Shown here one piece after another: positions 1-64,000 of a stretch of 64,000 nt of DNA (position 1 is the first letter of the stretch; every line of letters starts with the position of its first letter). The translations under genes were made by a program, and so were the position numbers. Source of the DNA: Amoebophrya sp. A120 (Eukaryota; Protista; Dinoflagellata). The stretch is taken from assembly GCA_905178155.1 (NCBI GenBank), contig CAJINV010000002.1, positions 3,849,838 to 3,913,837 of the forward strand. Reading direction: 5' to 3'. The notes below the pieces were generated by a model. That model saw only the letters and a list, made by a program, of their open reading frames with translations, was not told the origin of the DNA and ran no database searches.

Positions 1-153
1 ACGGCGAGAGGGCATTTCTGATGCGGTATAAGCATCAGGAAGCCCTCACAAAATCTGTGATGCTAGGGCCTGCATCACAGACATCAGGAGTCATGCAAAA
101 TGTAAATGACAAACCTTGCATCCTTGCAGACCCAGCCATATTTGCATTTGATA
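1..153. mobile_element. Introner family A (TIR TATCAAATGCAAAAATGTCTGGGTCTGGAA), partial
   Basis: Right TIR ...cagacccagccatatttgcatttgata. Confidence 0.8.
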
Positions 154-3100
154 CACAACTACCACTACCACGACCACCACCACGACCCACCCGTTACTAC
201 CCCGGGGTTTTGATCTGCAGCTGAACATATCAAATGCAAAAGTGTCTGGGTCTGGAAGAATGCAACTTGTGTGTGATGCTGCATTTGGAAGTCTAAAAAA
301 TTTGTGTTGCATGAGCAGCAAAAGGAGAGGGCATCTGTCATGCGGAGTAGGCGGGAAGAATCCCTTTAAATAATTGTGATGCTAGAAGGGCATGCATCTG
401 AGACATCAGGGCTCATGCAAACCGTGCATGACAATTTCCAGACCCGGACATTTTTGCTTTTGATAGAACATTCCCACAGCTAATGTCGCCGATGCGCTCG
501 CGGATCCGGACTTGGCAAACGCAATGATAGGACAGTGCACAACTCCCCCTCCCCCTCATTGGGATGGTATCCGCAGCATTGCAAGTTCTGGCAGAAATGT
601 AGCTTTTGCATGACAGACAAATTTACGACTGATTGTAGTGCTGTTTCGGCTTCGGGAATCTGTCATGCATAGTAGTGGCACAAGGCAGAAGGTGGAGTTG
701 GTGTTTTGCATGAGAAATGAGAACGAGGGGGAGTTGTGCAGTGTCATAAACGAAGGCCGCGGTTGTGAAATTTTTGCAGACCACAGCGGGGTTGAGCGAC
801 CTCACTATGGAACAGGTGGAAGACTTAGAGATTAGGCCGAAGGAAGGGACGCAACCACCCAACGTAGAAGTGGAAGTGACTTTTCAGCTGCGGGTATTGT
901 GAGGAAAAGCGTCCCCAAGAACCCAGAGGAAAGATTTGGGGATTTTTTCGCTACACAAACCTAGAAGTTTTTGGAGTCAACACGCATGACAGTTTATTTG
1001 GCGTCGGAGTGTAAAAGCTGTGTTTCGTAAAAGTGCATCCACAATAAATTTCAAAACACCGCTAGAAAACGTTTCTTATGGGGCTGCGCATGAGAAACAC
1101 TTTGAGATTGCAGGTTCTTCGCGTGGCAAGTTCATGGGGTTTTCTGACGTTTTTCCTCAGGATAGCGGGTTGAGCCAGACCTGGTTGACCAGGTCAATGC
1201 AGTTTGGAATCCCGACGAACCGATGGCACAGGGTAGCGACGCACTGGCTGCGTTGGGGAGTGCGCTCAAAGAGAGCGTGAATGAGAACGACGAGCTAAAC
1301 ACAGACATGACGGTGCCGGAGACTGGGGGTGTGGAAACAGTCATTGTGACAACGACGACAATATCCAGTGGATAATGATGATGTCGTGCTCTTTGGGTCT
1401 GGAAAATAAATGAACTTGTGATGCAAGCCTGGGCAGGATGTCTGTGCGCACTGCAAGACGCAACCAAGCATGACAAGTTTCTCAGCTCCTATGTTTTATT
1501 CTTGCGTATAATTCCGCATCGCAGGAGTGGCAAACTGTGTTTTTTCCTGACAGGCATTCTTCGTGACCATATGCGTCTTCACAGCAAATGCAGGATCATG
1601 CCAGACAAGCAGGACAAAAGATCTAGCCTTTTTCCGGACCCAAAGATCAATATTTCCGAATCCATAGACCACCACGACGACCCTCGATCCAAACAGTTCC
1701 CCACCGCCCACGCAGCTCCGGGCCTTGCAATTTGGTCTCAACGCGGGGGAAACCAAGACAACCGAGGAAAGCCAGGCGCTGCTTGCCAGCGCGGATTTCC
1801 GGAATGCGATTGTGATCGGGTTGCGAACGTTTTTCGTGGAAAAAAATCCGGAATTGAGTGAGGATTTATCGCTGGAAGACTTTCACCCCGTGGACATCAG
1901 CTTGGCGAGTGGCGGTGGTGCTGCGTCTGCTCTGTCGTCGTTCATACAAATGAAGCAGAAAAAGACTGGTCTGTGGTCCAGCACGACAACACGGGGCAGT
2001 AGGCTTCTACAGGAGGAAAGAAGAAGTGGTTCAAAAAGAACTGCTTTTACACCATCACCTACACGGACTTCGCCCTCATCTCCTTCCCTACCTCACACAG
2101 CGGACGAGAGTCCTCACAACGAGACTACTTTCGCTAGTGTCAAGAAAAGCAGAAAACCGCGGAAACTTATCAGGGCTGATTACGAAGAGGGTGATCTTCA
2201 TGATTTGCAGCAGCAAGAGCAAAGAGTTCTTGTACGCAGCAGAAGTGAAGCCGAGTCTTCTTTTCTGGAGGAAGACCACAGCGAAATAAATGCAAAGGTG
2301 GCTTTGAAGAGGATGAAGAGCAGCTTGGCCGTGAATGTGCAGTTCGGCATAACGCCCAGCTCCGCTGATCTGGAACAGAAACTGAACAATATCAAAATGA
2401 AAAATCCCCCCTCCCCATAGTGAAAGCGCATCCATCTGAAAATTTGTGATGCAGATTTGTGACCACAAATCTTGGTACAAATCTTGTCTGTCTTGCAAGA
2501 AGGCAGGTCCAGGCTGCCCGGCACGTTAAGCGGGCGATTTGTAATGCTGTAAGGCCTACAGGGCAACCGTCTTCCATGCTAGGCGCCTACGCCAAAAGGC
2601 CCCTACCTAGGCTCACGATCTGCGTGCGGTGCTCTACTGCAACACAAATTTGCTTTGTGTACTGAAATACAGCATCACAAATTTCGTTTTCGATATGGGG
2701 TGGTGGCTTTTTTCACTTTGATAAACAATGTTTGGCCTTCAGTCCCGGCCGGGTCCATCCCCACGCCAGCGGACGAGAGCACGCTGGGCTCCGCGGCTGC
2801 CATGTCATATCAAATGCAAACATGTCTGGGACTCGAAAAACTTGCGATGCGGAGCTGCGAATAAGTTAAATCGGAACAGTTGTGCGGGCAGCCAAGCATG
2901 ACAAGTTTTATTTAAAGCGCTCCCCTAATATAATTGCTACTGCGCATGACAAATTGCGTTTCTGCCCGCGGCCTCGACGAGAAGCTGCTGCACTTTTGTC
3001 GGTTATGCAATACAAGCAATGTTGCCAGATAAGCATGACAAGCTCCGCTTTTGCTCTAGACCCACACGACAGATTTGCATAATGCATAGGTCGAGCCTGG

Positions 3101-5871
3101 TGACGACGTTGGGTCAAAGTGTCGCGACAGTCGATTACAGCATCACGCTATCCTGTGCAAAAGTATCGCACTCGTACTAATCGCGTTCATGCATTACAAA
3201 TTTCTTTCTCAAGTGAAATCTGCATTTACAAATTTCATTTTTCATCATACTGAGGAGATTTGTCATGCGATTCATACTAGTACGATGCTCTTGCATTTCA
3301 TACACGCTCACCTCCAATCCCACTAGCAACGATGAACAGGAAAAAATCGAGGAGGCACCGAGAGAGGAATCCGCTTACGACTCTATGCATTGCAAATATG
3401 TCTGGGTCTGAAAAGTTGGAACTTGTAATGCTGGCCCTACATTCCTGTGAAGTCTGTATTGCATGACCGACAAAAGTCGTAGTCTTATACAAAAACGCAG
3501 CTTCTCTTTCTGATGCGGAGTGCGTATGAGAAAGCGTTCTGCAAACTTGTCATGCTTTCCTGCATAAGAAAGTGTTTTCATCATGCACATTTTAGCATTA
3601 CAACTTTCCAGACCCAGAGATATTTGCATTTGATAGGCTCTGGAGATTCCCAAGATTTCACAAAGATGTTGCTCGTCGGCGCGGGCGGTTTGTTACTGTT
3701 ACTGCTGCTGGGCGGTTTGTTGCTGCAGCGTGGTGCAGCCCCCGCGGGCGGCGCCGGAGCATTGCCTTCTGCTTCCGGGAACAATCGGGGTGCTGCCGCC
3801 CGGCGGCAGCGGCCCGCTGCGCAGGCTCGCGGCTCTGGGTCCGCGTCATCGTCGTCATCGTCGTCGTCATCGTCGACGGATGGAGGCGAATATGGATTGA
3901 AAATATCGATCTGGGTCTGGAAGCAATCAAACTTGTGATGCGCATTTCAGAACACAGAAAAACCTCTCATGCATAGGTAGCAAAAGCTCAAGCTGCCCAC
4001 TTTCTGTCACCAAAGTGGGGGACTTGTCATGCGGATTCGGTATTGCGGAAGCTTCTCGAAAGAACCTGTGTTGCTAGAGCTTTCATGCCAGACCTTCTTG
4101 TGTCATGCAAAAACAGCATGACATAGACATTCTTCCAGACCCAGACATTTTTGCATTTTATAGCGAAGAGCCCGCTGAGAAAAAAGAAGGAGACGAGACC
4201 CCCGGTGAGACAAAAGAAGGAGACAAGACCCAAGAGGACAGCGAGGGGAAAGAACAGAAAAAAGATGTTGATGTTGACCCAAACACTGCGACTGTGAAGC
4301 CAACAGACGGGGCCGCGGTCGCGGAAAAGGATGCTACGAAGGCCAGTGCCACAAACGTCGGAGGGGATGGGCCACAGGAAGGAAGTGCAGCTGCCATAGG
4401 GAACAACCAAGACAGCGCGGCTATCACCGGGGGTTCCTCTGCGGCTCCCGTGAACGCCTCGGGCGTCGGCGCGGCCAATGTTTCCGGGGTCAATCTGTCT
4501 GCAGTGAATCTGTCCGGTGCCGCGAATGTTTCCGGCGTCAATTTGTCTGCAGTGAATCTGTCCGGCGCCAACAACGCTTCCACTGCGGCTAACGCGTTAT
4601 GCATGGCGAATGTGTCTGGGTGTCCTCGAAGCGTTCCAACTTGTGATGCACAATCTGGGTCACACAAAAATTTGTGTTGATGCGTGAGCGCCAAAAGCAG
4701 CCCATCTTTTGCTACGCAAGTACTTTAGCTTATTTCTCATGCGAGGCAGGCATCAAGAGGCCTGCGCAAAACCTGTAAGTAATGCTGTTGTGTGCATTAG
4801 AGACCACCCGTGTGATCTACAAAATGCATGACAAACGTTTGAATTCATCCAGACTCAGACAGCTTTTTAATGCATACCCGTCGGCGATTAACAACTCGGG
4901 TCTCAACGCCTCCGCCCTGCAGTCCGGAGTCAATAATTCGTCTGCGGTGATGAACAGTATGCAACACAAATTTTCTACACACAGAAGTACATTGTACTTA
5001 CAAAATGCATCACAAATTCTGGCAACGTGGAACAAGTGCAGCATCTGTAATGCTGACGAACCTACAAGACAAGCTTTCGCTTTTACAAGAACGCATTTAT
5101 TTGTAGTTGTACGCGTGGTCTTCTACGGTGGAAATTTACGGTGCATAAATTATTCTGGCGTCATCAACAACTCCTCTGCGATCGGAGGCAGTGCCTCGCC
5201 ACGCGGCTTCGGCGGGAATTTGTCCGGACTCGGTGGAGCTTCGGCACTTGGTGGAGCTTCGGCCTTCGGTGGGGCTTCCGCACTCGGTGGAGCTTCCGCA
5301 CTCGGCGGCGCGTCAGGACTCGGCGGGGCGTCAGCGCTGGGCGGCGCGTCGGCACTAGGCGGGGCGTCGGCGCTCGGTGGGGCATCTGGATTGGGTGGCA
5401 TGTCCGCGTTCGCCGGGAGTAAACCGCCCAGCGTATCGAAAGGAAAAATCCCCCCTCCCCGTGTCGAAAACGATTTTTCTCATGCTGTATTTCAGTATAC
5501 AAATCGACTTCTATTGCTAGAAGGCCAAGGGCCGCAGTTGTAGCCTCGCTTGCAGGCGATTTCTCATGCTGTTCCCACTTTTCAGCTGCCTCCTGTCATG
5601 CTGAAGAGGCAAGGCTTTCCCACGCCACCCAGCACTACACTCCGCATCTTTTCCCTTCTAGCATGACAAAGCTGATTCGTGACTACAAGTCTGCAGCACA
5701 GATTCCGGCTTTCGTATGGGGAACGCGGGTTTTTCTTCTTGATACAGCGCCGCGGGGAGTCGGGTACCCAGCAACGCGGGGAGTCGGGTACCTAGTGCCG
5801 CGGGGAGTCGGGTACCCAGCAACGCGGGGAGTCGGGTACCTAGTGCACAGCCGAGCCCGAGGGGCCAGTAG
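154..5871 (+). CDS. Thr/Pro-rich, low-complexity single-pass membrane (surface) protein, 5' end outside window; 12 complete introner introns plus 1 partial
   Basis: Removing each element plus one 5-bp repeat gives a continuous frame: TTTTTTTHPLLPRGFDLQLNIPTANVADALADPDLANAMKAAVVKF...TTTTTLDPNSSPPPTQLRALQFGLN...MLLVGAGGLLLLLLLGGLLLQR (TM)...GGASAL repeats...AGSRVPS repeats, stop TAG 5869-5871. Confidence 0.8.
228..465. mobile_element. Introner family A
   Basis: TIR; DR gaaca/gaaca. Confidence 0.9.
528..748. mobile_element. Introner family B (TIR TATGAGAGTGCACAACTCCCCCTC)
   Basis: TIR; DR aatga/aacga. Confidence 0.85.
895..1164. mobile_element. Introner family C (TIR TATCCTGAGTAAAAACGTCCCCACC)
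   Basis: TIR; DR gcggg/gcggg. Confidence 0.85.
1362..1666. mobile_element. Introner family A, divergent
   Basis: DR gacaa/gacca. Confidence 0.75.
2390..2723. mobile_element. Introner family D (TIR TATCAAAATGAAAAATCCCCCTCCCCATA)
   Basis: DR aacaa/aacaa. Confidence 0.9.
2808..3088. mobile_element. Introner family A, divergent
   Basis: DR tgtca/ggtcg. Confidence 0.75.
3149..3302. mobile_element. Introner family E (TIR TATNNNNTGCAAAAGTATCGTACTCGTA)
   Basis: DR cacgc/cacgc. Confidence 0.85.
3384..3635. mobile_element. Introner family A
   Basis: DR gactc/ggctc. Confidence 0.85.
3891..4162. mobile_element. Introner family A
   Basis: DR gcgaa/gcgaa. Confidence 0.9.
4471..4570 (+). repeat. Coding tandem repeat (48-bp unit, AANVSGVNLSAVNLSG x2)
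   Basis: Visible in sequence and in ORF 4105..4680. Confidence 0.8.
4598..4876. mobile_element. Introner family A, divergent
   Basis: DR cgcgt/cccgt. Confidence 0.8.
4958..5147. mobile_element. Degenerate introner (in frame, no stop)
   Basis: tatgcaacacaaatttt...aaatttacggtgcata; DR aacag/aatta. Confidence 0.6.
5221..5400 (+). repeat. Coding 18-bp tandem repeat (GGASAL/GGASGL, about 9-10 copies)
   Basis: ctcggtggagcttcggca-type units; ORF 4782..5543. Confidence 0.85.
5434..5744. mobile_element. Introner family D
   Basis: DR cagcg/cagcg. Confidence 0.9.
5749..5845 (+). repeat. Coding 24-bp tandem repeat (AGSRVPS[N/A] x4)
   Basis: gcggggagtcgggtaccyag repeated four times. Confidence 0.9.
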
Positions 5872-7679
5872 TGATCATCGGTATAATAGGCGTGTTTTTT
5901 TTTTCAAAGCGATCATAGTTAGATACCTTCGTAGACATCACCTGCAAAAAGCGAGATCAGACATCAAGACCGGTCGTCCCGGATCGACACCTGAATTTCA
6001 ATCGTAAGTATACTTTTTCAGTCAACTGAGTTATTTCAATCGTAGGTATAGTTAGTGGCAATGAAGGTTTTTTTATGAAAATCTTAATCAATCAGCAGTT
6101 TTTGCGAATTGCGAGCGATATGAGTTAATCCACGAGTTTTAGTAGAGCACGGCTCAGTTTATTTAGACAAAAACTTTTAGCAAGCACGAGATACGTAATA
6201 TGCGAAAAACAAAGCTCATGCTTGAGCGCATGAGAAGCAAAGGCTTCAATAGCAAGGCCTCCTCGCGATGCCGCACAGGAAGTTTTGCTGGCGTTTTTTT
6301 TTTGAAAGTATGCTCCATCTGGATGGAAGGCGATCCAAAGCGGCAGCCAAAGTCCATCGTGGTCGCAAGAGCTCAAAATCGAAGAATTTACTTTATTGAG
6401 TACAACAGATACAATTTGTTGTTTTTCACTTTTCACTATACGCTGTATACCTCCGAGACAAAGTTTCTAATTTTCGAGTCGTGGCAAAAAATAAGAACCA
6501 GGCAATGCAGTTTTCGAATCATTTCCAGCTTTCTTCATCAGATGTAAAATACTACAATAAGGACCACGGGAAATTGGCAGCCACACGGCCACGGCTGTGT
6601 CCTGTCCGGCGGCAGTTTTTCTATATTTCCGGTCGTTAGTAGAGATCTTCAAGAACGCGGCATGTTTCTCATGTACAATTCTATTCCCATGATTTTGATT
6701 ATTCCGATATTTGGTGATAAAGTGCGATGCTGAATACTCAAATAAGGATCTTATTAGAACTACGAGGGCGGCGCAGCGCGGTCGGCAAGGAATATAAAGT
6801 TGCTCGCGCAAGAGGGCCTTCTTGGCCGCCACAGGGGTTGAGTTTTTTAAAAATGAACAATGGTAGTATGGACTTTATTTCTAAGTACAAAATTACGCTA
6901 TTCCAACCAGTTTGTACAAGTAAAGTTGCGAGGAAGAAATAGATTAAAAAGGAACAGGAGATGAATTATGCCAGTGTCCTCCGCCGGGAAAAAAGCGGAG
7001 GGGCACGAGTTCTTGACCCATCATGTCCTTTGCTTTTCCGCATTGAATTTTTGATTCCTCGGCGAAAATTCGCGTCGTCGATAATTCGTTTCGCCGTGCT
7101 TCATGTTGTCGTGAACTTATTCACCTCGTTTTTCGTTCTTGTCCCTCGGTGAATCAAGCGATCGATCGATGATGTGAGCGACTACTTCGACGCTGTCGAT
7201 GGAGGTGAACAGAGAGTACTTCAATGGTTTGTGGCGGAGGTTGCGGAGCAAGGTTGGTGCATTTTTTGCAATGCTAAGTTCGTGACTCTCTTTCTTATTG
7301 TTTATTTGGTGCTGCTATCCCGTGTCGTTTCCATCGTCAAGGCGTTTCGGCCTCGTCGATCACATTAATGACCACGCCGGTACTCTTCACTAAAAGAACA
7401 TGTTGTCATCTGCTCATTTCTTTCCACTGTGACGCTTGCCAATCCCGCCAGCGCAATTGAGGAGAAAACGAAACAAAAAACGAAGGGAATAGAAAGAACT
7501 GTGACGGAAGTAGAACTTACGCCGATGTATAGTACCACCTCGAGTCGTCTGTTCTGCTGCTGTGAGTCTTGATAATAGCGGCCACTCATTCGTGCTGATT
7601 TTCGTGCGGAGATTGGGTCTACGTTGCGCAGAACATCAGTAATTTTTCCCCTACACAACTTTCCACCGCTTCGCCCATC

Positions 7680-10600
7680 ATGCCGGAAGTTCTGCGCCTG
7701 CCGGCGATGATCCCGTACTACTGCCATCGGCAGGCTCCGGATCCGATCACGGTGAATATCAAATGCAAATATGTCTGGGTCTGGAAGAACGCAACTTGTC
7801 ATGCTAATTCTGGATAGTGCAAAAATCTGTGTTGCATGATCACCAAAAGCTGTCCACTTTTGACCAAGCTGAGAGGTAGTTTCTCATGCAGACGAGGCAT
7901 GATAGAGGTCGGCGTCGGGGAGAATCTGTCATGCTGGGTCATGTATGACAGACCTCACGCGTCATGAAAAACCTGCATGACAAGTCTTCCAACATTCCAG
8001 ACCCAGACATATTTGCATTTGATAGCGAATCTGGAAACGCAGAGCTCCTCTTCTTCAAGCTCGAAGAAAAAGGAATCCTACGGGAGTCGAATAGGTACTT
8101 GAGCTACACCGTGTAGAAGTTCCTGAAATTTTTCTTTTTACGATGCGTAGTGCAAGGCCGCGGGAGCACAAATCGTTGTCATGACTCCAAGAACGAAGGG
8201 TGAATAAAGGAAAACAATAAAACTTAAACCACATCAAAACAGCGAAACAGCAGAAGTGCGCGTTTGACAACTTAGAGCAGGCCTACTGGTTTGGTGGCCG
8301 CGACGAGCGGTTCCGCACGAAGCGCCCCGAGCGGTTTGTCATGCTGCCGCAGCTGACCTTGGAGAATGTGAAGCTCTTTCTGGTGCACTACCACGGGTCG
8401 TTGCGCAACGCCTTTAACTATCAAAATGAAAAATCCCCCCTCCTCGTATCAAAATGGAAATTTGTGATGCTGATTTGTGGTCAAAAATCATTTTTGTCTT
8501 GCCTATAGGGCCAAAATGAGCTATGTGGGTCATTCCAAAGTCAATCTGTCATGCGCTTTCGGCTACTGCAAACCTGTTTACCATGGGTAATTGCTAGAAG
8601 CCTTCTGCATAGTACCCAAACAGGCTCCGACAATGCCGCCAAGCACTTTCTGCAAGAGAAATCAGATCTGTGTACGCAAATCCAGCATCAGCAACTTCGT
8701 TTTGATCATATGGGGAAGAGGGATTTTTCTTCACAATATTAACGCGATGGATTTCATTCGAAACGGGTCGATATCGCCGATGGAGTGGTCCGAATCCGTG
8801 TGGGGGATGATAAGGAGCAAGCGGGGGCATGACATGGACCAACACAATTTCAGTACACTGTTTTATTGTTGTAGTACCGATCTTCGGGCATCGGCATGCG
8901 CATGAGCATGACAGAGTCTGTTTCTCAACCCTGGTTCGCATGACAAATCGTATTACTATTATCCAAGAACTCACCTAATAAAACAAAAACTACCCAGCCG
9001 AGCTTCCCCGACGGCAGTACGATATCATGATGAACAAACTGTTCCGCCTTATCGACTTTGACGGCAGTGGCGAAATCTCGTTTGACGAATTCTCCATACG
9101 CAGTGCAAAAGTATCGTATGTAGTGAGGTCACCGAACGGTTCTAGCCAGGGAGTTTTTTTGACAGCTACCCTCAAAAACGGCCGGCAGTTTTCAAGCGGC
9201 CGGAAGCGTTTTTTGACATAAAACATTTTCAATTATCAAGTGAGCGGGGCTTTGCCATCAACCAAGCCCGGTCGAAAACTATCGATTCGCACTTGATAAA
9301 ACGACACAGGGGAGCCGGCAAAAGGGGCGCCCTTCTGAGGCGCCCACCGCCTTGGTTTCTGGCGATTTGGGGCGCCCAAAAAGGGGCGCGCAAAAAACGC
9401 GCCCAAAATCAGAACAGCGAAACAGCATGGCACGGCCGCGATTTCGGAGCATTTTGGGCCGCCGCTAAAGCGGCCGCCTTTTCGCCGGTTTTAGAGCCTG
9501 GGAAGCTTTTCAAAAAGCGCCGGCGTGAAAAATAAAAACGCGAAAAATAAAAAGCGCGCAAGACGCGCAAAGCCAATCCGCATGCTATCGGCCCGGTTTT
9601 TCTTCGCTTTTTGGGCGCCCCATGTGGCACCCGGATCGGCCCCATAGCATCGGGGCTGGCTTTCGGAAAGGAATTTTGGAAATGTGCCAAAATTTGCGAC
9701 GTTTCCCATGTGGCCGCCATACCGTGCGGCATAACGTTACTCGCGGTGGTATGGCGAGCCCATAAAAAGCAAAGCCGCGGCCAAGACTTCGGTCGGCAAA
9801 AAAACGCCCACGACCTCACTACCCCCGCCCCGGCGGCTATATTTGGTACTCGTAATATAAATGCATTACAAATTTCCTTAGCGTGAGAAATGCAAATGAA
9901 ATTTGTAATGCTGATTTACCTTAAGAGAAAGATGTGTAATGCATGATTGCAATACGAGTACCGTGCGATACTTTTGCACAGAATACTCCAATGCGCACGA
10001 CGAGGTGTTTCACAACCCGCACATGTTCACGAACCAGCGCGACAAGGAGATGGAGGAAGCACTGCACGCGACCACGTTAGCGGATGAGCTAGAGGAGCAG
10101 CGGCGCATATCCCACGAAAAAACTGTTTCACTGTGATGATTTTGCAAGATCTGCATCACAAGTTTGTTACACATGACACTGAAAATCTGTCATGCGCGCT
10201 TCCCGAGGGAAAACACGCTTGAAAATCCAATGTCTTGCAGGTGTAGCAAGACAAATACTTCTGTGTTCCATTTTCTGCATCACAAGTTCACAGTGAAACA
10301 GTTTTTTCTTGCGATAGCGCAAGGACCACATGCGCTCGGAAATGGGAAACACCCGGAGTAGCAAGACGGTGAGCAACGAGGAGTTATTACTTCGGGGGTT
10401 CTATCAAATGCAAAAATGTCTGGGTCTGGAACTTTGCTCGACTTGTCATGCAGGTTTTCCATGACCCATATGATCTGAAATGGAGGACCTAGCATGACAG
10501 ATTCCTTGAGATCACTATCATGCGTATCCTGCATGAGAAACTGCCTCTCAACTTGATCAAAAGTGGGCAGCATTTGGCAATCATGCAACACAGATTTTTG

Positions 10601-12289
10601 CGTGATTCAGAGTTAGCATGACAAGTTCCAACCTTCCAGACCGAGACATTTTTGCAGTGCATAGATTGTCGCAAGAAGAGATTGAGATCGACGAGGACGA
10701 GAAGAACCGCCGCGCCTTCACCGCAGTGTTACTGTCGAAATACGAGAATTACGCATTGCAAAAGTACTATGTATCGTAGTAGTATGAATTCTTGCATCAA
10801 AAAGTTAGAAGTTTCTTTTATCAGGAAAAGGTGGTCTGTCATGCAGGCACAGAAAAAAGTAGAGGATTTGTCATGCTGTATTGAAGGTGCAAAGTGCGGT
10901 CGTAGTACTTTTGCGCAGCATAAACACTTCGACGAGGCGTTCAAACAACTAGACGTGAACAATTCCGGTGGGTTGTCCCCCGTGGAGTTCCAGACCTATG
11001 CCTGTGCAAATATGTCTGGGTCTGGAAGAATCCAAACTTGTGGTCATGCTAAATCTGAAGCGTGCAAAACCTGTGCTGCGTGACGCGCAAAAGCTACTTC
11101 TACCCACTTCCTGCCACCAAAAAGGCGAATTTCTCATGCAGAATAGGCATTAAGAAGCTGCTACAAGAAACAGATTTGTGATGCTACCGGGTGCAGCATT
11201 CTTTCCAGACCATCTTCGCTGTCCACGAGATGCGTGACAAACTTTTGTCTCTACTTCCAGATATCCAGACATATTTGCACTGGATAGGACCGCCTGCCAG
11301 CGGATTCGGTTCGAGGGGGAGTGGCGGCCGATTTTTCAGCACTTAGACCAAGATAAAGACGGGGAGGTGTTGAAGTCCGACTTCACCATACTCGTGCGGC
11401 CACCGAAAAAGGCGATAGACGCGGCGCGAAAGGCCAGTGAAGACTTCCGGAACTATCGCAAGAAAAAAGGGTTTCACTGTAAACTTGTAATGCAGAAAGT
11501 GTATCTGAGAAGTGTTTCTCTTGCTACACATGCAAGACAATGGCTTTTTAGATGTGTTTTCCCTCAGGAATCTCGCATGGCAAATTTTCCCTGTAGTGTA
11601 GAACAAGCTTGTGATGCAAAATGACTATGCAAAATCCTTACAGTGAAACACTTTTTTCGTACGATAGGAACTATTCGAAATTTAACGCGGAAAAGGGAAC
11701 CATGAAGCCAGAATCGCTCCTGCCGAGACATGTACTATTTGCGTTTCCTATTCCAGTTTGAAAGAACAAGAAGCTGTTTCGTTAACCCCTAGCTAGGTTT
11801 TTAGTGCAGTGAGAGTTCTGATGCTGTCCTCGTTGTGAATCTAGAGTAAGACGAACAACAAACAGCGGCTCGTCATAACTTTTTGCTTCAGACAAATTTA
11901 TTTGTTTCTGTGGTCACTTACGCCTGCTGCGCATGACAAATGAAACAAAATCATTCTCGTCCTAGGTCTACTTCCGGCGGAACCTGCCCCACTTGGACAA
12001 GCAGTTGGGCACTTTCTCCCGCCTCCCCTGTCGCCGCATGGACACGGCGTTCCAACCCTCGGAGCTGCCCGGAACGGACACGATGAATTACTCGCCGGAT
12101 CTGGGTCCCGGGTCGTACATTCTCCCCTGGGATGAAGATTTTGAGTACGGGAAGGAAAAAAAATCGAAGGCCAAGCTCGTCGGCAGAGTTACGAAATCAG
12201 CGGGGAACAGCCCCAGTGACGATTCCGAGCCGGTGGGATCTAGTACAACCTCGAGCAGAGGGAGACCGCCATTCAACAAGTATTTCTGA
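7680..12289 (+). CDS. EF-hand calcium-binding protein (4 EF-hand-like loops); 8 introner introns and 3 GT-AG introns
   Basis: Spliced frame contains AFNAMDFIRNGSISPMEW, LFRLIDFDGSGEISFDEFS, AFKQLDVNNSGGLSPVEFQT, FQHLDQDKDGEVLKSDF; ATG 7680, TGA 12287-12289. Confidence 0.8.
7757..8024. mobile_element. Introner family A
   Basis: DR gtgaa/gcgaa. Confidence 0.9.
8095..8242 (+). other. Probable canonical GT-AG intron
   Basis: ag|gtactt...aaaacag|cg joins the frames and removes in-frame stops. Confidence 0.55.
8419..8738. mobile_element. Introner family D
   Basis: DR ttaac/ttaac. Confidence 0.9.
8853..8997 (+). other. Probable GT-AG intron with vestigial inverted repeat
   Basis: a|gtacactgttttatt...aataaaacaaaaactacccag|cc restores the frame (NFTELPRRQYDIMMNKLF). 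Confidence 0.6.
9097..9985. mobile_element. Introner family E expanded by nested insertion
   Basis: DR ctcca/ctcca. Confidence 0.85.
9120..9845. mobile_element. Nested non-autonomous element with asymmetric TIR and 3' hairpin (Helentron/Helitron2-like) inside a family-E introner
   Basis: GTAGTGAGGTC 9120-9130 / GACCTCACTAC 9812-9822, followed by CCGCC-cc-GGCGG; splits host TIR gtatcgta|ctcgta. Confidence 0.6.
10108..10316. mobile_element. Introner family F (TIR TATCNCANGAAAAAACTGTTTCACTGTGA)
   Basis: DR gcgca/gcgca. Confidence 0.9.
10402..10663. mobile_element. Introner family A (opposite orientation to 7757)
   Basis: DR ggttc/gattg. Confidence 0.85.
10750..10922. mobile_element. Introner family E, divergent
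   Basis: TIR gcaaaagtacta; DR agaat/aacac. Confidence 0.7.
10997..11286. mobile_element. Introner family A
   Basis: DR agacc/ggacc. Confidence 0.85.
11454..11666. mobile_element. Introner family F (opposite orientation to 10108)
   Basis: DR ggaac/ggaac. Confidence 0.9.
11732..11965 (+). other. Probable canonical GT-AG intron
   Basis: cat|gtacta...cgtcctag|gtc joins to the frame of ORF 11993..12289. Confidence 0.65.
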
Positions 12290-13395
12290 GTGACATAAGT
12301 CACAGCATAGGTCGGTGGGCGAAGCAGTGGGGCGGCTCTGCACGGTATTTTTCCGAGCTGCTCGTGACAAGAAGGTTAAAAGCAAATTAAGACGGATGGA
12401 AATTTCTTTTTAACAAGTTGGAATGATTGACTGACTTTGTAAAATTATATGGTGACAGCACGAAGAATAATGACTAAAGTAAGACAGACGAAGACGCAGA
12501 TGAGTATATATTGCTGTTGACAGCTAGAAGGAGAATAGGAATCAACACGAACAGCTGCAGAGCGAGCAATTAATGCTAGTAGACAAACTTTTGAAGTTTG
12601 ACAAGTTCTACAAAATCTCCTGTACCTTGCTTGTATCAAAAATGTGGAACTTATTGCAACACTCTACTTTTGAGTGTTGCAAATCGAATGAACTCCTATA
12701 CGTAATTTTGTGCTTGAAAATAAGATAAAAAAAAAATGATTACGCGTACCCGCGCGCAGTTCGAAGATGCCGCTTTTATCTTCGAGCGGGCTCTCGACGG
12801 TGCAACGTGTTGACAGAATCAACTGTGGAACGAGTTGACTCTGTGGTTCACAAGGTGTTCGACGACGCAGGGGTGCGGGCGCGGCCTTCCTGTCTGCGAA
12901 GAAAACAAATGCTTCCCTAGGCCGCCCACTGGTTCTTGGCGACGATTATATCTCTTTTGAGGAAAAAGGCGATCCTGCTGCTGGTGAAGGATTTTTTGAA
13001 GGCGGGAAGTTCTGCTACGGCACGACGTTGTTTTCCCTTCTCCACTTTACAAATGCCGGCTCTTCATTTCCAAGCTGGCTTGATGTTTTCCATCGGATCT
13101 TTCAATTTCTGATTCTAATTTTTCTTTTGTTCAGGCAACGGGTGGATCTTCTTTCGAGTGTCCAAACTGAGGAAGACAAGTTTAGGTGTGTAGGATAGTG
13201 GTGTTTGATATTTTCTAGAGCTGATATTTTTTAGTCTCACTTTGTTTCTTTTTCATCTTACATGTCGCCACATGAGAGAGGTCGCATTCGCTAGTATTTT
13301 CAGACCGGATTTGTTGACGCACGATAATGCTCCCGATCATGCTCACTTTTTTTGCAACTTTAGTCGGCTAGAATTTTCCGTAAACCACTAAAAAG

Positions 13396-16300
13396 ATGAT
13401 AAACCGCGCAACCCCGAATCTGCTTCCAGCTGGGCATACGTCCCCAGCGGGCTATAGCGCTGGCGCAATGACTACGCGTATTGGAGCTGGGACAGCGACT
13501 GCTACCGCGCTACCGCAGAAGAAAGCCCGGATTTCGCAATTTGATTTGCTGTGGAAGGTGGCGAACGAATACTGGACGGAGGAGAACTTTTTGCTCCAGT
13601 TCGAATTTTTTCAACAACAGGAAGGAACTAATAATAGCAATCTTCAAGCGCCGCCAACAGCACTCAACACGAAAGCTGCCTTTGGCACGACTTCTAGCAA
13701 GCAGCCTCTGTTGAACAACAATCAGAACAATGCGGCAACAAGTAGGATAAGAACGACCAAGGACCAGTCTACCGAGCTCGGGGAGGCCAACACTCGGCCC
13801 TGCGTTTACCACCGGTTTTCCCACTCGCTTGCGTGGGAGGTTCTTCTGCCAGTGGTACTAGCGTCTACTCCATCTGCAAGTTTGATGAAGACAACCTCAT
13901 TTCCCCTCAACACACGACCGGAAGTTCTTTCATCTGTTACAACTACTGCGAGTGGTGGTTTCCAGAATAGGAGAAAATCTTCCGGTGGTGGATCAGCATT
14001 CAATAAGTCAGGATTGTCCTCGAGTACTAGTAGTGATGCGAACAGTACTGTAACACTGCAGCCGCAGGAGTTCTCCGCTTTGGCCACGGGCCCGACGAGG
14101 AGTTTCGCGAAAGCCGCAGCGGTGCGGAATTTATTGCAGCAGTTGAATTTTGGCGACCTTGTGGACCTCGAGTTTGAGAAGGGGTTGAAAAAAGAACTTC
14201 TCGCGGTAATGGAGTTTCTCCGGGCGTTTGTCCGTGTCGTGCAGAACAGTGAACAGACGGAGAGCGAGAAGGTGGGAGAGTTTTTGAATCTCTTGGAAAA
14301 ACTAAAATCCCGGTTGACTGCTGCTGCGGCGCTTGTTGTATTGCCGTCTTCAACGATAATATCGAAGGACGGAGAAGGAGAGCCGGCCGGGAATGCAGCG
14401 AAGAGACGAAGAACGGAGAATTGGGGAGCTGCTATTAGTACTACTGGGGCGACCTCCATCCGAGAACCAGGCGGAGCACTGGCAGCAGCGTCCGAGCAGA
14501 ATGATAAAAGACCCGCAACTACTGCGACCTCAGCTGCCACGCCCCCCTCCTCATCTCTCGGCCACTTCCTGTGGGCTTTCATTCCCTTCCACTACATTTG
14601 GGAGTTCACCCTCGCACACGCGGTGAATATGGAAGCACAAGTCAACCGCTTGTTCAAAACTTTACCTATCGTTGAGGAAGATCATAACAAGTACCCGTTT
14701 CCGTTAGATTACTGGGAAGAACTCGTGGAAAGCAGCCTTGTGCACGTGAGGGGTGTGAATAACATGCTGGTCGCTGCCGTCCCGGCCGCGCCGGCGCAGA
14801 GTACTTCTAAAGTGGTCGCGCCAACTTCTTTTACTACAGCAGTGGCTGCTCCTGCTTCGGGTGACTCGTCAAAGAACGTTATCACCGGCACCGGACCCGC
14901 CTCTTCTTCGTCTACTGTTCCTGTAATCGTGCAACAACCGCCTCAACACGCTCACCATGTAATCAATCCGTATCAAATCGAGGAGCGCTACAACCTGGCG
15001 ACCCGTGCGCTGTACCATCTAGGGAACAAAACTGAGAAGCTTCTTCACGACAAATCATTTTGCGACGCGGACAGCAAAAAATACTTTCACCATTTTCGCC
15101 ACGCTCTAGCGGTCGAGCGGGCCCAGGAAATCGCACAGAAGGTGGGGGGGGCAGGAGCACTGATTTCCATTTCCAGTGGTGGTGGCAGCAGTTCCTCTGC
15201 AGGTCCACAACAGCACCAGCCGTTCGACAGAGGTTCTGGCGGTCCGCCTGGTCGAGATCAGCAGAATTTACCGCTTTCCCTCGAAGTGGGCGCGACGGTT
15301 TACCAGTCCGGGTTGTTGAAGCAGGTGCTGAATCCGACCACAAATACCCTCTCCGTCGAGCCAGCCGAGGTGGAGCGAAAAAATCACAGCAAGTCCCTGA
15401 CACAGCAGAGCCACGCGAATTGGGTGAAGAACACGAAAAAGACGCCGTTGGGGGCGCTGCAAGTCATGAAGTTTGCAAACGCAATTTCGTATTCAAGTAA
15501 TCTCCAGTTCCGGGAAATCCGGGAAAACGATTTATTAGTCTTATCGCAGAGTACCACCAACGGCTTTTACATCGCCCGGGTGGTGGGGAAAAAGGACTTT
15601 TTGAAAAGAGAATTTCTCATCCAGGTGGAGAGCTTCTGCGGCACTGGTAGTAGTACAAGTGTAAGAAGAACTTCATCAAACGCAGCAGTACCATCAACCG
15701 TAGCTCCCCCTGATCATGCGAACAATCCGCACGACAAGAAAAGCTCTCTGCTATTGCTAAAGGGAACGACGTGGACCGCCGTGAAGCTGGATTCGGTTGT
15801 TTACGACCGACAGGTCACAGCGTTGCACGAGTTTTGCGCGACGAGGACGACTACAACGAGTGGTGTGCTGACGAAAATAAATTCAGCAGCGCCAATTTCT
15901 GCTCAACAAAATAAAGAACACCACCCGCTCCTGCGCCAAATCCTTCTTGGCAGGACGAAGGAACGAACGCAGCAGAACAGCATCAATTTCTACAGCTCGA
16001 AAGCGAAACCAAAAGAGGGGCTCAACGCTTCCCAATCGGCCGCGATTGATTCCGCCCTGCAAGAACCGCTGACGATCATCCAGGGGCCGCCTGGAACGGG
16101 GAAAACTTTAATATCAAATGTAAAAATGTCTGGGTCTGGAAGAGTGCATGTTTGTCATGCTTGTCTGGCATGACTCTTCAATCTGGTATGCGCGTTACCC
16201 AAGATCCCCACTTTTCTGTCATGCAGAAACGCAGGCTGTCATGCAGAATAGGCAACACCTAGAAGCTCAGAAACTTGTCATGCTGAGCCAGCACTTGTGG

Positions 16301-19300
16301 CCTCCTCATGATACGCCACCCAGCATCACAAGTTTCCAGACCAAGACGCTTTTGCATTTGATGCTTAACTTGCTGTCGCATTTTGAAGTCGTGGCTTTCT
16401 GGCATCGTGTATTGAGAGGAAAAATCCCCCCTCCCCATATTGAAAAGGTATGTTCGCAAGAATTTGTGTTGCGGATTTGAGGTCACAAATCACATCTGTC
16501 TTGCAAGAAGACAAGGGCAGAAGCTTCCGCCCCATTATGGAAGCGATTTGTCATTCTGCTGGGCTTAAAGGGGGGCCGCTTGCCATGCTGAACTACTAGA
16601 TCCATACGCCCCTCCCTAGCCTGGGGATCTGGCCGCAGTGCCTCTCTGCAATACAAAGGTGGTTTGTGGTCACAAATCAGCATCACAAATTTCCGTTTTG
16701 ATATGGGGAGAGGGGATTTTTCATTGTGATATCGTGGCGAAGAATAAGATGGATAGGAACAACGCCAATAGCAGCTCGGCGATGTTGATGGGTCAACAAT
16801 CCGGGAGAAGAAATAACAGCACTGGTTCCTCCGGTGGAAACAACAAAAAATCGACCACGACCAAGATACTCGCCGTGGCAGATACAAATATCGCAGCGGA
16901 TAACCTGTATTATGGGTTGAAAAAGCTGCTTTTGGAACAGCAAACCACGAGCGGGTCTTCGTCTACTTCGGGTGGGGGGCAACTACATGCTGGCGGCACG
17001 CTGAAACAAGGACAAACCCTATGTCATTGGAAAAAACTGCCCTAATCATGTCTTCACCGCTGTGGGGACGATGACGTAGCAAGCTCTGATGTATCAGTAT
17101 GTTGACAGACTAGGAGAGAGTTATCCATGATTCGAATGATCACGAAAAGACATTGCTGTAAGACCACGCTGGTACAGTTCGTTCTTGTTGCACTCATTTT
17201 AGTACCAAGTATGCGAAAAACTACACGTGCTCGCGCACCACAGTAGGAGAGGACTACTACATGGAGCATAATTTTTCTCGTTTTATAACTTCCCCAAATC
17301 GCGAGGATAGGCGTGAACGCCGACGGGGATCTGTTGGAAGAACAGCTGAAGTCCCACGCTCTGTACTCAAGGCTGAACAGCTACAGAAATAACGAAGAGA
17401 ATACAACTTCTAGTGGACATAACGCATCAAACAGTGGCACGAATAAATCTGCCGTCGAAATTGCGAAGTTGCGGCAGCAAATGACTTTGGACATCGCGGA
17501 GCAAGCCATTGTGCTGATAAGCACGAGCGTCGGCATCGCAAACCCCATGTTTGGCTGCGGAAACAACAATAGTATGGGGACGTCGAACATGTTGCGCCAC
17601 AGTGCAGCTGCAGAAGGCGCTGCAACAGGAGGAGGAGTTACAGCTACTTCCAGTTTTGTTTTCGAAAAGATTTTGATCGACGAGTGCACGCAGGCGACGG
17701 AGGTTTCCTCTCTTGTCGCGCTGACGAAGGGGGGAAGCGCGTTGAAATCTCTCGTGCTCGCCGGGGACCACATGCAGCTGCCCCCGACGGTCGTGTCCCG
17801 GTCGGCTATCGTATGTAAAAACGTGGTCACCACCTCAGAGTTGTGATGCATGTTTGCAACGACAGGGTTACATTTGTAATGCGGTTCTACATGAGAGGCA
17901 TGTCCTGTATCGTGTTTTGGCATTTGTGGTGCTGTAAACAGGATAAGGAGATGGGTTTGTGGTGCGACTGTCCTTGCTAACCTGTACTACATTACAAGGG
18001 CGAACTTGTCATGCATCAGTCCCAAAACTTTTGGATTTGTGTTGCAGACTTCCCAACTTGACTCCGGGGTGGAGACGTTTTTACAAGTGATATCGGCGAA
18101 GGCTTGTTTATCGCTGTCTTTATTCGAGCGGCTAGTTTCGAAACTGCAGTATGGCCGGTTTTTTCTGGATACGCAGTACCGCATGAGAAGTAGAAAATTG
18201 TTGGACTTTGTCAACAAGGAGTTTTACGGGAGTAAGTTAGGGGATGGATTCGGTGGACTGGCTGACGAAGGAGCTGAAGCGAGCCAAGCATGTTTGGAAA
18301 CAGGACAACCGGTTGGTCGTGCGGAAAGAGAAACGGCTCCGTCTCCCCTCGAAGTTCCGGCTATAATTGCTGCGCGCGAGAAAGCTGCCACACGTCCTCT
18401 TCCCGATCTCGCACTGGTGGTAAAAGATGGTATCCGGGTAGACCAGGGCCCCTGCTCAGACCAGGGCCCCTGGGACCAGGGCCCCCAGGACCAGGGCCCC
18501 TAGGACCAGGGCCCCTAGGACCAGGGCCCCTACGGATTGGGGCCCCTGCGGACTGAACGGCATCCCGGAATCTGGTACACGGCGCGGCGCGGCCGGAAGC
18601 GGAGATGTCTACCAGCGGATCTTCCAGTCGAAATAATCTGGGCCACCAAGTAAGTATGCATGTCATGGGACTCCTAGTATCTGGCCAGGAGGTAGAAGAA
18701 GGTAGGCCACAAGTAATATGGGACGCAGTCGGCTGACTACTCAGAGCATTTCTCTCACTTTCTAGATTCCTCGACGCGCGTCGGCGTCACAAGTTCTCAG
18801 TTGTGCAGACCCAGATCTATTTACAATGCAACGGGCATCGTTTTTTTTTGTAGTCAGCCACGTACTTGAGCTTCTCCGTCTGTCTTTTTTGGGTGGTGTC
18901 GTTGAGGAATCTTGTGCATTTTTTCCCTTGATGATGCTTGTCTGAACGATTATTCTGTAAATCTCCGCCCTTTGGGTGATGCGTTTCTGGCTGGCAATCC
19001 AGCTGGAAACAATTGGAAAATGCATCTGCAGCGCATTTCCGCCTGGAAATGCAGCTGCAGATGCCTTTTCAAAGCTTTTCTAGCTGGGACTCCAGTTGGA
19101 AACATGCAGAAAAGGCATCTGCAGCGCATTTCCTCCTGGAAATGCAGCTGCAGATGCCTTTTCTCTGCATTTCTCGCTGGAATTCCAGCTGGGACTCCAG
19201 CTGGAAGCATTTGGAAGAGGCATCTGCAGCGCATTTCCACCTGGAAACGCAACTGCAGATGCCTTTTCAACGCATTTCTAGCTGGAAATCCAGCAAGAAA

Positions 19301-21600
19301 TCAATGCACTCGGTAACCAAATCAAAGCAAGCTTGCTCGTGACATCAAACCAGGGAGATCTTGATCTCTTCCCCCGTCCGCACCTGCGCATCCAGGGCAA
19401 AAACATGTGGGGATGTTTTTGCCCAGGTTCTGCCGCTACACATCATGTATCTAATTATTAGGTTCTGGCTTTTATAGGAATATCAATATGCGAAGCCTTT
19501 CCATGTCATACCACGCAGATCAACACTTATGCTTTGCCTGTGCCTGTACACGTGCCCTGCGCGCCAAGTAACGACAAGCAGCATGAAGAGTGAGCCCAAC
19601 AACTTTCCGCCGAGTCATGAAGCCAAAAATAAAGAAGCACAGTGAGACGCCACGACCGACGGGCGCCGTTTGTATTCGAAATGTGTGTTTCCCTGCAAAA
19701 GCATTGCTCGAGCGGACCGGGATGCAGCTCAAACTGCTAACGAGAGAGATCACAAATTGCCACCATGACCGTCAAGCTTTCCTTCGTTTGTACGTAGAGC
19801 GACGCCCCAACTTCTCCAGATCCAGACACCAGATTCCGGGATGCCAGATTCCGAGACACCGTAGGGACCCCAGTCCGTAGGGGCCCCACTCCGTAGGGGC
19901 CCCAGTCCGTAGGGGCCCCAATCTGTAGGGGCCCTGGTCCCAGGGGCCCCTATTCCAGGGGCCCTGGTCCTAGGGGCCCTGGTCCCAGGGGCCCTGGTCT
20001 ACACCTTTACCGATATCGCCCTGGTCTACACCTTTACCGCGGCAGGTCCTCTTCCCGATCTCGCACTGGTGGTAAAAGATAGAAAGCAGCACAATAAAAC
20101 TCCTTCTGGGACGAACGACACAAAATATCTTCTCCCGGAAGAGTTGCGCTTGGCCCGGGTTCTGCTTATCAATATCCCCCCACAATATCAATACCCCAAC
20201 CAATCAGACGAGCAGCGATGCGGCACCTCGAAGCAGAACCACAGGGAAGCTGACGCGGTTTTGACGACGCTGTTTTCGCTTTTTGTGAAAATCATGCTCG
20301 CCGACGACCAGGACGGCGTGAAGGAGAATGTCGACAAGGGCAGGAAGACCTTCGCGGTCCTCACGGCGTATTCTGCACAGAAACAGCTGTTGCAGAGACT
20401 CTTTCACCAGAGAGCCCGGAAGCGGTTCCCGGGCTACTATCAAGACAGTAGACACGGCGAATTACAAGGAATAAGCATCGATCCGGCGCAGCTTTCTACC
20501 CTTTTGCACAAGCAAACGATGATTGAAACGGTCGACGGGTGCCAGGGCCGGGAGGCGGACTTTGTGCTGTTTTCTTCGGTGCGGCGGGGGAAAAAACTTG
20601 GGTTTTTGACGGACAAAAGACGGCTGAACGTGATGCTTTCGCGGGCCAAATATCAAACAAAAAAGTGTTAATGTTAACGGTTATTTTCATAGATTGCAAA
20701 TATGCATGACAAATTTTACCTAGCATGCATGCTAAGCATGACAAATCTGGGGTACACGTTTTTTGATGCATTACTGCATGCCAAATTGAAATTCCGTATA
20801 ACGTTAACAATTTTTATTTTTGGTGTGATACCAAATCAGGATTGATTGTGTTTGGGGACAAGGAGACTTTACAGGCGTATCAGCATAATTCTGCTCCGGA
20901 GAGCAGTACTCCAACCACCAAGAACTGCACAAGCAGCGCGGGGGCCATAATTGCGTCGCAGTCATTAACCTCGAATCCCCCACTAAAGGAGGAAGACGAG
21001 GGGGCTCTGCTGTGGAAAAAATGGGTCGAGGATAGGGTGGAGAGCAACGCCGTTTTAGATTTGAAACACTGGGAAGACAAATGTCTGGAAATTCGTAAAA
21101 CTGCCGCACCCGCGCAGCAGTACAACGTGACTAATTTGCGGAACTGGGCGACTGCAGCAGGACCCGGTGGTCAAAATCAAAATCAAAATCCTACTACCGT
21201 GGCGGCGCAAGCGCCAGCAGGAGCCCCTTTTGGGGGTAGAAGAGACCCCCGGTCGTCCGCCTCCGGCTCTGCGTCTTCCGGTGTAGATGAGGATGAGAAT
21301 TACTTTAGCATGCAGAACAGCATGATGAGAAATCGAAACAAATTCGTCATTACCGCCGACCTCCAGAACGCACTACGGGCAAATTCTCTGAACACTAATC
21401 CCAGTCAAAGCAAGACGCCGGCGGTAGTTGGGGTGCAAATGGAAACAGGCGGTGATTTGGCGCAGGGAGATTTAGTACGGGATGCGACACCTGCGGAAAG
21501 TAGTGCTGGCGCCCTGACTTCTTCTGCCACTGTGCATAGCGCGAATAATAGTACAAATACGAAAATTATGGAGAGTAATATGAACGAAAAAAACGAATAA
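13396..21600 (+). CDS. UPF1/IGHMBP2/DNA2-NAM7-like superfamily 1 helicase (AAA_11/AAA_12 type); 5 introners plus one 1.65-kb TE-derived intron
   Basis: Motifs LNASQSAAI, IQGPPGTGKT, ILAVADTNIAADNL, ILIDECTQATE, LAGDHMQLPPTV, SLFERL, LDTQYRM, NHREA, VLTAYSAQ, ETVDGCQGREADFVLFSSVR, FLTDKRRLNVMLSRAK|SGLIVFGD. Confidence 0.9.
16112..16363. mobile_element. Introner family A, just after Walker A
   Basis: DR tttaa/cttaa. Confidence 0.85.
16410..16731. mobile_element. Introner family D
   Basis: DR tcgtg/tcgtg. Confidence 0.9.
17020..17287. mobile_element. Highly degenerate introner-like intron
   Basis: tat...ata ends; removal plus 5 nt gives QTPQIARIG; DR aaccc/acttc. Confidence 0.5.
17807..18092. 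mobile_element. Introner family C
   Basis: DR tcggc/tcggc. Confidence 0.9.
18429..20045. mobile_element. Foldback-type insertion with long modular TIRs (17-bp GGACCAGGGCCCCTA-type units), flanked by a 35-bp duplication
   Basis: Left array about 18437-18555 is reverse-complementary to right array about 19860-20040; gtcctcttcccgatctcgcactggtggtaaaagat at 18394-18428 and 20046-20080. Confidence 0.8.
18978..19295. repeat. About 93-105-bp tandem repeat (about 3.3 copies), each unit containing a long palindrome
   Basis: aaaaggcatctgcagcgcatttcc-n-cctggaaatgcagctgcagatgccttttc in each unit. Confidence 0.85.
20651..20830. mobile_element. Introner, singleton TIR (tatcaaacaaaaaa...gttaacg)
   Basis: DR ccaaa/ccaaa; splits SRAK|SGLIVFGD. 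Confidence 0.85.
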
Positions 21601-22205
21601 ACTGTGTTGAAGAAAATCAGCAGACCCTGGAACAAAAGCGATCAAAGTATGTAGGCAAACAATTCTGGGTGTAATTTTACACCTCTTGTCCTGACGCGCA
21701 ATGTGACCGAGTATACTAGCTCTAGCTCTGATCGTCCCTCACCACCAGCTCTGCCGCCGCAAAGGCACCAGGCGGTAGGGCGCAAAAGAGGCATCATTTT
21801 CTTGTGCGTTGTGGTAGAGTTGTGCAGCGCAAGGTCGTGTTTACTATCCTTTCTATCTTCACAACTACGTCGTGCAGTGACGTCGTGTAGGAGCTGTCTT
21901 TTTTTTTTCGGTCTACTTAGTCGACTAGCGGAAGTTGTAGAAAAGTGCCATTATATCGGTTTTGTGATTAAGGAAAAGAAATCATGTTTAACGATCATCA
22001 TACTTCGGTTGATGTTTTGCAGAGTTACTTGCGTCCATCGGTGTAGTAGTACTTCTACTTGCATGTGCAGTGTTTCACACGGCTCTGTCCCTGTACCTGC
22101 GCTTCTCGCCCACAGCGCTGTGTAAGCAAGAAGCGCCGTCGGTTTGGACGTGTCGATCCGTTTTGTCTTCACCTCGGTTTGGACATGTGGATCTACTTTT
22201 CCTTG

Positions 22206-23180
22206 ACCTCGGTTTGGACAAGGACCACTTGGTGTCTTGACCACAGTGTGATCGGTTAACTATGGATGCACCCCGGTGCATCATTTTCGAGTAAGTGACG
22301 GAAAGTTCTATGATGTGATAGAAAGGGCTAGCAGATCCCTGGTAAGCTAATGCACGGTGGCACGACTTGGACTGGACCGGCACTCAAGGCGGGGGTCGTG
22401 CCAGGATGGAATTTTATTTCGATCGGCTGGACTCAGTCACGGTTGACTGGGGGCCGATGTGGTTTCTCTTGAATGATAGCGCTAAGGCTCACATGCCCAG
22501 GAAGGTGCGACAACTGGACTCAGTCTTGTGGGAAGGTCAGACTGGGGGTTGGGATCGCTCAAATTTGTTTTGGTTCGGATAGAAGGTTACGTAGGCATCT
22601 GCATCTCCACACTTCGGAGCAACACAGTACGAAATTCGGATCGCGGTTTTCGCGCAAAGAAGTATGTGCCTTGTTTGGCCCACACGCCCTGCTGTGCCAG
22701 GGAGGTTGACGCAGGTCTGGTCTTTTCTCAACCTAAGTTGTCCGTGCCTGGGTTTTGGCTTGGTCGGCACAGTCTTGAGTCTCGGCCATTTGGGGCCACA
22801 GGCAACAGTAGTGGTTGGAGTACGGTGGCGGTGGGGGAGTCCGCCAAAGTTGTATATTAAGTATGGCCCCGTGAAGGAGGTACTGGTACCGGGGCAGCAT
22901 CCTCAGGGGGAGGCCGTTTTAGGTGGCACGCTTGGAATAGGTCTAGGACAGTGGAAGACTCGTGCACTTACTGCTACTGCAGCTCGGAGGGGGCAAACTA
23001 AGCTTTTCTGTTTGGAAAAGCAGGAGGCCTTGGGACTGGTAACTTGGTGCCGCGCGGCCTTGTTCGGTTGACACACCCCCGGGTCTTTGACAAGGACCAC
23101 TCGGTTGACAAACCCCCGGGTGACTTCACCTCGGTTTGGACAAGGACCACATGGTGTCTTGACCAGAGTGTGATCGGTTA
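22206..23180. mobile_element. Possible TE relic bounded by 53-bp direct repeats
   Basis: acctcggtttggacaaggaccac.tggtgtcttgacca.agtgtgatcggtta at 22206-22258 and 23128-23180 (2 mismatches); interior has broken ORFs. Confidence 0.4.
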
Positions 23181-23910
23181 TTAACTACATAAGGACAATG
23201 AGTCAACAGAGGAGGCTAATATCGAGTCGCCTCCTAAGTCAGCCTGATTTGTTGTTGTGCTCGAGGAACTCGAAGAGAACAAGATCCGCAGCGTGATTAA
23301 GTACTTACTTCCAGCAGACCATGAAGAATTTCGTTTCATCATCTGCTGAATGTTGGTGCTATAAAAATCGCATGTTACTACTGCTGCTGTCTACCGCTGC
23401 GAACAGTACTAAACAAAAAGAAAGTGACAAAAGCTATACGTTTCCGCTGCCCGGAGAAAAAGAAATGAAAAAGCGTTGTCACAACTCCTCCGAAATACAA
23501 CTTCAGGCCAGGCTACAACTACCTATATTTCTCCCATTTTTTCTTGCACATTTTTTTCATCAATGTACCGATTAGGATTTTTGACCTCACGATGCACAAT
23601 TAAGATCTTCCAGTTACTACACTTTTGATGCACTTCACACGAAAATAACTTCAGACCACTCGGATAAGTAAGCACAGCATGTTGAACGCGATAAAGACAT
23701 TCCAAACTCCCAGAAAAAAATCGGATGATCAGTGAGGGGCGAAGCGAGGCGGGGGCGTGAAGACTTCTCAGAACAACAAACGTGGTCTTCCTGAACTGCG
23801 TGCTGCCAGCAGCATATAAGTTAGTACCAGAAGGTTTTTTCTTCGAACGGGCCCGGGCGGAGTGAGTGCGCAAACATAACATCAAAACAAACCACGGAAC
23901 AAGAATCATC

Positions 23911-26900
23911 ATGTTCGGCTCCCACCTCTTTTTCGCGGTGGTCCAGTTCTTCCAAACCCTGGGGATCGCATTCTATTTGGAGCTCACCGATCTGTACGCG
24001 ATCCTTCTCACCACGGACCCAGCGCTGTTTTTCATCGTGTTGGTAACGATTGGGTTTTTGGCCCTCACGGTTGATTTCGGAGAATTGCTCCTACCATTCT
24101 TGTCCGGGTCGTTGTTCCCGGCCGCGCTGAAGAAGAGGGGAACAACTGCCAGTGCAAGAGGAGTTAAAAATGCAGGTCCCCCAGGCGCGGGCCCAACAGA
24201 AGACCACGGACCGCCATCCGCCATGCGGGTGTGTGGTACGCGGCTTGTAGCGGAGGAGATTGCGCGCGAAGAAGTTGTGGAGTTAGTAGAACAGCAAGGA
24301 GTCACGGAATCCACTATCCCGCCTTTTTCTCCTATGACACGAAAAAAGTGTATAATGCGGTTCTTTCACATTTGTTGTAGCTTCAGCAACACAAATGTAA
24401 ACCTGCTCAGCATGATGACAGAAGGAGGCTGCTGCAGTGGAGAGAGCAGAAAGGAAAGTGAAGCATGATCGTGAACTAGGGCTGGGACGAAGCATGCTCG
24501 ACATGACTGAGGATATTTTCTATCTTGCTGATTTTGCATCACAGTGTGTAAGAACTGTAAAGAATTTTTCCCTGCGATATTTTCCTCGCTCGGGATGAAC
24601 GTGGAGTCTTTGGTTACCCCGGAACTTGACGAACTTATTTTGGCGCCGTCAAATGGAAGTGGCGGAAATCAAAAGGATCCCATCAAGCCCGGTAGCATGA
24701 TTTCGGAAGAAGAACAAGAAGACGAAAGTCAAAATGAGGAATTGCTAATCAAAAGAGCTGCGAACTACAATTACGGGCACGATGCTCTCATTGTACAGCA
24801 AGAACCTCCTGCAGGCGTCCTCCCAGGAGCTGGCTCGGGTTCGAGCACGACAAGTTCGGAGAAGGCGATATCTCCCTCTTCATCGCCGATGAGTAAAAAC
24901 AAGAAGAACTACCCAGGAGCTACTACTACTTCTACTGGTCCGGCAGGTTTGGGACAAGTAGTAGAAAACGACTCACGACCTGGATCTGCTCCTTCGGTTG
25001 AGAAGAATTTTCCGAACAAACAAGCGGCGCAAGACCAAGACACGATTCTGACCGCCCAGTCACGGACCGCGAGCCCGATAGCCCGCCTCCGCGGCCGAGA
25101 GGCGAAAATTTCAGAAGAGGACCGGCGATCCGTGGTTCTTTCTAACATGATGAGAAATAACGACGAGCCCACCACGACGAACAACACTACTAGTAGTAGA
25201 CAAAGGGCGCTTTCCGATAGTGGTGTGGTTTTCAACACCACCACTGGCATGCCGAGCGGTGGAGAGAATGCACAACTACATACGGTCGTCGCATCCTCCT
25301 CTCCCACACCTAGTGTAGAACTTCCTGGAACATCAATAATACCAACAAACAACGACAGCACATCAGTTTTTCCTTCTCTAACTCTCGACACGCGCACGAG
25401 CTCGACTCTGTCAGGCCTGAGTTCCAAGAACACGAAGCGTGTGAGGTTGCGGACCAGTGAGGTTGTTTCGAGTGCACCAACCGGGGAAGATGGGACGTCC
25501 ACTACTACGTTAAGTGGCTTCAACACGAGCAGTGTCGTCGTAGGACCGGGCACAGGGTACCACTACCATAGCACTTTTCAACACCCCCGCGAGCGGCATC
25601 ATGGTACTACGCAAGAACTTTCCAGGAGTGCGAGTGGCGGCGCGCCAGGGCGGGGGCCAGCAGCGGCGTTATCTTTTTTGGATGAAAAAGGGAGACAAAA
25701 TTTCGGCGGAGGAAGGCAGCGGAATGGTGTTGGTGGGACAACAGGAGCACGCGCACCGCCGTCGAGCGGCGTCGCCGGCCTTCCGAGCTTGGCTTCGTCC
25801 TCCAGTTTGAGCATTGGGGATCGCATCCGCATTCTGGCTATCAAACGCAAATATGTCAGTCTGGTGGTGTGTCTGGGAAGAAGTAGTTGTTATGCAAGTC
25901 TATTGATCGGCTGCGCACTGCCACTGCAATACGTAAGTATAGATGCGCCGCTAGGCATGATGAGTTCATTGTGAGTTGCTTGGTGTTGCGCCGTGGTCCG
26001 CATAGCAAGCTGCGTTCTTTATGCATGACAGGCAACTGGTAGTAGAGCTAGGTCAACATCTTTTCGCGTCTAAGCACTACAGCCCGCAGCGTGATGCCAG
26101 ACACGCAGGATCGCAAATTATATTGTGATGTCTTCTTGCTCCAGAAGATGAGCACCGAAATGGCATATTTGCACTGGATACCGGCAGAGGAGCTGGAGGA
26201 GGAAGAGAGACGGGAGAAGCTGAAACCAGCAGATCCACAACAAGTGCGGGCGAAGCAATTATCCAAATCCTCCTCTACTTCCCCCGTTGTACTATCAGGC
26301 CGAAATACTTCTTCGTCGAATAACAAGCAACAGGTCACCACCATCCAGGGAGCCCTCGACGCTTTGTCGGCGCACCAGAATATGATGCTTGCCGACCGGA
26401 CGCGGAGTCCCGGGGGGACTGCTAGTACTTCGAGCGTCCACCTCGGGCAGAAAAACTACAAACGGGAAGATTACCAACAAGAAGAAAGCGCGCACAACTC
26501 TACATCCCATTCTCCCGCATCGACCTCCTCCCCCGGGGGTTTCAGTGCGGCCTCCCCGGTCACCGTGGTTGGCGTGCCGGGGCGAGACCATCACGGGCTG
26601 GATTCAGACGAGGACGCGGAGGTGCTGGCAGCGGAGTATCAAACGGAAAAATCCCGCCTCCCACCTACATCAAAATACGAAATTTGTCATGCTGTATTTG
26701 AGTACACAAATCGACTTGTATTGCTAGAAGGCAAAGAGGCGCAGTCGTGGCTTCGTTTGCAGGCAATTTGTCGTGCTTTTTCCCACTTCCAGCTGCCTCC
26801 TTTCATGCTGAAGATGCAAGGCTTTCCCACGCAACCCAGCACTGCAGTCCGCATCTTTTCCCTTCTAGCATGACAATGCTGATTTGTGGCCACAACTCTG

Positions 26901-29900
26901 CATCACAGACTTCCGTATTGATATGGGGAGGGTGGATGTTTCTTCCTGATACAGAGCGCGGCAGAATCTCCTCCTCGCCCGACGAAGCTGAGGAGCTGCG
27001 GTTGGAACCCCGTCCGCAATCCCCCATCGACCGGTCGAGCCGCTTTTCCCTCAACTTTGGCCGGGAACGTGAAGTTTTTTACAACAGCAAGGCCTTCACC
27101 GCGCGGGAGCTGCAGCACCGCGCCAGGTTGTACAACAACCAGCTCGAGCAGCAGGGAGTACAGGACAACCAACTGGAAATACCTGCGGAACTTTTGCAGC
27201 GCGTATGAACTGCAAAATTATCGTACTCGTATAAATGCATTACAAATTTTCTCAGCATGAGAAATAAAATTTGTAATGCTGATTTCCCTTGGGAACAAGA
27301 TTTGTGATGCAAGACTTGCATTTATACAAGTACGATACTTTTGCACAGGATAGCGCGAACTCTCCGAAAACTACGCGCGCCGTCGCGTCAGTTCCAAGCT
27401 CGAAATCAATAATCCGTTCTTCATGCACCCCGGCGCCACGCCTATGTCAATGGACGGGCGCCGATCCTCGCGGCGTCTCTCTGTTGGGAACCAGAGCAAC
27501 ACGATGAACTCGCGGCAGCCGTCGGAGTACATCTAGTATGCATTGATTGCAAATTATTATATCTCAGGGTCTGGAGTTTATCTGAACCTGAAGTACGTAC
27601 ACCAGGATCCATCTGTGATGCCTATGACTGGCTACGAGACGGCGCGAGTTTTTCTGGCGTACTGTGAAACTCAGTTTGTCGTGCGCCTTGCGAAGCAGGA
27701 ATCTGCAAAAATAGATATGTCCCGCGAAATTTGCTCTCATACTGTTATGCCGTACAAGCACAAGCGGCAGTATTCCGAGATATTACGTGTATCAGCAACA
27801 CAAATATATTCCAGACTCAGTAGACACAATATTTGCAAAGCATATCTCCGGCCGGTACACCAAAACGTACGGTGACAATGTCTTTTACGACCATACGCCC
27901 ACCCTGGTGGAGGGCCAGTCCATGACGTTTCGCACGAGCGGACGCCCGAGCGTCGGCGGTTCCTACGGCGTATCAACTGCAAAAATGTCTGGGTCTGGAA
28001 GAGTGCCCGACTTGTCATGCTGGTTTTCCATGACCCATGAGGTCTGGTATGTAGGACATAGCATGACAGATTCTGTGAGAGTTCTATCATGCCTATCCTG
28101 CATGGGAAACTGCCTCTCGATTAGGTCAAAAGTGGACAGCTTTTGGTAATCATGCAACACAGGTTTTTACATGATTCAGATTTAGCATGACGAGTTGCTT
28201 TGTTCCAGACCCAGACATTTTTGCATTTGATACGGCGGAGCAGTAGGCCCGAGCAACCGGTTTGGCGGCCGGCTTTCGGACTATGAAGTGTACAACGCGG
28301 GTATTCAGAGGAAAAATCCCCCGTCCCCATATTGATGAGAACGCATCCTGCTGAAGATTTGTGATGCAGATTTGTGACCACAAATCGGGTCTGTCTTGCA
28401 AGAAGGCCCGCTCAGGCTGTCCGCCACGTTACTTATGCGGGCGATTTGTAGTGCTGTAAGTCCTACAGGGTAGCCGTCTACCATGCTAGGCACTTACACC
28501 AAAAGGCCTCCACCTAGGCTCAGGATCTTCGTGCAGTCCTCTACCGCAAGACAAATCTGATTTGTGTACGCAAATCCAGCATCACAGATTTCCTTTTCGA
28601 TATGGGGAAGTGGGATTTTTCCTTTTGATAGCTGGGCGACGATCCACGACGGTCTTCGACAACCCGCGCGCGTCGACCGACCAAGATTCGACGCCGACTC
28701 CGGTTTATGCATTGCAAATTTGTCTGGGTCTGGCAGGTGGCAACTTGTGATGCTGTCTCTGCATTCTAAAAAAATCTGTATTGCATGAGTACCAAAGGGA
28801 ATGCAACTTTTGCTACGCTGAGAAGGCATTTGTCATGCGGAATAGGCATCAAGAAGCCCTCAAAAAATCTGTATTGCTCGGGTATGCATCACAGACGTCA
28901 TGGCTCATGCAAAACGTGCGTGACAAGTGTCAGAATCTTCCAGACCCAGACACTTTTTCAGTTGATACGGTTGTAGGACCACACCACAATGCGCCGTTCC
29001 GGCGCTCGAGATCGTCGACCAATTACTCTGCCATTGACGCGATGCGCTATCCAATGCAAATATGTCTGGGTCCGGTCTGGAAGAGTCCGAGAATTGTCAT
29101 GCTACTCTGGCATGACTCTAAACTCTGTATTGCGTGGCCGCGAAACGCTCCTCTTGCCTGTCATGCAGAAACGCAGTTTCTCATGCGGAGAGCGCAACTC
29201 AGAACCACGAAAGAACTTGTCATGCTTTCCCGCGCATTAGAGTGTGCTCCCTGTACCCTTTCTTGCATCACAAGTTTCCAGACCCAGACATATTTGCAAT
29301 GCATATGGGCCGCGCTGGAACGATTTGGGACCAACCCGATTACACCATGGAAGAAGCGCGGCGGCACCTGCATTTCGGCAAAAATAAAAGCAGCCCCTCC
29401 ACGATCAACGAGCAGCCCACTTCGAGCTCGGGCGAGCACCACACAACGACAAACAGCGGCAGTTTTCAGGGCACCAGTCTCAGCTTTGGACTGCCGGAGG
29501 TAACCAGCAGTGCTGCGAAGATGGTGGATCAGCATGGCAGCAAGAAAGTAGAGGACAAGATGGATACTGCTAGTAGAGACCCTGATAGTCTTTTTTTTCG
29601 TAGTGGGGCCGCCAGCAGTATAAAAGGCCACGACACAGCAGACGCCTCTCCCAGTTCTGCACCCCCCGGTGGGGGCTTGCGGGACAGCGAGCTTCTCGCG
29701 GAAGACAGCGTGGGCGGCAACAACTACCGACAGCTGTTTTTGAATCTGCCGACCGGAAGTACGAGTAGAACGAAAACTGGTGTTGCCGAGGAACAAGGGT
29801 CTTCACGACCGAAAAATCTTCATCCGGTAATAGTTGGTGAACCGAAAGGGGAACTAGGCGTGGGGCAAAATAGAGAACTACACGACGAACCGGAGCAAGT

Positions 29901-30584
29901 AGACCACGGCGCCCCAAATTATAACTCCTTGTCGCCGAAGAGCAGCCGGCCTTCCGCTGCGGAAAACGTCGCCCCCCTGAACGAGGAGCATTCTTTCGAT
30001 ATCCTGAGTAAAAACGTTCCCATACCAGAGTCAAGATGGAAAATCTGCTAGACAAATCAGCCAACTCTGGCTGTTTCGCATGACAAGTTTGTCCTCGTAG
30101 TGCAATTAACCTGTTTAGCTAGTTCAGCAGCATCACAGATCTAGCAGATCATGCTGCTCCTAGTATGACAAATTCCAAAACGCGGCCAGAAAATGCTTCT
30201 CATGGGACTACGCATGAGAAACATTGTCAGCATGCAGATTTGCATGACAGCTATGGGGTGGGGATGTTTTTAAATAGCATAGTCGATTTCCTGGAGTCGG
30301 GCAACAACGATTCCTCCAGCAGTACCTCTTCCGGCGAGCAGCTGTACCCCACCCTGCACAAGAGGAGCCCGAAAACAACAAGAAGTATGCCACGACACGA
30401 CACGCCGGACTTTCTCCTGGCCCGAGCTAACACCCGACCGGCGTCGTTGCTGCAGGCAGATCGGGAAACGCGCCGGGCCTTTCACAACCGCGCGCGGGAG
30501 GCGTCCAGCCCTACGCTAGAGCGCGCGCGGTCCCGCGGGCTCGTGTCAAAATCCGGGTTGCTAGTAGCAGCAAAACAGAACTAG
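23911..30584 (+). CDS. Hypothetical protein with N-terminal hydrophobic/TM segments and a long Ser/Thr-rich disordered tail; 10 introners
   Basis: MFGSHLFFAVVQFFQTLGIAFYLELTDLYAILLTTDPALFFIVLVTIGFLALTV...; frames of ORFs 23866, 24544, 26091, 26747, 27787, 29134, 30165 join on element removal; true start may be upstream. Confidence 0.7.
24333..24579. mobile_element. Introner, F-like divergent
   Basis: DR tctcc/ttttc. Confidence 0.7.
25839..26180. mobile_element. Introner family A, divergent
   Basis: DR ctggc/ccggc. Confidence 0.75.
26637..26951. mobile_element. Introner family D
   Basis: DR cggag/cagag; close sister of 5434. Confidence 0.85.
27204..27352. mobile_element. Introner family E
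   Basis: DR gcgcg/gcgcg. Confidence 0.9.
27537..27844. mobile_element. Introner family A, divergent
   Basis: DR tctag/tctcc. Confidence 0.7.
27971..28232. mobile_element. Introner family A
   Basis: DR cggcg/cggcg. Confidence 0.9.
28302..28630. mobile_element. Introner family D
   Basis: DR gcggg/gctgg. Confidence 0.85.
28706..28967. mobile_element. Introner family A
   Basis: DR cggtt/cggtt. Confidence 0.9.
29048..29305. mobile_element. Introner family A
   Basis: DR tgcgc/tgggc. Confidence 0.85.
30000..30281. mobile_element. Introner family C
   Basis: DR ttcga/gtcga. Confidence 0.85.
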
Positions 30585-32012
30585 AGCAAAAACAACTAAG
30601 AATGCGAGAGCTTGACAAATAAGTACTTTGTCGGCATGGGACAGTACTAGCACAGCCTGCTAATTTAATATTTGGTGTACATCTATGATGTTGGTGTTGC
30701 ACAAGACCAGTACCGGATTCGTAAATGCGTCGGAAGATGCCGGAACGCGTTTTTTGTCTTCTTTGTTTTAAGTATACCTCCCACTAATTTCAAATTAATC
30801 CTCGTCCTACTACTGGAAGGGTGATGATGTGAGTATCTCTTATATCGGACGACACAGAAGTCACGATCTGTTACCGTTTGCTCTAGTACCAGCCCCGAGA
30901 AGAAGTACTTACTAGAGCTGATAGAGCATAATTTGCTTCTAGCAACCTTTCATCTCGACTCTCCTAGCTACTTTTTTTTTCTTTCATTTTTTGCGCGTGC
31001 GACCACCAGCACCTGCTGGTCAGGATAAACCTTCAGGGTGAGTATGTTTGATTTGAATATTTGGTTTTGATTTTTTCCGCGGATAAGAAGACTTGCCAGA
31101 AAATAACTCGTTGCTCACTTGCGCTGCTTCTTCAGGGAGTATCTATCGCGAGGTGGAGCGCTTCCTACTCCTGCTATGACGTATGAAGTGATGTGTTCGG
31201 CAGATGATCCAGACCGTATTTTGTTTTCGATCGCCGTTGGGATAATCGTAGCTACTTACCTTTCGGCACTCAAAAACTCATTTACGGGATCATGCTCTTC
31301 TTCGCTGGAACTATGGGAAGATGGGTAGTCTTCACGCACAAACAACATGAACATCGATAATTACTTTCTGATCTATCCTCGTAGAACTTCTGTCGTAGAA
31401 CAAGGAAAAGTGCATATGTTCTCGAACGCATAACGAAATTCCTATACGACAACAGATTTCTAGCCACCTGAGCGATTTATATGTTTGTAGTTGCCACCAA
31501 CGTCGGAATTCGGGTTCGCGACTAGAGATGAGAGCGACGATGTTTAGTCAAGTCCTTGCATGTCTTTACCGTTGGAAGAGAAACTTCGTGGTAGAGTGGG
31601 CGGATCAACATCACCCTGGCATGATCGTGTAGTACTTTTGGTCGTGAAATAGATTTTATTCGTTTTGTCGTAACGATCGTAGAAAGCGTAGCTGGCGTGT
31701 CGTTGCTATTCGGAACGAGAAAACTCGCATTCGTCAAGAATCAAAACGGGGCAGGCTACATTGATTGCCTGTTGCTGTGTCGTATTTTCATCGTTTTACA
31801 TTGCAAGCACTTAGTTCATCCCCCGCGGGCCCATGACTGCGTGTTGCTTCCATTTCAATTCCATTCCCACATGAGTAAGTGTAGAACGGAACAAGTTGTA
31901 GTTGAAGGTCGTTCATCTTTGTTGTAGTAGTCGGGTACTCTCTAATTATCTTTCTGCCCTGAGCCTGACCCAGCAGGAACTCCTGCTATTCTAACAGATG
32001 GGCAGGACCGTG

Positions 32013-32063
32013 CTCTGAACATTGCTTTCTTCAAACCTTCTCTGAACATTGCTTTCTTCAAAC
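32013..32063. repeat. Short tandem duplication (24-bp unit x2)
   Basis: ctctgaacattgctttcttcaaac twice. Confidence 0.8.
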
Positions 32064-32218
32064 GCGTTGTTGTTGGGTCTCCGGTAAGAAGTAGTCGCAG
32101 TGGAGGGCGACTACACGCGACAGGCGGACATCAAAACTTCTATACACAACCACAACAAATCCGCCTTCTGCCTTCATCTTCCAGTAGGAACCGAGACAGG
32201 ACCGGCAGTAGCGTGAAA

Positions 32219-35200
32219 ATGAGTTCGTCCGGTGCAGCTGGTGGCCACCCGAACAACAAGTCGCCCCCTCCCTCGGCCGGGGGCGAGATGCGCGGCATGA
32301 CGTCCTCGCGCGAGCTATCCTTTTGTAAAAACATCCCCACCTCGTAGTCAAGATGGGGAATCTGCTAGACAAATCCAGAAGTTTTGGGGCTCGCGCATGA
32401 CAAGTTTGGGGGCGCAGCATAGTCCTGCGTAGGTTTCATCCCAGACGCATCACAAATCCACTCTCTCATGCTGATCCGCGCATGACAAGTTACCCAATAC
32501 GATGAGAAAATGCCCGTCATGCGGAGCCGCATGATAAATGTTTTCTAGGCAGGCAGATCTGCATGACAACCCTGGGATGGGGACGTTTTTACTCTGGATA
32601 CGAGCTGAGTCCGGTCGACGGCGAGCACGACTTTATCCAGGACGAGCTTCTGCTGACAAGCCGCACGGTATGAGAGTGCACAACTCCCCGTTTCCCTCAT
32701 TTGTCATGCGAAATCCCCAATGATCCAATTGCTACCTTGTGGCAATGTTCGCATGGCAAATTCCGGAAGCCCAAACAGTACTACATCTTCACTAGGCGCA
32801 CCACGAACTTGTCATGCACAGGCTCTACGCGTGCTAGTGTTTGTATTGCTATCCATGCCATACAAATGAGGGGGGAGAGGGAGCTGTGCACTCTCATACA
32901 CTGCGGCGGATCTGAAACAGAGACGGAGGTGGATCGACTATCTACTCGTCGCGGGACTGGTAATATTCGCGACGGGAATCTTGCTCGATTTCTGTCTGGA
33001 CACGGGCGTCTGCTTCCACAAGAAATCCGCCCTCCCGCGGCGGGACGACGTTCTCTCGGGGAAGAAGCCCGAAAAAGAAACCACGACCGCCACGGGGGCG
33101 CTCAACAAGGAACCGACGGCACGGGACAACTCGCAAGGAAAGAAGGGCAGTGCTAGTGCCAGTGCCAAGAGCCCGCAAAATACGGAGCTGCCGACCGTGC
33201 AGCGCACGAACGACAAAGGGGAAACCGTTACCCAGCAGCAATTGGACCACGACTTCGCCAGCGATGCGAATTACCCACTCACGGTGCCGCTGACCTGCGG
33301 GAAGAGCCAATTCCTTCCCTGCCTCTGGATCCAGAACGGGGGAAGGCGAGGGAAGAAAAAGTTTCTTTTATGGATTGTAAAAATGTCTGGGTCTGGAAAC
33401 TTGTGATGTTGGGTGGCGTATCACGAGGAGGCCACAAGTGCTGGCTCAGCATGACAAGTTTTTGAGCTTCTAGGTGCTATGCCTATTCTGCATGACAAAC
33501 AGCGTTTCTGCATGACAGAAAAGTGGGGCTCTTGTTGGGTAATGTGCATGACAAGTTTAAGAGTCATGTGAGACAAGCATGACAAACTTGCATTCTTCCA
33601 GACCCAGACATTTTTGCACTTGATATCCTTCCGGCTCGGACGATACAACGGGCGCCGTGGAGTTTCCCGCCCTGGTATCAAATGCAAAAATGTCTGGGTC
33701 TGGAAAAGTGGAACTTGTCATGGTAAATCAGGATTATGCAATAAAAATCTGTGTTGCATGATGACCAAAAGGTGTCCACTTTTGACCAAGTTGAGAAGCA
33801 GTTTCTGATGCAGGATAGGCATGATGGAGACCTCGCAGAAGCTGTGATGCTAGGATCTGCATTCCAAACCTCATTGGCCATTCAAAATGTGCATGACAAG
33901 TCTTGCATTCTTCCAGACCCAGACATTTTTGCATTTGATACCTGGAACCCAGCGACAAGACGACACTGAAGCTCGAGTTTGTCATCCTAAACGATGACAC
34001 CCCGAGCGACATCGCAGCCACTGAGGACTGGAAGGACCACGGCTTTCTCACGTCGGCTCCGTTTCTATGAAAGTGCACAACTCCCCCTCCCCCTCCTATG
34101 GATGGCATCCACAGCAACACAAGTGCTGGCACAGATGCGGCTTTTGCATGACAGATTCGCGACCGATTCTAGTGCAGTTTCGGCTTCGAGAATCTGTCAT
34201 GCAAGCAGTGCCACCGGGCAAAGGGGGGATTTGGCATTTTGCATGACAAATGAGGGGGAGGGGGAATTATGCACTCCCATAGTTTCCCACCAAGCCGGAA
34301 GTGGAGAACTTCTACCTGGAAAACCACTACTATGGTAGTGTCAGGATGGAAATCGACAGAGTTGAAATAATTTGTGATGCATCAAATGCAACCCACAGAA
34401 TGCCTGTCTTGCAGAGTAGGCAAGGCAGGCAGATTGCAAGCCTGTTGCGGGGTTGTTGAAACTGAGCTGCTAAAGTAGCATGACAAAAGGCGTCTTCCTT
34501 ACCCAAACAGCATGACAAGCTGGATTTCGGTTCTACCCAAATTTGTCATGCGCCACTTGGAAGCTTGGTTACAACTGGCGTCCATTTTATGCATGGCGAA
34601 TCATTTCAATTTTGACGATTTCAATCCTGACACTTCCATAGCTACTACGCAAGCGACGACATGGAACTCTCTTCGACCCTCGTGCAGGGCAAAAACGCGG
34701 CGCAGAAACCGCTGAAAAACTCGAATTTGCAGCAGACGCACCTCGGCGGAGGCGGGAGCAGTAGTAGTAGCAGTTCTTTCAATATCGCATGAAAAAAGTG
34801 TTACAGTTACACATTTGTTGGAATTTCAGCATCACAAAGTTGCTCTGCATGTCAAGGAATAAAACTTGTGATGCGCAGACTATAAGGGAAAACACGAATG
34901 AAATGAGGCTGGCAGGCATTTCCTGCATGACAGAGGTTGTCTGTCTTGCTTGTCTTGCATCAGAGTGTGGAACTGTATTAACAATTTTTTCTCACGATAT
35001 TTAGTGCAGCCTCTTTCATCCAGATTGACGAGAAAGAGGAGCTACCAAATGTAAATATGTCTGGATCTGGAAGATTCCCAGGTTTGTCATGCATATTTTG
35101 CATGACCCATGACGCCTGTGATGCATGACCTAGCATCGCAGAGTTTTAGGGGGCTTCCTTATGCCCAATCCGCATGAGAAATATTGCCCGCTCCTTGTAG

Positions 35201-38200
35201 CAGAAACTGCGCTCCTCTTGCTAGTCATGTATATACAGATTTTTTATTTTTTAGGATTCAAGGAGAGCATCACAAATTGCAATCTTTCAGAGGACCCAGA
35301 CATATTTGTATTTGATAGGAGCCGCTGCCCTCGGCCGCCAGCGTCCTGGAAAAGAGAAGAAGCGTCGCAGAACTTCTAGTAGAGGACAAGTCCGACTACG
35401 ATCATGATGATCTTTCGTTTTCGAAGTTACTAGAAGTGGGAACTTCTACAGGTGGCGGTGGACAACAACCTGCGCCACAGCAGGAACATGTGCTGCTGCA
35501 CAGTACAGCAGGAGAAGGAACAAGCGCGGCGGGAACAACAAATCCTGGAAGTAGAGAAGTTGCGGACCTGATGTCGGGAAAAAGTTCTTCCTCTTTCGCG
35601 CAAAGCCGGGCCGCGGTGGGAGTCGCGGATCGTTCGCAGGAGGAGGAGGTCCATCCTGTCATGACAGTGGCAACGACCTTGGCAGAGGACGGGACGGCGA
35701 CCCTGGACGATTCTTCGGTGCAAAATTTCGAGCAGCGGTTTCTTGCGTCCGCGCTGCAGCGACAGGAGATGAAGGAGCAGAAAATATTAACGGAGGGGAC
35801 GCAGCATGGAGTAGTACTACAACTACCAGCAGAGAACAACAACAACCTGGCCCCGCGGTCGCGTCTCGCCTCGACGTTTTTGCAACAAAGCAACAAGAGG
35901 AACAAAGAGAACAAGTTCAACGACAAGGTTTCGATGGGCAACAAGAACCAAATGAAACCGGGACTTCCGACCGGGTCTTCCTCCAAAATCGCCATGGCAT
36001 CCTTGTGTAACGGGCAGCCAGCCATGTTTCTCGTATGCATTGCAAATATCGATCTGGGTCTGGAAAGATTCGAACTTGTGATGCGCATTTCACAACGCAC
36101 ACAAATCTCTCATGGATGCATAGGCAGCAAAAGTTAATACCCATTTCCTGTCATCCGAACAATAGAGGACTTCTCATGCGGCTTAGGCATTGCGTATACC
36201 TTCTCTAAACCTGTGATGCTAGGGCGTCCATGCCAGACCTTCCGTGTCATGCGAAAACAGCATGACAATCTTGCAGATCTAGACATGCTTGCATTTGATA
36301 TCTCGATTCAGATGACGAATTTCGGGACGCACTGGGCCACACGGACATCAACCAAATGGATAATTCGGCCGTGATATCCTATGTAAAAACATCCCCACCC
36401 CATAGTCAAGATGGGGAATCGGCTAGACAAATCCGCAAGTCTTGGCTGTTTGGCATGACAAATTTGGACTCGTAGTGTAGTGCTGTTTGAGGTAGTTCAG
36501 CAGCATTAGAGACCTTGACCTAGTGCATCATGCTGATTGGAGCATGACAAATTCCAAAACACGACTAGAGAATGCTTCTCATGGGGCTGCGCATGAGAAA
36601 CATTTTCAGCATGCAGATTTGCATTACAGCTATGGGATGGGGACTTTTTTAAATACGATACGTGAAAGAAATTTTGGACGAGCTTGCTTTCATCGCGGGG
36701 CAAAAGGGCTGGTCAGCTTGCATGTACATATCAAATGCAAAAATGTCTGGGTCTGGAAGACTGCCAGGTTTGTGTTGCATATTCTGCATCAGCCACGAAG
36801 CCTGTAATGCATGGCCTAGCATCACAGATTTTTAGAAGGCTTTGTGATGCCTATTCCGCATGAGAGATACCCTCTCCACGTGGCACAAACTGGCCTCGTC
36901 TTGCTGGTCATGCAACACAGATTTGTTTCGAATTGAAAGACAGCATCACAAGTTGGATCCTTCCAGACCCAGACATTTTTACATTTGATAGTACATCGCC
37001 GAGGACGACTTCGAGTGCACGGATGACGTGCACTATCCAAGAAGAGAACGTTGTTAGAGTAAATCTGTGATGCGCAATATGCAAAATGATTGCGTCTGTC
37101 ATGCTTGGCATGCGTCGTAGGGTCCATTAAAGGGCGTTTTCACGTACTATCTGCGCATGACAGTAGTTTTTTGCGGTCATGTCAGACAAAGTTGTAATGC
37201 TGTTCCTCCAAAAAAGTTACACCTACATTGTTTTTTTCTTGGATATGCACCCACACCGCATCAGAAGCTACTTGGAGGTATAAAGTAAATGCAGAAAAAC
37301 AATGTAATTTAGAGTCATGATTTTGCATACTGCATACGACTAATTCTTTGTGTAGATGAAGCAATACCAGCAGGAACCAGGGAAGATCATAGGTTCTTTC
37401 TGATTTGTTGCGATCATTCTGACAGGATGTTGAAAAAATATGCAACAAAAATAAACAGTCTACGATGCTGATCACTGGCGTCGTTTTCTCGGCGTACCTA
37501 TACGACTACTCCGGGCCGTCTTTCTCTGCGGTACGGATTGCAAATGCGTCTGTGGCTGGCGGGGTCGTGCAAACTTGTCATGCTGCTTTTGGATAATGTT
37601 AAAAAAAGTCTGTATTGCATGATGAGCAACTACAAGAGGAGTTCAGTTTTTGTGTCGCAGATGAGAGGACAGCCCTTCTCTTCATGCGGGAGAAAAACCG
37701 GTGACCATGCTGGGGCACACATCACAGACATCTTGGGTCATGCAAAAGGTGCATGAGAAACGTTGCACTCTTGTTGTCCAGACCCAGACGTACTTAGGTT
37801 TGATACCTGGAAGAAAAAGACAAAGTCGTCGCGGCGGAGAAGAAATCAATTTTGGCGAAGGCCTATGCGTTGCAAAAGTATCGTACTCATAGGTACTAAT
37901 TGCAGATATGCATAGCAAATCGCTTTCCCATGCTAAAACAGCATTGCAAATAATCCCATGATCTGTCATGCTAAGTCTTTGTCTTGCAGGTTAGATACTA
38001 GTCCGATGCTTTTGCATTGCATCAGCTCGGCTCGGTTGCGTTTGTGATGCAGAATCAAAACAAACTCGCGGACATCGCCGACGATGGGCTGCCGGTGATA
38101 TGAGAGTGCACAACTCGTCCCTCCCTCCCTCATTTGTATAGCATGAACGGCAATGCAAGCGCCAGCAAGAATGCCGGTCTTGCATGACAAATTTGCACAG

Positions 38201-38396
38201 AAGTGTAGTCCTGTTTGGGCTCCTTCCGGAGTTTCTCATGCAAATACTGCCGAGAGGCACAGCCTGGATTTGGTATTTTGCATGACAAATGAGAGGGAGG
38301 GGGAGTTGTGCACTGTCATAGGTGAAGAGCTTTCTCTATAAGGTACGTACCTATTTTCTCAGGATCGTAGTTTCATCTCTACTCCTGCTGTTATGA
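32219..38396 (+). CDS. Hypothetical membrane-anchored protein (single N-proximal TM); 15 introners plus 1 GT-AG intron; 3' end uncertain
   Basis: MSSSGAAGGHPNNK...RRWIDYLLVAGLVIFATGILLDFCL...; continuous frame after element removal; possible further GT donor at 38343. Confidence 0.7.
32316..32600. mobile_element. Introner family C
   Basis: DR cgagc/cgagc. Confidence 0.9.
32669..32898. mobile_element. Introner family B (opposite orientation to 50672)
   Basis: DR cacgg/cactg. Confidence 0.85.
33369..33625. mobile_element. Introner family A (opposite orientation to 16112)
   Basis: DR tcttt/tcctt. Confidence 0.85.
33676..33940. mobile_element. Introner family A
   Basis: DR cctgg/cctgg. Confidence 0.9.
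34066..34281. mobile_element. Introner family B
   Basis: DR gtttc/gtttc. Confidence 0.9.
34331..34640. mobile_element. Introner family G (TIR TATGGAAGCGTCAGGATCGAAATCGACAAAGTTG)
   Basis: DR actac/gctac. Confidence 0.85.
34783..34999. mobile_element. Introner, F-like
   Basis: DR ttcaa/tttag; sister of 46444. Confidence 0.8.
35043..35317. mobile_element. Introner family A
   Basis: DR ggagc/ggagc. Confidence 0.9.
36034..36300. mobile_element. Introner family A
   Basis: DR tctcg/tctcg. Confidence 0.9.
36375..36660. mobile_element. Introner family C
   Basis: DR cgtga/cgtga. Confidence 0.9.
36729..36990. mobile_element. Introner family A
   Basis: DR gtaca/gtaca. Confidence 0.9.
37034..37245. 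mobile_element. Introner, F-like (reverse copy of 53670)
   Basis: DR tgcac/tgcac. Confidence 0.9.
37278..37458 (+). other. Probable canonical GT-AG intron
   Basis: gag|gtataa...aataaacag|tct restores the frame. Confidence 0.65.
37532..37805. mobile_element. Introner family A, divergent
   Basis: DR tgcgg/cctgg. Confidence 0.75.
37864..38023. mobile_element. Introner family E, divergent
   Basis: DR aggcc/agctc. Confidence 0.7.
38099..38320. mobile_element. Introner family B
   Basis: DR ggtga/ggtga. Confidence 0.9.
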
Positions 38397-39124
38397 AGCT
38401 GTCTACAAATAAGTAGAAAGAGAACTACGCATTGTTATGGCATGACAATGAAACACTCTCAAGCTGTTCAAGATTGATTTTCTCCAAAACATCAGACGCG
38501 CAAGGACCTGGACCTGTCCAGTCGCTTCAACCTGGGTTGGTTCTACGTGCTGTGGCCCGATTATCCTGGCGAAGAATACAATTGTACGTCTACTTATTTT
38601 TACCCAAAGAATAAGAAACACGGTTGTGACGGATCATGTGGGTGCAGCTTAGTAACCGAAAAAAAGTCAGGTGCTGTCGTGTTTGTCATGCGGCTTGATG
38701 ACAGACTGTGCAGGTGCATTATCGTGTGAAGAAGCTTGCTGTCTTCACCTTCCGCCTGCCCCGGCAAAAATGAAAGGCGCTGTTTTCTGGTGACAATATT
38801 AAATGATGTACAAAAAATTTCCTGTCCATACCGTTGCGGACAACCCAGAATTTTATCAGGCGTGCGAACGGGCAGGGCGAAATCTGGCCGCCATCACGAT
38901 AAAATATCACAAAACGGTACTACTAGGAAAGATGGGAATTGTTTTCGGCGTTTTATTTTTACCGCGTAGCTGTTGTTGATGCATGTTCATGTAGTACCTA
39001 ACGTTCTATTGTGTTCTTGTCATCGATCCCATTTCTTGCTGGTACGTCGCGGCGACTGCAGTGACTAGAAGGCTTAGTGGTTGTGGCGCTAAGGAGACAT
39101 CAGTAAATCAACTGTAAGCACAAA

Positions 39125-40352
39125 ATGCAACCTGTCCAGGTTGCTAAATACCCGCACCTGATTCCGCTGTCCACCCTCCGGCTGCAGTTTCCCGAGCACG
39201 TGCGCTCGAATGAGAAGGCGGTTTCGGCCACGTTCAAGGGCTTTCTGGTGCAACTAAAAAACCACTACCCGGAGTCCCTCACGGCGAAAGTTCCGGCGCC
39301 CAAGCGCGTCGAAGTGCGCACGGTGACGGAGGTTCACGGCGACAACGCGGAGGATTCCAGCGCCGGAAAGCGACTTAGTGAAGCGGAACTGTACGAGAAA
39401 GCTGTCCGGAAAGTGCTGGAGCTAGATTCCATCGACAGTGCAAGCAACGCCTTTCTCCAACCCGCAGGCGCGGCGGGCGGACGGAGTAGTGCTTCATCTG
39501 CGGCCCACCACCTCGGGGACGAGGAGGGGACCAGCAGTGGCGAAGCCGGTGACGCTGCAGCCGTCCTATCAAATGTAAAAATGTCTACTGGGTCTGGAAG
39601 AATACAAGATTTGTCATGCATGTTTCATATGACCCATGATGCTTGAGATGCATGACCTAGCATCGCAGACATTTAGAGGGCTTCCTGATGCACCTGCCGC
39701 ATGAGAAATGCCCTGTCCGGGTAGCACAAACTGCACCCCTCTTGCTGGTCATGCAATACAAATTTTTTTACCGTCCAAGAACAGCATGACAAGTTGCATT
39801 CTTCCAGACCCAGACATTTTTACATTTGATACGTCCGCACCGGGCACGAAAGCGTGACACAGTTGGGGGACATATCGTGAGTAAAAAAGTCTCCACACCA
39901 GAGTCAAGATGGGAAATCTGCTAGACAAATGAAAAAGCTTTGGTTGTTTCGCATGACAAGCCTTTCCCCGTAAAGTGCAGTCCTGCTTAGCTAGTTCCGA
40001 AGCATCACAGATCTAGCCCAGCATGCTCATTCGAGCATCACAAATTACAAAACACGACTAGAAAATGGCCCTCATGGGGCGTCGCATGAGAAACTTTTTT
40101 GGCATGCAGATTTGCATGACAGCTCTGGGGAGGTGGGGACGTTTTTACTCAGAATAGGACACGGCGTTTACGAACTCGGGCGACGGGAGTCGGTACGCCG
40201 AGGCCAGCGAGGAGCCAGACACCATTGAGCCGGCCAGCGACGAAGCGGTGCTCGGTTCTTCATCTCCTGCGAAAGAAGAGCGGGAGAAAAAGGATTCGGT
40301 CACGTCGTACTCCGAGCGTCCATTGGGGAAACGCAGCCATCGCCACCGGTAG
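39125..40352 (+). CDS. Hypothetical protein (about 222 aa); 2 introners
   Basis: Exons 39125-39566, 39837-39872, 40162-40352 total 669 nt ending TAG. Confidence 0.7.
39567..39831. mobile_element. Introner family A
   Basis: DR cgtcc/cgtcc. Confidence 0.9.
39873..40156. mobile_element. Introner family C
   Basis: DR ggaca/ggaca. Confidence 0.9.
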
Positions 40353-41744
40353 AAGTGGGAGGAAAGGAGTTTTTGGCAATTATGGGAGGTGACAGGAAAA
40401 TTAAGTACTATGTGTTTTACCATGGAGGATCATAGTACTCGTGCTCTTGTAAATAACCGCTTCTCCAGTGGTGAAGATTTTTATTAATGTACAATCAAAC
40501 GATAACGAAACGGAAACGCCGTGGTCGTAGTCTTCGTCATCGACTCGGCGTTGCTAGAATCTTTTATCTTTTACGCAAAATCACATAGAAGATACGCAAT
40601 ACGCAATTCCTAGAAATCAAGAAAAATATCAGATGCAAGAATGAACTCGAATCAAGATGAGAGAAGTGGAAATAGATGGTCTAGTTTTGTTTGCATGCAA
40701 AGCCTTCTGAAAGAATTAAATCCTGTATCAAATTTATGTTTCCGGCCGACACGGCTATTCTCGTTTTCTGTTACATATTGTACAAAATGTTTCTCGCTGA
40801 AGTCTCGGCTGTGTTGTACCTGTACACGAGACCAAGGAGCCGAAGTATTTGATTCGAACTAGTAGCGGAAATCGCGAAACGACCTGTGTACGCTGATGTC
40901 ACAACATCTTGATGCTGTGTTGGATACAAAAACGAACGCTGGATAAAAACGAAAAGAAAAGCCAGGAGGAGCAATCCTGTAGTCACGAGTGCAAAAATAA
41001 ACAAGTTCTTGCACTTAGAAATCTACGAATACACATTTTCAAACTGTTTTTGCTCCTCAGGCTGCTTATCCTGTTGCGCACACTGTGCCAAGTTTTTCCA
41101 CCCGTGCAGGTTCGCGACCACGATGCAGGAGCATCAACCGGATTTAGGAGAGACACAGGGCAATGAATTTTGAGATCTTCATGTCAGCGCACCTTATTTC
41201 CGGATCAGCATCTGACACAAAATGTGAAAACGAGAAACATGCGAATCTTGAGTATGAGTTCCCTTGCACAGGCGGCGACTTCGATGTGGTATTGAGACTG
41301 CAGATCACTACGTACGTACTATTTGGAATCCAAAAAAATTGAAAAGAAAAATGTGTTTTCTGTTGATGTTACTACGAAAGAACAACGACTCTGTAGTATG
41401 CTGTGTAAAAATTCATGGATTGATTCTGATAAATATGATGCACACATTGTTGACATTAAACTTAAACAGCGACAGCACATACCATGAATCCGGTGTAGGG
41501 AATATGAGAAAATAGGTAGACGAAGCAGATTTCAGGTTTTGAGAATCAGCCTCAAGAGGAGCTCCCGGTCCTGCTTCCGGCGTGTCAAAAAATTCGTTCT
41601 CTCCACCGGCGCCGTGGAGAGACAGGCGCACGCTGGTCGTACAGCGAGGACTGAGGACAAGTTTTTAGTGCCTCCATGTGCTACTTCTAGAATAAGTAGA
41701 ACTTCTTGACAAATAAACCACGACATAGATATCACTTGATAAAA

Positions 41745-42978
41745 ATGGACGGCGGCAAAAAGCCGGCCGGCGTGGTGAAGGGCGCCCTGAAGCTGAAGGG
41801 CGAGCTGCTGACCGACAAGAAGAAGAAGAAAAAGAAGGACAAAAAGGAGGACAAAGAGGACAAGGAAGAGTATGTGGAACTGAAAAAGGTGGACAACCGG
41901 GACTGGATGCGGACCACGCACTACGCCCAGGAGCAGTCGTTCACAACCCTGAAGGACCTGCAAGCGGACGAGGGCGACCTGATATGCATTGCAAAAGTGT
42001 CGTACTCGTATAAATGCATTACAAATTTCCGCAGCGTGAGAAATGAAATTTGTGATGCGGATTTAGCTTAAGAAAGAGTAGAGATTTGTAATGCATGATT
42101 GCAATACGAGTACGATACTTTTGCACAGCATACCTGACTGGCGAGGGAAACGTGCAGGCGGGGGACATGAAGTCGTCCGCTTCTTCGTCGTCAGCCGTTT
42201 ATGCAAGGAAAAAAGTGTTTAGAGTTACTACACATTGTGTTGCAGAACGTGCAAGACAGACAATCTCTCTCATGCGGAAAAGGCAACATGCGAGCCAGAG
42301 CCTCGTTTCATCCGTGTTCATTTCCCTTAGGATGTCTGCATTGCTGTTTTTCTGTGCAATGCAGAGCAAGTTTGTGGTGCTGAAGTTGCAACATCAAACG
42401 TGTAAAGAACTGTAAAACACTTTTTTCTTTGGATACCGTCGTCAAGTTGTCCACCATTATCAAGAAGGAGAACGAGCAGAACAACCCGCAGGGCAGCGGG
42501 AACGACCCGGCCAAGCAATTGCTGACCCGGGGACAGCCCCTGCTAACCGAGTCGCAGAAGTCCTTTCTGATCGCGCAAGAGAAGCGGATGGCGGAGCAGA
42601 CGGAGAAAGCGGTGAAGCTGACGCACCGGGAAAAGATGGACCGGTTCAATCGGCACTTGGGGGCGCTTATCCAGTGCAAATATGTCTGGGTCTGGAAAGA
42701 ACTTGTGATGCTACGTGGCGATGATTGAGCATACTCCTGAGAGCAGCCAAGCATGACAAATTTTCGGGACGACGGCGCTTCCTCATGTGTTTTGCGCATG
42801 AGAAACTGTCTGCGTTTTTGCATGACAAAGAATTCGGGCTTTTGTCGGTCACGCAAGACAGATTTTACAGGGGTGCAAGACAAGCAATACAGATTTACAA
42901 TTTTGCCAGACCCAGACATATTTGCATTTGATAGCGCTGTCCGAGCACTTCGACATCCCGCGTGTGGGACCGGGTTAA
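41745..42978 (+). CDS. FAM32A: FAM32A-like (DUF1754) spliceosomal step-II factor, about 188 aa; 3 introners
   Basis: N-terminal KGALKLKG...KKKKKK; C-terminal LTESQKSF...[28 protein letters not shown], completed only after removing element 42668-42933. Confidence 0.85.
41983..42132. mobile_element. Introner family E
   Basis: DR cctga/cctga. Confidence 0.9.
42200..42435. mobile_element. Introner, F-like
   Basis: DR ccgtt/ccgtc. Confidence 0.85.
42668..42933. mobile_element. Introner family A
   Basis: DR gcgct/gcgct; splits the conserved FAM32A motif. Confidence 0.95.
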
Positions 42979-44258
42979 AGAAAAGGACGAGCAGCGGGGA
43001 GACTACTTACAGTTTGGGATATTTGGGATTTCAATTTCTTTTGTATTTGTTTGAAGTTTATTGCAACCAAATTATTGCGGGAACGAGGACAAGTGCGACA
43101 ACGAGCTGTACCAGGATGAGTTTTAAACGACCACAGCAAGAACTAATTGAACCAGTTGGTCTTCTTGCTCTTGGTCAGACGAAACAGCACAGAGTTGTGT
43201 GACCTAGCTGCAATACAGATTTTGATCCTGAGCCCGAGAAACAAGTAGTTTTTAGCTGCCAAGGTGACTTGAGAAGACACCGTCATCTTCTATAACCGGA
43301 AAGATAGAAGTAGTTCCTTGTCCACCCCAGGTGGACGTAGGTAATATTACGAAAGCGACCTTTCACCTTTCAGCTTTGCCGCTCCTTGACGGGGCCGAGA
43401 TGAAGAAACGAAACTTTTATTGCCCGCCGGCTGTCTCTGATTTTCCGGATGTCTTTCGAAGAAAATTTTTTCTTTAGCGACCAGGTTGATGCCCACCGTG
43501 CGGTAGGGTCCTGTTGTCCTCTGGAAGGGGTCGAACATAATAGGGCTGCTGCAAGTCTACAAAAGTCTAGACTTACAGTTGCCCGTTTGCTTCAAGATGC
43601 TTACAAGATGCTTACAATTCTTCACCTCGGTTCTTCACGATTGTGTCGATATCGGTGATCCTCATATGATTCTTGAATACCATCTCATGTACGCCACACA
43701 GACGAACAAATATACTACTACTTCTCGGTTTGATATCTTGATCTTCCATTCGCGGGTTTATTTTTCGGTTGCAGTGAAATAATCATCGATAAAACTCGGC
43801 TTCTTTCTCTTGTCGCATCTTCAACAACGTCGGTTCAACTACCGATTCGGTTGATTTCGCAAAGATGCTATCGGACGCGGTTTTCAACTGTCTGCGCAGC
43901 GAAGTAGTCGGCGCGGTGAAGAAAACAATGTACTTAAAGTAGTTCTAGGCATGGTCTTCACCCTTAGATCAGCGTCGGTTCGTGTTGACAAGCTTGCCTA
44001 GTTCGGTGATGTTGCGGCTTTATTTAGCTAGAAACGCAAGCTCCGTTTACTATAAGAGGATGAAGTTGTGGTAGTGCTTAAAACTTGTTTTTCGTCTGTT
44101 AGTTTTTTTACTATGCAGTAGTTTTTCATCAGCTGTAGTTCGCAACATCAAAATACAGGCACTCATTCAAGAATTTATGACCCATTTTTCTTTTTGATTG
44201 ATTGATTTTGGTACTACCAACCCGACTTACCATCTCGAGGTTTTTCTCAATCGGGAAA

Positions 44259-47200
44259 ATGACAAATTACCTCCTTTTTCGCTACTCTGCCTTTCGAAAG
44301 AAAAGGCGCAAGAAAGTAATGTCGCTTCTTTTATTCTTTTCTTTCCCCTCGTTTACGTTTTCCATTTACATTTTCTCAACGTATTGTACTACACGACCTG
44401 TTGAAGCGGTTGTGTTCGGGCCAAGGCAATTAGACCGCGAGCAGAATTATAACCTAAATCTTGATCGTGATCTTGATGGTGAAACCAGCACCACCAGCGG
44501 GAAGGATGTGCTGGATGAAGCCACGACTTATGAGGTCACGGCAGACGAGCACCACGACCCGCAGAGGACTTCTACTTTCCCAGAACATGATGCGGCCATA
44601 GTAGAACAGAATGTTGATCTACTCCAGGACGGACAAAGTGTTGTCGTCGCACCGGAGAAGTTATCTGGTGGAAGCATTGAGGATGAGGAAGATGATGTTC
44701 TTGAGAAAACCTCTGAACAACGACCAAGTCGAAGAAGTATTTCTACGCCCTCCTCCGCATGGTCCGAGGTGGTCGCGGCCACGTCTACAACTTCGGAGCA
44801 ATCCGCAGCCAAAAGAACAAAAAAGTTCTTGCAGAAAAAGCGACAGGTTATCGCGAAACTGGAGCGGCAGGAAATTTTTCTCTTTCAACTGACCCCCGCG
44901 CTGGGAGGTGGAGAGGAACTGCGCGCACATGACAGCAGCAGGAAGAGCGACGGTGGAGTTGCATCAACAAGAATCATATCACGGTTTGACTACGAGATTG
45001 CGATGGCTGGGTTGCGGGGGAACGGGCTTACCTTGTCGGATCTTACCTATTCCTTCGTCATGAATGACCTGCCGGTGCAGGAAGTGCAAAAGGACGTGGA
45101 GTTGGACCTGCCGCAAGACCGCCGCGCGGTGTTTTCGGAGGCGGAGTGGTATGAAATGCAAAAATGTCTGGGTCTGGAAGGTTGCAACTTGTGATGCTGT
45201 CTTTGGAAGGTAAAAAAGATCTGTATTGCATGACCAGCACGAGGAGTTCAGTTTGTGCTACGTGGAGTGGGCGTTTCTCATGCGGAAAACGCATCAGAAG
45301 GCCCTTTAAAAATCTCTGATGCCAGGTCATGCATTACAGGCGTCGTGGGTTATGCAAAATATGCATGACAGTGACAAACCTGGCAATCTTCCAGACGCAG
45401 ACATTTTTGCACTTGATAAGTGGCTGGAGCTCGCGAAAACCGCTTGCGCCGAGAACGGGTTGGCGCTCCAGTACGTGTTCCCGTTGCACTATGGAAGCGT
45501 CAGGATGGAAATCATCAAAGTATGAAAAAATTTGTCATGCATAAAAATGGATGCCAGTTAGAGGCCCAATTTCCAAGCGGCGCATGACAAATTCTCCGAC
45601 CGCCGGAATCTAATTTGTCATGCTATTTGGGCAAAAGAGACTTCCTTTGTCGTGCTTTGTTTGGCAGCTCAGTATCCAACGACCCCAAACAGGCTAACAA
45701 TCGGCCTCACTTGCCTTGTCTGCAACACACGTATTTCGCGTCATGGATTTTATGCATGACAAATCATTTGTTCAACTTTGTCGATTTCGATCCTGACACA
45801 CCCATATGCACCTGCGGTCGAACCGCGACCTGGTGAGGAACTACTGCTTGCAACAGAACGGGCGCGCCCTGAAATACGCGTCGGCGGAGCTGCGGTCGGA
45901 TCGGGAGATTGTGCAGTACGCGGTCCAACGGGCCGGCACGGCGCTCGCGTTTGCTTCCTGGCACCTGCGACGGGACTTCGACACTGTGCTGCGTGCGGTG
46001 ATCCAGGACGAGCGGGCGGCTTACGCCATCGCGTTGGAGGAGATTGGAAACGAGTGGTCGACCTTCCTCTACCAAACCGAATTCTGGTATGGAGGCGTCA
46101 GAATCGAAATCGACAAAGTTGAACTGATTTGTCATGCATCAAACCGATACCATTTGGGAGCTCTATTTCCCAGCGGCGCATGACAAATTTTCCGAGAATC
46201 GGAATCCAATTTGTCATGCTGTTTGAGCATAGAGAAGTGCCTTTGTCATGCTACTTCAGCAGCCCTATGATCGCTATCCCCAAACAGGCTCAGAATCGGC
46301 CTCGCTTGCTATCCCTGCAAGACCACGACAGGTATCACAAATTATTTCAACCTTTTCGATTTCAGACCTGGCACTCTCATATCTGGTACAGCGACGAAGA
46401 AGACGAAGCGCACCGGTTCGGGATGGCGCAGCTCCAAGACTCCTATCCCAGAAAAAAAGTGTTACTTTTACACATTTGTTGGAATTTCAGATTCAGCATC
46501 ACAAATTTGCTCTGCTTGGCGAAGAAAACTTGTGATGCGCAGACTATAAGGGAAAACACGAATAGAATGAGGCTGGCAAGCGTTTCCTGCATGACAGAGT
46601 TTGTCTCTCTTGCTTGTCTTGCATGAGGGTGTGTAACTGTAACATTTTTTTCTCACGATAACTACGACCCCTTCCCCATTAACGAGGCACGGCAGGAGAA
46701 GGGCGCGCAGTTATCTTCATTAAAAACGTAGTACCCACATCAGAGTCAAGATGGGAAATCTGCTAGACAAATCACACGGCTTTGGGTGTTTGGCATGACA
46801 AGTTTGGCCTCGTAGTGTAGTCCTGTTTCGCTAGCTCAGAAGCATCGCAGATCTAGCACATCATGCGGATTCTAGCATCACAAATCCCAAGACACGAATA
46901 GAAAATGCTTCTCATAGGGCTCCGCATGAGAAACTTTTTTGGCATGCAGAATTGCATGACAGCTCTGGGGTGGGGACGTTTTTACTCAGAATAGCAGTTC
47001 TTGCGCATTCTGCTGCAGTTTCTGCGGGAGAAAACGTTGCAGGGACTTTGGCAACTCGAGAACCTCGGATTTCTATCGACTTTGCCACGAGGCTTACCGG
47101 AAGATGATGAAGATCCTGACTCTACTTCAGATAGAGAACCACTACCTGACAGCAAGACTACAGAAGACCACACCAACAAGAAGAAGATGAACACAGCAGG

Positions 47201-50200
47201 AGGTCCTGCTGCACCAGGAGTCGTAACAACAACAGCGACGCAAACGACTACTCACTGGAACAAACGATTTCGGAGCACGCAGTCTCTGAAGGAACAACTC
47301 GACTGGCTGATAGAGCGGTGGAGCGTTTCCCGGGAGGACTTCTATTCTCCCATCACGGCTCAGGAAGACGAAGCCGAGGATGCTGAACGAGATGGACCAC
47401 AGCCGGCCCCTGCTGGGCCAGGAAGTTCCACTTCTAATCCAGAGAAAATGAAATTGAAAGAGGTGGATGTCTCAGGAGAAAGTAGTAGTACGGTCTTAAT
47501 ACCGAGGATGAATGGCACGACTACTAGTGCAGCAGAGCAAGTGGACAATTTATCTACTACTCTCAGAAGACCACGAAGGGAAAAAATCGTAGGGAGAACA
47601 AATTCGAATGTGTCTAACCGAAACCACAAGTACCCACTGTATGACCACGAGTACTGGCGAATGGCTGTACGATCAGCACGAGACGACAGAAAAGATGAAA
47701 ACAGCAGCCACCTACTCCTCCCTGGGCAACTCCACCCAGTAGTAGACACGCACCCCTTTCGGGAATACCCTATCAGTGTGATCACGAAAGAAGAACTGCT
47801 TCTGTTGAAGATTGCCTTCGAGCGGCACGGCTGGAATCGGTACTTCGGGGACGTGGAGATGTCGCGCGGCTTCGGGCAGAAATCCACACAGGCGCCGGCA
47901 GTTATGGGACATCAACTACTCATCTCGAATGCTACATTGATTTAACATCCTTTGTCATGCAAAGTTAAGTAGCATCAGTTCAGCGGCTTCGTCGTCCACA
48001 AGATCAAAGACAAGTTCTCGACGCGCGTAATAGCATGGAATAAATCCGTATCCGTTCCAAATTTGTAAATGCGAGACGCGCGCCAGATGACACTTTCGCT
48101 TTCCCCTTTCACTACTTTTGCGAGTGGTCTTGCATCAACACAAAATAAAATTCTTGTATACGGCACTGTCAATGTAGTGATATCAGTTTGATGAGAACCA
48201 CTCCATATCAGTGACGAACCTTCGCAACGGGATGACGCAGTTGCACGACTTTTTGCAACAAGACAACTACGGGAAGCTGAGAACAAGTTCTACCCCACCC
48301 CGGGGAGATGAAAGTGATGCCGTCAGGACCAGAAGTACAACCACTGCAGGGAGGACAAAAAATTATCCTCTCCTCCAGCTTCCGGACCCCCGCGCGCACC
48401 CGGACACGGGGTTCTTTCACCCCGGGGGCGAGTTCACCGCGCTGGATCACTCTGGGAGCATCGGGAAGGCAGTAAGCATGACGGCCACGTTTCGCTGGAA
48501 TCTGGCGTTTTTGCTGAAATTGAAGAAATACTAAGTGCAAAAATGTCTGGGTCTGGAAGAACGCAACTTGTGATGCTGCATCTGGATTCCAAAAAAATCT
48601 GTATTGCATAGGTACCAAAGGGAATGTAATTTTTGCTACGCGGAGAGGGCATTTGTCATGCGGAATAGGCGTCAAGAAGCTGAAGCTCTCAAAAAATCTG
48701 TGACGCTAGGGCATGCATCGCAGACATCAGGGCTCATGCAAAACGTGCATGACAAGTGTCAGAATCTTCCAGACCACATTTTTACAGTTGATAAGAAAAG
48801 AAAAAGCACCACGATAGGTAGTAGCGCAACTACTTCAACATCTAGCACAAGATTTGCTCCTTCTTTAACCACCTCCTCAGCGCCTACGTCCTCCGCGGAA
48901 GCTCGAACAACTACCGCACAGACAACATCAGTCTCTGCGACGCAGCCCTTCCTTTGCGGGGAGTTTGTGTATACCCCAACCTACGAGGCCTTGCCCTCCG
49001 TGGTGGATATCCCACAGAAAAAAGCCGGCAGGTTTGTAATACAAAAATAAATACACAAAAAAACCTGTCTTGCATATGCTGAATAGCATGCTAGGGGGCC
49101 GCCCATGACAGATTTTCCTGTGTATTTATTTTTGCATTACAGATGTGACCTGCCTGCTTTTTTCTCTGGGATAGTGGAACCCTTCTACACGAAAAAGCTG
49201 GACCCGATCTTTGAGTTTCTGCAGTGGGAAAAGTTGTACGGTGAGAGCAGTACTACTATATCTGGTGGTCTACTTTCGAACAGTACTAGTTCAACATCTG
49301 TGTTCCCCGTGGCCCGCACCAACCCGGCGGATTTTGAACATGTTGCTGCTTTCTTTCAAGCTGGCCCTCTATCCCACGAAAAAACTGTTTCACTGTGATG
49401 ATTTTGCAAGATCTGCGTCACAAGTTTGTAACACATGACACACAAAATTTGCCATGCGCGCTCTCAAAGGGAAAACACGCTTGAAAATCCAATGTCTTGC
49501 AGGTGTAGCAAGACAAATGGTTCTGTGCTCCATTCTATGCATCACAAGTTCACAGCGAAACAGTTTTTTCTTGCGATACCCTCATGGTGTGATTTATTGT
49601 CCGGGAGAGGTTGTGCCGGGTGGAGCTGAAGCTACTTCTAGTACCCCTGCTGCTGCTGCTGAGGAGGCCTTCTACACGCCACCTGCAGAAGGTCTTCTCC
49701 GTGAAAAGAGCGACACAACGACGTCAAGCCTGCTTCAAGAAGAGGCCCTGTCCACCCGCCCGGAAGGCGGCGGGTTTAAAAATTCCTCGGATCAACATCT
49801 TTTGGAAGATGAAACATTACAACATGTTGACCCAGCAGCAGCGCCAGGTGTGGGGCTCGAGCAGGAACGAGAGGACGGTAGCTTTTCGTCACCAGAACAG
49901 GATGTTCACGCGGATCATCATGATCCCTTCAACCTGGAACTTTATCCCTACCTGTTCGCGACGGGGCCGCGCGGGCTGGAGCTGTTTTTCCTGCACAGCA
50001 TCGCACTTCCCTCCCGGCCCACGGTTCGCAACCTGCCGCGCATGGTAAAACAGTTCACGCTCAGCCAGGCGATGAAAGGGAAGTATTCCCGCGCCGAGTT
50101 GCGCGCCTCGGATGTGGAGCTAAATCAGCGGGAAGACGCGGCGAGCGGGGATCCGCACTTCGGGCAGTTTATGATCAGACGTGGTGAACAAGGCGAAGGG

Positions 50201-53200
50201 ATGTCGCCTCCGACTGCGGCCACATCGTATCTTCAAAACCGCCACCGCAGGGAACTGCTCCTGGTGCAGAAGTCACTGCTGCGGCAGTGGTCGCGGTCGT
50301 CGGCCTACTACCTGCAGGTATCAAATGCAAAAATGTCTGGGTCTGGAAGAATGCAACTTGTAAAGCGTATTTCAGAACACGGAAACGTCTCTCATGCATA
50401 CGTAGCAAAAGCTCCCACTTTTTGTCAGCAAAATAGGGGACTTGTCATGCGGATTCGGCATTGCGGAAGGTTCTCGAAACCTGTAATGCTAGAGCTTCCA
50501 TGCTAGACCTTCTGTGTCATGCAAAAACAGCATGACTCTTCCAGACCCAGACATTTTTACAGTTGATAGCAGGCGCTGCTTGACCAGTCCAAGGTGGATG
50601 CGATGCAGGATAAAATTGTGGACCAGTATGCCGCCTATCCTTTTTACCGATCGTGCCGGCCGCAGCATGGGTATGAGAGTGCACAACTCCCCCTCCCCCT
50701 CACTTGTATGGCATGAACAGCAATTCAAACACCAGCACACGTGGAGGCTATGCATGACAAACTTATGCACATGCGCCTGATGTAGTACTGTTTGGGCTTT
50801 CGGAATTTGTCATGCAAACAGTGCCACAGGGCAGCGAATGGATTGGGGGTTTTGCATGACAAATGAGGGGGAGGGGGAGTTGTGTACTCTCATAATGGAC
50901 GGCCACAGCTCGGCGGCGGAGGTGGAGGCCCGCCTGTAACCGAGCTCCTCCTCTGGCTGGATCCGGGCGAAGCTGGGTTAGCCCTGGGTGGCGACTACTC
51001 TTTCCACCGTGGCTATGGAACTGTCAGGATCGAAATCGACAAAGTTGAAAGGATTTGCCATGCATAAAATTGATATCAGTTGGAGCCTCAGTTTGCAAGC
51101 GGCGCCGACAAATTTCGGGAGCACCCAAATCCAGTCTGTCAGGCTGTTTGGGCAAAGAAGACTGCTCCTGTCGTGCTACTCTGGCAGCAGCACATTGCAC
51201 ACCCCTAAACAGGCTTGCCATCGGTCTCATTTGCCTGCTCCCCAACACAGGCCACACGGGCCCTACATTTTATGCATTACAAATTATTTCAACTTTGACG
51301 ATTTCGCGCCTGACGCTTCCATAGTGGCCAGATGGAGAAAAGGTACCGGGAACGCGTAGGCTTAGTATCCCATGAAAAAACTGTTTCACTGTGATGATCT
51401 TTCAAGATCTGCATCACAAGTTTGTTACACATGACACAGAAAATTTGCCATGCGCGCTTCCCAAGGGAAAAGACGCTGAAAAATCCAATGTCTTGCAAGT
51501 GTAGCAAGACAAATTGTTCTGTGCTCTATTCTCTGCATCACAAGTTCACAGTGAAACAGTTTTTTCTTGCGATACTTAGGGTCAGAAGACCATTGGATCA
51601 ATCAGCCCATCTCTGCTCCTATCAAATGTAAAAATGTCTGGGTTTGGAAGAGTCACGCTGTTTTTGCATGACACAGAAGGTCTGGCGTGGAAGCTCTAGC
51701 ATCACAGGTTTCGAGAAGCTTCCGCAATGCCGAATCCGCATGACAAATCCCCCATTTTGGTGACAAAAAGTGAGCGCCTTTTGCTACCAATGCATGAGAG
51801 ATTTTTCTGTTTTCTGAAATGCGCATCACAAGTTTGGACTCTTCCAGACCCAGACATATTTGCATTCCATAGCCCCCGCAAATAAAGACGCGCCAGGGCC
51901 AGCGTGGATTACGGATCATGAAGCCACAATAAATAAGCCCGACCACGACCCGGCGACGCGAGAAGAGGTTGGAGATCAAAGCCCCATGATGTCGTGGTAT
52001 GGGGCCCCCATACCACACTGGGCCAGCGAGGCGCTAGACAAGGTGCAGGAAACGCACGAGCTCTTCGTTTTGATGCTACAGGGGATTTATCAAATGTAAA
52101 AATGTCTGGGTCTGGAAGAATGCCAGGTTTGTCATGCACATTTTGCATGACTCCTGATGTCTGTGATGCATGCCCTAGCATCACAGATTTTGTGAGGGCT
52201 TCCTGATGCCTGTACCGCATGACAAATGCTCTTTCCGTGTAGCAAGACCTGGACTCTCTTTGCTGCTCATGCAATACAGATTTTTGTAGAATAGAAAATC
52301 AGCATGACAAGTTGGATTCTTCCAGACATCCAGGGATTTTTACAGTTGATAGGATTTATCAGACCCAGTTCGGTTCCACGTTAGTATTATATTACAATGA
52401 AAAATGCCCCCACCCCCGAACTTGAAAGCATTTGTATTGCAAACCTTTCCAAATGAAACATTCGCCCTCTTGCATGTATCAGCATCACAGATTTCCGATC
52501 GTGAATAACAAAAATTTCTATTGCAAAAGATCCCAGCAAGAGCGGTGCTTGTCATGTAAGCGATGCGAAACACGACTAGAATCTGCATCAGAAAGATTCA
52601 TACTCCTTTCATGCATGACAAAAAGTTTTCATTTGGAAACTTCGCATCACAAATTTTTGCAACTTTGGGGTGGGGGGCACTTTTCACTGTAATATATTAA
52701 CGACAGATCAACTTGAACATATTAAACAAGCCACTGTACGACTACAGCTAGAAGCTCCACCTGGAGCAGTAGGGGGTGAAGAAGGCACTACTACTTCCAA
52801 TGCGGGTCGTCAACCGCTGCTGCTCGACGGGACGATGACAACTGCTATGAGTGGTTTTGCTGCGCCGCCGCCGCGCAACTCCACAACAACAACCGGCGTG
52901 ATGTCCAGTACCGACACTTTCAATAACCCGGCGCCAGGTCTTCTGCAACCAGAAGGCCTGCTAGAAGTTGAAGACGACGTCGCAGCTGCCGTGGGGCGGT
53001 TGTTAGTGCAGGACGTGTTGCGGGCGGGCATGTGGAGGAGAAAGTTCGCAGACGCGCTGCTGCTGTCGCACCCAAGGCTGTTGATGCAGCTTGACAACAA
53101 CTTGATTCAGGCAGAGAAAAATAAAATGATCGGGATCAAGAACCCAGCGGCCCACGCGAGTGAAGGTTGGGACGAGATGACCCGTCGCAACCGCCGCCAT

Positions 53201-56200
53201 GATGTGCATAACCCCTTTCTGCAGCATATCCTGAGTAAAAACGTACCCACACCAGAGTCAGGATGAGGATTTTGCAACACAAACCTACGAGTTTTGTGAG
53301 TCACGCATCACAAGTTGCACCATGCAGTGTAGTGCAGGTTAGCAAGTGCAGCCGCATCACAGATTCATCTGCTCATCCTGTTCACAGCATCACAAATTCC
53401 AAAACACGGCTGGAAATGGCTCTCATGGGGATGCGCATTACAAGTCTTCCTGTCTTTGCAAATCTGCATTACAACTCTGGTGTGGGTACGTTTTTACTCA
53501 GGATACAGCACGGCATGAGCGTGGGGGGAAAATTCCTGCTGGAAAGCAAAGAGCAAACCGCGGACACGAGTATTTCGGGCCCGCATAATGCCATGGGCCC
53601 GGATGGGGAAAGAGCAACAGAGATTTCTCTAGAGATGTTGCATGCCCATGCTGGAAAAGAGCAAGAGCTTATCACGAGAAAAAAAGCATTGTAGGTGTAA
53701 CTTTTTTGGAGGAACAGCATTACAAATTTGTCTGGCATGACAGCAAAAACCTGTCATGCGCAGACAGTACGTGAAAACGCCCTTTAATGGACCCTACGAT
53801 GCATGCCAAGCATGACAGACGCAATCATCTTGCATGTTGCGCATCACAAATTTACACTAGCCGCGTTTTTTTCTTGGATAGAGCTGAAAAGCGTGAAACG
53901 GAAACGGCTCTGGAGAAGCTGGGTGCTCCGCTTGCTGTATGAGAGTGCACAACTACTCCCCTAGTACCCCTCATTTGTATTGCATGGACAGCAACAGCAC
54001 ACGTCCTGGAATCAACGCAGCTTTTGCATCATGACAAATTCGCGAGGACCGATTCTAGTGCTGTTTCTGCTTCCGAAATTTGTCATGCAAGCAGTGCCAA
54101 ATGGCAAAGGATGGATTTGCTGTTTTGCATGACAAATGAGGGGGACGAGGGGGAGTTGTGCATTGTCATACTTTGCAAAGACAAGGGTCTTATGAACTGC
54201 AAAAGCATCGCACTCGTATAAATGCATTACAAATCTCCTCAGCATGAAAAATAAAATTTGTAATGCTGATTTGCCTTCAGAAAAAAATTGCAAGACTTGC
54301 ATTTATACGACTACGATAATTTTGCACAGGATAGGTCTATCCTCCGCCCGGTCAAAGGCGGCGAGCCGGCCTTCTTCCTGTGGCGGAAGGCGTATCAAAG
54401 TGAAAAAAACCCCCTCTTCATTCTGAAACGGGAATTTCTGTTGCTGGATTTGTGTACACAAATCAGCGCTGTATTGCAGCAAGCGCTTGCAGGCATTTCG
54501 TATAAGTAGCGTGATTAGGTATGCAAGAGGCTAGCACTCAGGCATGACAGACAGCCTTGCAGTAGGCAAAAGCGCACGACAGCTTGGCTTTGAAGGCGCC
54601 ACACGGGTCGCATTTGCCTCACATGCAAGACAAAGCTCACAAATCAGCATCACAAATTTATTCCATTGTGGAGGGGGGATTTTTCCCCACGATAAGGCGG
54701 AGGCGTTGTTTCTGCCCCCGATTGGGAACCGGTTTCACAACTACCCAGAGAAGGGGGCCTTTATTGCCGCAGAAGATGCTGAAAATGTTGTTGTTGTTGA
54801 AACCAAGAAGCATCCTCGTCCACTGTATGGGCCAGTAAATTCCCTGCCACGAGGACCTGCAGGACCACCTCTACTACCTCCATCTTCGTCGTTCTTGGGC
54901 GGGGGCAACATTCAGCAGGCGGACGACGCTCCCGATGTCGTGCTAGAGGTGACCACGCCAAGTAGATTTCTGCAACTGCCACCTCCACCGCCTGAAGTAG
55001 CAGAAGATTTTGGCTTGCTGCCTAGAAATGGGGGTCAAGCAGGGGCGACTGCGTCTTTCCTCACTGTAGCGGTTGGTACAACAAAAGCCACACCTTCGAG
55101 CGGTGCGGCAGCAGGAGCAGCAGCATCGGCCCGCCCAGACGAGGACACTACTACAGCGAGAGTCAGAGACCGAGCCTGGCTGCAAAAGCAAAACAGCAGA
55201 GCCGCAGAAGGGGAAAGGAAAGAAACTTCTACTTCTGTTGCAGATGAAGTCTTCAGCATGGTGCCAGAGGAGGACAAAAAAGCTGCTGCTGCAGTAACAC
55301 AAGCACCAGCCGCGAGAGAAGGTGCAGAAGAGGGTGCTGAGCAGCCGGAAAATGTTGACATAGGGGAAGAGGGAGGAGGACAGACAAAGAACTACTTCGG
55401 GAACGACGAAGAAGACGAGGAAGAATCTGGGCGCCCTCTTTCGCGGCGGCACAACAGCTGGTTGGGAGGGGGGAACATTAACTCGATGGGCGGCTTCCCC
55501 GTGGTCGGCCGCGACGCCCGGTTCCGGTCGGAACTCCCACTACAAATCGCGGTGCGGTCCAGTGGGGCAAGCGTGGGAAGTATCCTGTGAGAAAACGTTC
55601 CCACAGCATAGTCAAGTTGGTAAATTTGCAACACAAATCTCCAACTTTTGGACACATAGTATATGCATGACAACATTGGACTCGTAGTGTAATCCTGTTT
55701 CGGTAGTGCAGCAGTATCACAGATCTAGCGCATCATGCTGCTTGGAGCATGACAAATTCCCAAAGCCGACTAGAAGAAAATGCCTCTCATGGGGCCGCTC
55801 CGCATGAGAAATATTTTCAGCATGCAGATTCGCATGGCAACTCTGGAGTGGGGACGTTTTTACAAATGATAGGGAGTGCCGCTTTTTTACTCCCGGTCGA
55901 GCGAGACCGGGAGCTCGAGGACGAGGCGGATGAGCAAAACAGCAGGCCTATCAAAATGAAAAAAGCCCCCGCCCCATATCAAAGGGGAAATCTGTGACGC
56001 AGGATTTGTGTACACAAATGCGCGCTGTCTTGCAGTACGGCATCGCAGCCAGATCCGCAGCCTAGGGAGGGAAATTGGGTCTAGGTGCTTAGCATTACAA
56101 ACGGCTGTCCTTTAGGCCCCACAGCTAGTATGCCAAATCGCTTCCATATTGGCGCGGAAGCCTCTGCATTTGTCTTCTTGCAGGACAGACGTGATTTGTG

Positions 56201-59200
56201 GTCTCAAATCAGCAAGACAAATTTTCGCAAGCATGCCTTTTCGATATGGGGAGGGGGGATTTTTCTTCTCAATAAGGCCCGCCAGGCCCAGGGACCTCGG
56301 GGTGCGGTATCCGGATATGCTCGCGAAAGAAGAAGAGCAGTTACGAGAACTCGAGCTCTTCTACCACGCCCGGTACGAGATAATCCACGGCGAACAGCAC
56401 GCCGTCTCGCTGAAATCCGATTACGAGACAGCCATTGTATCCTGAGTAAAAATGATGTCCCCACACGACCAGAGTTGTCATGCAAATCTGCATGCCAAAG
56501 AAGTTTCTCATGCGGAGCCCCATGGGAACCATTTTCTATACCTGTTTTGGAATTTGTAATACTAGAATCAGCATGATAGGCTAGGTCTGTGATGCTTCGG
56601 AACTAGCTAAGTAAACAGGATTACACTACGAGGATAAACTTGTCATGCGAAACAACCAGGGGTGGCTGATTTGTCTAGCGGATTCTTTCCCATCTTGACT
56701 CTGGGGTGGGGCCGTTTTTGCTCAGGAGACATTGCCGCTCTTCGCCAGGATTGCACGGCTTATCGCTACCTCTCGGTCCCTATCAAATGTAAAAATGTCT
56801 GGGTCTGGAAGAATGCAACTTGTGATGCTATTTTTGGAATCCAAAAAAGTCTGTATTGCATGAGCAACAAGAGGCGTCCAGTTTTTACTCCGCGGAGAGG
56901 GGATTTCTCATGCGGGATAGGCATCAAGATGCCCGCAAAAAATTTGTGATGCTGGTGCATACATCACAGACATCACGGGTCATGCAAAATGTGCATGACA
57001 AACCTGGGAATCTTCCAGACCCAGACATTTTTACATTTCATAATCCCGCTGATGGCCCGACAGGATTTGATCCTGTTGGCGGCACGCCAGGGCTGCGACG
57101 ATATTCCGCACTACCTGCCGCTCCAGCAACAGCTCAATATGCTGTGCAAAAGTATCGTACTCGTATAAATGCAGGTCTTGCATTACAAATTTCTTTGTCA
57201 AGGCAAATCAGCATTGCAAATTTCATTTCTCATGCTGAGAAAATTTGTAATGCATTTATACGAGTACGATGCTTCTGCATTCCATACTCAATTTCACGAT
57301 GCAATTTACGAACACGGTTCCGCGGTGGCTGAGAGAGGACATTGGCGAGCAGGCGGATCTGCATCTGCTATCCCAGTCTCCGCAGTGGTCGGAGACAATT
57401 TTGGATTCGTATTTTGGGCCCAAATTTTTCGCGGAACTCGCCGCTGTGAACGCGAACTGCCTCTTTTCCCTTCTTCGGGTCTCGCGGGTGGACATTCGGT
57501 TTTCGCGCTTACTCTCCGTGCTACAAAAGGAGGAGAGCGATCGCGCCGATGTTGAACAGGAGGCCAAGGAGGATCATCAACATCTTGATGTTGATGCTGG
57601 TGCAAGAACAACTTCTACTACTGCGAAAGATGGTGCGCCGCAAGAATCGTCTTCTTGGGGATTTCTGCTGCAGAAAGAAGACGCGAGAAATGGCTTCCAT
57701 ACTCGCAGTATCAAATGTAAAAATGTCTGGGTCTGGAAGAGTCATGCTGTTTTTGCATGACACAGAAGGTCTGGCATGGAAGCTCTAGCATTACAAGTTT
57801 CGAGAAGCTTCCGCAATGTCGAATCCGCATGACAAATCCCCCACTTTGGTGACAGAAAGTGGGCAGCTTTTGCTACCCATGCATGACAGATTTTTCTGTG
57901 TTCTGAAATGTGCATCACAAGTTCGGATTCTTCCAGACCCAGACATTTTTACATTTTATACGCAGCTCCGCGGTGCGGCAAATGGTGCAAAAGGCCGTAG
58001 TATCCTGAGTAAAAACGTCCCCACCCCATAGTTGTCATGCAGCTGTGCAATGACAGGACGATTTGTAATGCGCATCCCCATGAGAGGCACTTCCAATCGT
58101 GTTTTGGACTTTGTAATGCTGTAAACAGGATGAGAAGCTCACTTTCTCATGCGGCTGCCCTTGCTAAACAGCACTACGCTACAGATGGAAACTTGTCATG
58201 CAAAACTCCCAAAACTTGGAGATTTCTGTTGCAGATTTACCAACTTCACTATGGGGTGGGAAGGTTTTTACACAGGATACGTAGCTGGCGCCGGACTGCT
58301 GCAGTTTCAGGCGATGCTTGTGCGCAACTACTTTCACTACAAAACGGAGTACCTCCCGGGCCACGCGTATGGAAGCGTCAGGTTTGAAATCGACAAAGTT
58401 GGAATGATTTGCCATGCATAAAATGCAAGGCAGGAAGTGCGTGTCTTGCCGGGATGGCAAGTGAGGCCGACTGTCAGCCTGCTTCGGGTTTGAAATAAAA
58501 CTGCTAAAGTAGCATGACAAAAGCAGTCGTCTGTGCCCAAACAGCATGCCAAATTGGATTCCGGCGCGCCGAAAATTTCTCATGCACCGCTTGGAAATTC
58601 TGCTTCCAACTGGTATCGATTTTATGCATTACAACTTTGACAATTTCAGTTCTGACGCTTCCATAACGCGGTCAAGCTGCGCATCGAGGCCGGGGATTTC
58701 CGGCAGCTGGAAGTGGCCGCTCGTGGTCTTGAAGCTACTAGTAAAACTGGTAGTCCTGCTTCTAGAATGGCAACTCGAACTACTCTATGAATTGCAAATA
58801 GGTATCGTACTCGTATAAAAGCATTGCAAATTTCCTCAGCATGAGAAATGAAATTTGTAATGCGGATTTACCTTGAGAAAAAAACTTGTAATGCATGACT
58901 GCGATTACTACGAGTGCGATACTTTTGCACAGGATATACTCCTGCTTCTACGTCGGCGCAACGGTTTTGGCAGCGGCGAATGGAGCTGCTGCAGTATCTT
59001 TCCATAGCGACCTATCAAAATGAAAAATCCCCCCTCCCCATATCAAATTGGAAATCTGTGATGCAGGATTTGTGTACACAAATCAGCTTTGTCTTGCAGT
59101 AGAGGGCTGCACGCAGATACAACAAAGCCTGGGTTGGGCCTTTTTGGTGGTGGCGCCTAGCAAGGGAGACTTATCCTCTGCACGCCATACAGCATTACAA

Positions 59201-62200
59201 ATTGCCCACAAATTCCGGCGGAGTCTCTGGCTTTGCCCTCTTGCAATACAAGGACGATTTGCGTCCACAAATCAGCATCACACATTTTTCGAAGTATGTC
59301 TTTTCAGTATGGGGAGGGGGATTTTTCCATACGATACGACCGGGGAGGACGCTACCGCCCGGCGTCGCAGAGACGTCGCCGTGGATGCGCATCTGTGGGT
59401 GGCGGCAGAAGAGGGCTCCGCTGACTATACCGAGGCGCGGTCGGAGAGAATTTTAGAAAAGGGACGATATGGATCGCATCCATATACAACTTCGGCTCCC
59501 ATCCAGCAGGAAGATCTTCTCCTTGCGCAAGATGGTAAAACTTCTCGACGACGAGGTATCCAAGGAAAAAACTGTTTCACTGTGATGATTTTGCAAGATC
59601 CGCATCACAAGTTTGTTACGCATGACACTGAAAATTTGTGATGCGCGCATTTCCCACAGGGAAAAACACGGTTGAAACTCCAATGCTCTATGCAGGTGTA
59701 GCAAGACAAATAGTTCTGTGTTGCATTTTTTGCATCACAAGTTCACAGTGAAACAGTTTTTTTTTGCGATACGAGGACCAGTGTTTCCCTTCACGATCGT
59801 CTTGCACCGCAACGACTTCTATGCATCGCAAAAATGTCTGGGTCTGGAAGGATGCAACTTGTAATGCTAATTCTGGATCGTGCAAAAATCTGTGCTGCAC
59901 GAATGCCAAAAGTTGTCCACTTTTGACCAAGTTGGGAGGAGGTTTCTCATGCAGGATAGGCATGATAGGGGTCTCACAGAATCTGTCATGCTAGCTCCTG
60001 CATTCCAGACGGCATGGATCATGGAAAATCTGCATGACAAATCTCGCAATTTCCCAGACCCAGACATTTTTGCATTTGATAACTTCTACAACTTTCGATA
60101 CTTCTATCCGAGTGCACAAGTAGAACTCGCCCTCCGTCTCATTTGGAGTGGAGCATGAACAGCAATTATAAATACAACAAACGCCAGCAGGAGGAGCACC
60201 TGCGGAGCTAGTGCATGACAAGTTTATCAGCCGACCGTAGTACTGTTTGGGCTTCAAAAATTTATTGCCATGCAAACATTCAGTGCTACAGGTTCTTGTA
60301 CAGGCGGGAAGCAACTCGATTCGGCATTTTGCATGACAAATGAGGGGCACCAACATGTTCGGGTGTAAGGAGTTCCGGGCAGTGCTCCGTGCACCCTTGC
60401 GACACCACCCCGCATCGCCCCGGGTACTTATGCATGACACATGAGGGGGAGGTGGACTTGGAGTTGTGCACTCGGATAAGTTCAATTTTGATCAGCAGCG
60501 GGGCGTGCACGATGGTGCGAATAGCCTGCGGGCGGTATCAAAAGGAAAAATCCCCCCTTCCCATACTGAAAAGGTATATTTTTGGAAATTTGTGATGCTG
60601 ATTTGTGGTCGCAAATCGTGTCTGTCTTGCAAGAAGGCAACTCCGCAGGCTCCGCCGCATTGCGCGGCCGGTTTGTCATGCTGTTGGGCCTACAGCGTGG
60701 CTGTTTTTCGTGCTAAGCGCCTAGGCCAAAGCCTCTCATCTATTCAAACTTGGTATGGGCTTACAGTTCTCTCCGGCAAGACAGCTCGGATCTATGTACA
60801 CAAATTCAGCATCAGAAGTTTCGTTTTGATATGGGGAGGGGGGATTTTTCCTTTCGATAGGCGGCGGGGGAACGAAAAATCGAAGGCGGGAGGAGCAGAG
60901 GCTTCATACAGGGTGATAATACTTCTATGCCCCCACCACCCTGTAATATTAACAAGTCTAACTACTTCTATGAGGATGGTTTTCTCTGGGATTTGAAAGA
61001 ACAGCGAATTGTTCCAGATCCAGCAGCAACAGAGAATGAAACAATAAAAACCGATGAAACAAGTACAAGTGGCACCACAAATGTTGACCAGGGCAGAACT
61101 ACTGCCTCTGCTGCACCTTCTTCAAGAACGGAGGTAGACGCCGCGGGTCCTCCCTGCAGGGACGAAGGGCAAGATATTGTGAGGAAAAATGCTCCCTCCC
61201 CATATTGGACAGGTATGGTCCTAAAAATTTGTGATGCTGATTTGTGACCACAAATCCTGTCTCTCTTGCAAGGGGGCAAATCCAAAGAATCCGCCGGCCT
61301 ATGCAGGCGATTTGTAATGCTGTTGCGGCTACATGGCAGGCCTCTGCTATGCTAAGCACGTACATCGAAACAAACCTGCGCAGGCTCAGGCTTTGCCTGC
61401 GGTGCCTCACCGCAAGACAGAGCTGATTTGTGTACACAAATCCAGCAACAGACGTTTCAATATGGGGAGGGGGGATTTTTCACTTTGATACAAGAATCTC
61501 TACCGCCGGAAGTAGACGATAGAATTATTTCGGGCGGCGGCCCGGAGCCGCTTTTTCACCGATATGCATTGCAAAAATGTCTGGGCCTGGAAGAATGCAG
61601 GACGTGTCATGCTTGTCTGGCATGACTCTTGGATCTGTGATGCGTAAGCAGGAACTGGGTCTCCTGCCTGTCATGCAAAAACGCAGTTTGCCATGCAGAA
61701 AACGAAGCACATGGCACGTGCGAAAACTTGTCATGCTTGGCTGCATATTGTAATGCGTCCACGATTCACAGATTTGCATCACAAGTTTCCAGACCCAGAC
61801 ATTCTTGCCTTTGATAACCGGCTCAAAGTCACCATTTTGGAGAAAGACGTGCCTGACGTGAACTTGGTCCGACTGCTGAGCAAGGGTGACGCCGAAGATC
61901 AGAAAATAGCGTCCGGCCGGTTTGGGCATTCCTACCAGGAGCGACACCAGAAGTGGCGCGGCTTCTTTCTGAACGATATGGATTGCAAAAATGTCTGGGT
62001 CTGGAAGATTGCCACGTTTGTCATGCATATTTTGAATGACCCATGATCTCTGTGATGCATGCCCTAGCATCACAGATTTTACGAGGCAGGCACGATGCCT
62101 CTACCGCATGAGAAATGCCCTCCCCGCGTAGCACAAACTGGGGTCCTCTTGCTGGTCGTGCAATACAAATTTTTTTAGAATCCAGAGACAGCATCACCAG

Positions 62201-64000
62201 TTTAGACTTTTCCAGACCCAGACATAGTTGCATTTGATAAACGAGTTGTGCCGGCAGTTTCGGGACTTGTTTTTCGAGAAAATAGACGACGGCAAAAACA
62301 TGGGGGGGATAAACGACGGGATGAAGAAGAACCACAAGAACCAAAATGACGGCACGCGGCAGGCTGATGAACCAGAAGAAGAAGCAGGCGTAGAAGAAGT
62401 AGAAACGACCCCGGACTGCCGGGATTTTGTGGACAGTTTCGTGTTCGGGGAAAGAATTGTGGACGACAAGAAGGACGTCGACCTGCGGATGTTGAACAAT
62501 GGCGCTGCTGCAAGAACAGCAGAAAGTCCACTTCCTCGTGGACCACGAGATAGAAGTGGTAAAACGAGAACTTCATCTCCAGCAGCTGCCCGCGCGGCCC
62601 CCACCAGTCGTGGATACCCATCATCTACTTCGCACCGGTTCTTGTACTACCCCCGGCTGAGTGCGTTTGGAAAGCGCACGTTCGAACAAACAGTCCTCAA
62701 CCAGGAAGGCCATTCGTGGTGGGACGCCCCGAATCCGCGAGCCCCCTCCTTGGATCTGATTTCGAACCCTTTCCACGGCCGCCGCATCCGCCTGCCCGGA
62801 GACGGAATCTTTATCCTGTGTGAAAACGTCCCCACCCCAGAGTTGTCATGATGCACATTTGCAATGATAGGAACGCTTGTAATGCGCTTCCCCATGAGCA
62901 TGACAGGCATAGATATCCAGTCGTGTTTTGGCATTTATAATGCTGCAAACAGGATAATCAGATGGATTTTTGATGCGGTTGTCCTTGCTAACATGCACGA
63001 CACTACGGACTGCAACTTGTCATGCGTGACTCCCAAAACTTCTGGATTTGTGTTGCTAACTTGTCAACTTGGCTATGGGATGGGGACCTTTTTACTCAGG
63101 ATAAGCTTTTCGCAGTTCTCCTTGCGCAACCAGGACTTGTTTCAGGGTGACACGGTGCCGACCGGGAACAGCATCTTCCAGCCCTTTTGGGACTACCATA
63201 CGGCTCGTCTCACCACCACAGCGGGGGCGAAGAACAAAAATGAGCCGCCTGCGGATAAACAATCTTCGAAAACACCAGCGCGGCACTCTCATCTGTCTGT
63301 CTACCAGCGGATTCAACTGGCCTCGAATCCCGTGCGTCATGAGAAGGATCTACTGATTAAACTCGCGCGGAAAGATCCAATTGGGAGTGTGAAGTTAGCC
63401 TCGTTTCAGCTGCGAAACTTTGACCCGGAGTTTCAAAAGGCGGTACTGGAAAAGGACGGGCTGGCGTTGCAGTATATGGAAATCGCCCCGCTTTGCGCGG
63501 CGCGGCCATGTTCAAACGTTTTGTTTCTTCCGGACTATGTTGCTCCCGGTAGCTCTCGTGAGCAAATGGAAATGAAGAACAGCGCAGGTGGAACAAAAAG
63601 TAAAGCATTCTCCTTTATTCCGCGCGGCGCAGCTTCCGGTTCCGACCCCCTCCCAGGGCCGTCGTCGCCGTATCAGGTCGTCGCGCAGCAGCTTCCTCGG
63701 GATTTAGCTCTACTCGCGGTGAAAAGTAACGGCCTGGCGCTTCGTTACTTGTCCCCGGAACTGCGGGCCGACGCAGAAGTCGTGAAGATGGCCGTGATTC
63801 AAGACGCTGAGGCTTTGCAGTTTGCGCACCCCAGCCTGCGGGTCTACGCGCCCTGGGAAGGTGCGTTTTCCGACGCGGGGATTTGGCCGACGGAGCTGGC
63901 AGCTATTCCGGAGCGGGGATCATCTCAAGAACACCCGGGTGGAACATCACCCGTCGTCGCGGGCCGGTGGAAATTAAGCGGGAAACATCCACCCAATGCG
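44259..64000 (+). CDS. Very large protein with DUF4116-type repeats and an N-terminal hydrophobic segment; 39 introners; runs off window
   Basis: ENGLALQYVFPLH|LRSNRDLV, QNGRALKYASAELRSDREIVQYAV, KDGLALQY, SNGLALRYLSPELRADAEVVKMAVIQDAEALQFAHPSLR; frame kept across all 39 junctions. Confidence 0.75.
45150..45418. mobile_element. Introner family A
   Basis: DR agtgg/agtgg. Confidence 0.9.
45490..45806. mobile_element. Introner family G
   Basis: DR tgcac/tgcac. Confidence 0.9.
46088..46381. mobile_element. Introner family G
   Basis: DR tctgg/tctgg. Confidence 0.85.
46444..46660. mobile_element. Introner, F-like
   Basis: DR actcc/actac. Confidence 0.85.
46712..46993. mobile_element. Introner family C
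   Basis: DR gcagt/gcagt. Confidence 0.9.
47917..48182. mobile_element. Degenerate introner
   Basis: Residual IR ctacattga/tcaatgtag; DR tcaac/tcagt; removal restores the frame. Confidence 0.6.
48529..48793. mobile_element. Introner family A
   Basis: DR agaaa/agaaa. Confidence 0.9.
49008..49173. mobile_element. Introner, singleton TIR (tatcccacagaaaaaagc.ggcagg)
   Basis: DR gtgga/gtgga. Confidence 0.9.
49370..49578. mobile_element. Introner family F
   Basis: DR ccctc/ccctc. Confidence 0.9.
50319..50568. mobile_element. Introner family A (DR permits GT-AG)
   Basis: DR gcagg/gcagg. Confidence 0.9.
50672..50894. mobile_element. Introner family B
   Basis: DR atggg/atgga. Confidence 0.85.
51014..51323. 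mobile_element. Introner family G
   Basis: DR gtggc/gtggc. Confidence 0.9.
51366..51574. mobile_element. Introner family F
   Basis: DR cttag/cttag. Confidence 0.9.
51620..51871. mobile_element. Introner family A (reverse of 50319 type)
   Basis: DR gctcc/gcccc. Confidence 0.85.
52088..52351. mobile_element. Introner family A
   Basis: DR ggatt/ggatt. Confidence 0.9.
52390..52694. mobile_element. Introner, D-like
   Basis: DR tatta/tatta. Confidence 0.85.
53227..53505. mobile_element. Introner family C with perfect 32-bp TIR
   Basis: DR cagca/cagca. Confidence 0.95.
53670..53880. mobile_element. Introner, F-like
   Basis: DR gagct/gagct. Confidence 0.9.
53938..54170. mobile_element. Introner family B
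   Basis: DR tgctg/ctttg. Confidence 0.8.
54191..54333. mobile_element. Introner family E
   Basis: DR ggtct/ggtct. Confidence 0.9.
54393..54694. mobile_element. Introner family D
   Basis: DR aggcg/aggcg. Confidence 0.9.
55581..55871. mobile_element. Introner family C
   Basis: DR ggaag/gggag. Confidence 0.85.
55949..56274. mobile_element. Introner family D (reverse of 16410 type)
   Basis: DR aggcc/aggcc. Confidence 0.9.
56438..56729. mobile_element. Introner family C (reverse of 46712 type)
   Basis: DR cattg/cattg; 3' end AGA. Confidence 0.85.
56781..57042. mobile_element. Introner family A
   Basis: DR gtccc/atccc. Confidence 0.85.
57138..57286. mobile_element. Introner family E (reverse of 54191 type)
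   Basis: DR ctcaa/ctcaa. Confidence 0.9.
57709..57960. mobile_element. Introner family A
   Basis: DR cgcag/cgcag. Confidence 0.9.
58001..58279. mobile_element. Introner family C
   Basis: DR cgtag/cgtag. Confidence 0.9.
58368..58665. mobile_element. Introner family G
   Basis: DR acgcg/acgcg. Confidence 0.9.
58786..58936. mobile_element. Introner family E
   Basis: DR tactc/tactc. Confidence 0.9.
59013..59336. mobile_element. Introner family D (reverse of 28302 type)
   Basis: DR cgacc/cgacc. Confidence 0.9.
59557..59771. mobile_element. Introner family F (DR permits GT-AG)
   Basis: DR cgagg/cgagg. Confidence 0.9.
59820..60081. mobile_element. Introner family A
   Basis: DR acttc/acttc. Confidence 0.9.
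60105..60478. mobile_element. Introner family B, extended/composite (374 bp)
   Basis: Perfect 15-bp TIR tatccgagtgcacaa; DR acttc/agttc. Confidence 0.85.
60536..60859. mobile_element. Introner family D
   Basis: DR ggcgg/ggcgg. Confidence 0.9.
61175..61490. mobile_element. Introner family D
   Basis: DR caaga/caaga. Confidence 0.9.
61563..61816. mobile_element. Introner family A
   Basis: DR accga/accgg. Confidence 0.85.
61977..62239. mobile_element. Introner family A
   Basis: DR aacga/aacga. Confidence 0.9.
62812..63103. mobile_element. Introner family C
   Basis: DR atctt/agctt. Confidence 0.85.

Follow-up and report, generated by a model that had tools for sequence, protein, structure and literature searches.

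Small transposon copies that fill the exons of Amoebophrya sp. A120 are likely cut from the mRNA in either orientation and without the usual GT-AG signals, as suggested by gene-model proteins and open reading frames. Amoebophrya is a marine parasitic protist, and the window analyzed here is a 64-kb stretch of its DNA with 95 such elements (228..63103), nearly all of them within genes. Their removal from the pre-mRNA probably depends on a pathway that reads only the two mirror-image ends of the element and cuts and joins the transcript there, a reading to which we give a probability of roughly one in two. Positions of the elements and their host genes are listed in Table 1.

Table 1. Elements and host genes in the window. 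All host genes lie on the plus strand; for element rows, + and − stand for arbitrary family orientations A and B.
Feature	Position	Strand	Remark
TAT...ATA element set (95)	228..63103		5-nt target duplications
Element, major family, orientation A	228..465	+	ORF continuity only
Element, orientation A	28706..28967	+	Junction matches P0002
Element, orientation A	45150..45418	+	Junction matches P0003
Element, orientation A	48529..48793	+	Junction matches P0003
Element, orientation A	56781..57042	+	Junction matches P0003
Sister of 28706/45150/48529/56781 group, orientation B	36729..36990	−	Junction matches P0001
Sister of 28706/45150/48529/56781 group, orientation B	39567..39831	−	Junction matches P0001
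Sister of 28706/45150/48529/56781 group, orientation B	52088..52351	−	Junction matches P0003
Sister of 28706/45150/48529/56781 group, orientation B	61977..62239	−	Junction matches P0003
Element, subfamily 7757, orientation A	7757..8024	+	No database protein, no long ORF across
Element, subfamily 7757, orientation A	33676..33940	+	Junction matches P0001
Element, subfamily 7757, orientation A	59820..60081	+	Junction matches P0003
Sister of subfamily 7757, orientation B	10402..10663	−	ORF continuity only
Sister of subfamily 7757, orientation B	27971..28232	−	Junction matches P0002
Element, orientation A	50319..50568	+	Junction matches P0003; predicted fold with ends paired, z −7.4
Reverse sister of 50319	51620..51871	−	Junction matches P0003
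Reverse sister of 50319 (90%)	57709..57960	−	Matches P0003; predicted fold with ends paired, z −9.7
Element directly after P-loop codons of AAA_11 helicase gene	16112..16363	+	ORF continuity only
Reverse sister of 16112 (88%)	33369..33625	−	Junction matches P0001, registers 0–2 only
Element	37034..37245	+	Junction matches P0001
Reverse sister of 37034 (89%)	53670..53880	−	Junction matches P0003
Element	46712..46993	+	Junction matches P0003
Reverse sister of 46712	56438..56729	−	Junction matches P0003
Element	50672..50894	+	Junction matches P0003
Reverse sister of 50672	32669..32898	−	Junction matches P0001
Element	10108..10316	+	ORF continuity only
Reverse sister of 10108	11454..11666	−	ORF continuity only
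Short-family element	54191..54333	+	Junction matches P0003
Reverse sister of 54191	57138..57286	−	Junction matches P0003
Old element, fixes register	27537..27844		P0002 fits register 1 only; register 0 gives a stop codon
Element ruling out registers 4 and 5 without annotation	60105..60478		Stop codons
Host gene of P0003	44259..64000	+	First 3106 of 4712 aa; DUF4116 in last exon; 39 elements
Host gene of P0001 (976 aa)	32219..40349	+	18 elements, 3 GT-AG introns
Host gene of P0002 (GSA120T00013940001, 1299 aa)	23911..30619	+	10 elements
Host gene with AAA_11/AAA_12 helicase domains	13384..21600	+	5 elements
FAM32A-like host gene	41745..42978	+	3 elements

Identity of the elements

The elements are non-coding inverted-repeat transposon copies of 143–374 nt, with a single one of 889 nt, and together make up 25,250 bases. 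A scan that looked for TAT...ATA ends between flanking repeats yielded 87 candidates, of which three (7118, 40627, and 47551) were dropped as spurious; ten older copies added by hand and one found by mapping the database protein P0003 completed the catalogue of 95. Statistics given on 93 elements omit the 889-nt element and the last one added, and a cut copy that ends at 153 is additional to the 95. The position matrix of the ends has the consensus TAT-N7-AAA, with T, A, and T at 98, 99, and 97% and A at 83, 93, and 89% at positions 11–13. Each element is flanked by a 5-nt target duplication, the two copies agreeing in 79–85 of 93 elements per position and in 14–23 of 93 outside it, a contrast that is partly built into the detection rule. 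The sequence of the target site is mixed at all five duplicated positions, both in the window and in the replicate set described below. Families account for 75 of the 93 elements, and 303 further copies were detected in the loci of that replicate set. Rfam returned no match at gathering score to group I/II introns or snRNAs in the 20 of 64 kb that were searched (44000–64000).

These are the introner elements of Amoebophrya sp. A120 published by Farhat et al. (2021; PMC7789003). The available text of that report describes an inverted repeat of TAT, seven variable bases, and then at least three A, together with direct repeats of 3–5 nt, a length of ~240 nt, a hairpin, and non-canonical splice sites; the same terminal repeat and short direct repeats at the exon–intron boundaries were found here. 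The database proteins P0001 and P0002 are identical to exons of the window; P0001 is named as Amoebophrya sp. A120 and P0002 carries the A120 gene id GSA120T00013940001. According to the same text, more than 60% of Amoebophrya introns are removed without GT-AG, by a mechanism that it leaves open.

Orientation of sister copies

The original prediction named nine groups of close sisters that lie as reverse complements of one another. All of its coordinates proved to be element starts with a TAT-type end and a matching right end, and minus-strand self-BLAST matches that cover most of the element link the members of all nine groups at 80–90% identity (50319/57709, 90%; 50319/51620, 89%; 37034/53670, 89%; 16112/33369, 88%; 54191/57138, 85%; 10402/59820, 85%; 52088/56781, 83%; 36729/45150, 83%; 46712/56438, 82%; 32669/50672, 81%; 10108/11454, 80%). 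Trimming 35 nt off both ends, which keeps the inverted repeats from counting in the comparison, left the nine groups as reverse-complement sisters (37034/53670 scored 0.85 reversed and 0.17 forward). Family orientations could be assigned free of conflict at each of three thresholds, with 85, 200, and 353 edges. The nearest sister in the window has the same orientation in 37 cases and the opposite one in 38.

A replicate set was obtained by a motif scan of metagenome contigs, which gave 142 loci, apparently of one other assembly, whose best BLAST hits include no exon shared with the window. Loci longer than 2 kb held 303 distinct elements, and the host strand was called for 233 of them from ORF continuity and codon scoring; the two methods agreed in 99 of 101 cases, with a codon model trained on the window genes, and the 70 elements without a strand call were excluded. 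For 216 of the 233 strand-assigned copies (loci L001–L078) the nearest sister was in the same orientation 103 times and reversed 113 times, and identity reaches 96% in the closest reversed pair. Families joined across both sets split 36:31, 16:25, and 16:18 (the three largest), 18:8, 20:5, 13:10, and 9:7, the most skewed of which reach p = 0.004 (20:5, the family of 16112, uncorrected among 11 families) and p = 0.08 (18:8). These counts show no overall bias in either assembly, and element orientation relative to the host gene is random.

Removal of elements in both orientations

That all host genes lie on the plus strand is borne out by ORFs of at least 250 aa, which cross 78 of 94 junctions on that strand and 12 on the minus strand. 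The three database proteins (P0001, P0002, and P0003) map to the plus strand as well, as do the Pfam matches of the host genes, for which only plus-strand exons were submitted. In this annotation-free ORF test each of the 94 elements was removed with 5 extra nt; with 2 or 8 extra nt, which preserve the same frame, 77 and 74 junctions are crossed, and with 0, 3, 4, or 6 extra nt 31–45. One stop-free frame of 2370 aa, likewise free of annotation, spans 33 elements of both orientations.

Taking out an element together with 5 nt reproduces the database proteins at 67 of the 67 junctions tested (of 95), including 18/18 for P0001 and 10/10 for P0002. Once 39 elements are taken out of 44259–64000 at register 1 (defined below), the translation equals the N-terminal 3106 aa of P0003 without a single difference. 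Both orientations are represented among these 67 junctions for seven of the nine predicted groups; 16112 and the pair 10108/11454 have ORF continuity, and 7757 is as listed in Table 1. The idea that the same element behaves as an intron either way around is thus upheld at the level of gene models. P0001, P0002, and P0003 are gene models of the same genome, P0003 (4712 aa) without a stated source, so that annotation bias is possible and only seven junctions discriminate register 1 from register 0 or 2. Transcriptomes underlie the A120 gene models, whose sites were confirmed by RNA, according to the available text of PMC7789003. Raw RNA runs X9 and X10 contributed 27 and 9 matching reads, nearly all of them partial and on elements and none across a junction, which favor neither outcome.

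Agreement with the proteins could also arise from annotation alone, if one orientation were poorly spliced or the genes were decaying. This is very unlikely: the single 2370-aa frame owes nothing to annotation, all 61 elements tested introduced a stop into the reading frame when retained singly, and frames would not be expected to persist around elements that are 10–30% diverged from their sisters if half of these were left unspliced. In its favor, run X3, guessed to be RNA, gave no exon coverage over the gene at 44–64 kb.

A single removal register

The register is the number of bases of the upstream duplication copy that are removed, and can be read where the two copies differ. They do so in some 35 window elements, including 27537, 34783, 24333, 46444, 50672, 61563, and 42200. 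Among 66 junctions, register 1 fits 66, register 0 fits 64, and registers 2, 3, 4, and 5 fit 61, 57, 53, and 50. One register, 1, fits all junctions when read against the gene-model proteins, which defines the predicted intron as N-TAT...ATA-NNNN. A register of at least 1 is needed at 27537 and 34783 and one of at most 1 at 24333, 27537, 37864, 38562, and 46444; 54191 misfits at higher registers only, where its flank enters the next element. Stop codons alone rule out register 0 (at 27537) and registers 4–5 (at 60105). Farhat et al. describe splice sites that are variable relative to the hairpin in A120, whereas the 1/4 register fits 66/66 here; the comparison is one of text, and Figures S14, S19, and S21–S23 of PMC7789003 may be relevant to this point.

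Registers 0–2 are the only ones permitted at 29048 and likewise at its reverse sister 33369, so the register follows the direction of the host gene and not the orientation of the element, as would be expected for a cut at the RNA level but not for excision from DNA. An excision before transcription, programmed or driven by a transposase, would make orientation irrelevant, and the symmetric ends together with the absence of evident selection for wobble pairs in the RNA would fit a DNA-binding transposase. We nevertheless regard it as highly improbable, because the asymmetric 1/4 register tracks host transcription in both orientations and because DNA contigs of run X1 continue from the exon into the element end with 0 differences at a depth of 38–47. 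Weaker evidence in the same direction is that no clean skip of a single element was seen among the 15 joints listed of 3437.

Absence of polar signals

The two TAT...ATA ends are statistically indistinguishable, in line with the symmetric features of the original prediction: comparing the 5′ end with the reverse complement of the 3′ end gave p > 0.05 at 38 of 40 positions in the window (two at p < 0.05) and at 16 of 16 in the replicate. GT-AG termini are possible in any register for only 6/93 window elements and at register 1 for 7/233 in the replicate; the elements thus lack the canonical U2 termini GT/GC...AG. The first intron base is C in 29, A in 26, G in 26, and T in 13 of 94 window introns (replicate, n = 233: G 76, A 68, C 49, T 40), and the last two bases are AG in 6/94 and 20/233. 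Pyrimidines are not in excess toward the 3′ end (0.475, against 0.518 at the 5′ side), so the original prediction that a conventional AG acceptor and polypyrimidine signal are missing agrees with the data. The polar branch point and pyrimidine tract of canonical U2 introns were not found either; a relaxed branch A may still be used.

A repeated internal motif that resembles a branch site is GCAWNAC, which lies 35–47 nt from many ends. In the window it occurs 25–65 nt from the 3′ end in 64/93 elements and at the mirror place in 49 (p = 0.04). This stronger presence on the 3′ arm was rejected as a signal, since it is gone in the 233 other copies (142 vs. 143); there, 91 of 233 elements lack the motif within 25–65 nt of the 3′ end, and two families in which it is confined to one arm are found in both orientations (16:18 and 18:8). 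The same counts do not support the proposal that this quasi-palindromic motif is needed for recognition, and it is more likely a subterminal repeat bound by the transposase.

A rewired major spliceosome offers another explanation, with U2, U5, and U6 at work and U1 lost or unrecognizable. It would take N-UAU as a mimic of GUAU, use a relaxed branch A in either orientation, and place the 3′ site 4 nt past the stem. We consider this quite plausible, if short of probable. The available text of PMC7789003 credits A120 with 83/89 spliceosomal proteins and with U2, U4, U5, and U6, U1 being undetected; the three GT-AG introns mapped here start with GTAT, GTAC, and GTAC, which resemble N-TAT, and at element position 3 the variant seen most often is C. 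Tunicates are described as relying on an altered spliceosome for introns that mostly lack GT-AG (PMC13326754), and the window bias of the branch-like GCAWNAC would point the same way. Against it, that bias failed to replicate and one-armed families lie both ways, neither a clear enrichment of G at +1 or of terminal AG nor a pyrimidine tract was seen, and the introners of Polarella, by contrast, keep GT/GC/GA 5′ sites and an orientation bias, as described in 10.1101/2020.10.14.339549.

RNA pairing of the ends

A terminal stem had been predicted to serve recognition in both orientations. Folding predicts ten or more expected pairs between the ends for 93/93 window elements in host orientation and 89/93 reversed, and for 231 in each orientation among the 233 of the replicate. 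The stem is thus predicted either way, but strict RNA pairing is not borne out, G-U pairs being as frequent as A-C mismatches in the replicate arms (527 vs. 533). The excess of G-U in the window (250 vs. 179, sign-flip p = 0.001) was rejected on these counts, as was a better end pairing in host orientation (window 27.8 vs. 25.9, p = 0.003; replicate 28.3 vs. 28.2, p = 0.5). Polarized private substitutions showed no effect of the arm (89:71 vs. 165:149, p = 0.56). Some protein-matched elements have weakly paired tips (38562, with 10 expected pairs and a TAT pairing probability of 0.0, and 24333), and the sequence of the ends may therefore be as important as their pairing. With no G-U preference and weak tips in matched elements, these folding predictions do not support a precise stem as a requirement.

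Proposed mechanism and significance

An end-directed cut-and-join of the pre-mRNA would work as follows. Since the ends are inverted repeats, the transcript would present the same 5′ end, 3′ end, and terminal stem whatever the orientation of the element. Cuts 1 nt 5′ of UAU and 4 nt 3′ of AUA would take out the element and one target-site length and so restore the mRNA. The bases at the cut (position +1 and the last two) would not be read by the removal pathway. The chemistry that we infer is a dedicated cut-and-join activity directed by the ends or the stem, similar to what has been proposed for nonconventional introns of euglenids, compared with which ordinary recognition by U1, U2AF, and a branch point seems less likely; it is favored by the lack of any constrained base at the cut and by a geometry that resembles N3CDG/CHGN5-6 of Euglena.

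The elements in A120 were known already, as were introns that work in either orientation in Polarella and Aureococcus. As judged from the gene models, orientation-free removal in a fixed register is a real and new property of this known class: a search of the openly accessible literature returned no paper describing removal in Amoebophrya that is unbiased in orientation, non-canonical, and fixed in register. Unbiased orientation, a free target sequence, the lack of polar signals, and the fixed stagger reduce the cis-code to the two ends of the element, a rule that can be checked exactly against RNA reads, by mapping lariats or circles, and with reporters, and that provides a simple way to annotate genes carrying these elements. 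The rule also accounts for the filling of exons by a transposon without cost. A 2022 introner survey permitted matches in opposite orientation, and Amoebophrya is absent from its preprint text; a 2025 survey (PMC12130899) includes A120 and describes a same-orientation filter. Such families may be divided or overlooked by searches in which copies have to align in the same orientation.

Comparison with known systems

The closest precedents for orientation are the introners of Polarella glacialis, which are likewise transposon-like, flanked by target duplications, and used as introns in either orientation (10.1101/2020.10.14.339549); either-orientation introners of Aureococcus anophagefferens are cited in the same work. 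In both, the available text has the splice sites (GT/GC/GA at the 5′ end, AG at the 3′ end) carried by the element or drawn from a target site of constrained sequence, and the classes of Polarella are biased in orientation. The window elements, in contrast, have no overall bias and an unconstrained target site, with GT-AG possible in 6/93, and a search for recruited or carried splice dinucleotides of this type found mixed target sites instead. Tunicates such as Fritillaria share with A120 transposon-derived non-GT-AG introns at genome scale. As described in PMC13326754 and PMC11282704, they keep AG-AC/AG-AT termini and a modified U2 spliceosome, whereas the terminal bases of the window elements are unconstrained.

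The nonconventional introns of Euglena (PMC12501133) come nearest in geometry. In the available text they are non-GT-AG, a MITE origin is proposed for them, their machinery is unknown, and complementary terminal motifs stand at a fixed distance from the cut, with the longer spacer on the 3′ side. The spacers are N3 and N5-6 in Euglena but N1 and N4 here, the motifs are CDG/CHG but TAT-N7-AAA here, and the purine that Euglena prefers at the start of the downstream exon was not seen in the window; the lineages are unrelated, and no mention of how sister copies are oriented was found in the available text on Euglena. The euglenid signature 5′-N3CDG...CHGN5-6|R is accordingly absent, the ends reading N-TAT...ATA-NNNN, and the likeness lies in geometry only. 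Tentatively, A120 may possess a second, non-spliceosomal system of nuclear pre-mRNA splicing that recognizes transposon ends with a fixed 1/4 stagger in any orientation and at any target. Any exonic insertion would then be silent, which would explain the spread to tens of thousands of sites, and such a system would be an independently evolved alveolate counterpart of euglenid nonconventional splicing.

Orientation and element ends

The family comprising the elements that start at 16112, 29048, 61563 and 33369, together with their copies in contig regions of an apparent second assembly, is split 20:5 by orientation (p = 0.004, uncorrected), the sole hint of a polar cost specific to one family. 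The 889-nt element, a member of the short family, is interrupted by a GC-rich insert that enters its left arm after ~22 nt and carries short inverted repeats of its own (near 9120 and at 9810–9821). Because a 237-aa frame still crosses the element despite this insert, a short terminal piece may suffice.

RNA reads of runs X9 and X10, which bear the same species label, fall on element ends only and have foreign flanks, which suggests that their source is a diverged strain in which the same element families occupy different sites.

Features discussed in the text (window coordinates)
Feature	Position	Strand	Remarks
Element, short (150-nt) family	9097–9985		889 nt; left arm split by second insert
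Insert in helicase gene	about 18430–20046		1.6 kb; apparent GT-AG ends
GT-AG intron 1, P0001 gene	37278–37458
GT-AG intron 2, P0001 gene	38343–38495
GT-AG intron 3, P0001 gene	38917–39139
FAM32A-like gene	41745–42978	+	Pfam PF08555

Other inserts and host genes

The helicase-gene insert is bordered on both sides by a direct repeat of ~34 nt, has GGGCCCC arrays at its two ends that mirror each other, and contains a tandem or inverted repeat (18981–19300). Between genes, a stretch of ~1 kb (22100–23170) has repeated ends, with similar 60–90 nt blocks near 22170–22260 and 23050–23180, and is possibly a mobile element of another kind. FAM32A is a splicing factor, and the FAM32A-like gene itself holds three elements as introns.

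The three GT-AG introns of the P0001 host gene start with GTAT or GTAC, equivalent to any first base followed by element positions 1–3 (TAT, variant TAC).

Follow-up and report, generated by a model that had tools for sequence, protein, structure and literature searches.

Short subterminal repeats that serve as transposase-binding sites are known from the hAT elements Ac, Tag1 and Tol2 and, as TnpA sites, from En/Spm; hAT target duplications measure 8 bp, against 5 bp in the elements treated here. For the hAT element Herves, the part of the description covered here gives a subterminal 8-bp transposase motif, CG/AATTCAT (PMC3143072). Introner elements of Amoebophrya sp. A120 have already been published (PMC7789003, Farhat et al. 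2021; PMC12130899, Gozashti et al. 2025). In the parts of these accounts covered, some 30,000 repeated introners of A120 fall into 1,954 families, neither a transposase nor a U1 snRNA is identified in this organism, and general mobilisation by transposases is argued against (PMC7789003). One A120 family with a 5-bp target duplication (TSD) and TA/TA termini is listed as Ginger-like (PMC12130899, supplement file 8).

The window (the whole stretch of DNA analysed, 64,000 nucleotides) belongs to this introner host, A120: a 202-aa stretch of a helicase gene (20045-20650) is 100% identical to an A120-named protein.

Element set and families

TIR elements make up 39% of the window (25,111 bp). An automatic finder followed by manual curation yielded 94 elements, and a 95th (38562-38830) was added on RNA evidence. 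The elements are 143-374 bp long, apart from one 889-bp copy with a nested insert; a truncated element copy ends at position 153. Their interiors cluster into families, and every multi-copy family was found inserted in both orientations. The hallmarks of MITEs are present, namely TIRs, a fixed-length TSD, both orientations and no coding capacity. After removal of the elements the long frames of the window lie on the + strand, and element length plus 5 is evenly distributed across the three reading frames.

228..63103, strand ".": span of the 95 delimited TIR introner elements, TAT..ATA ends, 5-bp TSD, nearly all motif copies inside
Family A1, starts: 228, 4598, 7757, 10402, 10997, 27971, 28706, 33676, 35043, 36729, 37532, 39567, 45150, 48529, 52088, 56781, 59820, 61977
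Family A2, starts: 3891, 36034, 50319, 51620, 57709
Family A3, starts: 1362, 2808, 3384, 16112, 29048, 33369, 42668, 61563
Family B, starts: 895, 17807, 30000, 32316, 36375, 39873, 46712, 53227, 55581, 56438, 58001, 62812
Family C, starts: 2390, 5434, 8419, 16410, 26637, 28302, 54393, 55949, 59013, 60536, 61175
Family D, starts: 528, 32669, 34066, 38099, 50672, 53938, 60105
Family E, starts: 3149, 27204, 41983, 54191, 57138, 58786; also 9097 (nested insert)
Family F, starts: 10108, 11454, 49370, 51366, 59557
Family G, starts: 34331, 45490, 46088, 51014, 58368
Family H, starts: 24335, 34783, 42200, 46444
Family I, starts: 37034, 53670
Singletons, starts: 4958, 10750, 17020, 20651, 25839, 27537, 37864, 38562, 47903, 49008, 52390

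Representative elements are as follows.

56781..57042, +: family A1, 262 bp, sites at element positions 41>, 72>, 126>, 165> and 220<; absent from an RNA-like contig
50319..50568, +: family A2, forward sites only
57709..57960, -: family A2, only reversed sites on the sense strand
61563..61816, +: family A3
58001..58279, +: family B, sense-strand sites all forward at 33, 64, 112, 145, 194 and 225, which make three 31-33 bp pairs; spliced
53227..53505, -: family B in the opposite orientation, sense-strand sites all reversed; still spliced
60536..60859, +: family C1, an inward pair at each end, 56/88 measured from the left and 44/77 from the right
26637..26951, -: family C2
50672..50894, +: family D
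27204..27352, +: family E, 149 bp
51366..51574, +: family F, 209 bp; measured from its right end, an inward pair at 33/64
34331..34640, +: family G, TIR without A-tract, yet two 32-bp pairs
34783..34999, +: family H
37034..37245, +: family I, joint seen in RNA-like contigs (217 skipped = 212+5)
38562..38830, +: old element, TIRs decayed, with a single motif copy; its removal persists (274 skipped = 269+5)
17020..17287, +: old element without motif in the helicase gene, likely removed since it has stops in all three frames

The TSD was perfect in 54 of 82 elements with clean TAT..ATA ends, with a per-position match of 88-94%; the sixth flanking position matched at background level, so the duplication measures 5 bp and not 6. 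No target-sequence preference was found among the TSDs of these 82 elements. An asymmetric or offset direct repeat of the tyrosine-recombinase type, suspected by eye, was rejected, the duplication being an even 5 bp. It was initially held that the TIRs of the families are unrelated, and this has to be given up: all families fit the single 5-bp duplication, and their TIRs start with TAT, most of them with an A-tract further in (positions 11-15). Within the TIRs, positions 1-3 and 11-15 are stable; the stretch between them, positions 4-10, differs strongly from one arm to the other and from copy to copy (20% mismatch).

The shared internal motif

The strict motif, TGTNATGC/GCATNACA, was matched 265 times in the window (124 forward and 141 reverse), against 7.4 matches in shuffled sequence (maximum 12, n=50), and 257 of the 265 lie inside elements, giving 10.2 per kb as against 0.21 per kb outside (ratio 49.8). 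A first-order Markov control of the element DNA predicted 7.8 matches where 255 were seen. Outside the elements, 2 strict matches fall in 9,033 bp of intergenic DNA and 7 in 29,264 bp of genic non-element DNA. At least one strict copy was found in 92 of 94 elements, at least two in 81 and at least three in 53, and the motif is present in all 12 family groupings. The initial annotation was therefore right that nearly every element of all families carries the motif and that it is much rarer elsewhere. Its statement that an inward-facing copy lies shortly inside each TIR was borne out in part: of 94 elements, 43 have such a copy within 60 nt of both ends, 35 of one end and 16 of neither.

The free position N is T in only 2 of the 265 strict matches. 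The wider motif reads A-Y-Y-T-[G/C]-T-[C/G/A]-[A/T]-T-G-C, and thus includes the TCTCATGC and TGTNTTGC variants as well as an A-Y-Y 5' flank. RBFOX-like and ApiAP2-like motifs were considered and set aside; TGCATG is enriched 17.7-fold, below the full motif. An Rfam scan of the 64 kb gave no match at gathering score, and no matches were found in the viral contigs searched.

Another public assembly, not necessarily from A120, was scanned with the TIR pattern in 14 of its 64 parts, with loci chosen by the family A TIR. At least 155 loci (488 kb, non-redundant) and 467 full copies, harvested irrespective of TSD, were obtained. The same 12 families occur there, and the motif stands at 12.3 per kb inside elements and 1.4 per kb outside, a class that still includes undetected elements.

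Two places in the window, 8906-8945 (a 32-bp pair with sites at 8913 and 8945) and 11733-11965 (two single sites), are likely introns without recognisable TIRs and may be very old elements.

In the searchable literature, which leaves out subscription papers and figures, no published description of the motif and no match for helical-turn spacing of such sites was found, and the two 8-mers do not occur in the main text of PMC7789003. The motif and its spacing rule are apparently an undescribed cis-element grammar within a known introner system.

Spacing of the sites

Copies had initially been placed about every 20-45 nt. This holds for 56 of 163 gaps between strict motifs and 139 of 295 between broad ones, with medians of 48 and 35, and the actual pattern is a sharp class at 31-33 bp, or about three helical turns. 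The following modules illustrate it.

56821..56859, +: module with sites at 56821-56828 and 56852-56859, of one direction and spaced 31 bp
L016:1260-1368, L021:7806-7914 and L042:1008-1119: minimal elements from the fetched loci, one site degenerate in two of the three

These minimal elements (n=3) are 109-112 bp long with perfect TSDs and consist of two TIRs and one pair position, with sites at 44 and 76.

The spacing statistics count one unit per family or singleton. Of the 21 units, 14 contain same-direction pairs at 30-33 bp, 21 pairs in all, as against a mean of 3.1 and a maximum of 10 in 5000 sets of random placements; the best 4-bp window anywhere reached at most 12 pairs in 2000 null sets. 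When 10 related units were dropped, the pair remained in 12 of 17 types (null 2.5, maximum 9), and out of sample it was found in 4 of 10 clusters unlike the window families (null 0.62, p=0.003). It is present in 72 of the 95 window elements. Among harvested copies it occurs in 286 of the 337 whose TSD is perfect and in 91 of the 130 whose TSD is imperfect.

The initial annotation had proposed phasing near 10.5 bp as a check for DNA binding, and a scan of periods from 8 to 14 over 53 neighbouring gaps indeed peaks at 10.5 bp, with a mean cosine of 0.56 (0.28 at 11.0). None of 400 jittered sets matched this peak at any period; the test uses one fitted centre offset of 1 bp. The gaps lie near 11-12, 21, 29-34, 51-54, 63, 73-76 and 104 bp; those of 7, 18, 39-40, 44, 49 and 67 bp depart from this series. 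Once the 30-33 bp pairs are taken out, p=0.003-0.013 is obtained at 10.5 bp, the value stated beforehand, and p=0.05-0.14, which is not significant, with the period left free. No distinct 10.5-bp peak appeared when all sites were phased against the element ends; the first inward sites cluster 33-35 and 41-45 bp from the element end.

Conservation and decay

Decay was followed in 458 copies, 9 copies with 4-5 TSD mismatches being left out. The five fixed bases of the motif differ from the family consensus in 5.1% of cases and other interior bases in 24.4%. TSDs mismatch at 7.0% per site over the two copies, and motif mismatch is higher by 0.021 (0.010-0.034) in copies with an imperfect TSD. Hence, it was concluded that the motif is maintained in lineages that transpose and for the most part drifts once a copy has inserted. 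Its decay amounts to 0.64 (0.32-1.11) of the increase seen at interior columns that are conserved. Decay at the neutral rate in old immobile copies had been named at the outset as a refuting result; the interval spans the neutral rate, which counts against a mark for introns and not against a role in transposition, and the ratio leaves room for partial host-level constraint on the motif. Considered as a splice signal protected by the host, the TAT/ATA ends showed no decay with snapped ends and a rise from 1.5% to 3.8% with unsnapped ones, so that this result depends on how the ends are set.

Removal from RNA

The RNA evidence comes from RNA-like contigs of one sample, whose status as RNA is a guess; that they represent spliced RNA is supported by the GT-AG introns missing from them too. 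One contig of run X3, 11,143 nt long, agrees with exons of the window without differences, and what it skips equals the summed length plus 5 for 39 elements, exactly in six of seven intervals and off by 1 in the seventh. Between 36900 and 43000, 12 joints in RNA-like contigs remove 10 elements and 3 other introns. Altogether 49 elements are bridged by such contigs, each removed at its length plus 5 and with non-canonical ends.

In the few elements where TSD mismatches are informative (37532, 37864, 38562 and 42200), the cut follows position 4 of the left copy, so that the intron comprises 1 nt, the element and 4 nt. The splice register appears fixed, from 1 nt before TAT to 4 nt after ATA, with an asymmetric overhang on the TIR stem. 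The introns without TIRs that served as controls are the following.

37278..37458, +: GT-AG intron, no motif
38917..39139, +: GT-AG intron, no motif
38342..38493 (approximate ends), +: intron preceded by a 15-nt micro-exon, with a single strict motif whose context is weak

The 15-nt micro-exon (38326-38340) lies between an element and a second intron.

Nature of the site and alternative explanations

Polarity of the motif is even (121 and 136 element copies on the sense strand, p=0.38). Among the 49 RNA-bridged elements, strict copies are forward only in 10, reversed only in 16 and lacking in 1; under the relaxed score 6 are forward only and 7 reversed only. The RNA-verified introns without TIRs hold 0, 1 and 0 strict copies (1 copy in about 556 nt of GT-AG intron in total), and decayed elements that are still spliced have one copy each (n=3). 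Even polarity, splicing of one-polarity elements, absence of compensatory pairing, GT-AG introns mostly without motif and decay after insertion together favour a site in double-stranded DNA over an RNA mark for introns. For splicing, the TIR stem and the ends are likely what matters, and not the motif.

The motif is thus read, with a probability of roughly 0.6, as a putative double-stranded-DNA binding site for one protein, a transposase or a dedicated helper, that moves all the non-autonomous TIR introner families. Several protomers would bind one face of the helix at the phased sites, help to assemble a transpososome and so join the element ends, and only copies with intact, correctly spaced sites would be copied; in such a model the motif is kept and the intervening DNA drifts. 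A single transposon lineage is the likely ancestor of all the families, and the 5-bp duplication together with the TA..TA ends predicts an integrase-like enzyme.

No transposase was found in the window or among 96 long ORFs scanned (90 of them from the 118 long ORFs of the fetched loci), and no autonomous partner in the window or in about 488 kb of fetched loci. Longer TIR-bounded stretches were considered as the autonomous partner and rejected as nested inserts, chance pairs or stretches without recognisable ORFs. Two longer TIR-bounded elements with perfect TSDs, L026:632-1465 (834 bp) and L020:505-1608 (1104 bp), have motif-free interiors; the six frames of the former gave no protein family match.

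All 95 elements lie within gene spans (drawn from open frames) and none in the 9,033 bp of intergenic DNA, where 22 would be expected. This suggests targeted insertion, or removal outside genes, and is not explained by the proposed binding-site model. Genic enrichment is common for introners, according to the part of a further account covered here (PMC9860276).

Because of the genic-only placement, a host factor remains a rival. A host DNA-binding or chromatin protein may occupy the phased sites and be exploited by the elements, whether by bending DNA for an integrase borrowed from an LTR retroelement, by targeting transcribed exons or by recruiting co-transcriptional splicing from the DNA. 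It would account equally for the phasing and strand symmetry, for the failure of the transposase search and for the placement in genes, and the point estimate of decay below neutral agrees with it. It is nonetheless judged unlikely, as the motif is nearly absent outside elements, unlike a general host site, and old elements with a single copy are still excised.

Less probable again is that motif and spacing have no current binding role and are a relic of an ancestral transposon's subterminal array or a consequence of hairpins and long, imperfect inverted repeats. A degenerate reversed copy stands at +15 in 15 of 27 modules and is not extra-conserved (0.80 vs 0.79); we read it as a sign of common ancestry. 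With the weak similarity of spacers between TIR groups (identity 0.35 vs 0.30 when shuffled), it indicates that part of the spacing may be inherited, and no indel constraint was seen in the 31-33 bp intervals (0.74 vs 0.78 per 100 bp in other intervals). In predicted folds the TIRs are paired in every family (0.73-0.98), and some opposite motif copies pair in those of A1, C and G. Predicted motif-motif pairing, however, runs from 0 in B to 0.75 in C1, with almost none in the consensus folds of B and A2; family B has no strong opposite sites, and no covariation between opposite sites was found at the free base in families with at least 25 copies. For this lack of covariation, motif-motif hairpins under selection were rejected. 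A relic also sits poorly with the conservation of the fixed motif bases, fivefold that of the remaining interior bases of a family, and with a motif that persists across families whose interiors do not align.

The initial annotation had left open a transposase or an RNA-binding factor, and its DNA half is the one supported, by phasing, cross-family conservation and decay. An RNA signal bound by a splicing factor and marking the element as intron would suit the exit of all tested elements from RNA-like contigs at length plus 5, the strict copy in 48 of 49 bridged elements, the site pair 8913/8945 surviving outside any recognisable TIR element and a U1 snRNA not found in A120 in the part of PMC7789003 covered, but is very improbable given splicing of single-polarity elements of either direction without strand bias, nearly motif-free GT-AG introns, a 10.5-bp period across both orientations that fits duplex DNA, and decay of the motif with age.

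The double-stranded-DNA binding site preferred here can be carried further, and in this full form is unlikely: all A120 families would be one transposon system, with a single protein on a site array of three helical turns, from an undescribed integrase-like group (TA..TA, 5-bp duplication) that inserts only into transcribed exons and maybe flags U1-independent splicing from the DNA side. The shared phased site suggests one mobilising machine behind introner diversity. The 110-bp minimal element and the 39-bp two-site module offer concrete baits, and with the likely mobility signal set apart from the splicing signal both questions become testable.

Other features of the window

An SF1 helicase gene (AAA_11, AAA_12; 13384-21600) and a FAM32A gene (41745-42975) are interrupted by elements; a search with the FAM32A exons found no homolog. 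The helicase gene holds a motif-free insert of about 1.6 kb (18400-20080) with GGGCCCC-rich inverted arrays at both ends and a flanking direct repeat of about 33 bp. The family E element at 9097-9985 contains a nested motif-free insert of about 720 bp, its outer ends and TSD intact. An intergenic stretch (22056-23647) is internally repetitive and may include a weak pair of inverted repeats with a 5-bp duplication; it has no motif.

Comparison with known systems

These comparisons extend to the parts of the cited accounts covered here. Non-conventional introns of euglenids are alike in a TIR-based RNA stem that joins the intron ends, TSD-like repeats and non-canonical junctions; they differ in lineage and end consensus, and no internal motif is mentioned in that part of their description (PMC11282704). 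IS3EU and GingerRoot elements resemble the present ones in TA..TA termini, TIRs and a short duplication without target preference. Their duplications are usually 6 bp, and Ginger ends are TG..CA, whereas the A120 elements combine 5 bp with TA..TA (PMC10045372, PMC6839031). The descriptions of GingerRoot covered include no subterminal motif. No coding element was found among the A120 sequences searched, and the comparison is one of ends and TSD.

The published A120 introners share with the window elements the TAT start, the A-stretch, inverted and direct repeats, a length of about 240 nt and non-canonical splicing (PMC7789003), and published family lengths of 149, 209, 252-262, 278 and 305-322 bp match window families (PMC12130899, 38 of 58 A120 rows). 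Direct repeats of 3-5 nt are given in those accounts, as against one 5-bp duplication in all families here, and the parts covered describe no shared internal motif or spacing rule (PMC7789003, PMC12130899).

The likeness to the subterminal repeats of hAT elements lies in a short motif repeated inside the TIRs, unequally at the two ends, and proposed as the site of the mobilising protein, putatively so here. In A120, by contrast, the sites fill the whole short element, span families with different TIR cores and are spaced at 31-33 bp. Judged from sequence, the A120 motif, with its putative binding, fits the subterminal-repeat pattern in being repeated inside the ends and conserved along transposing lineages.
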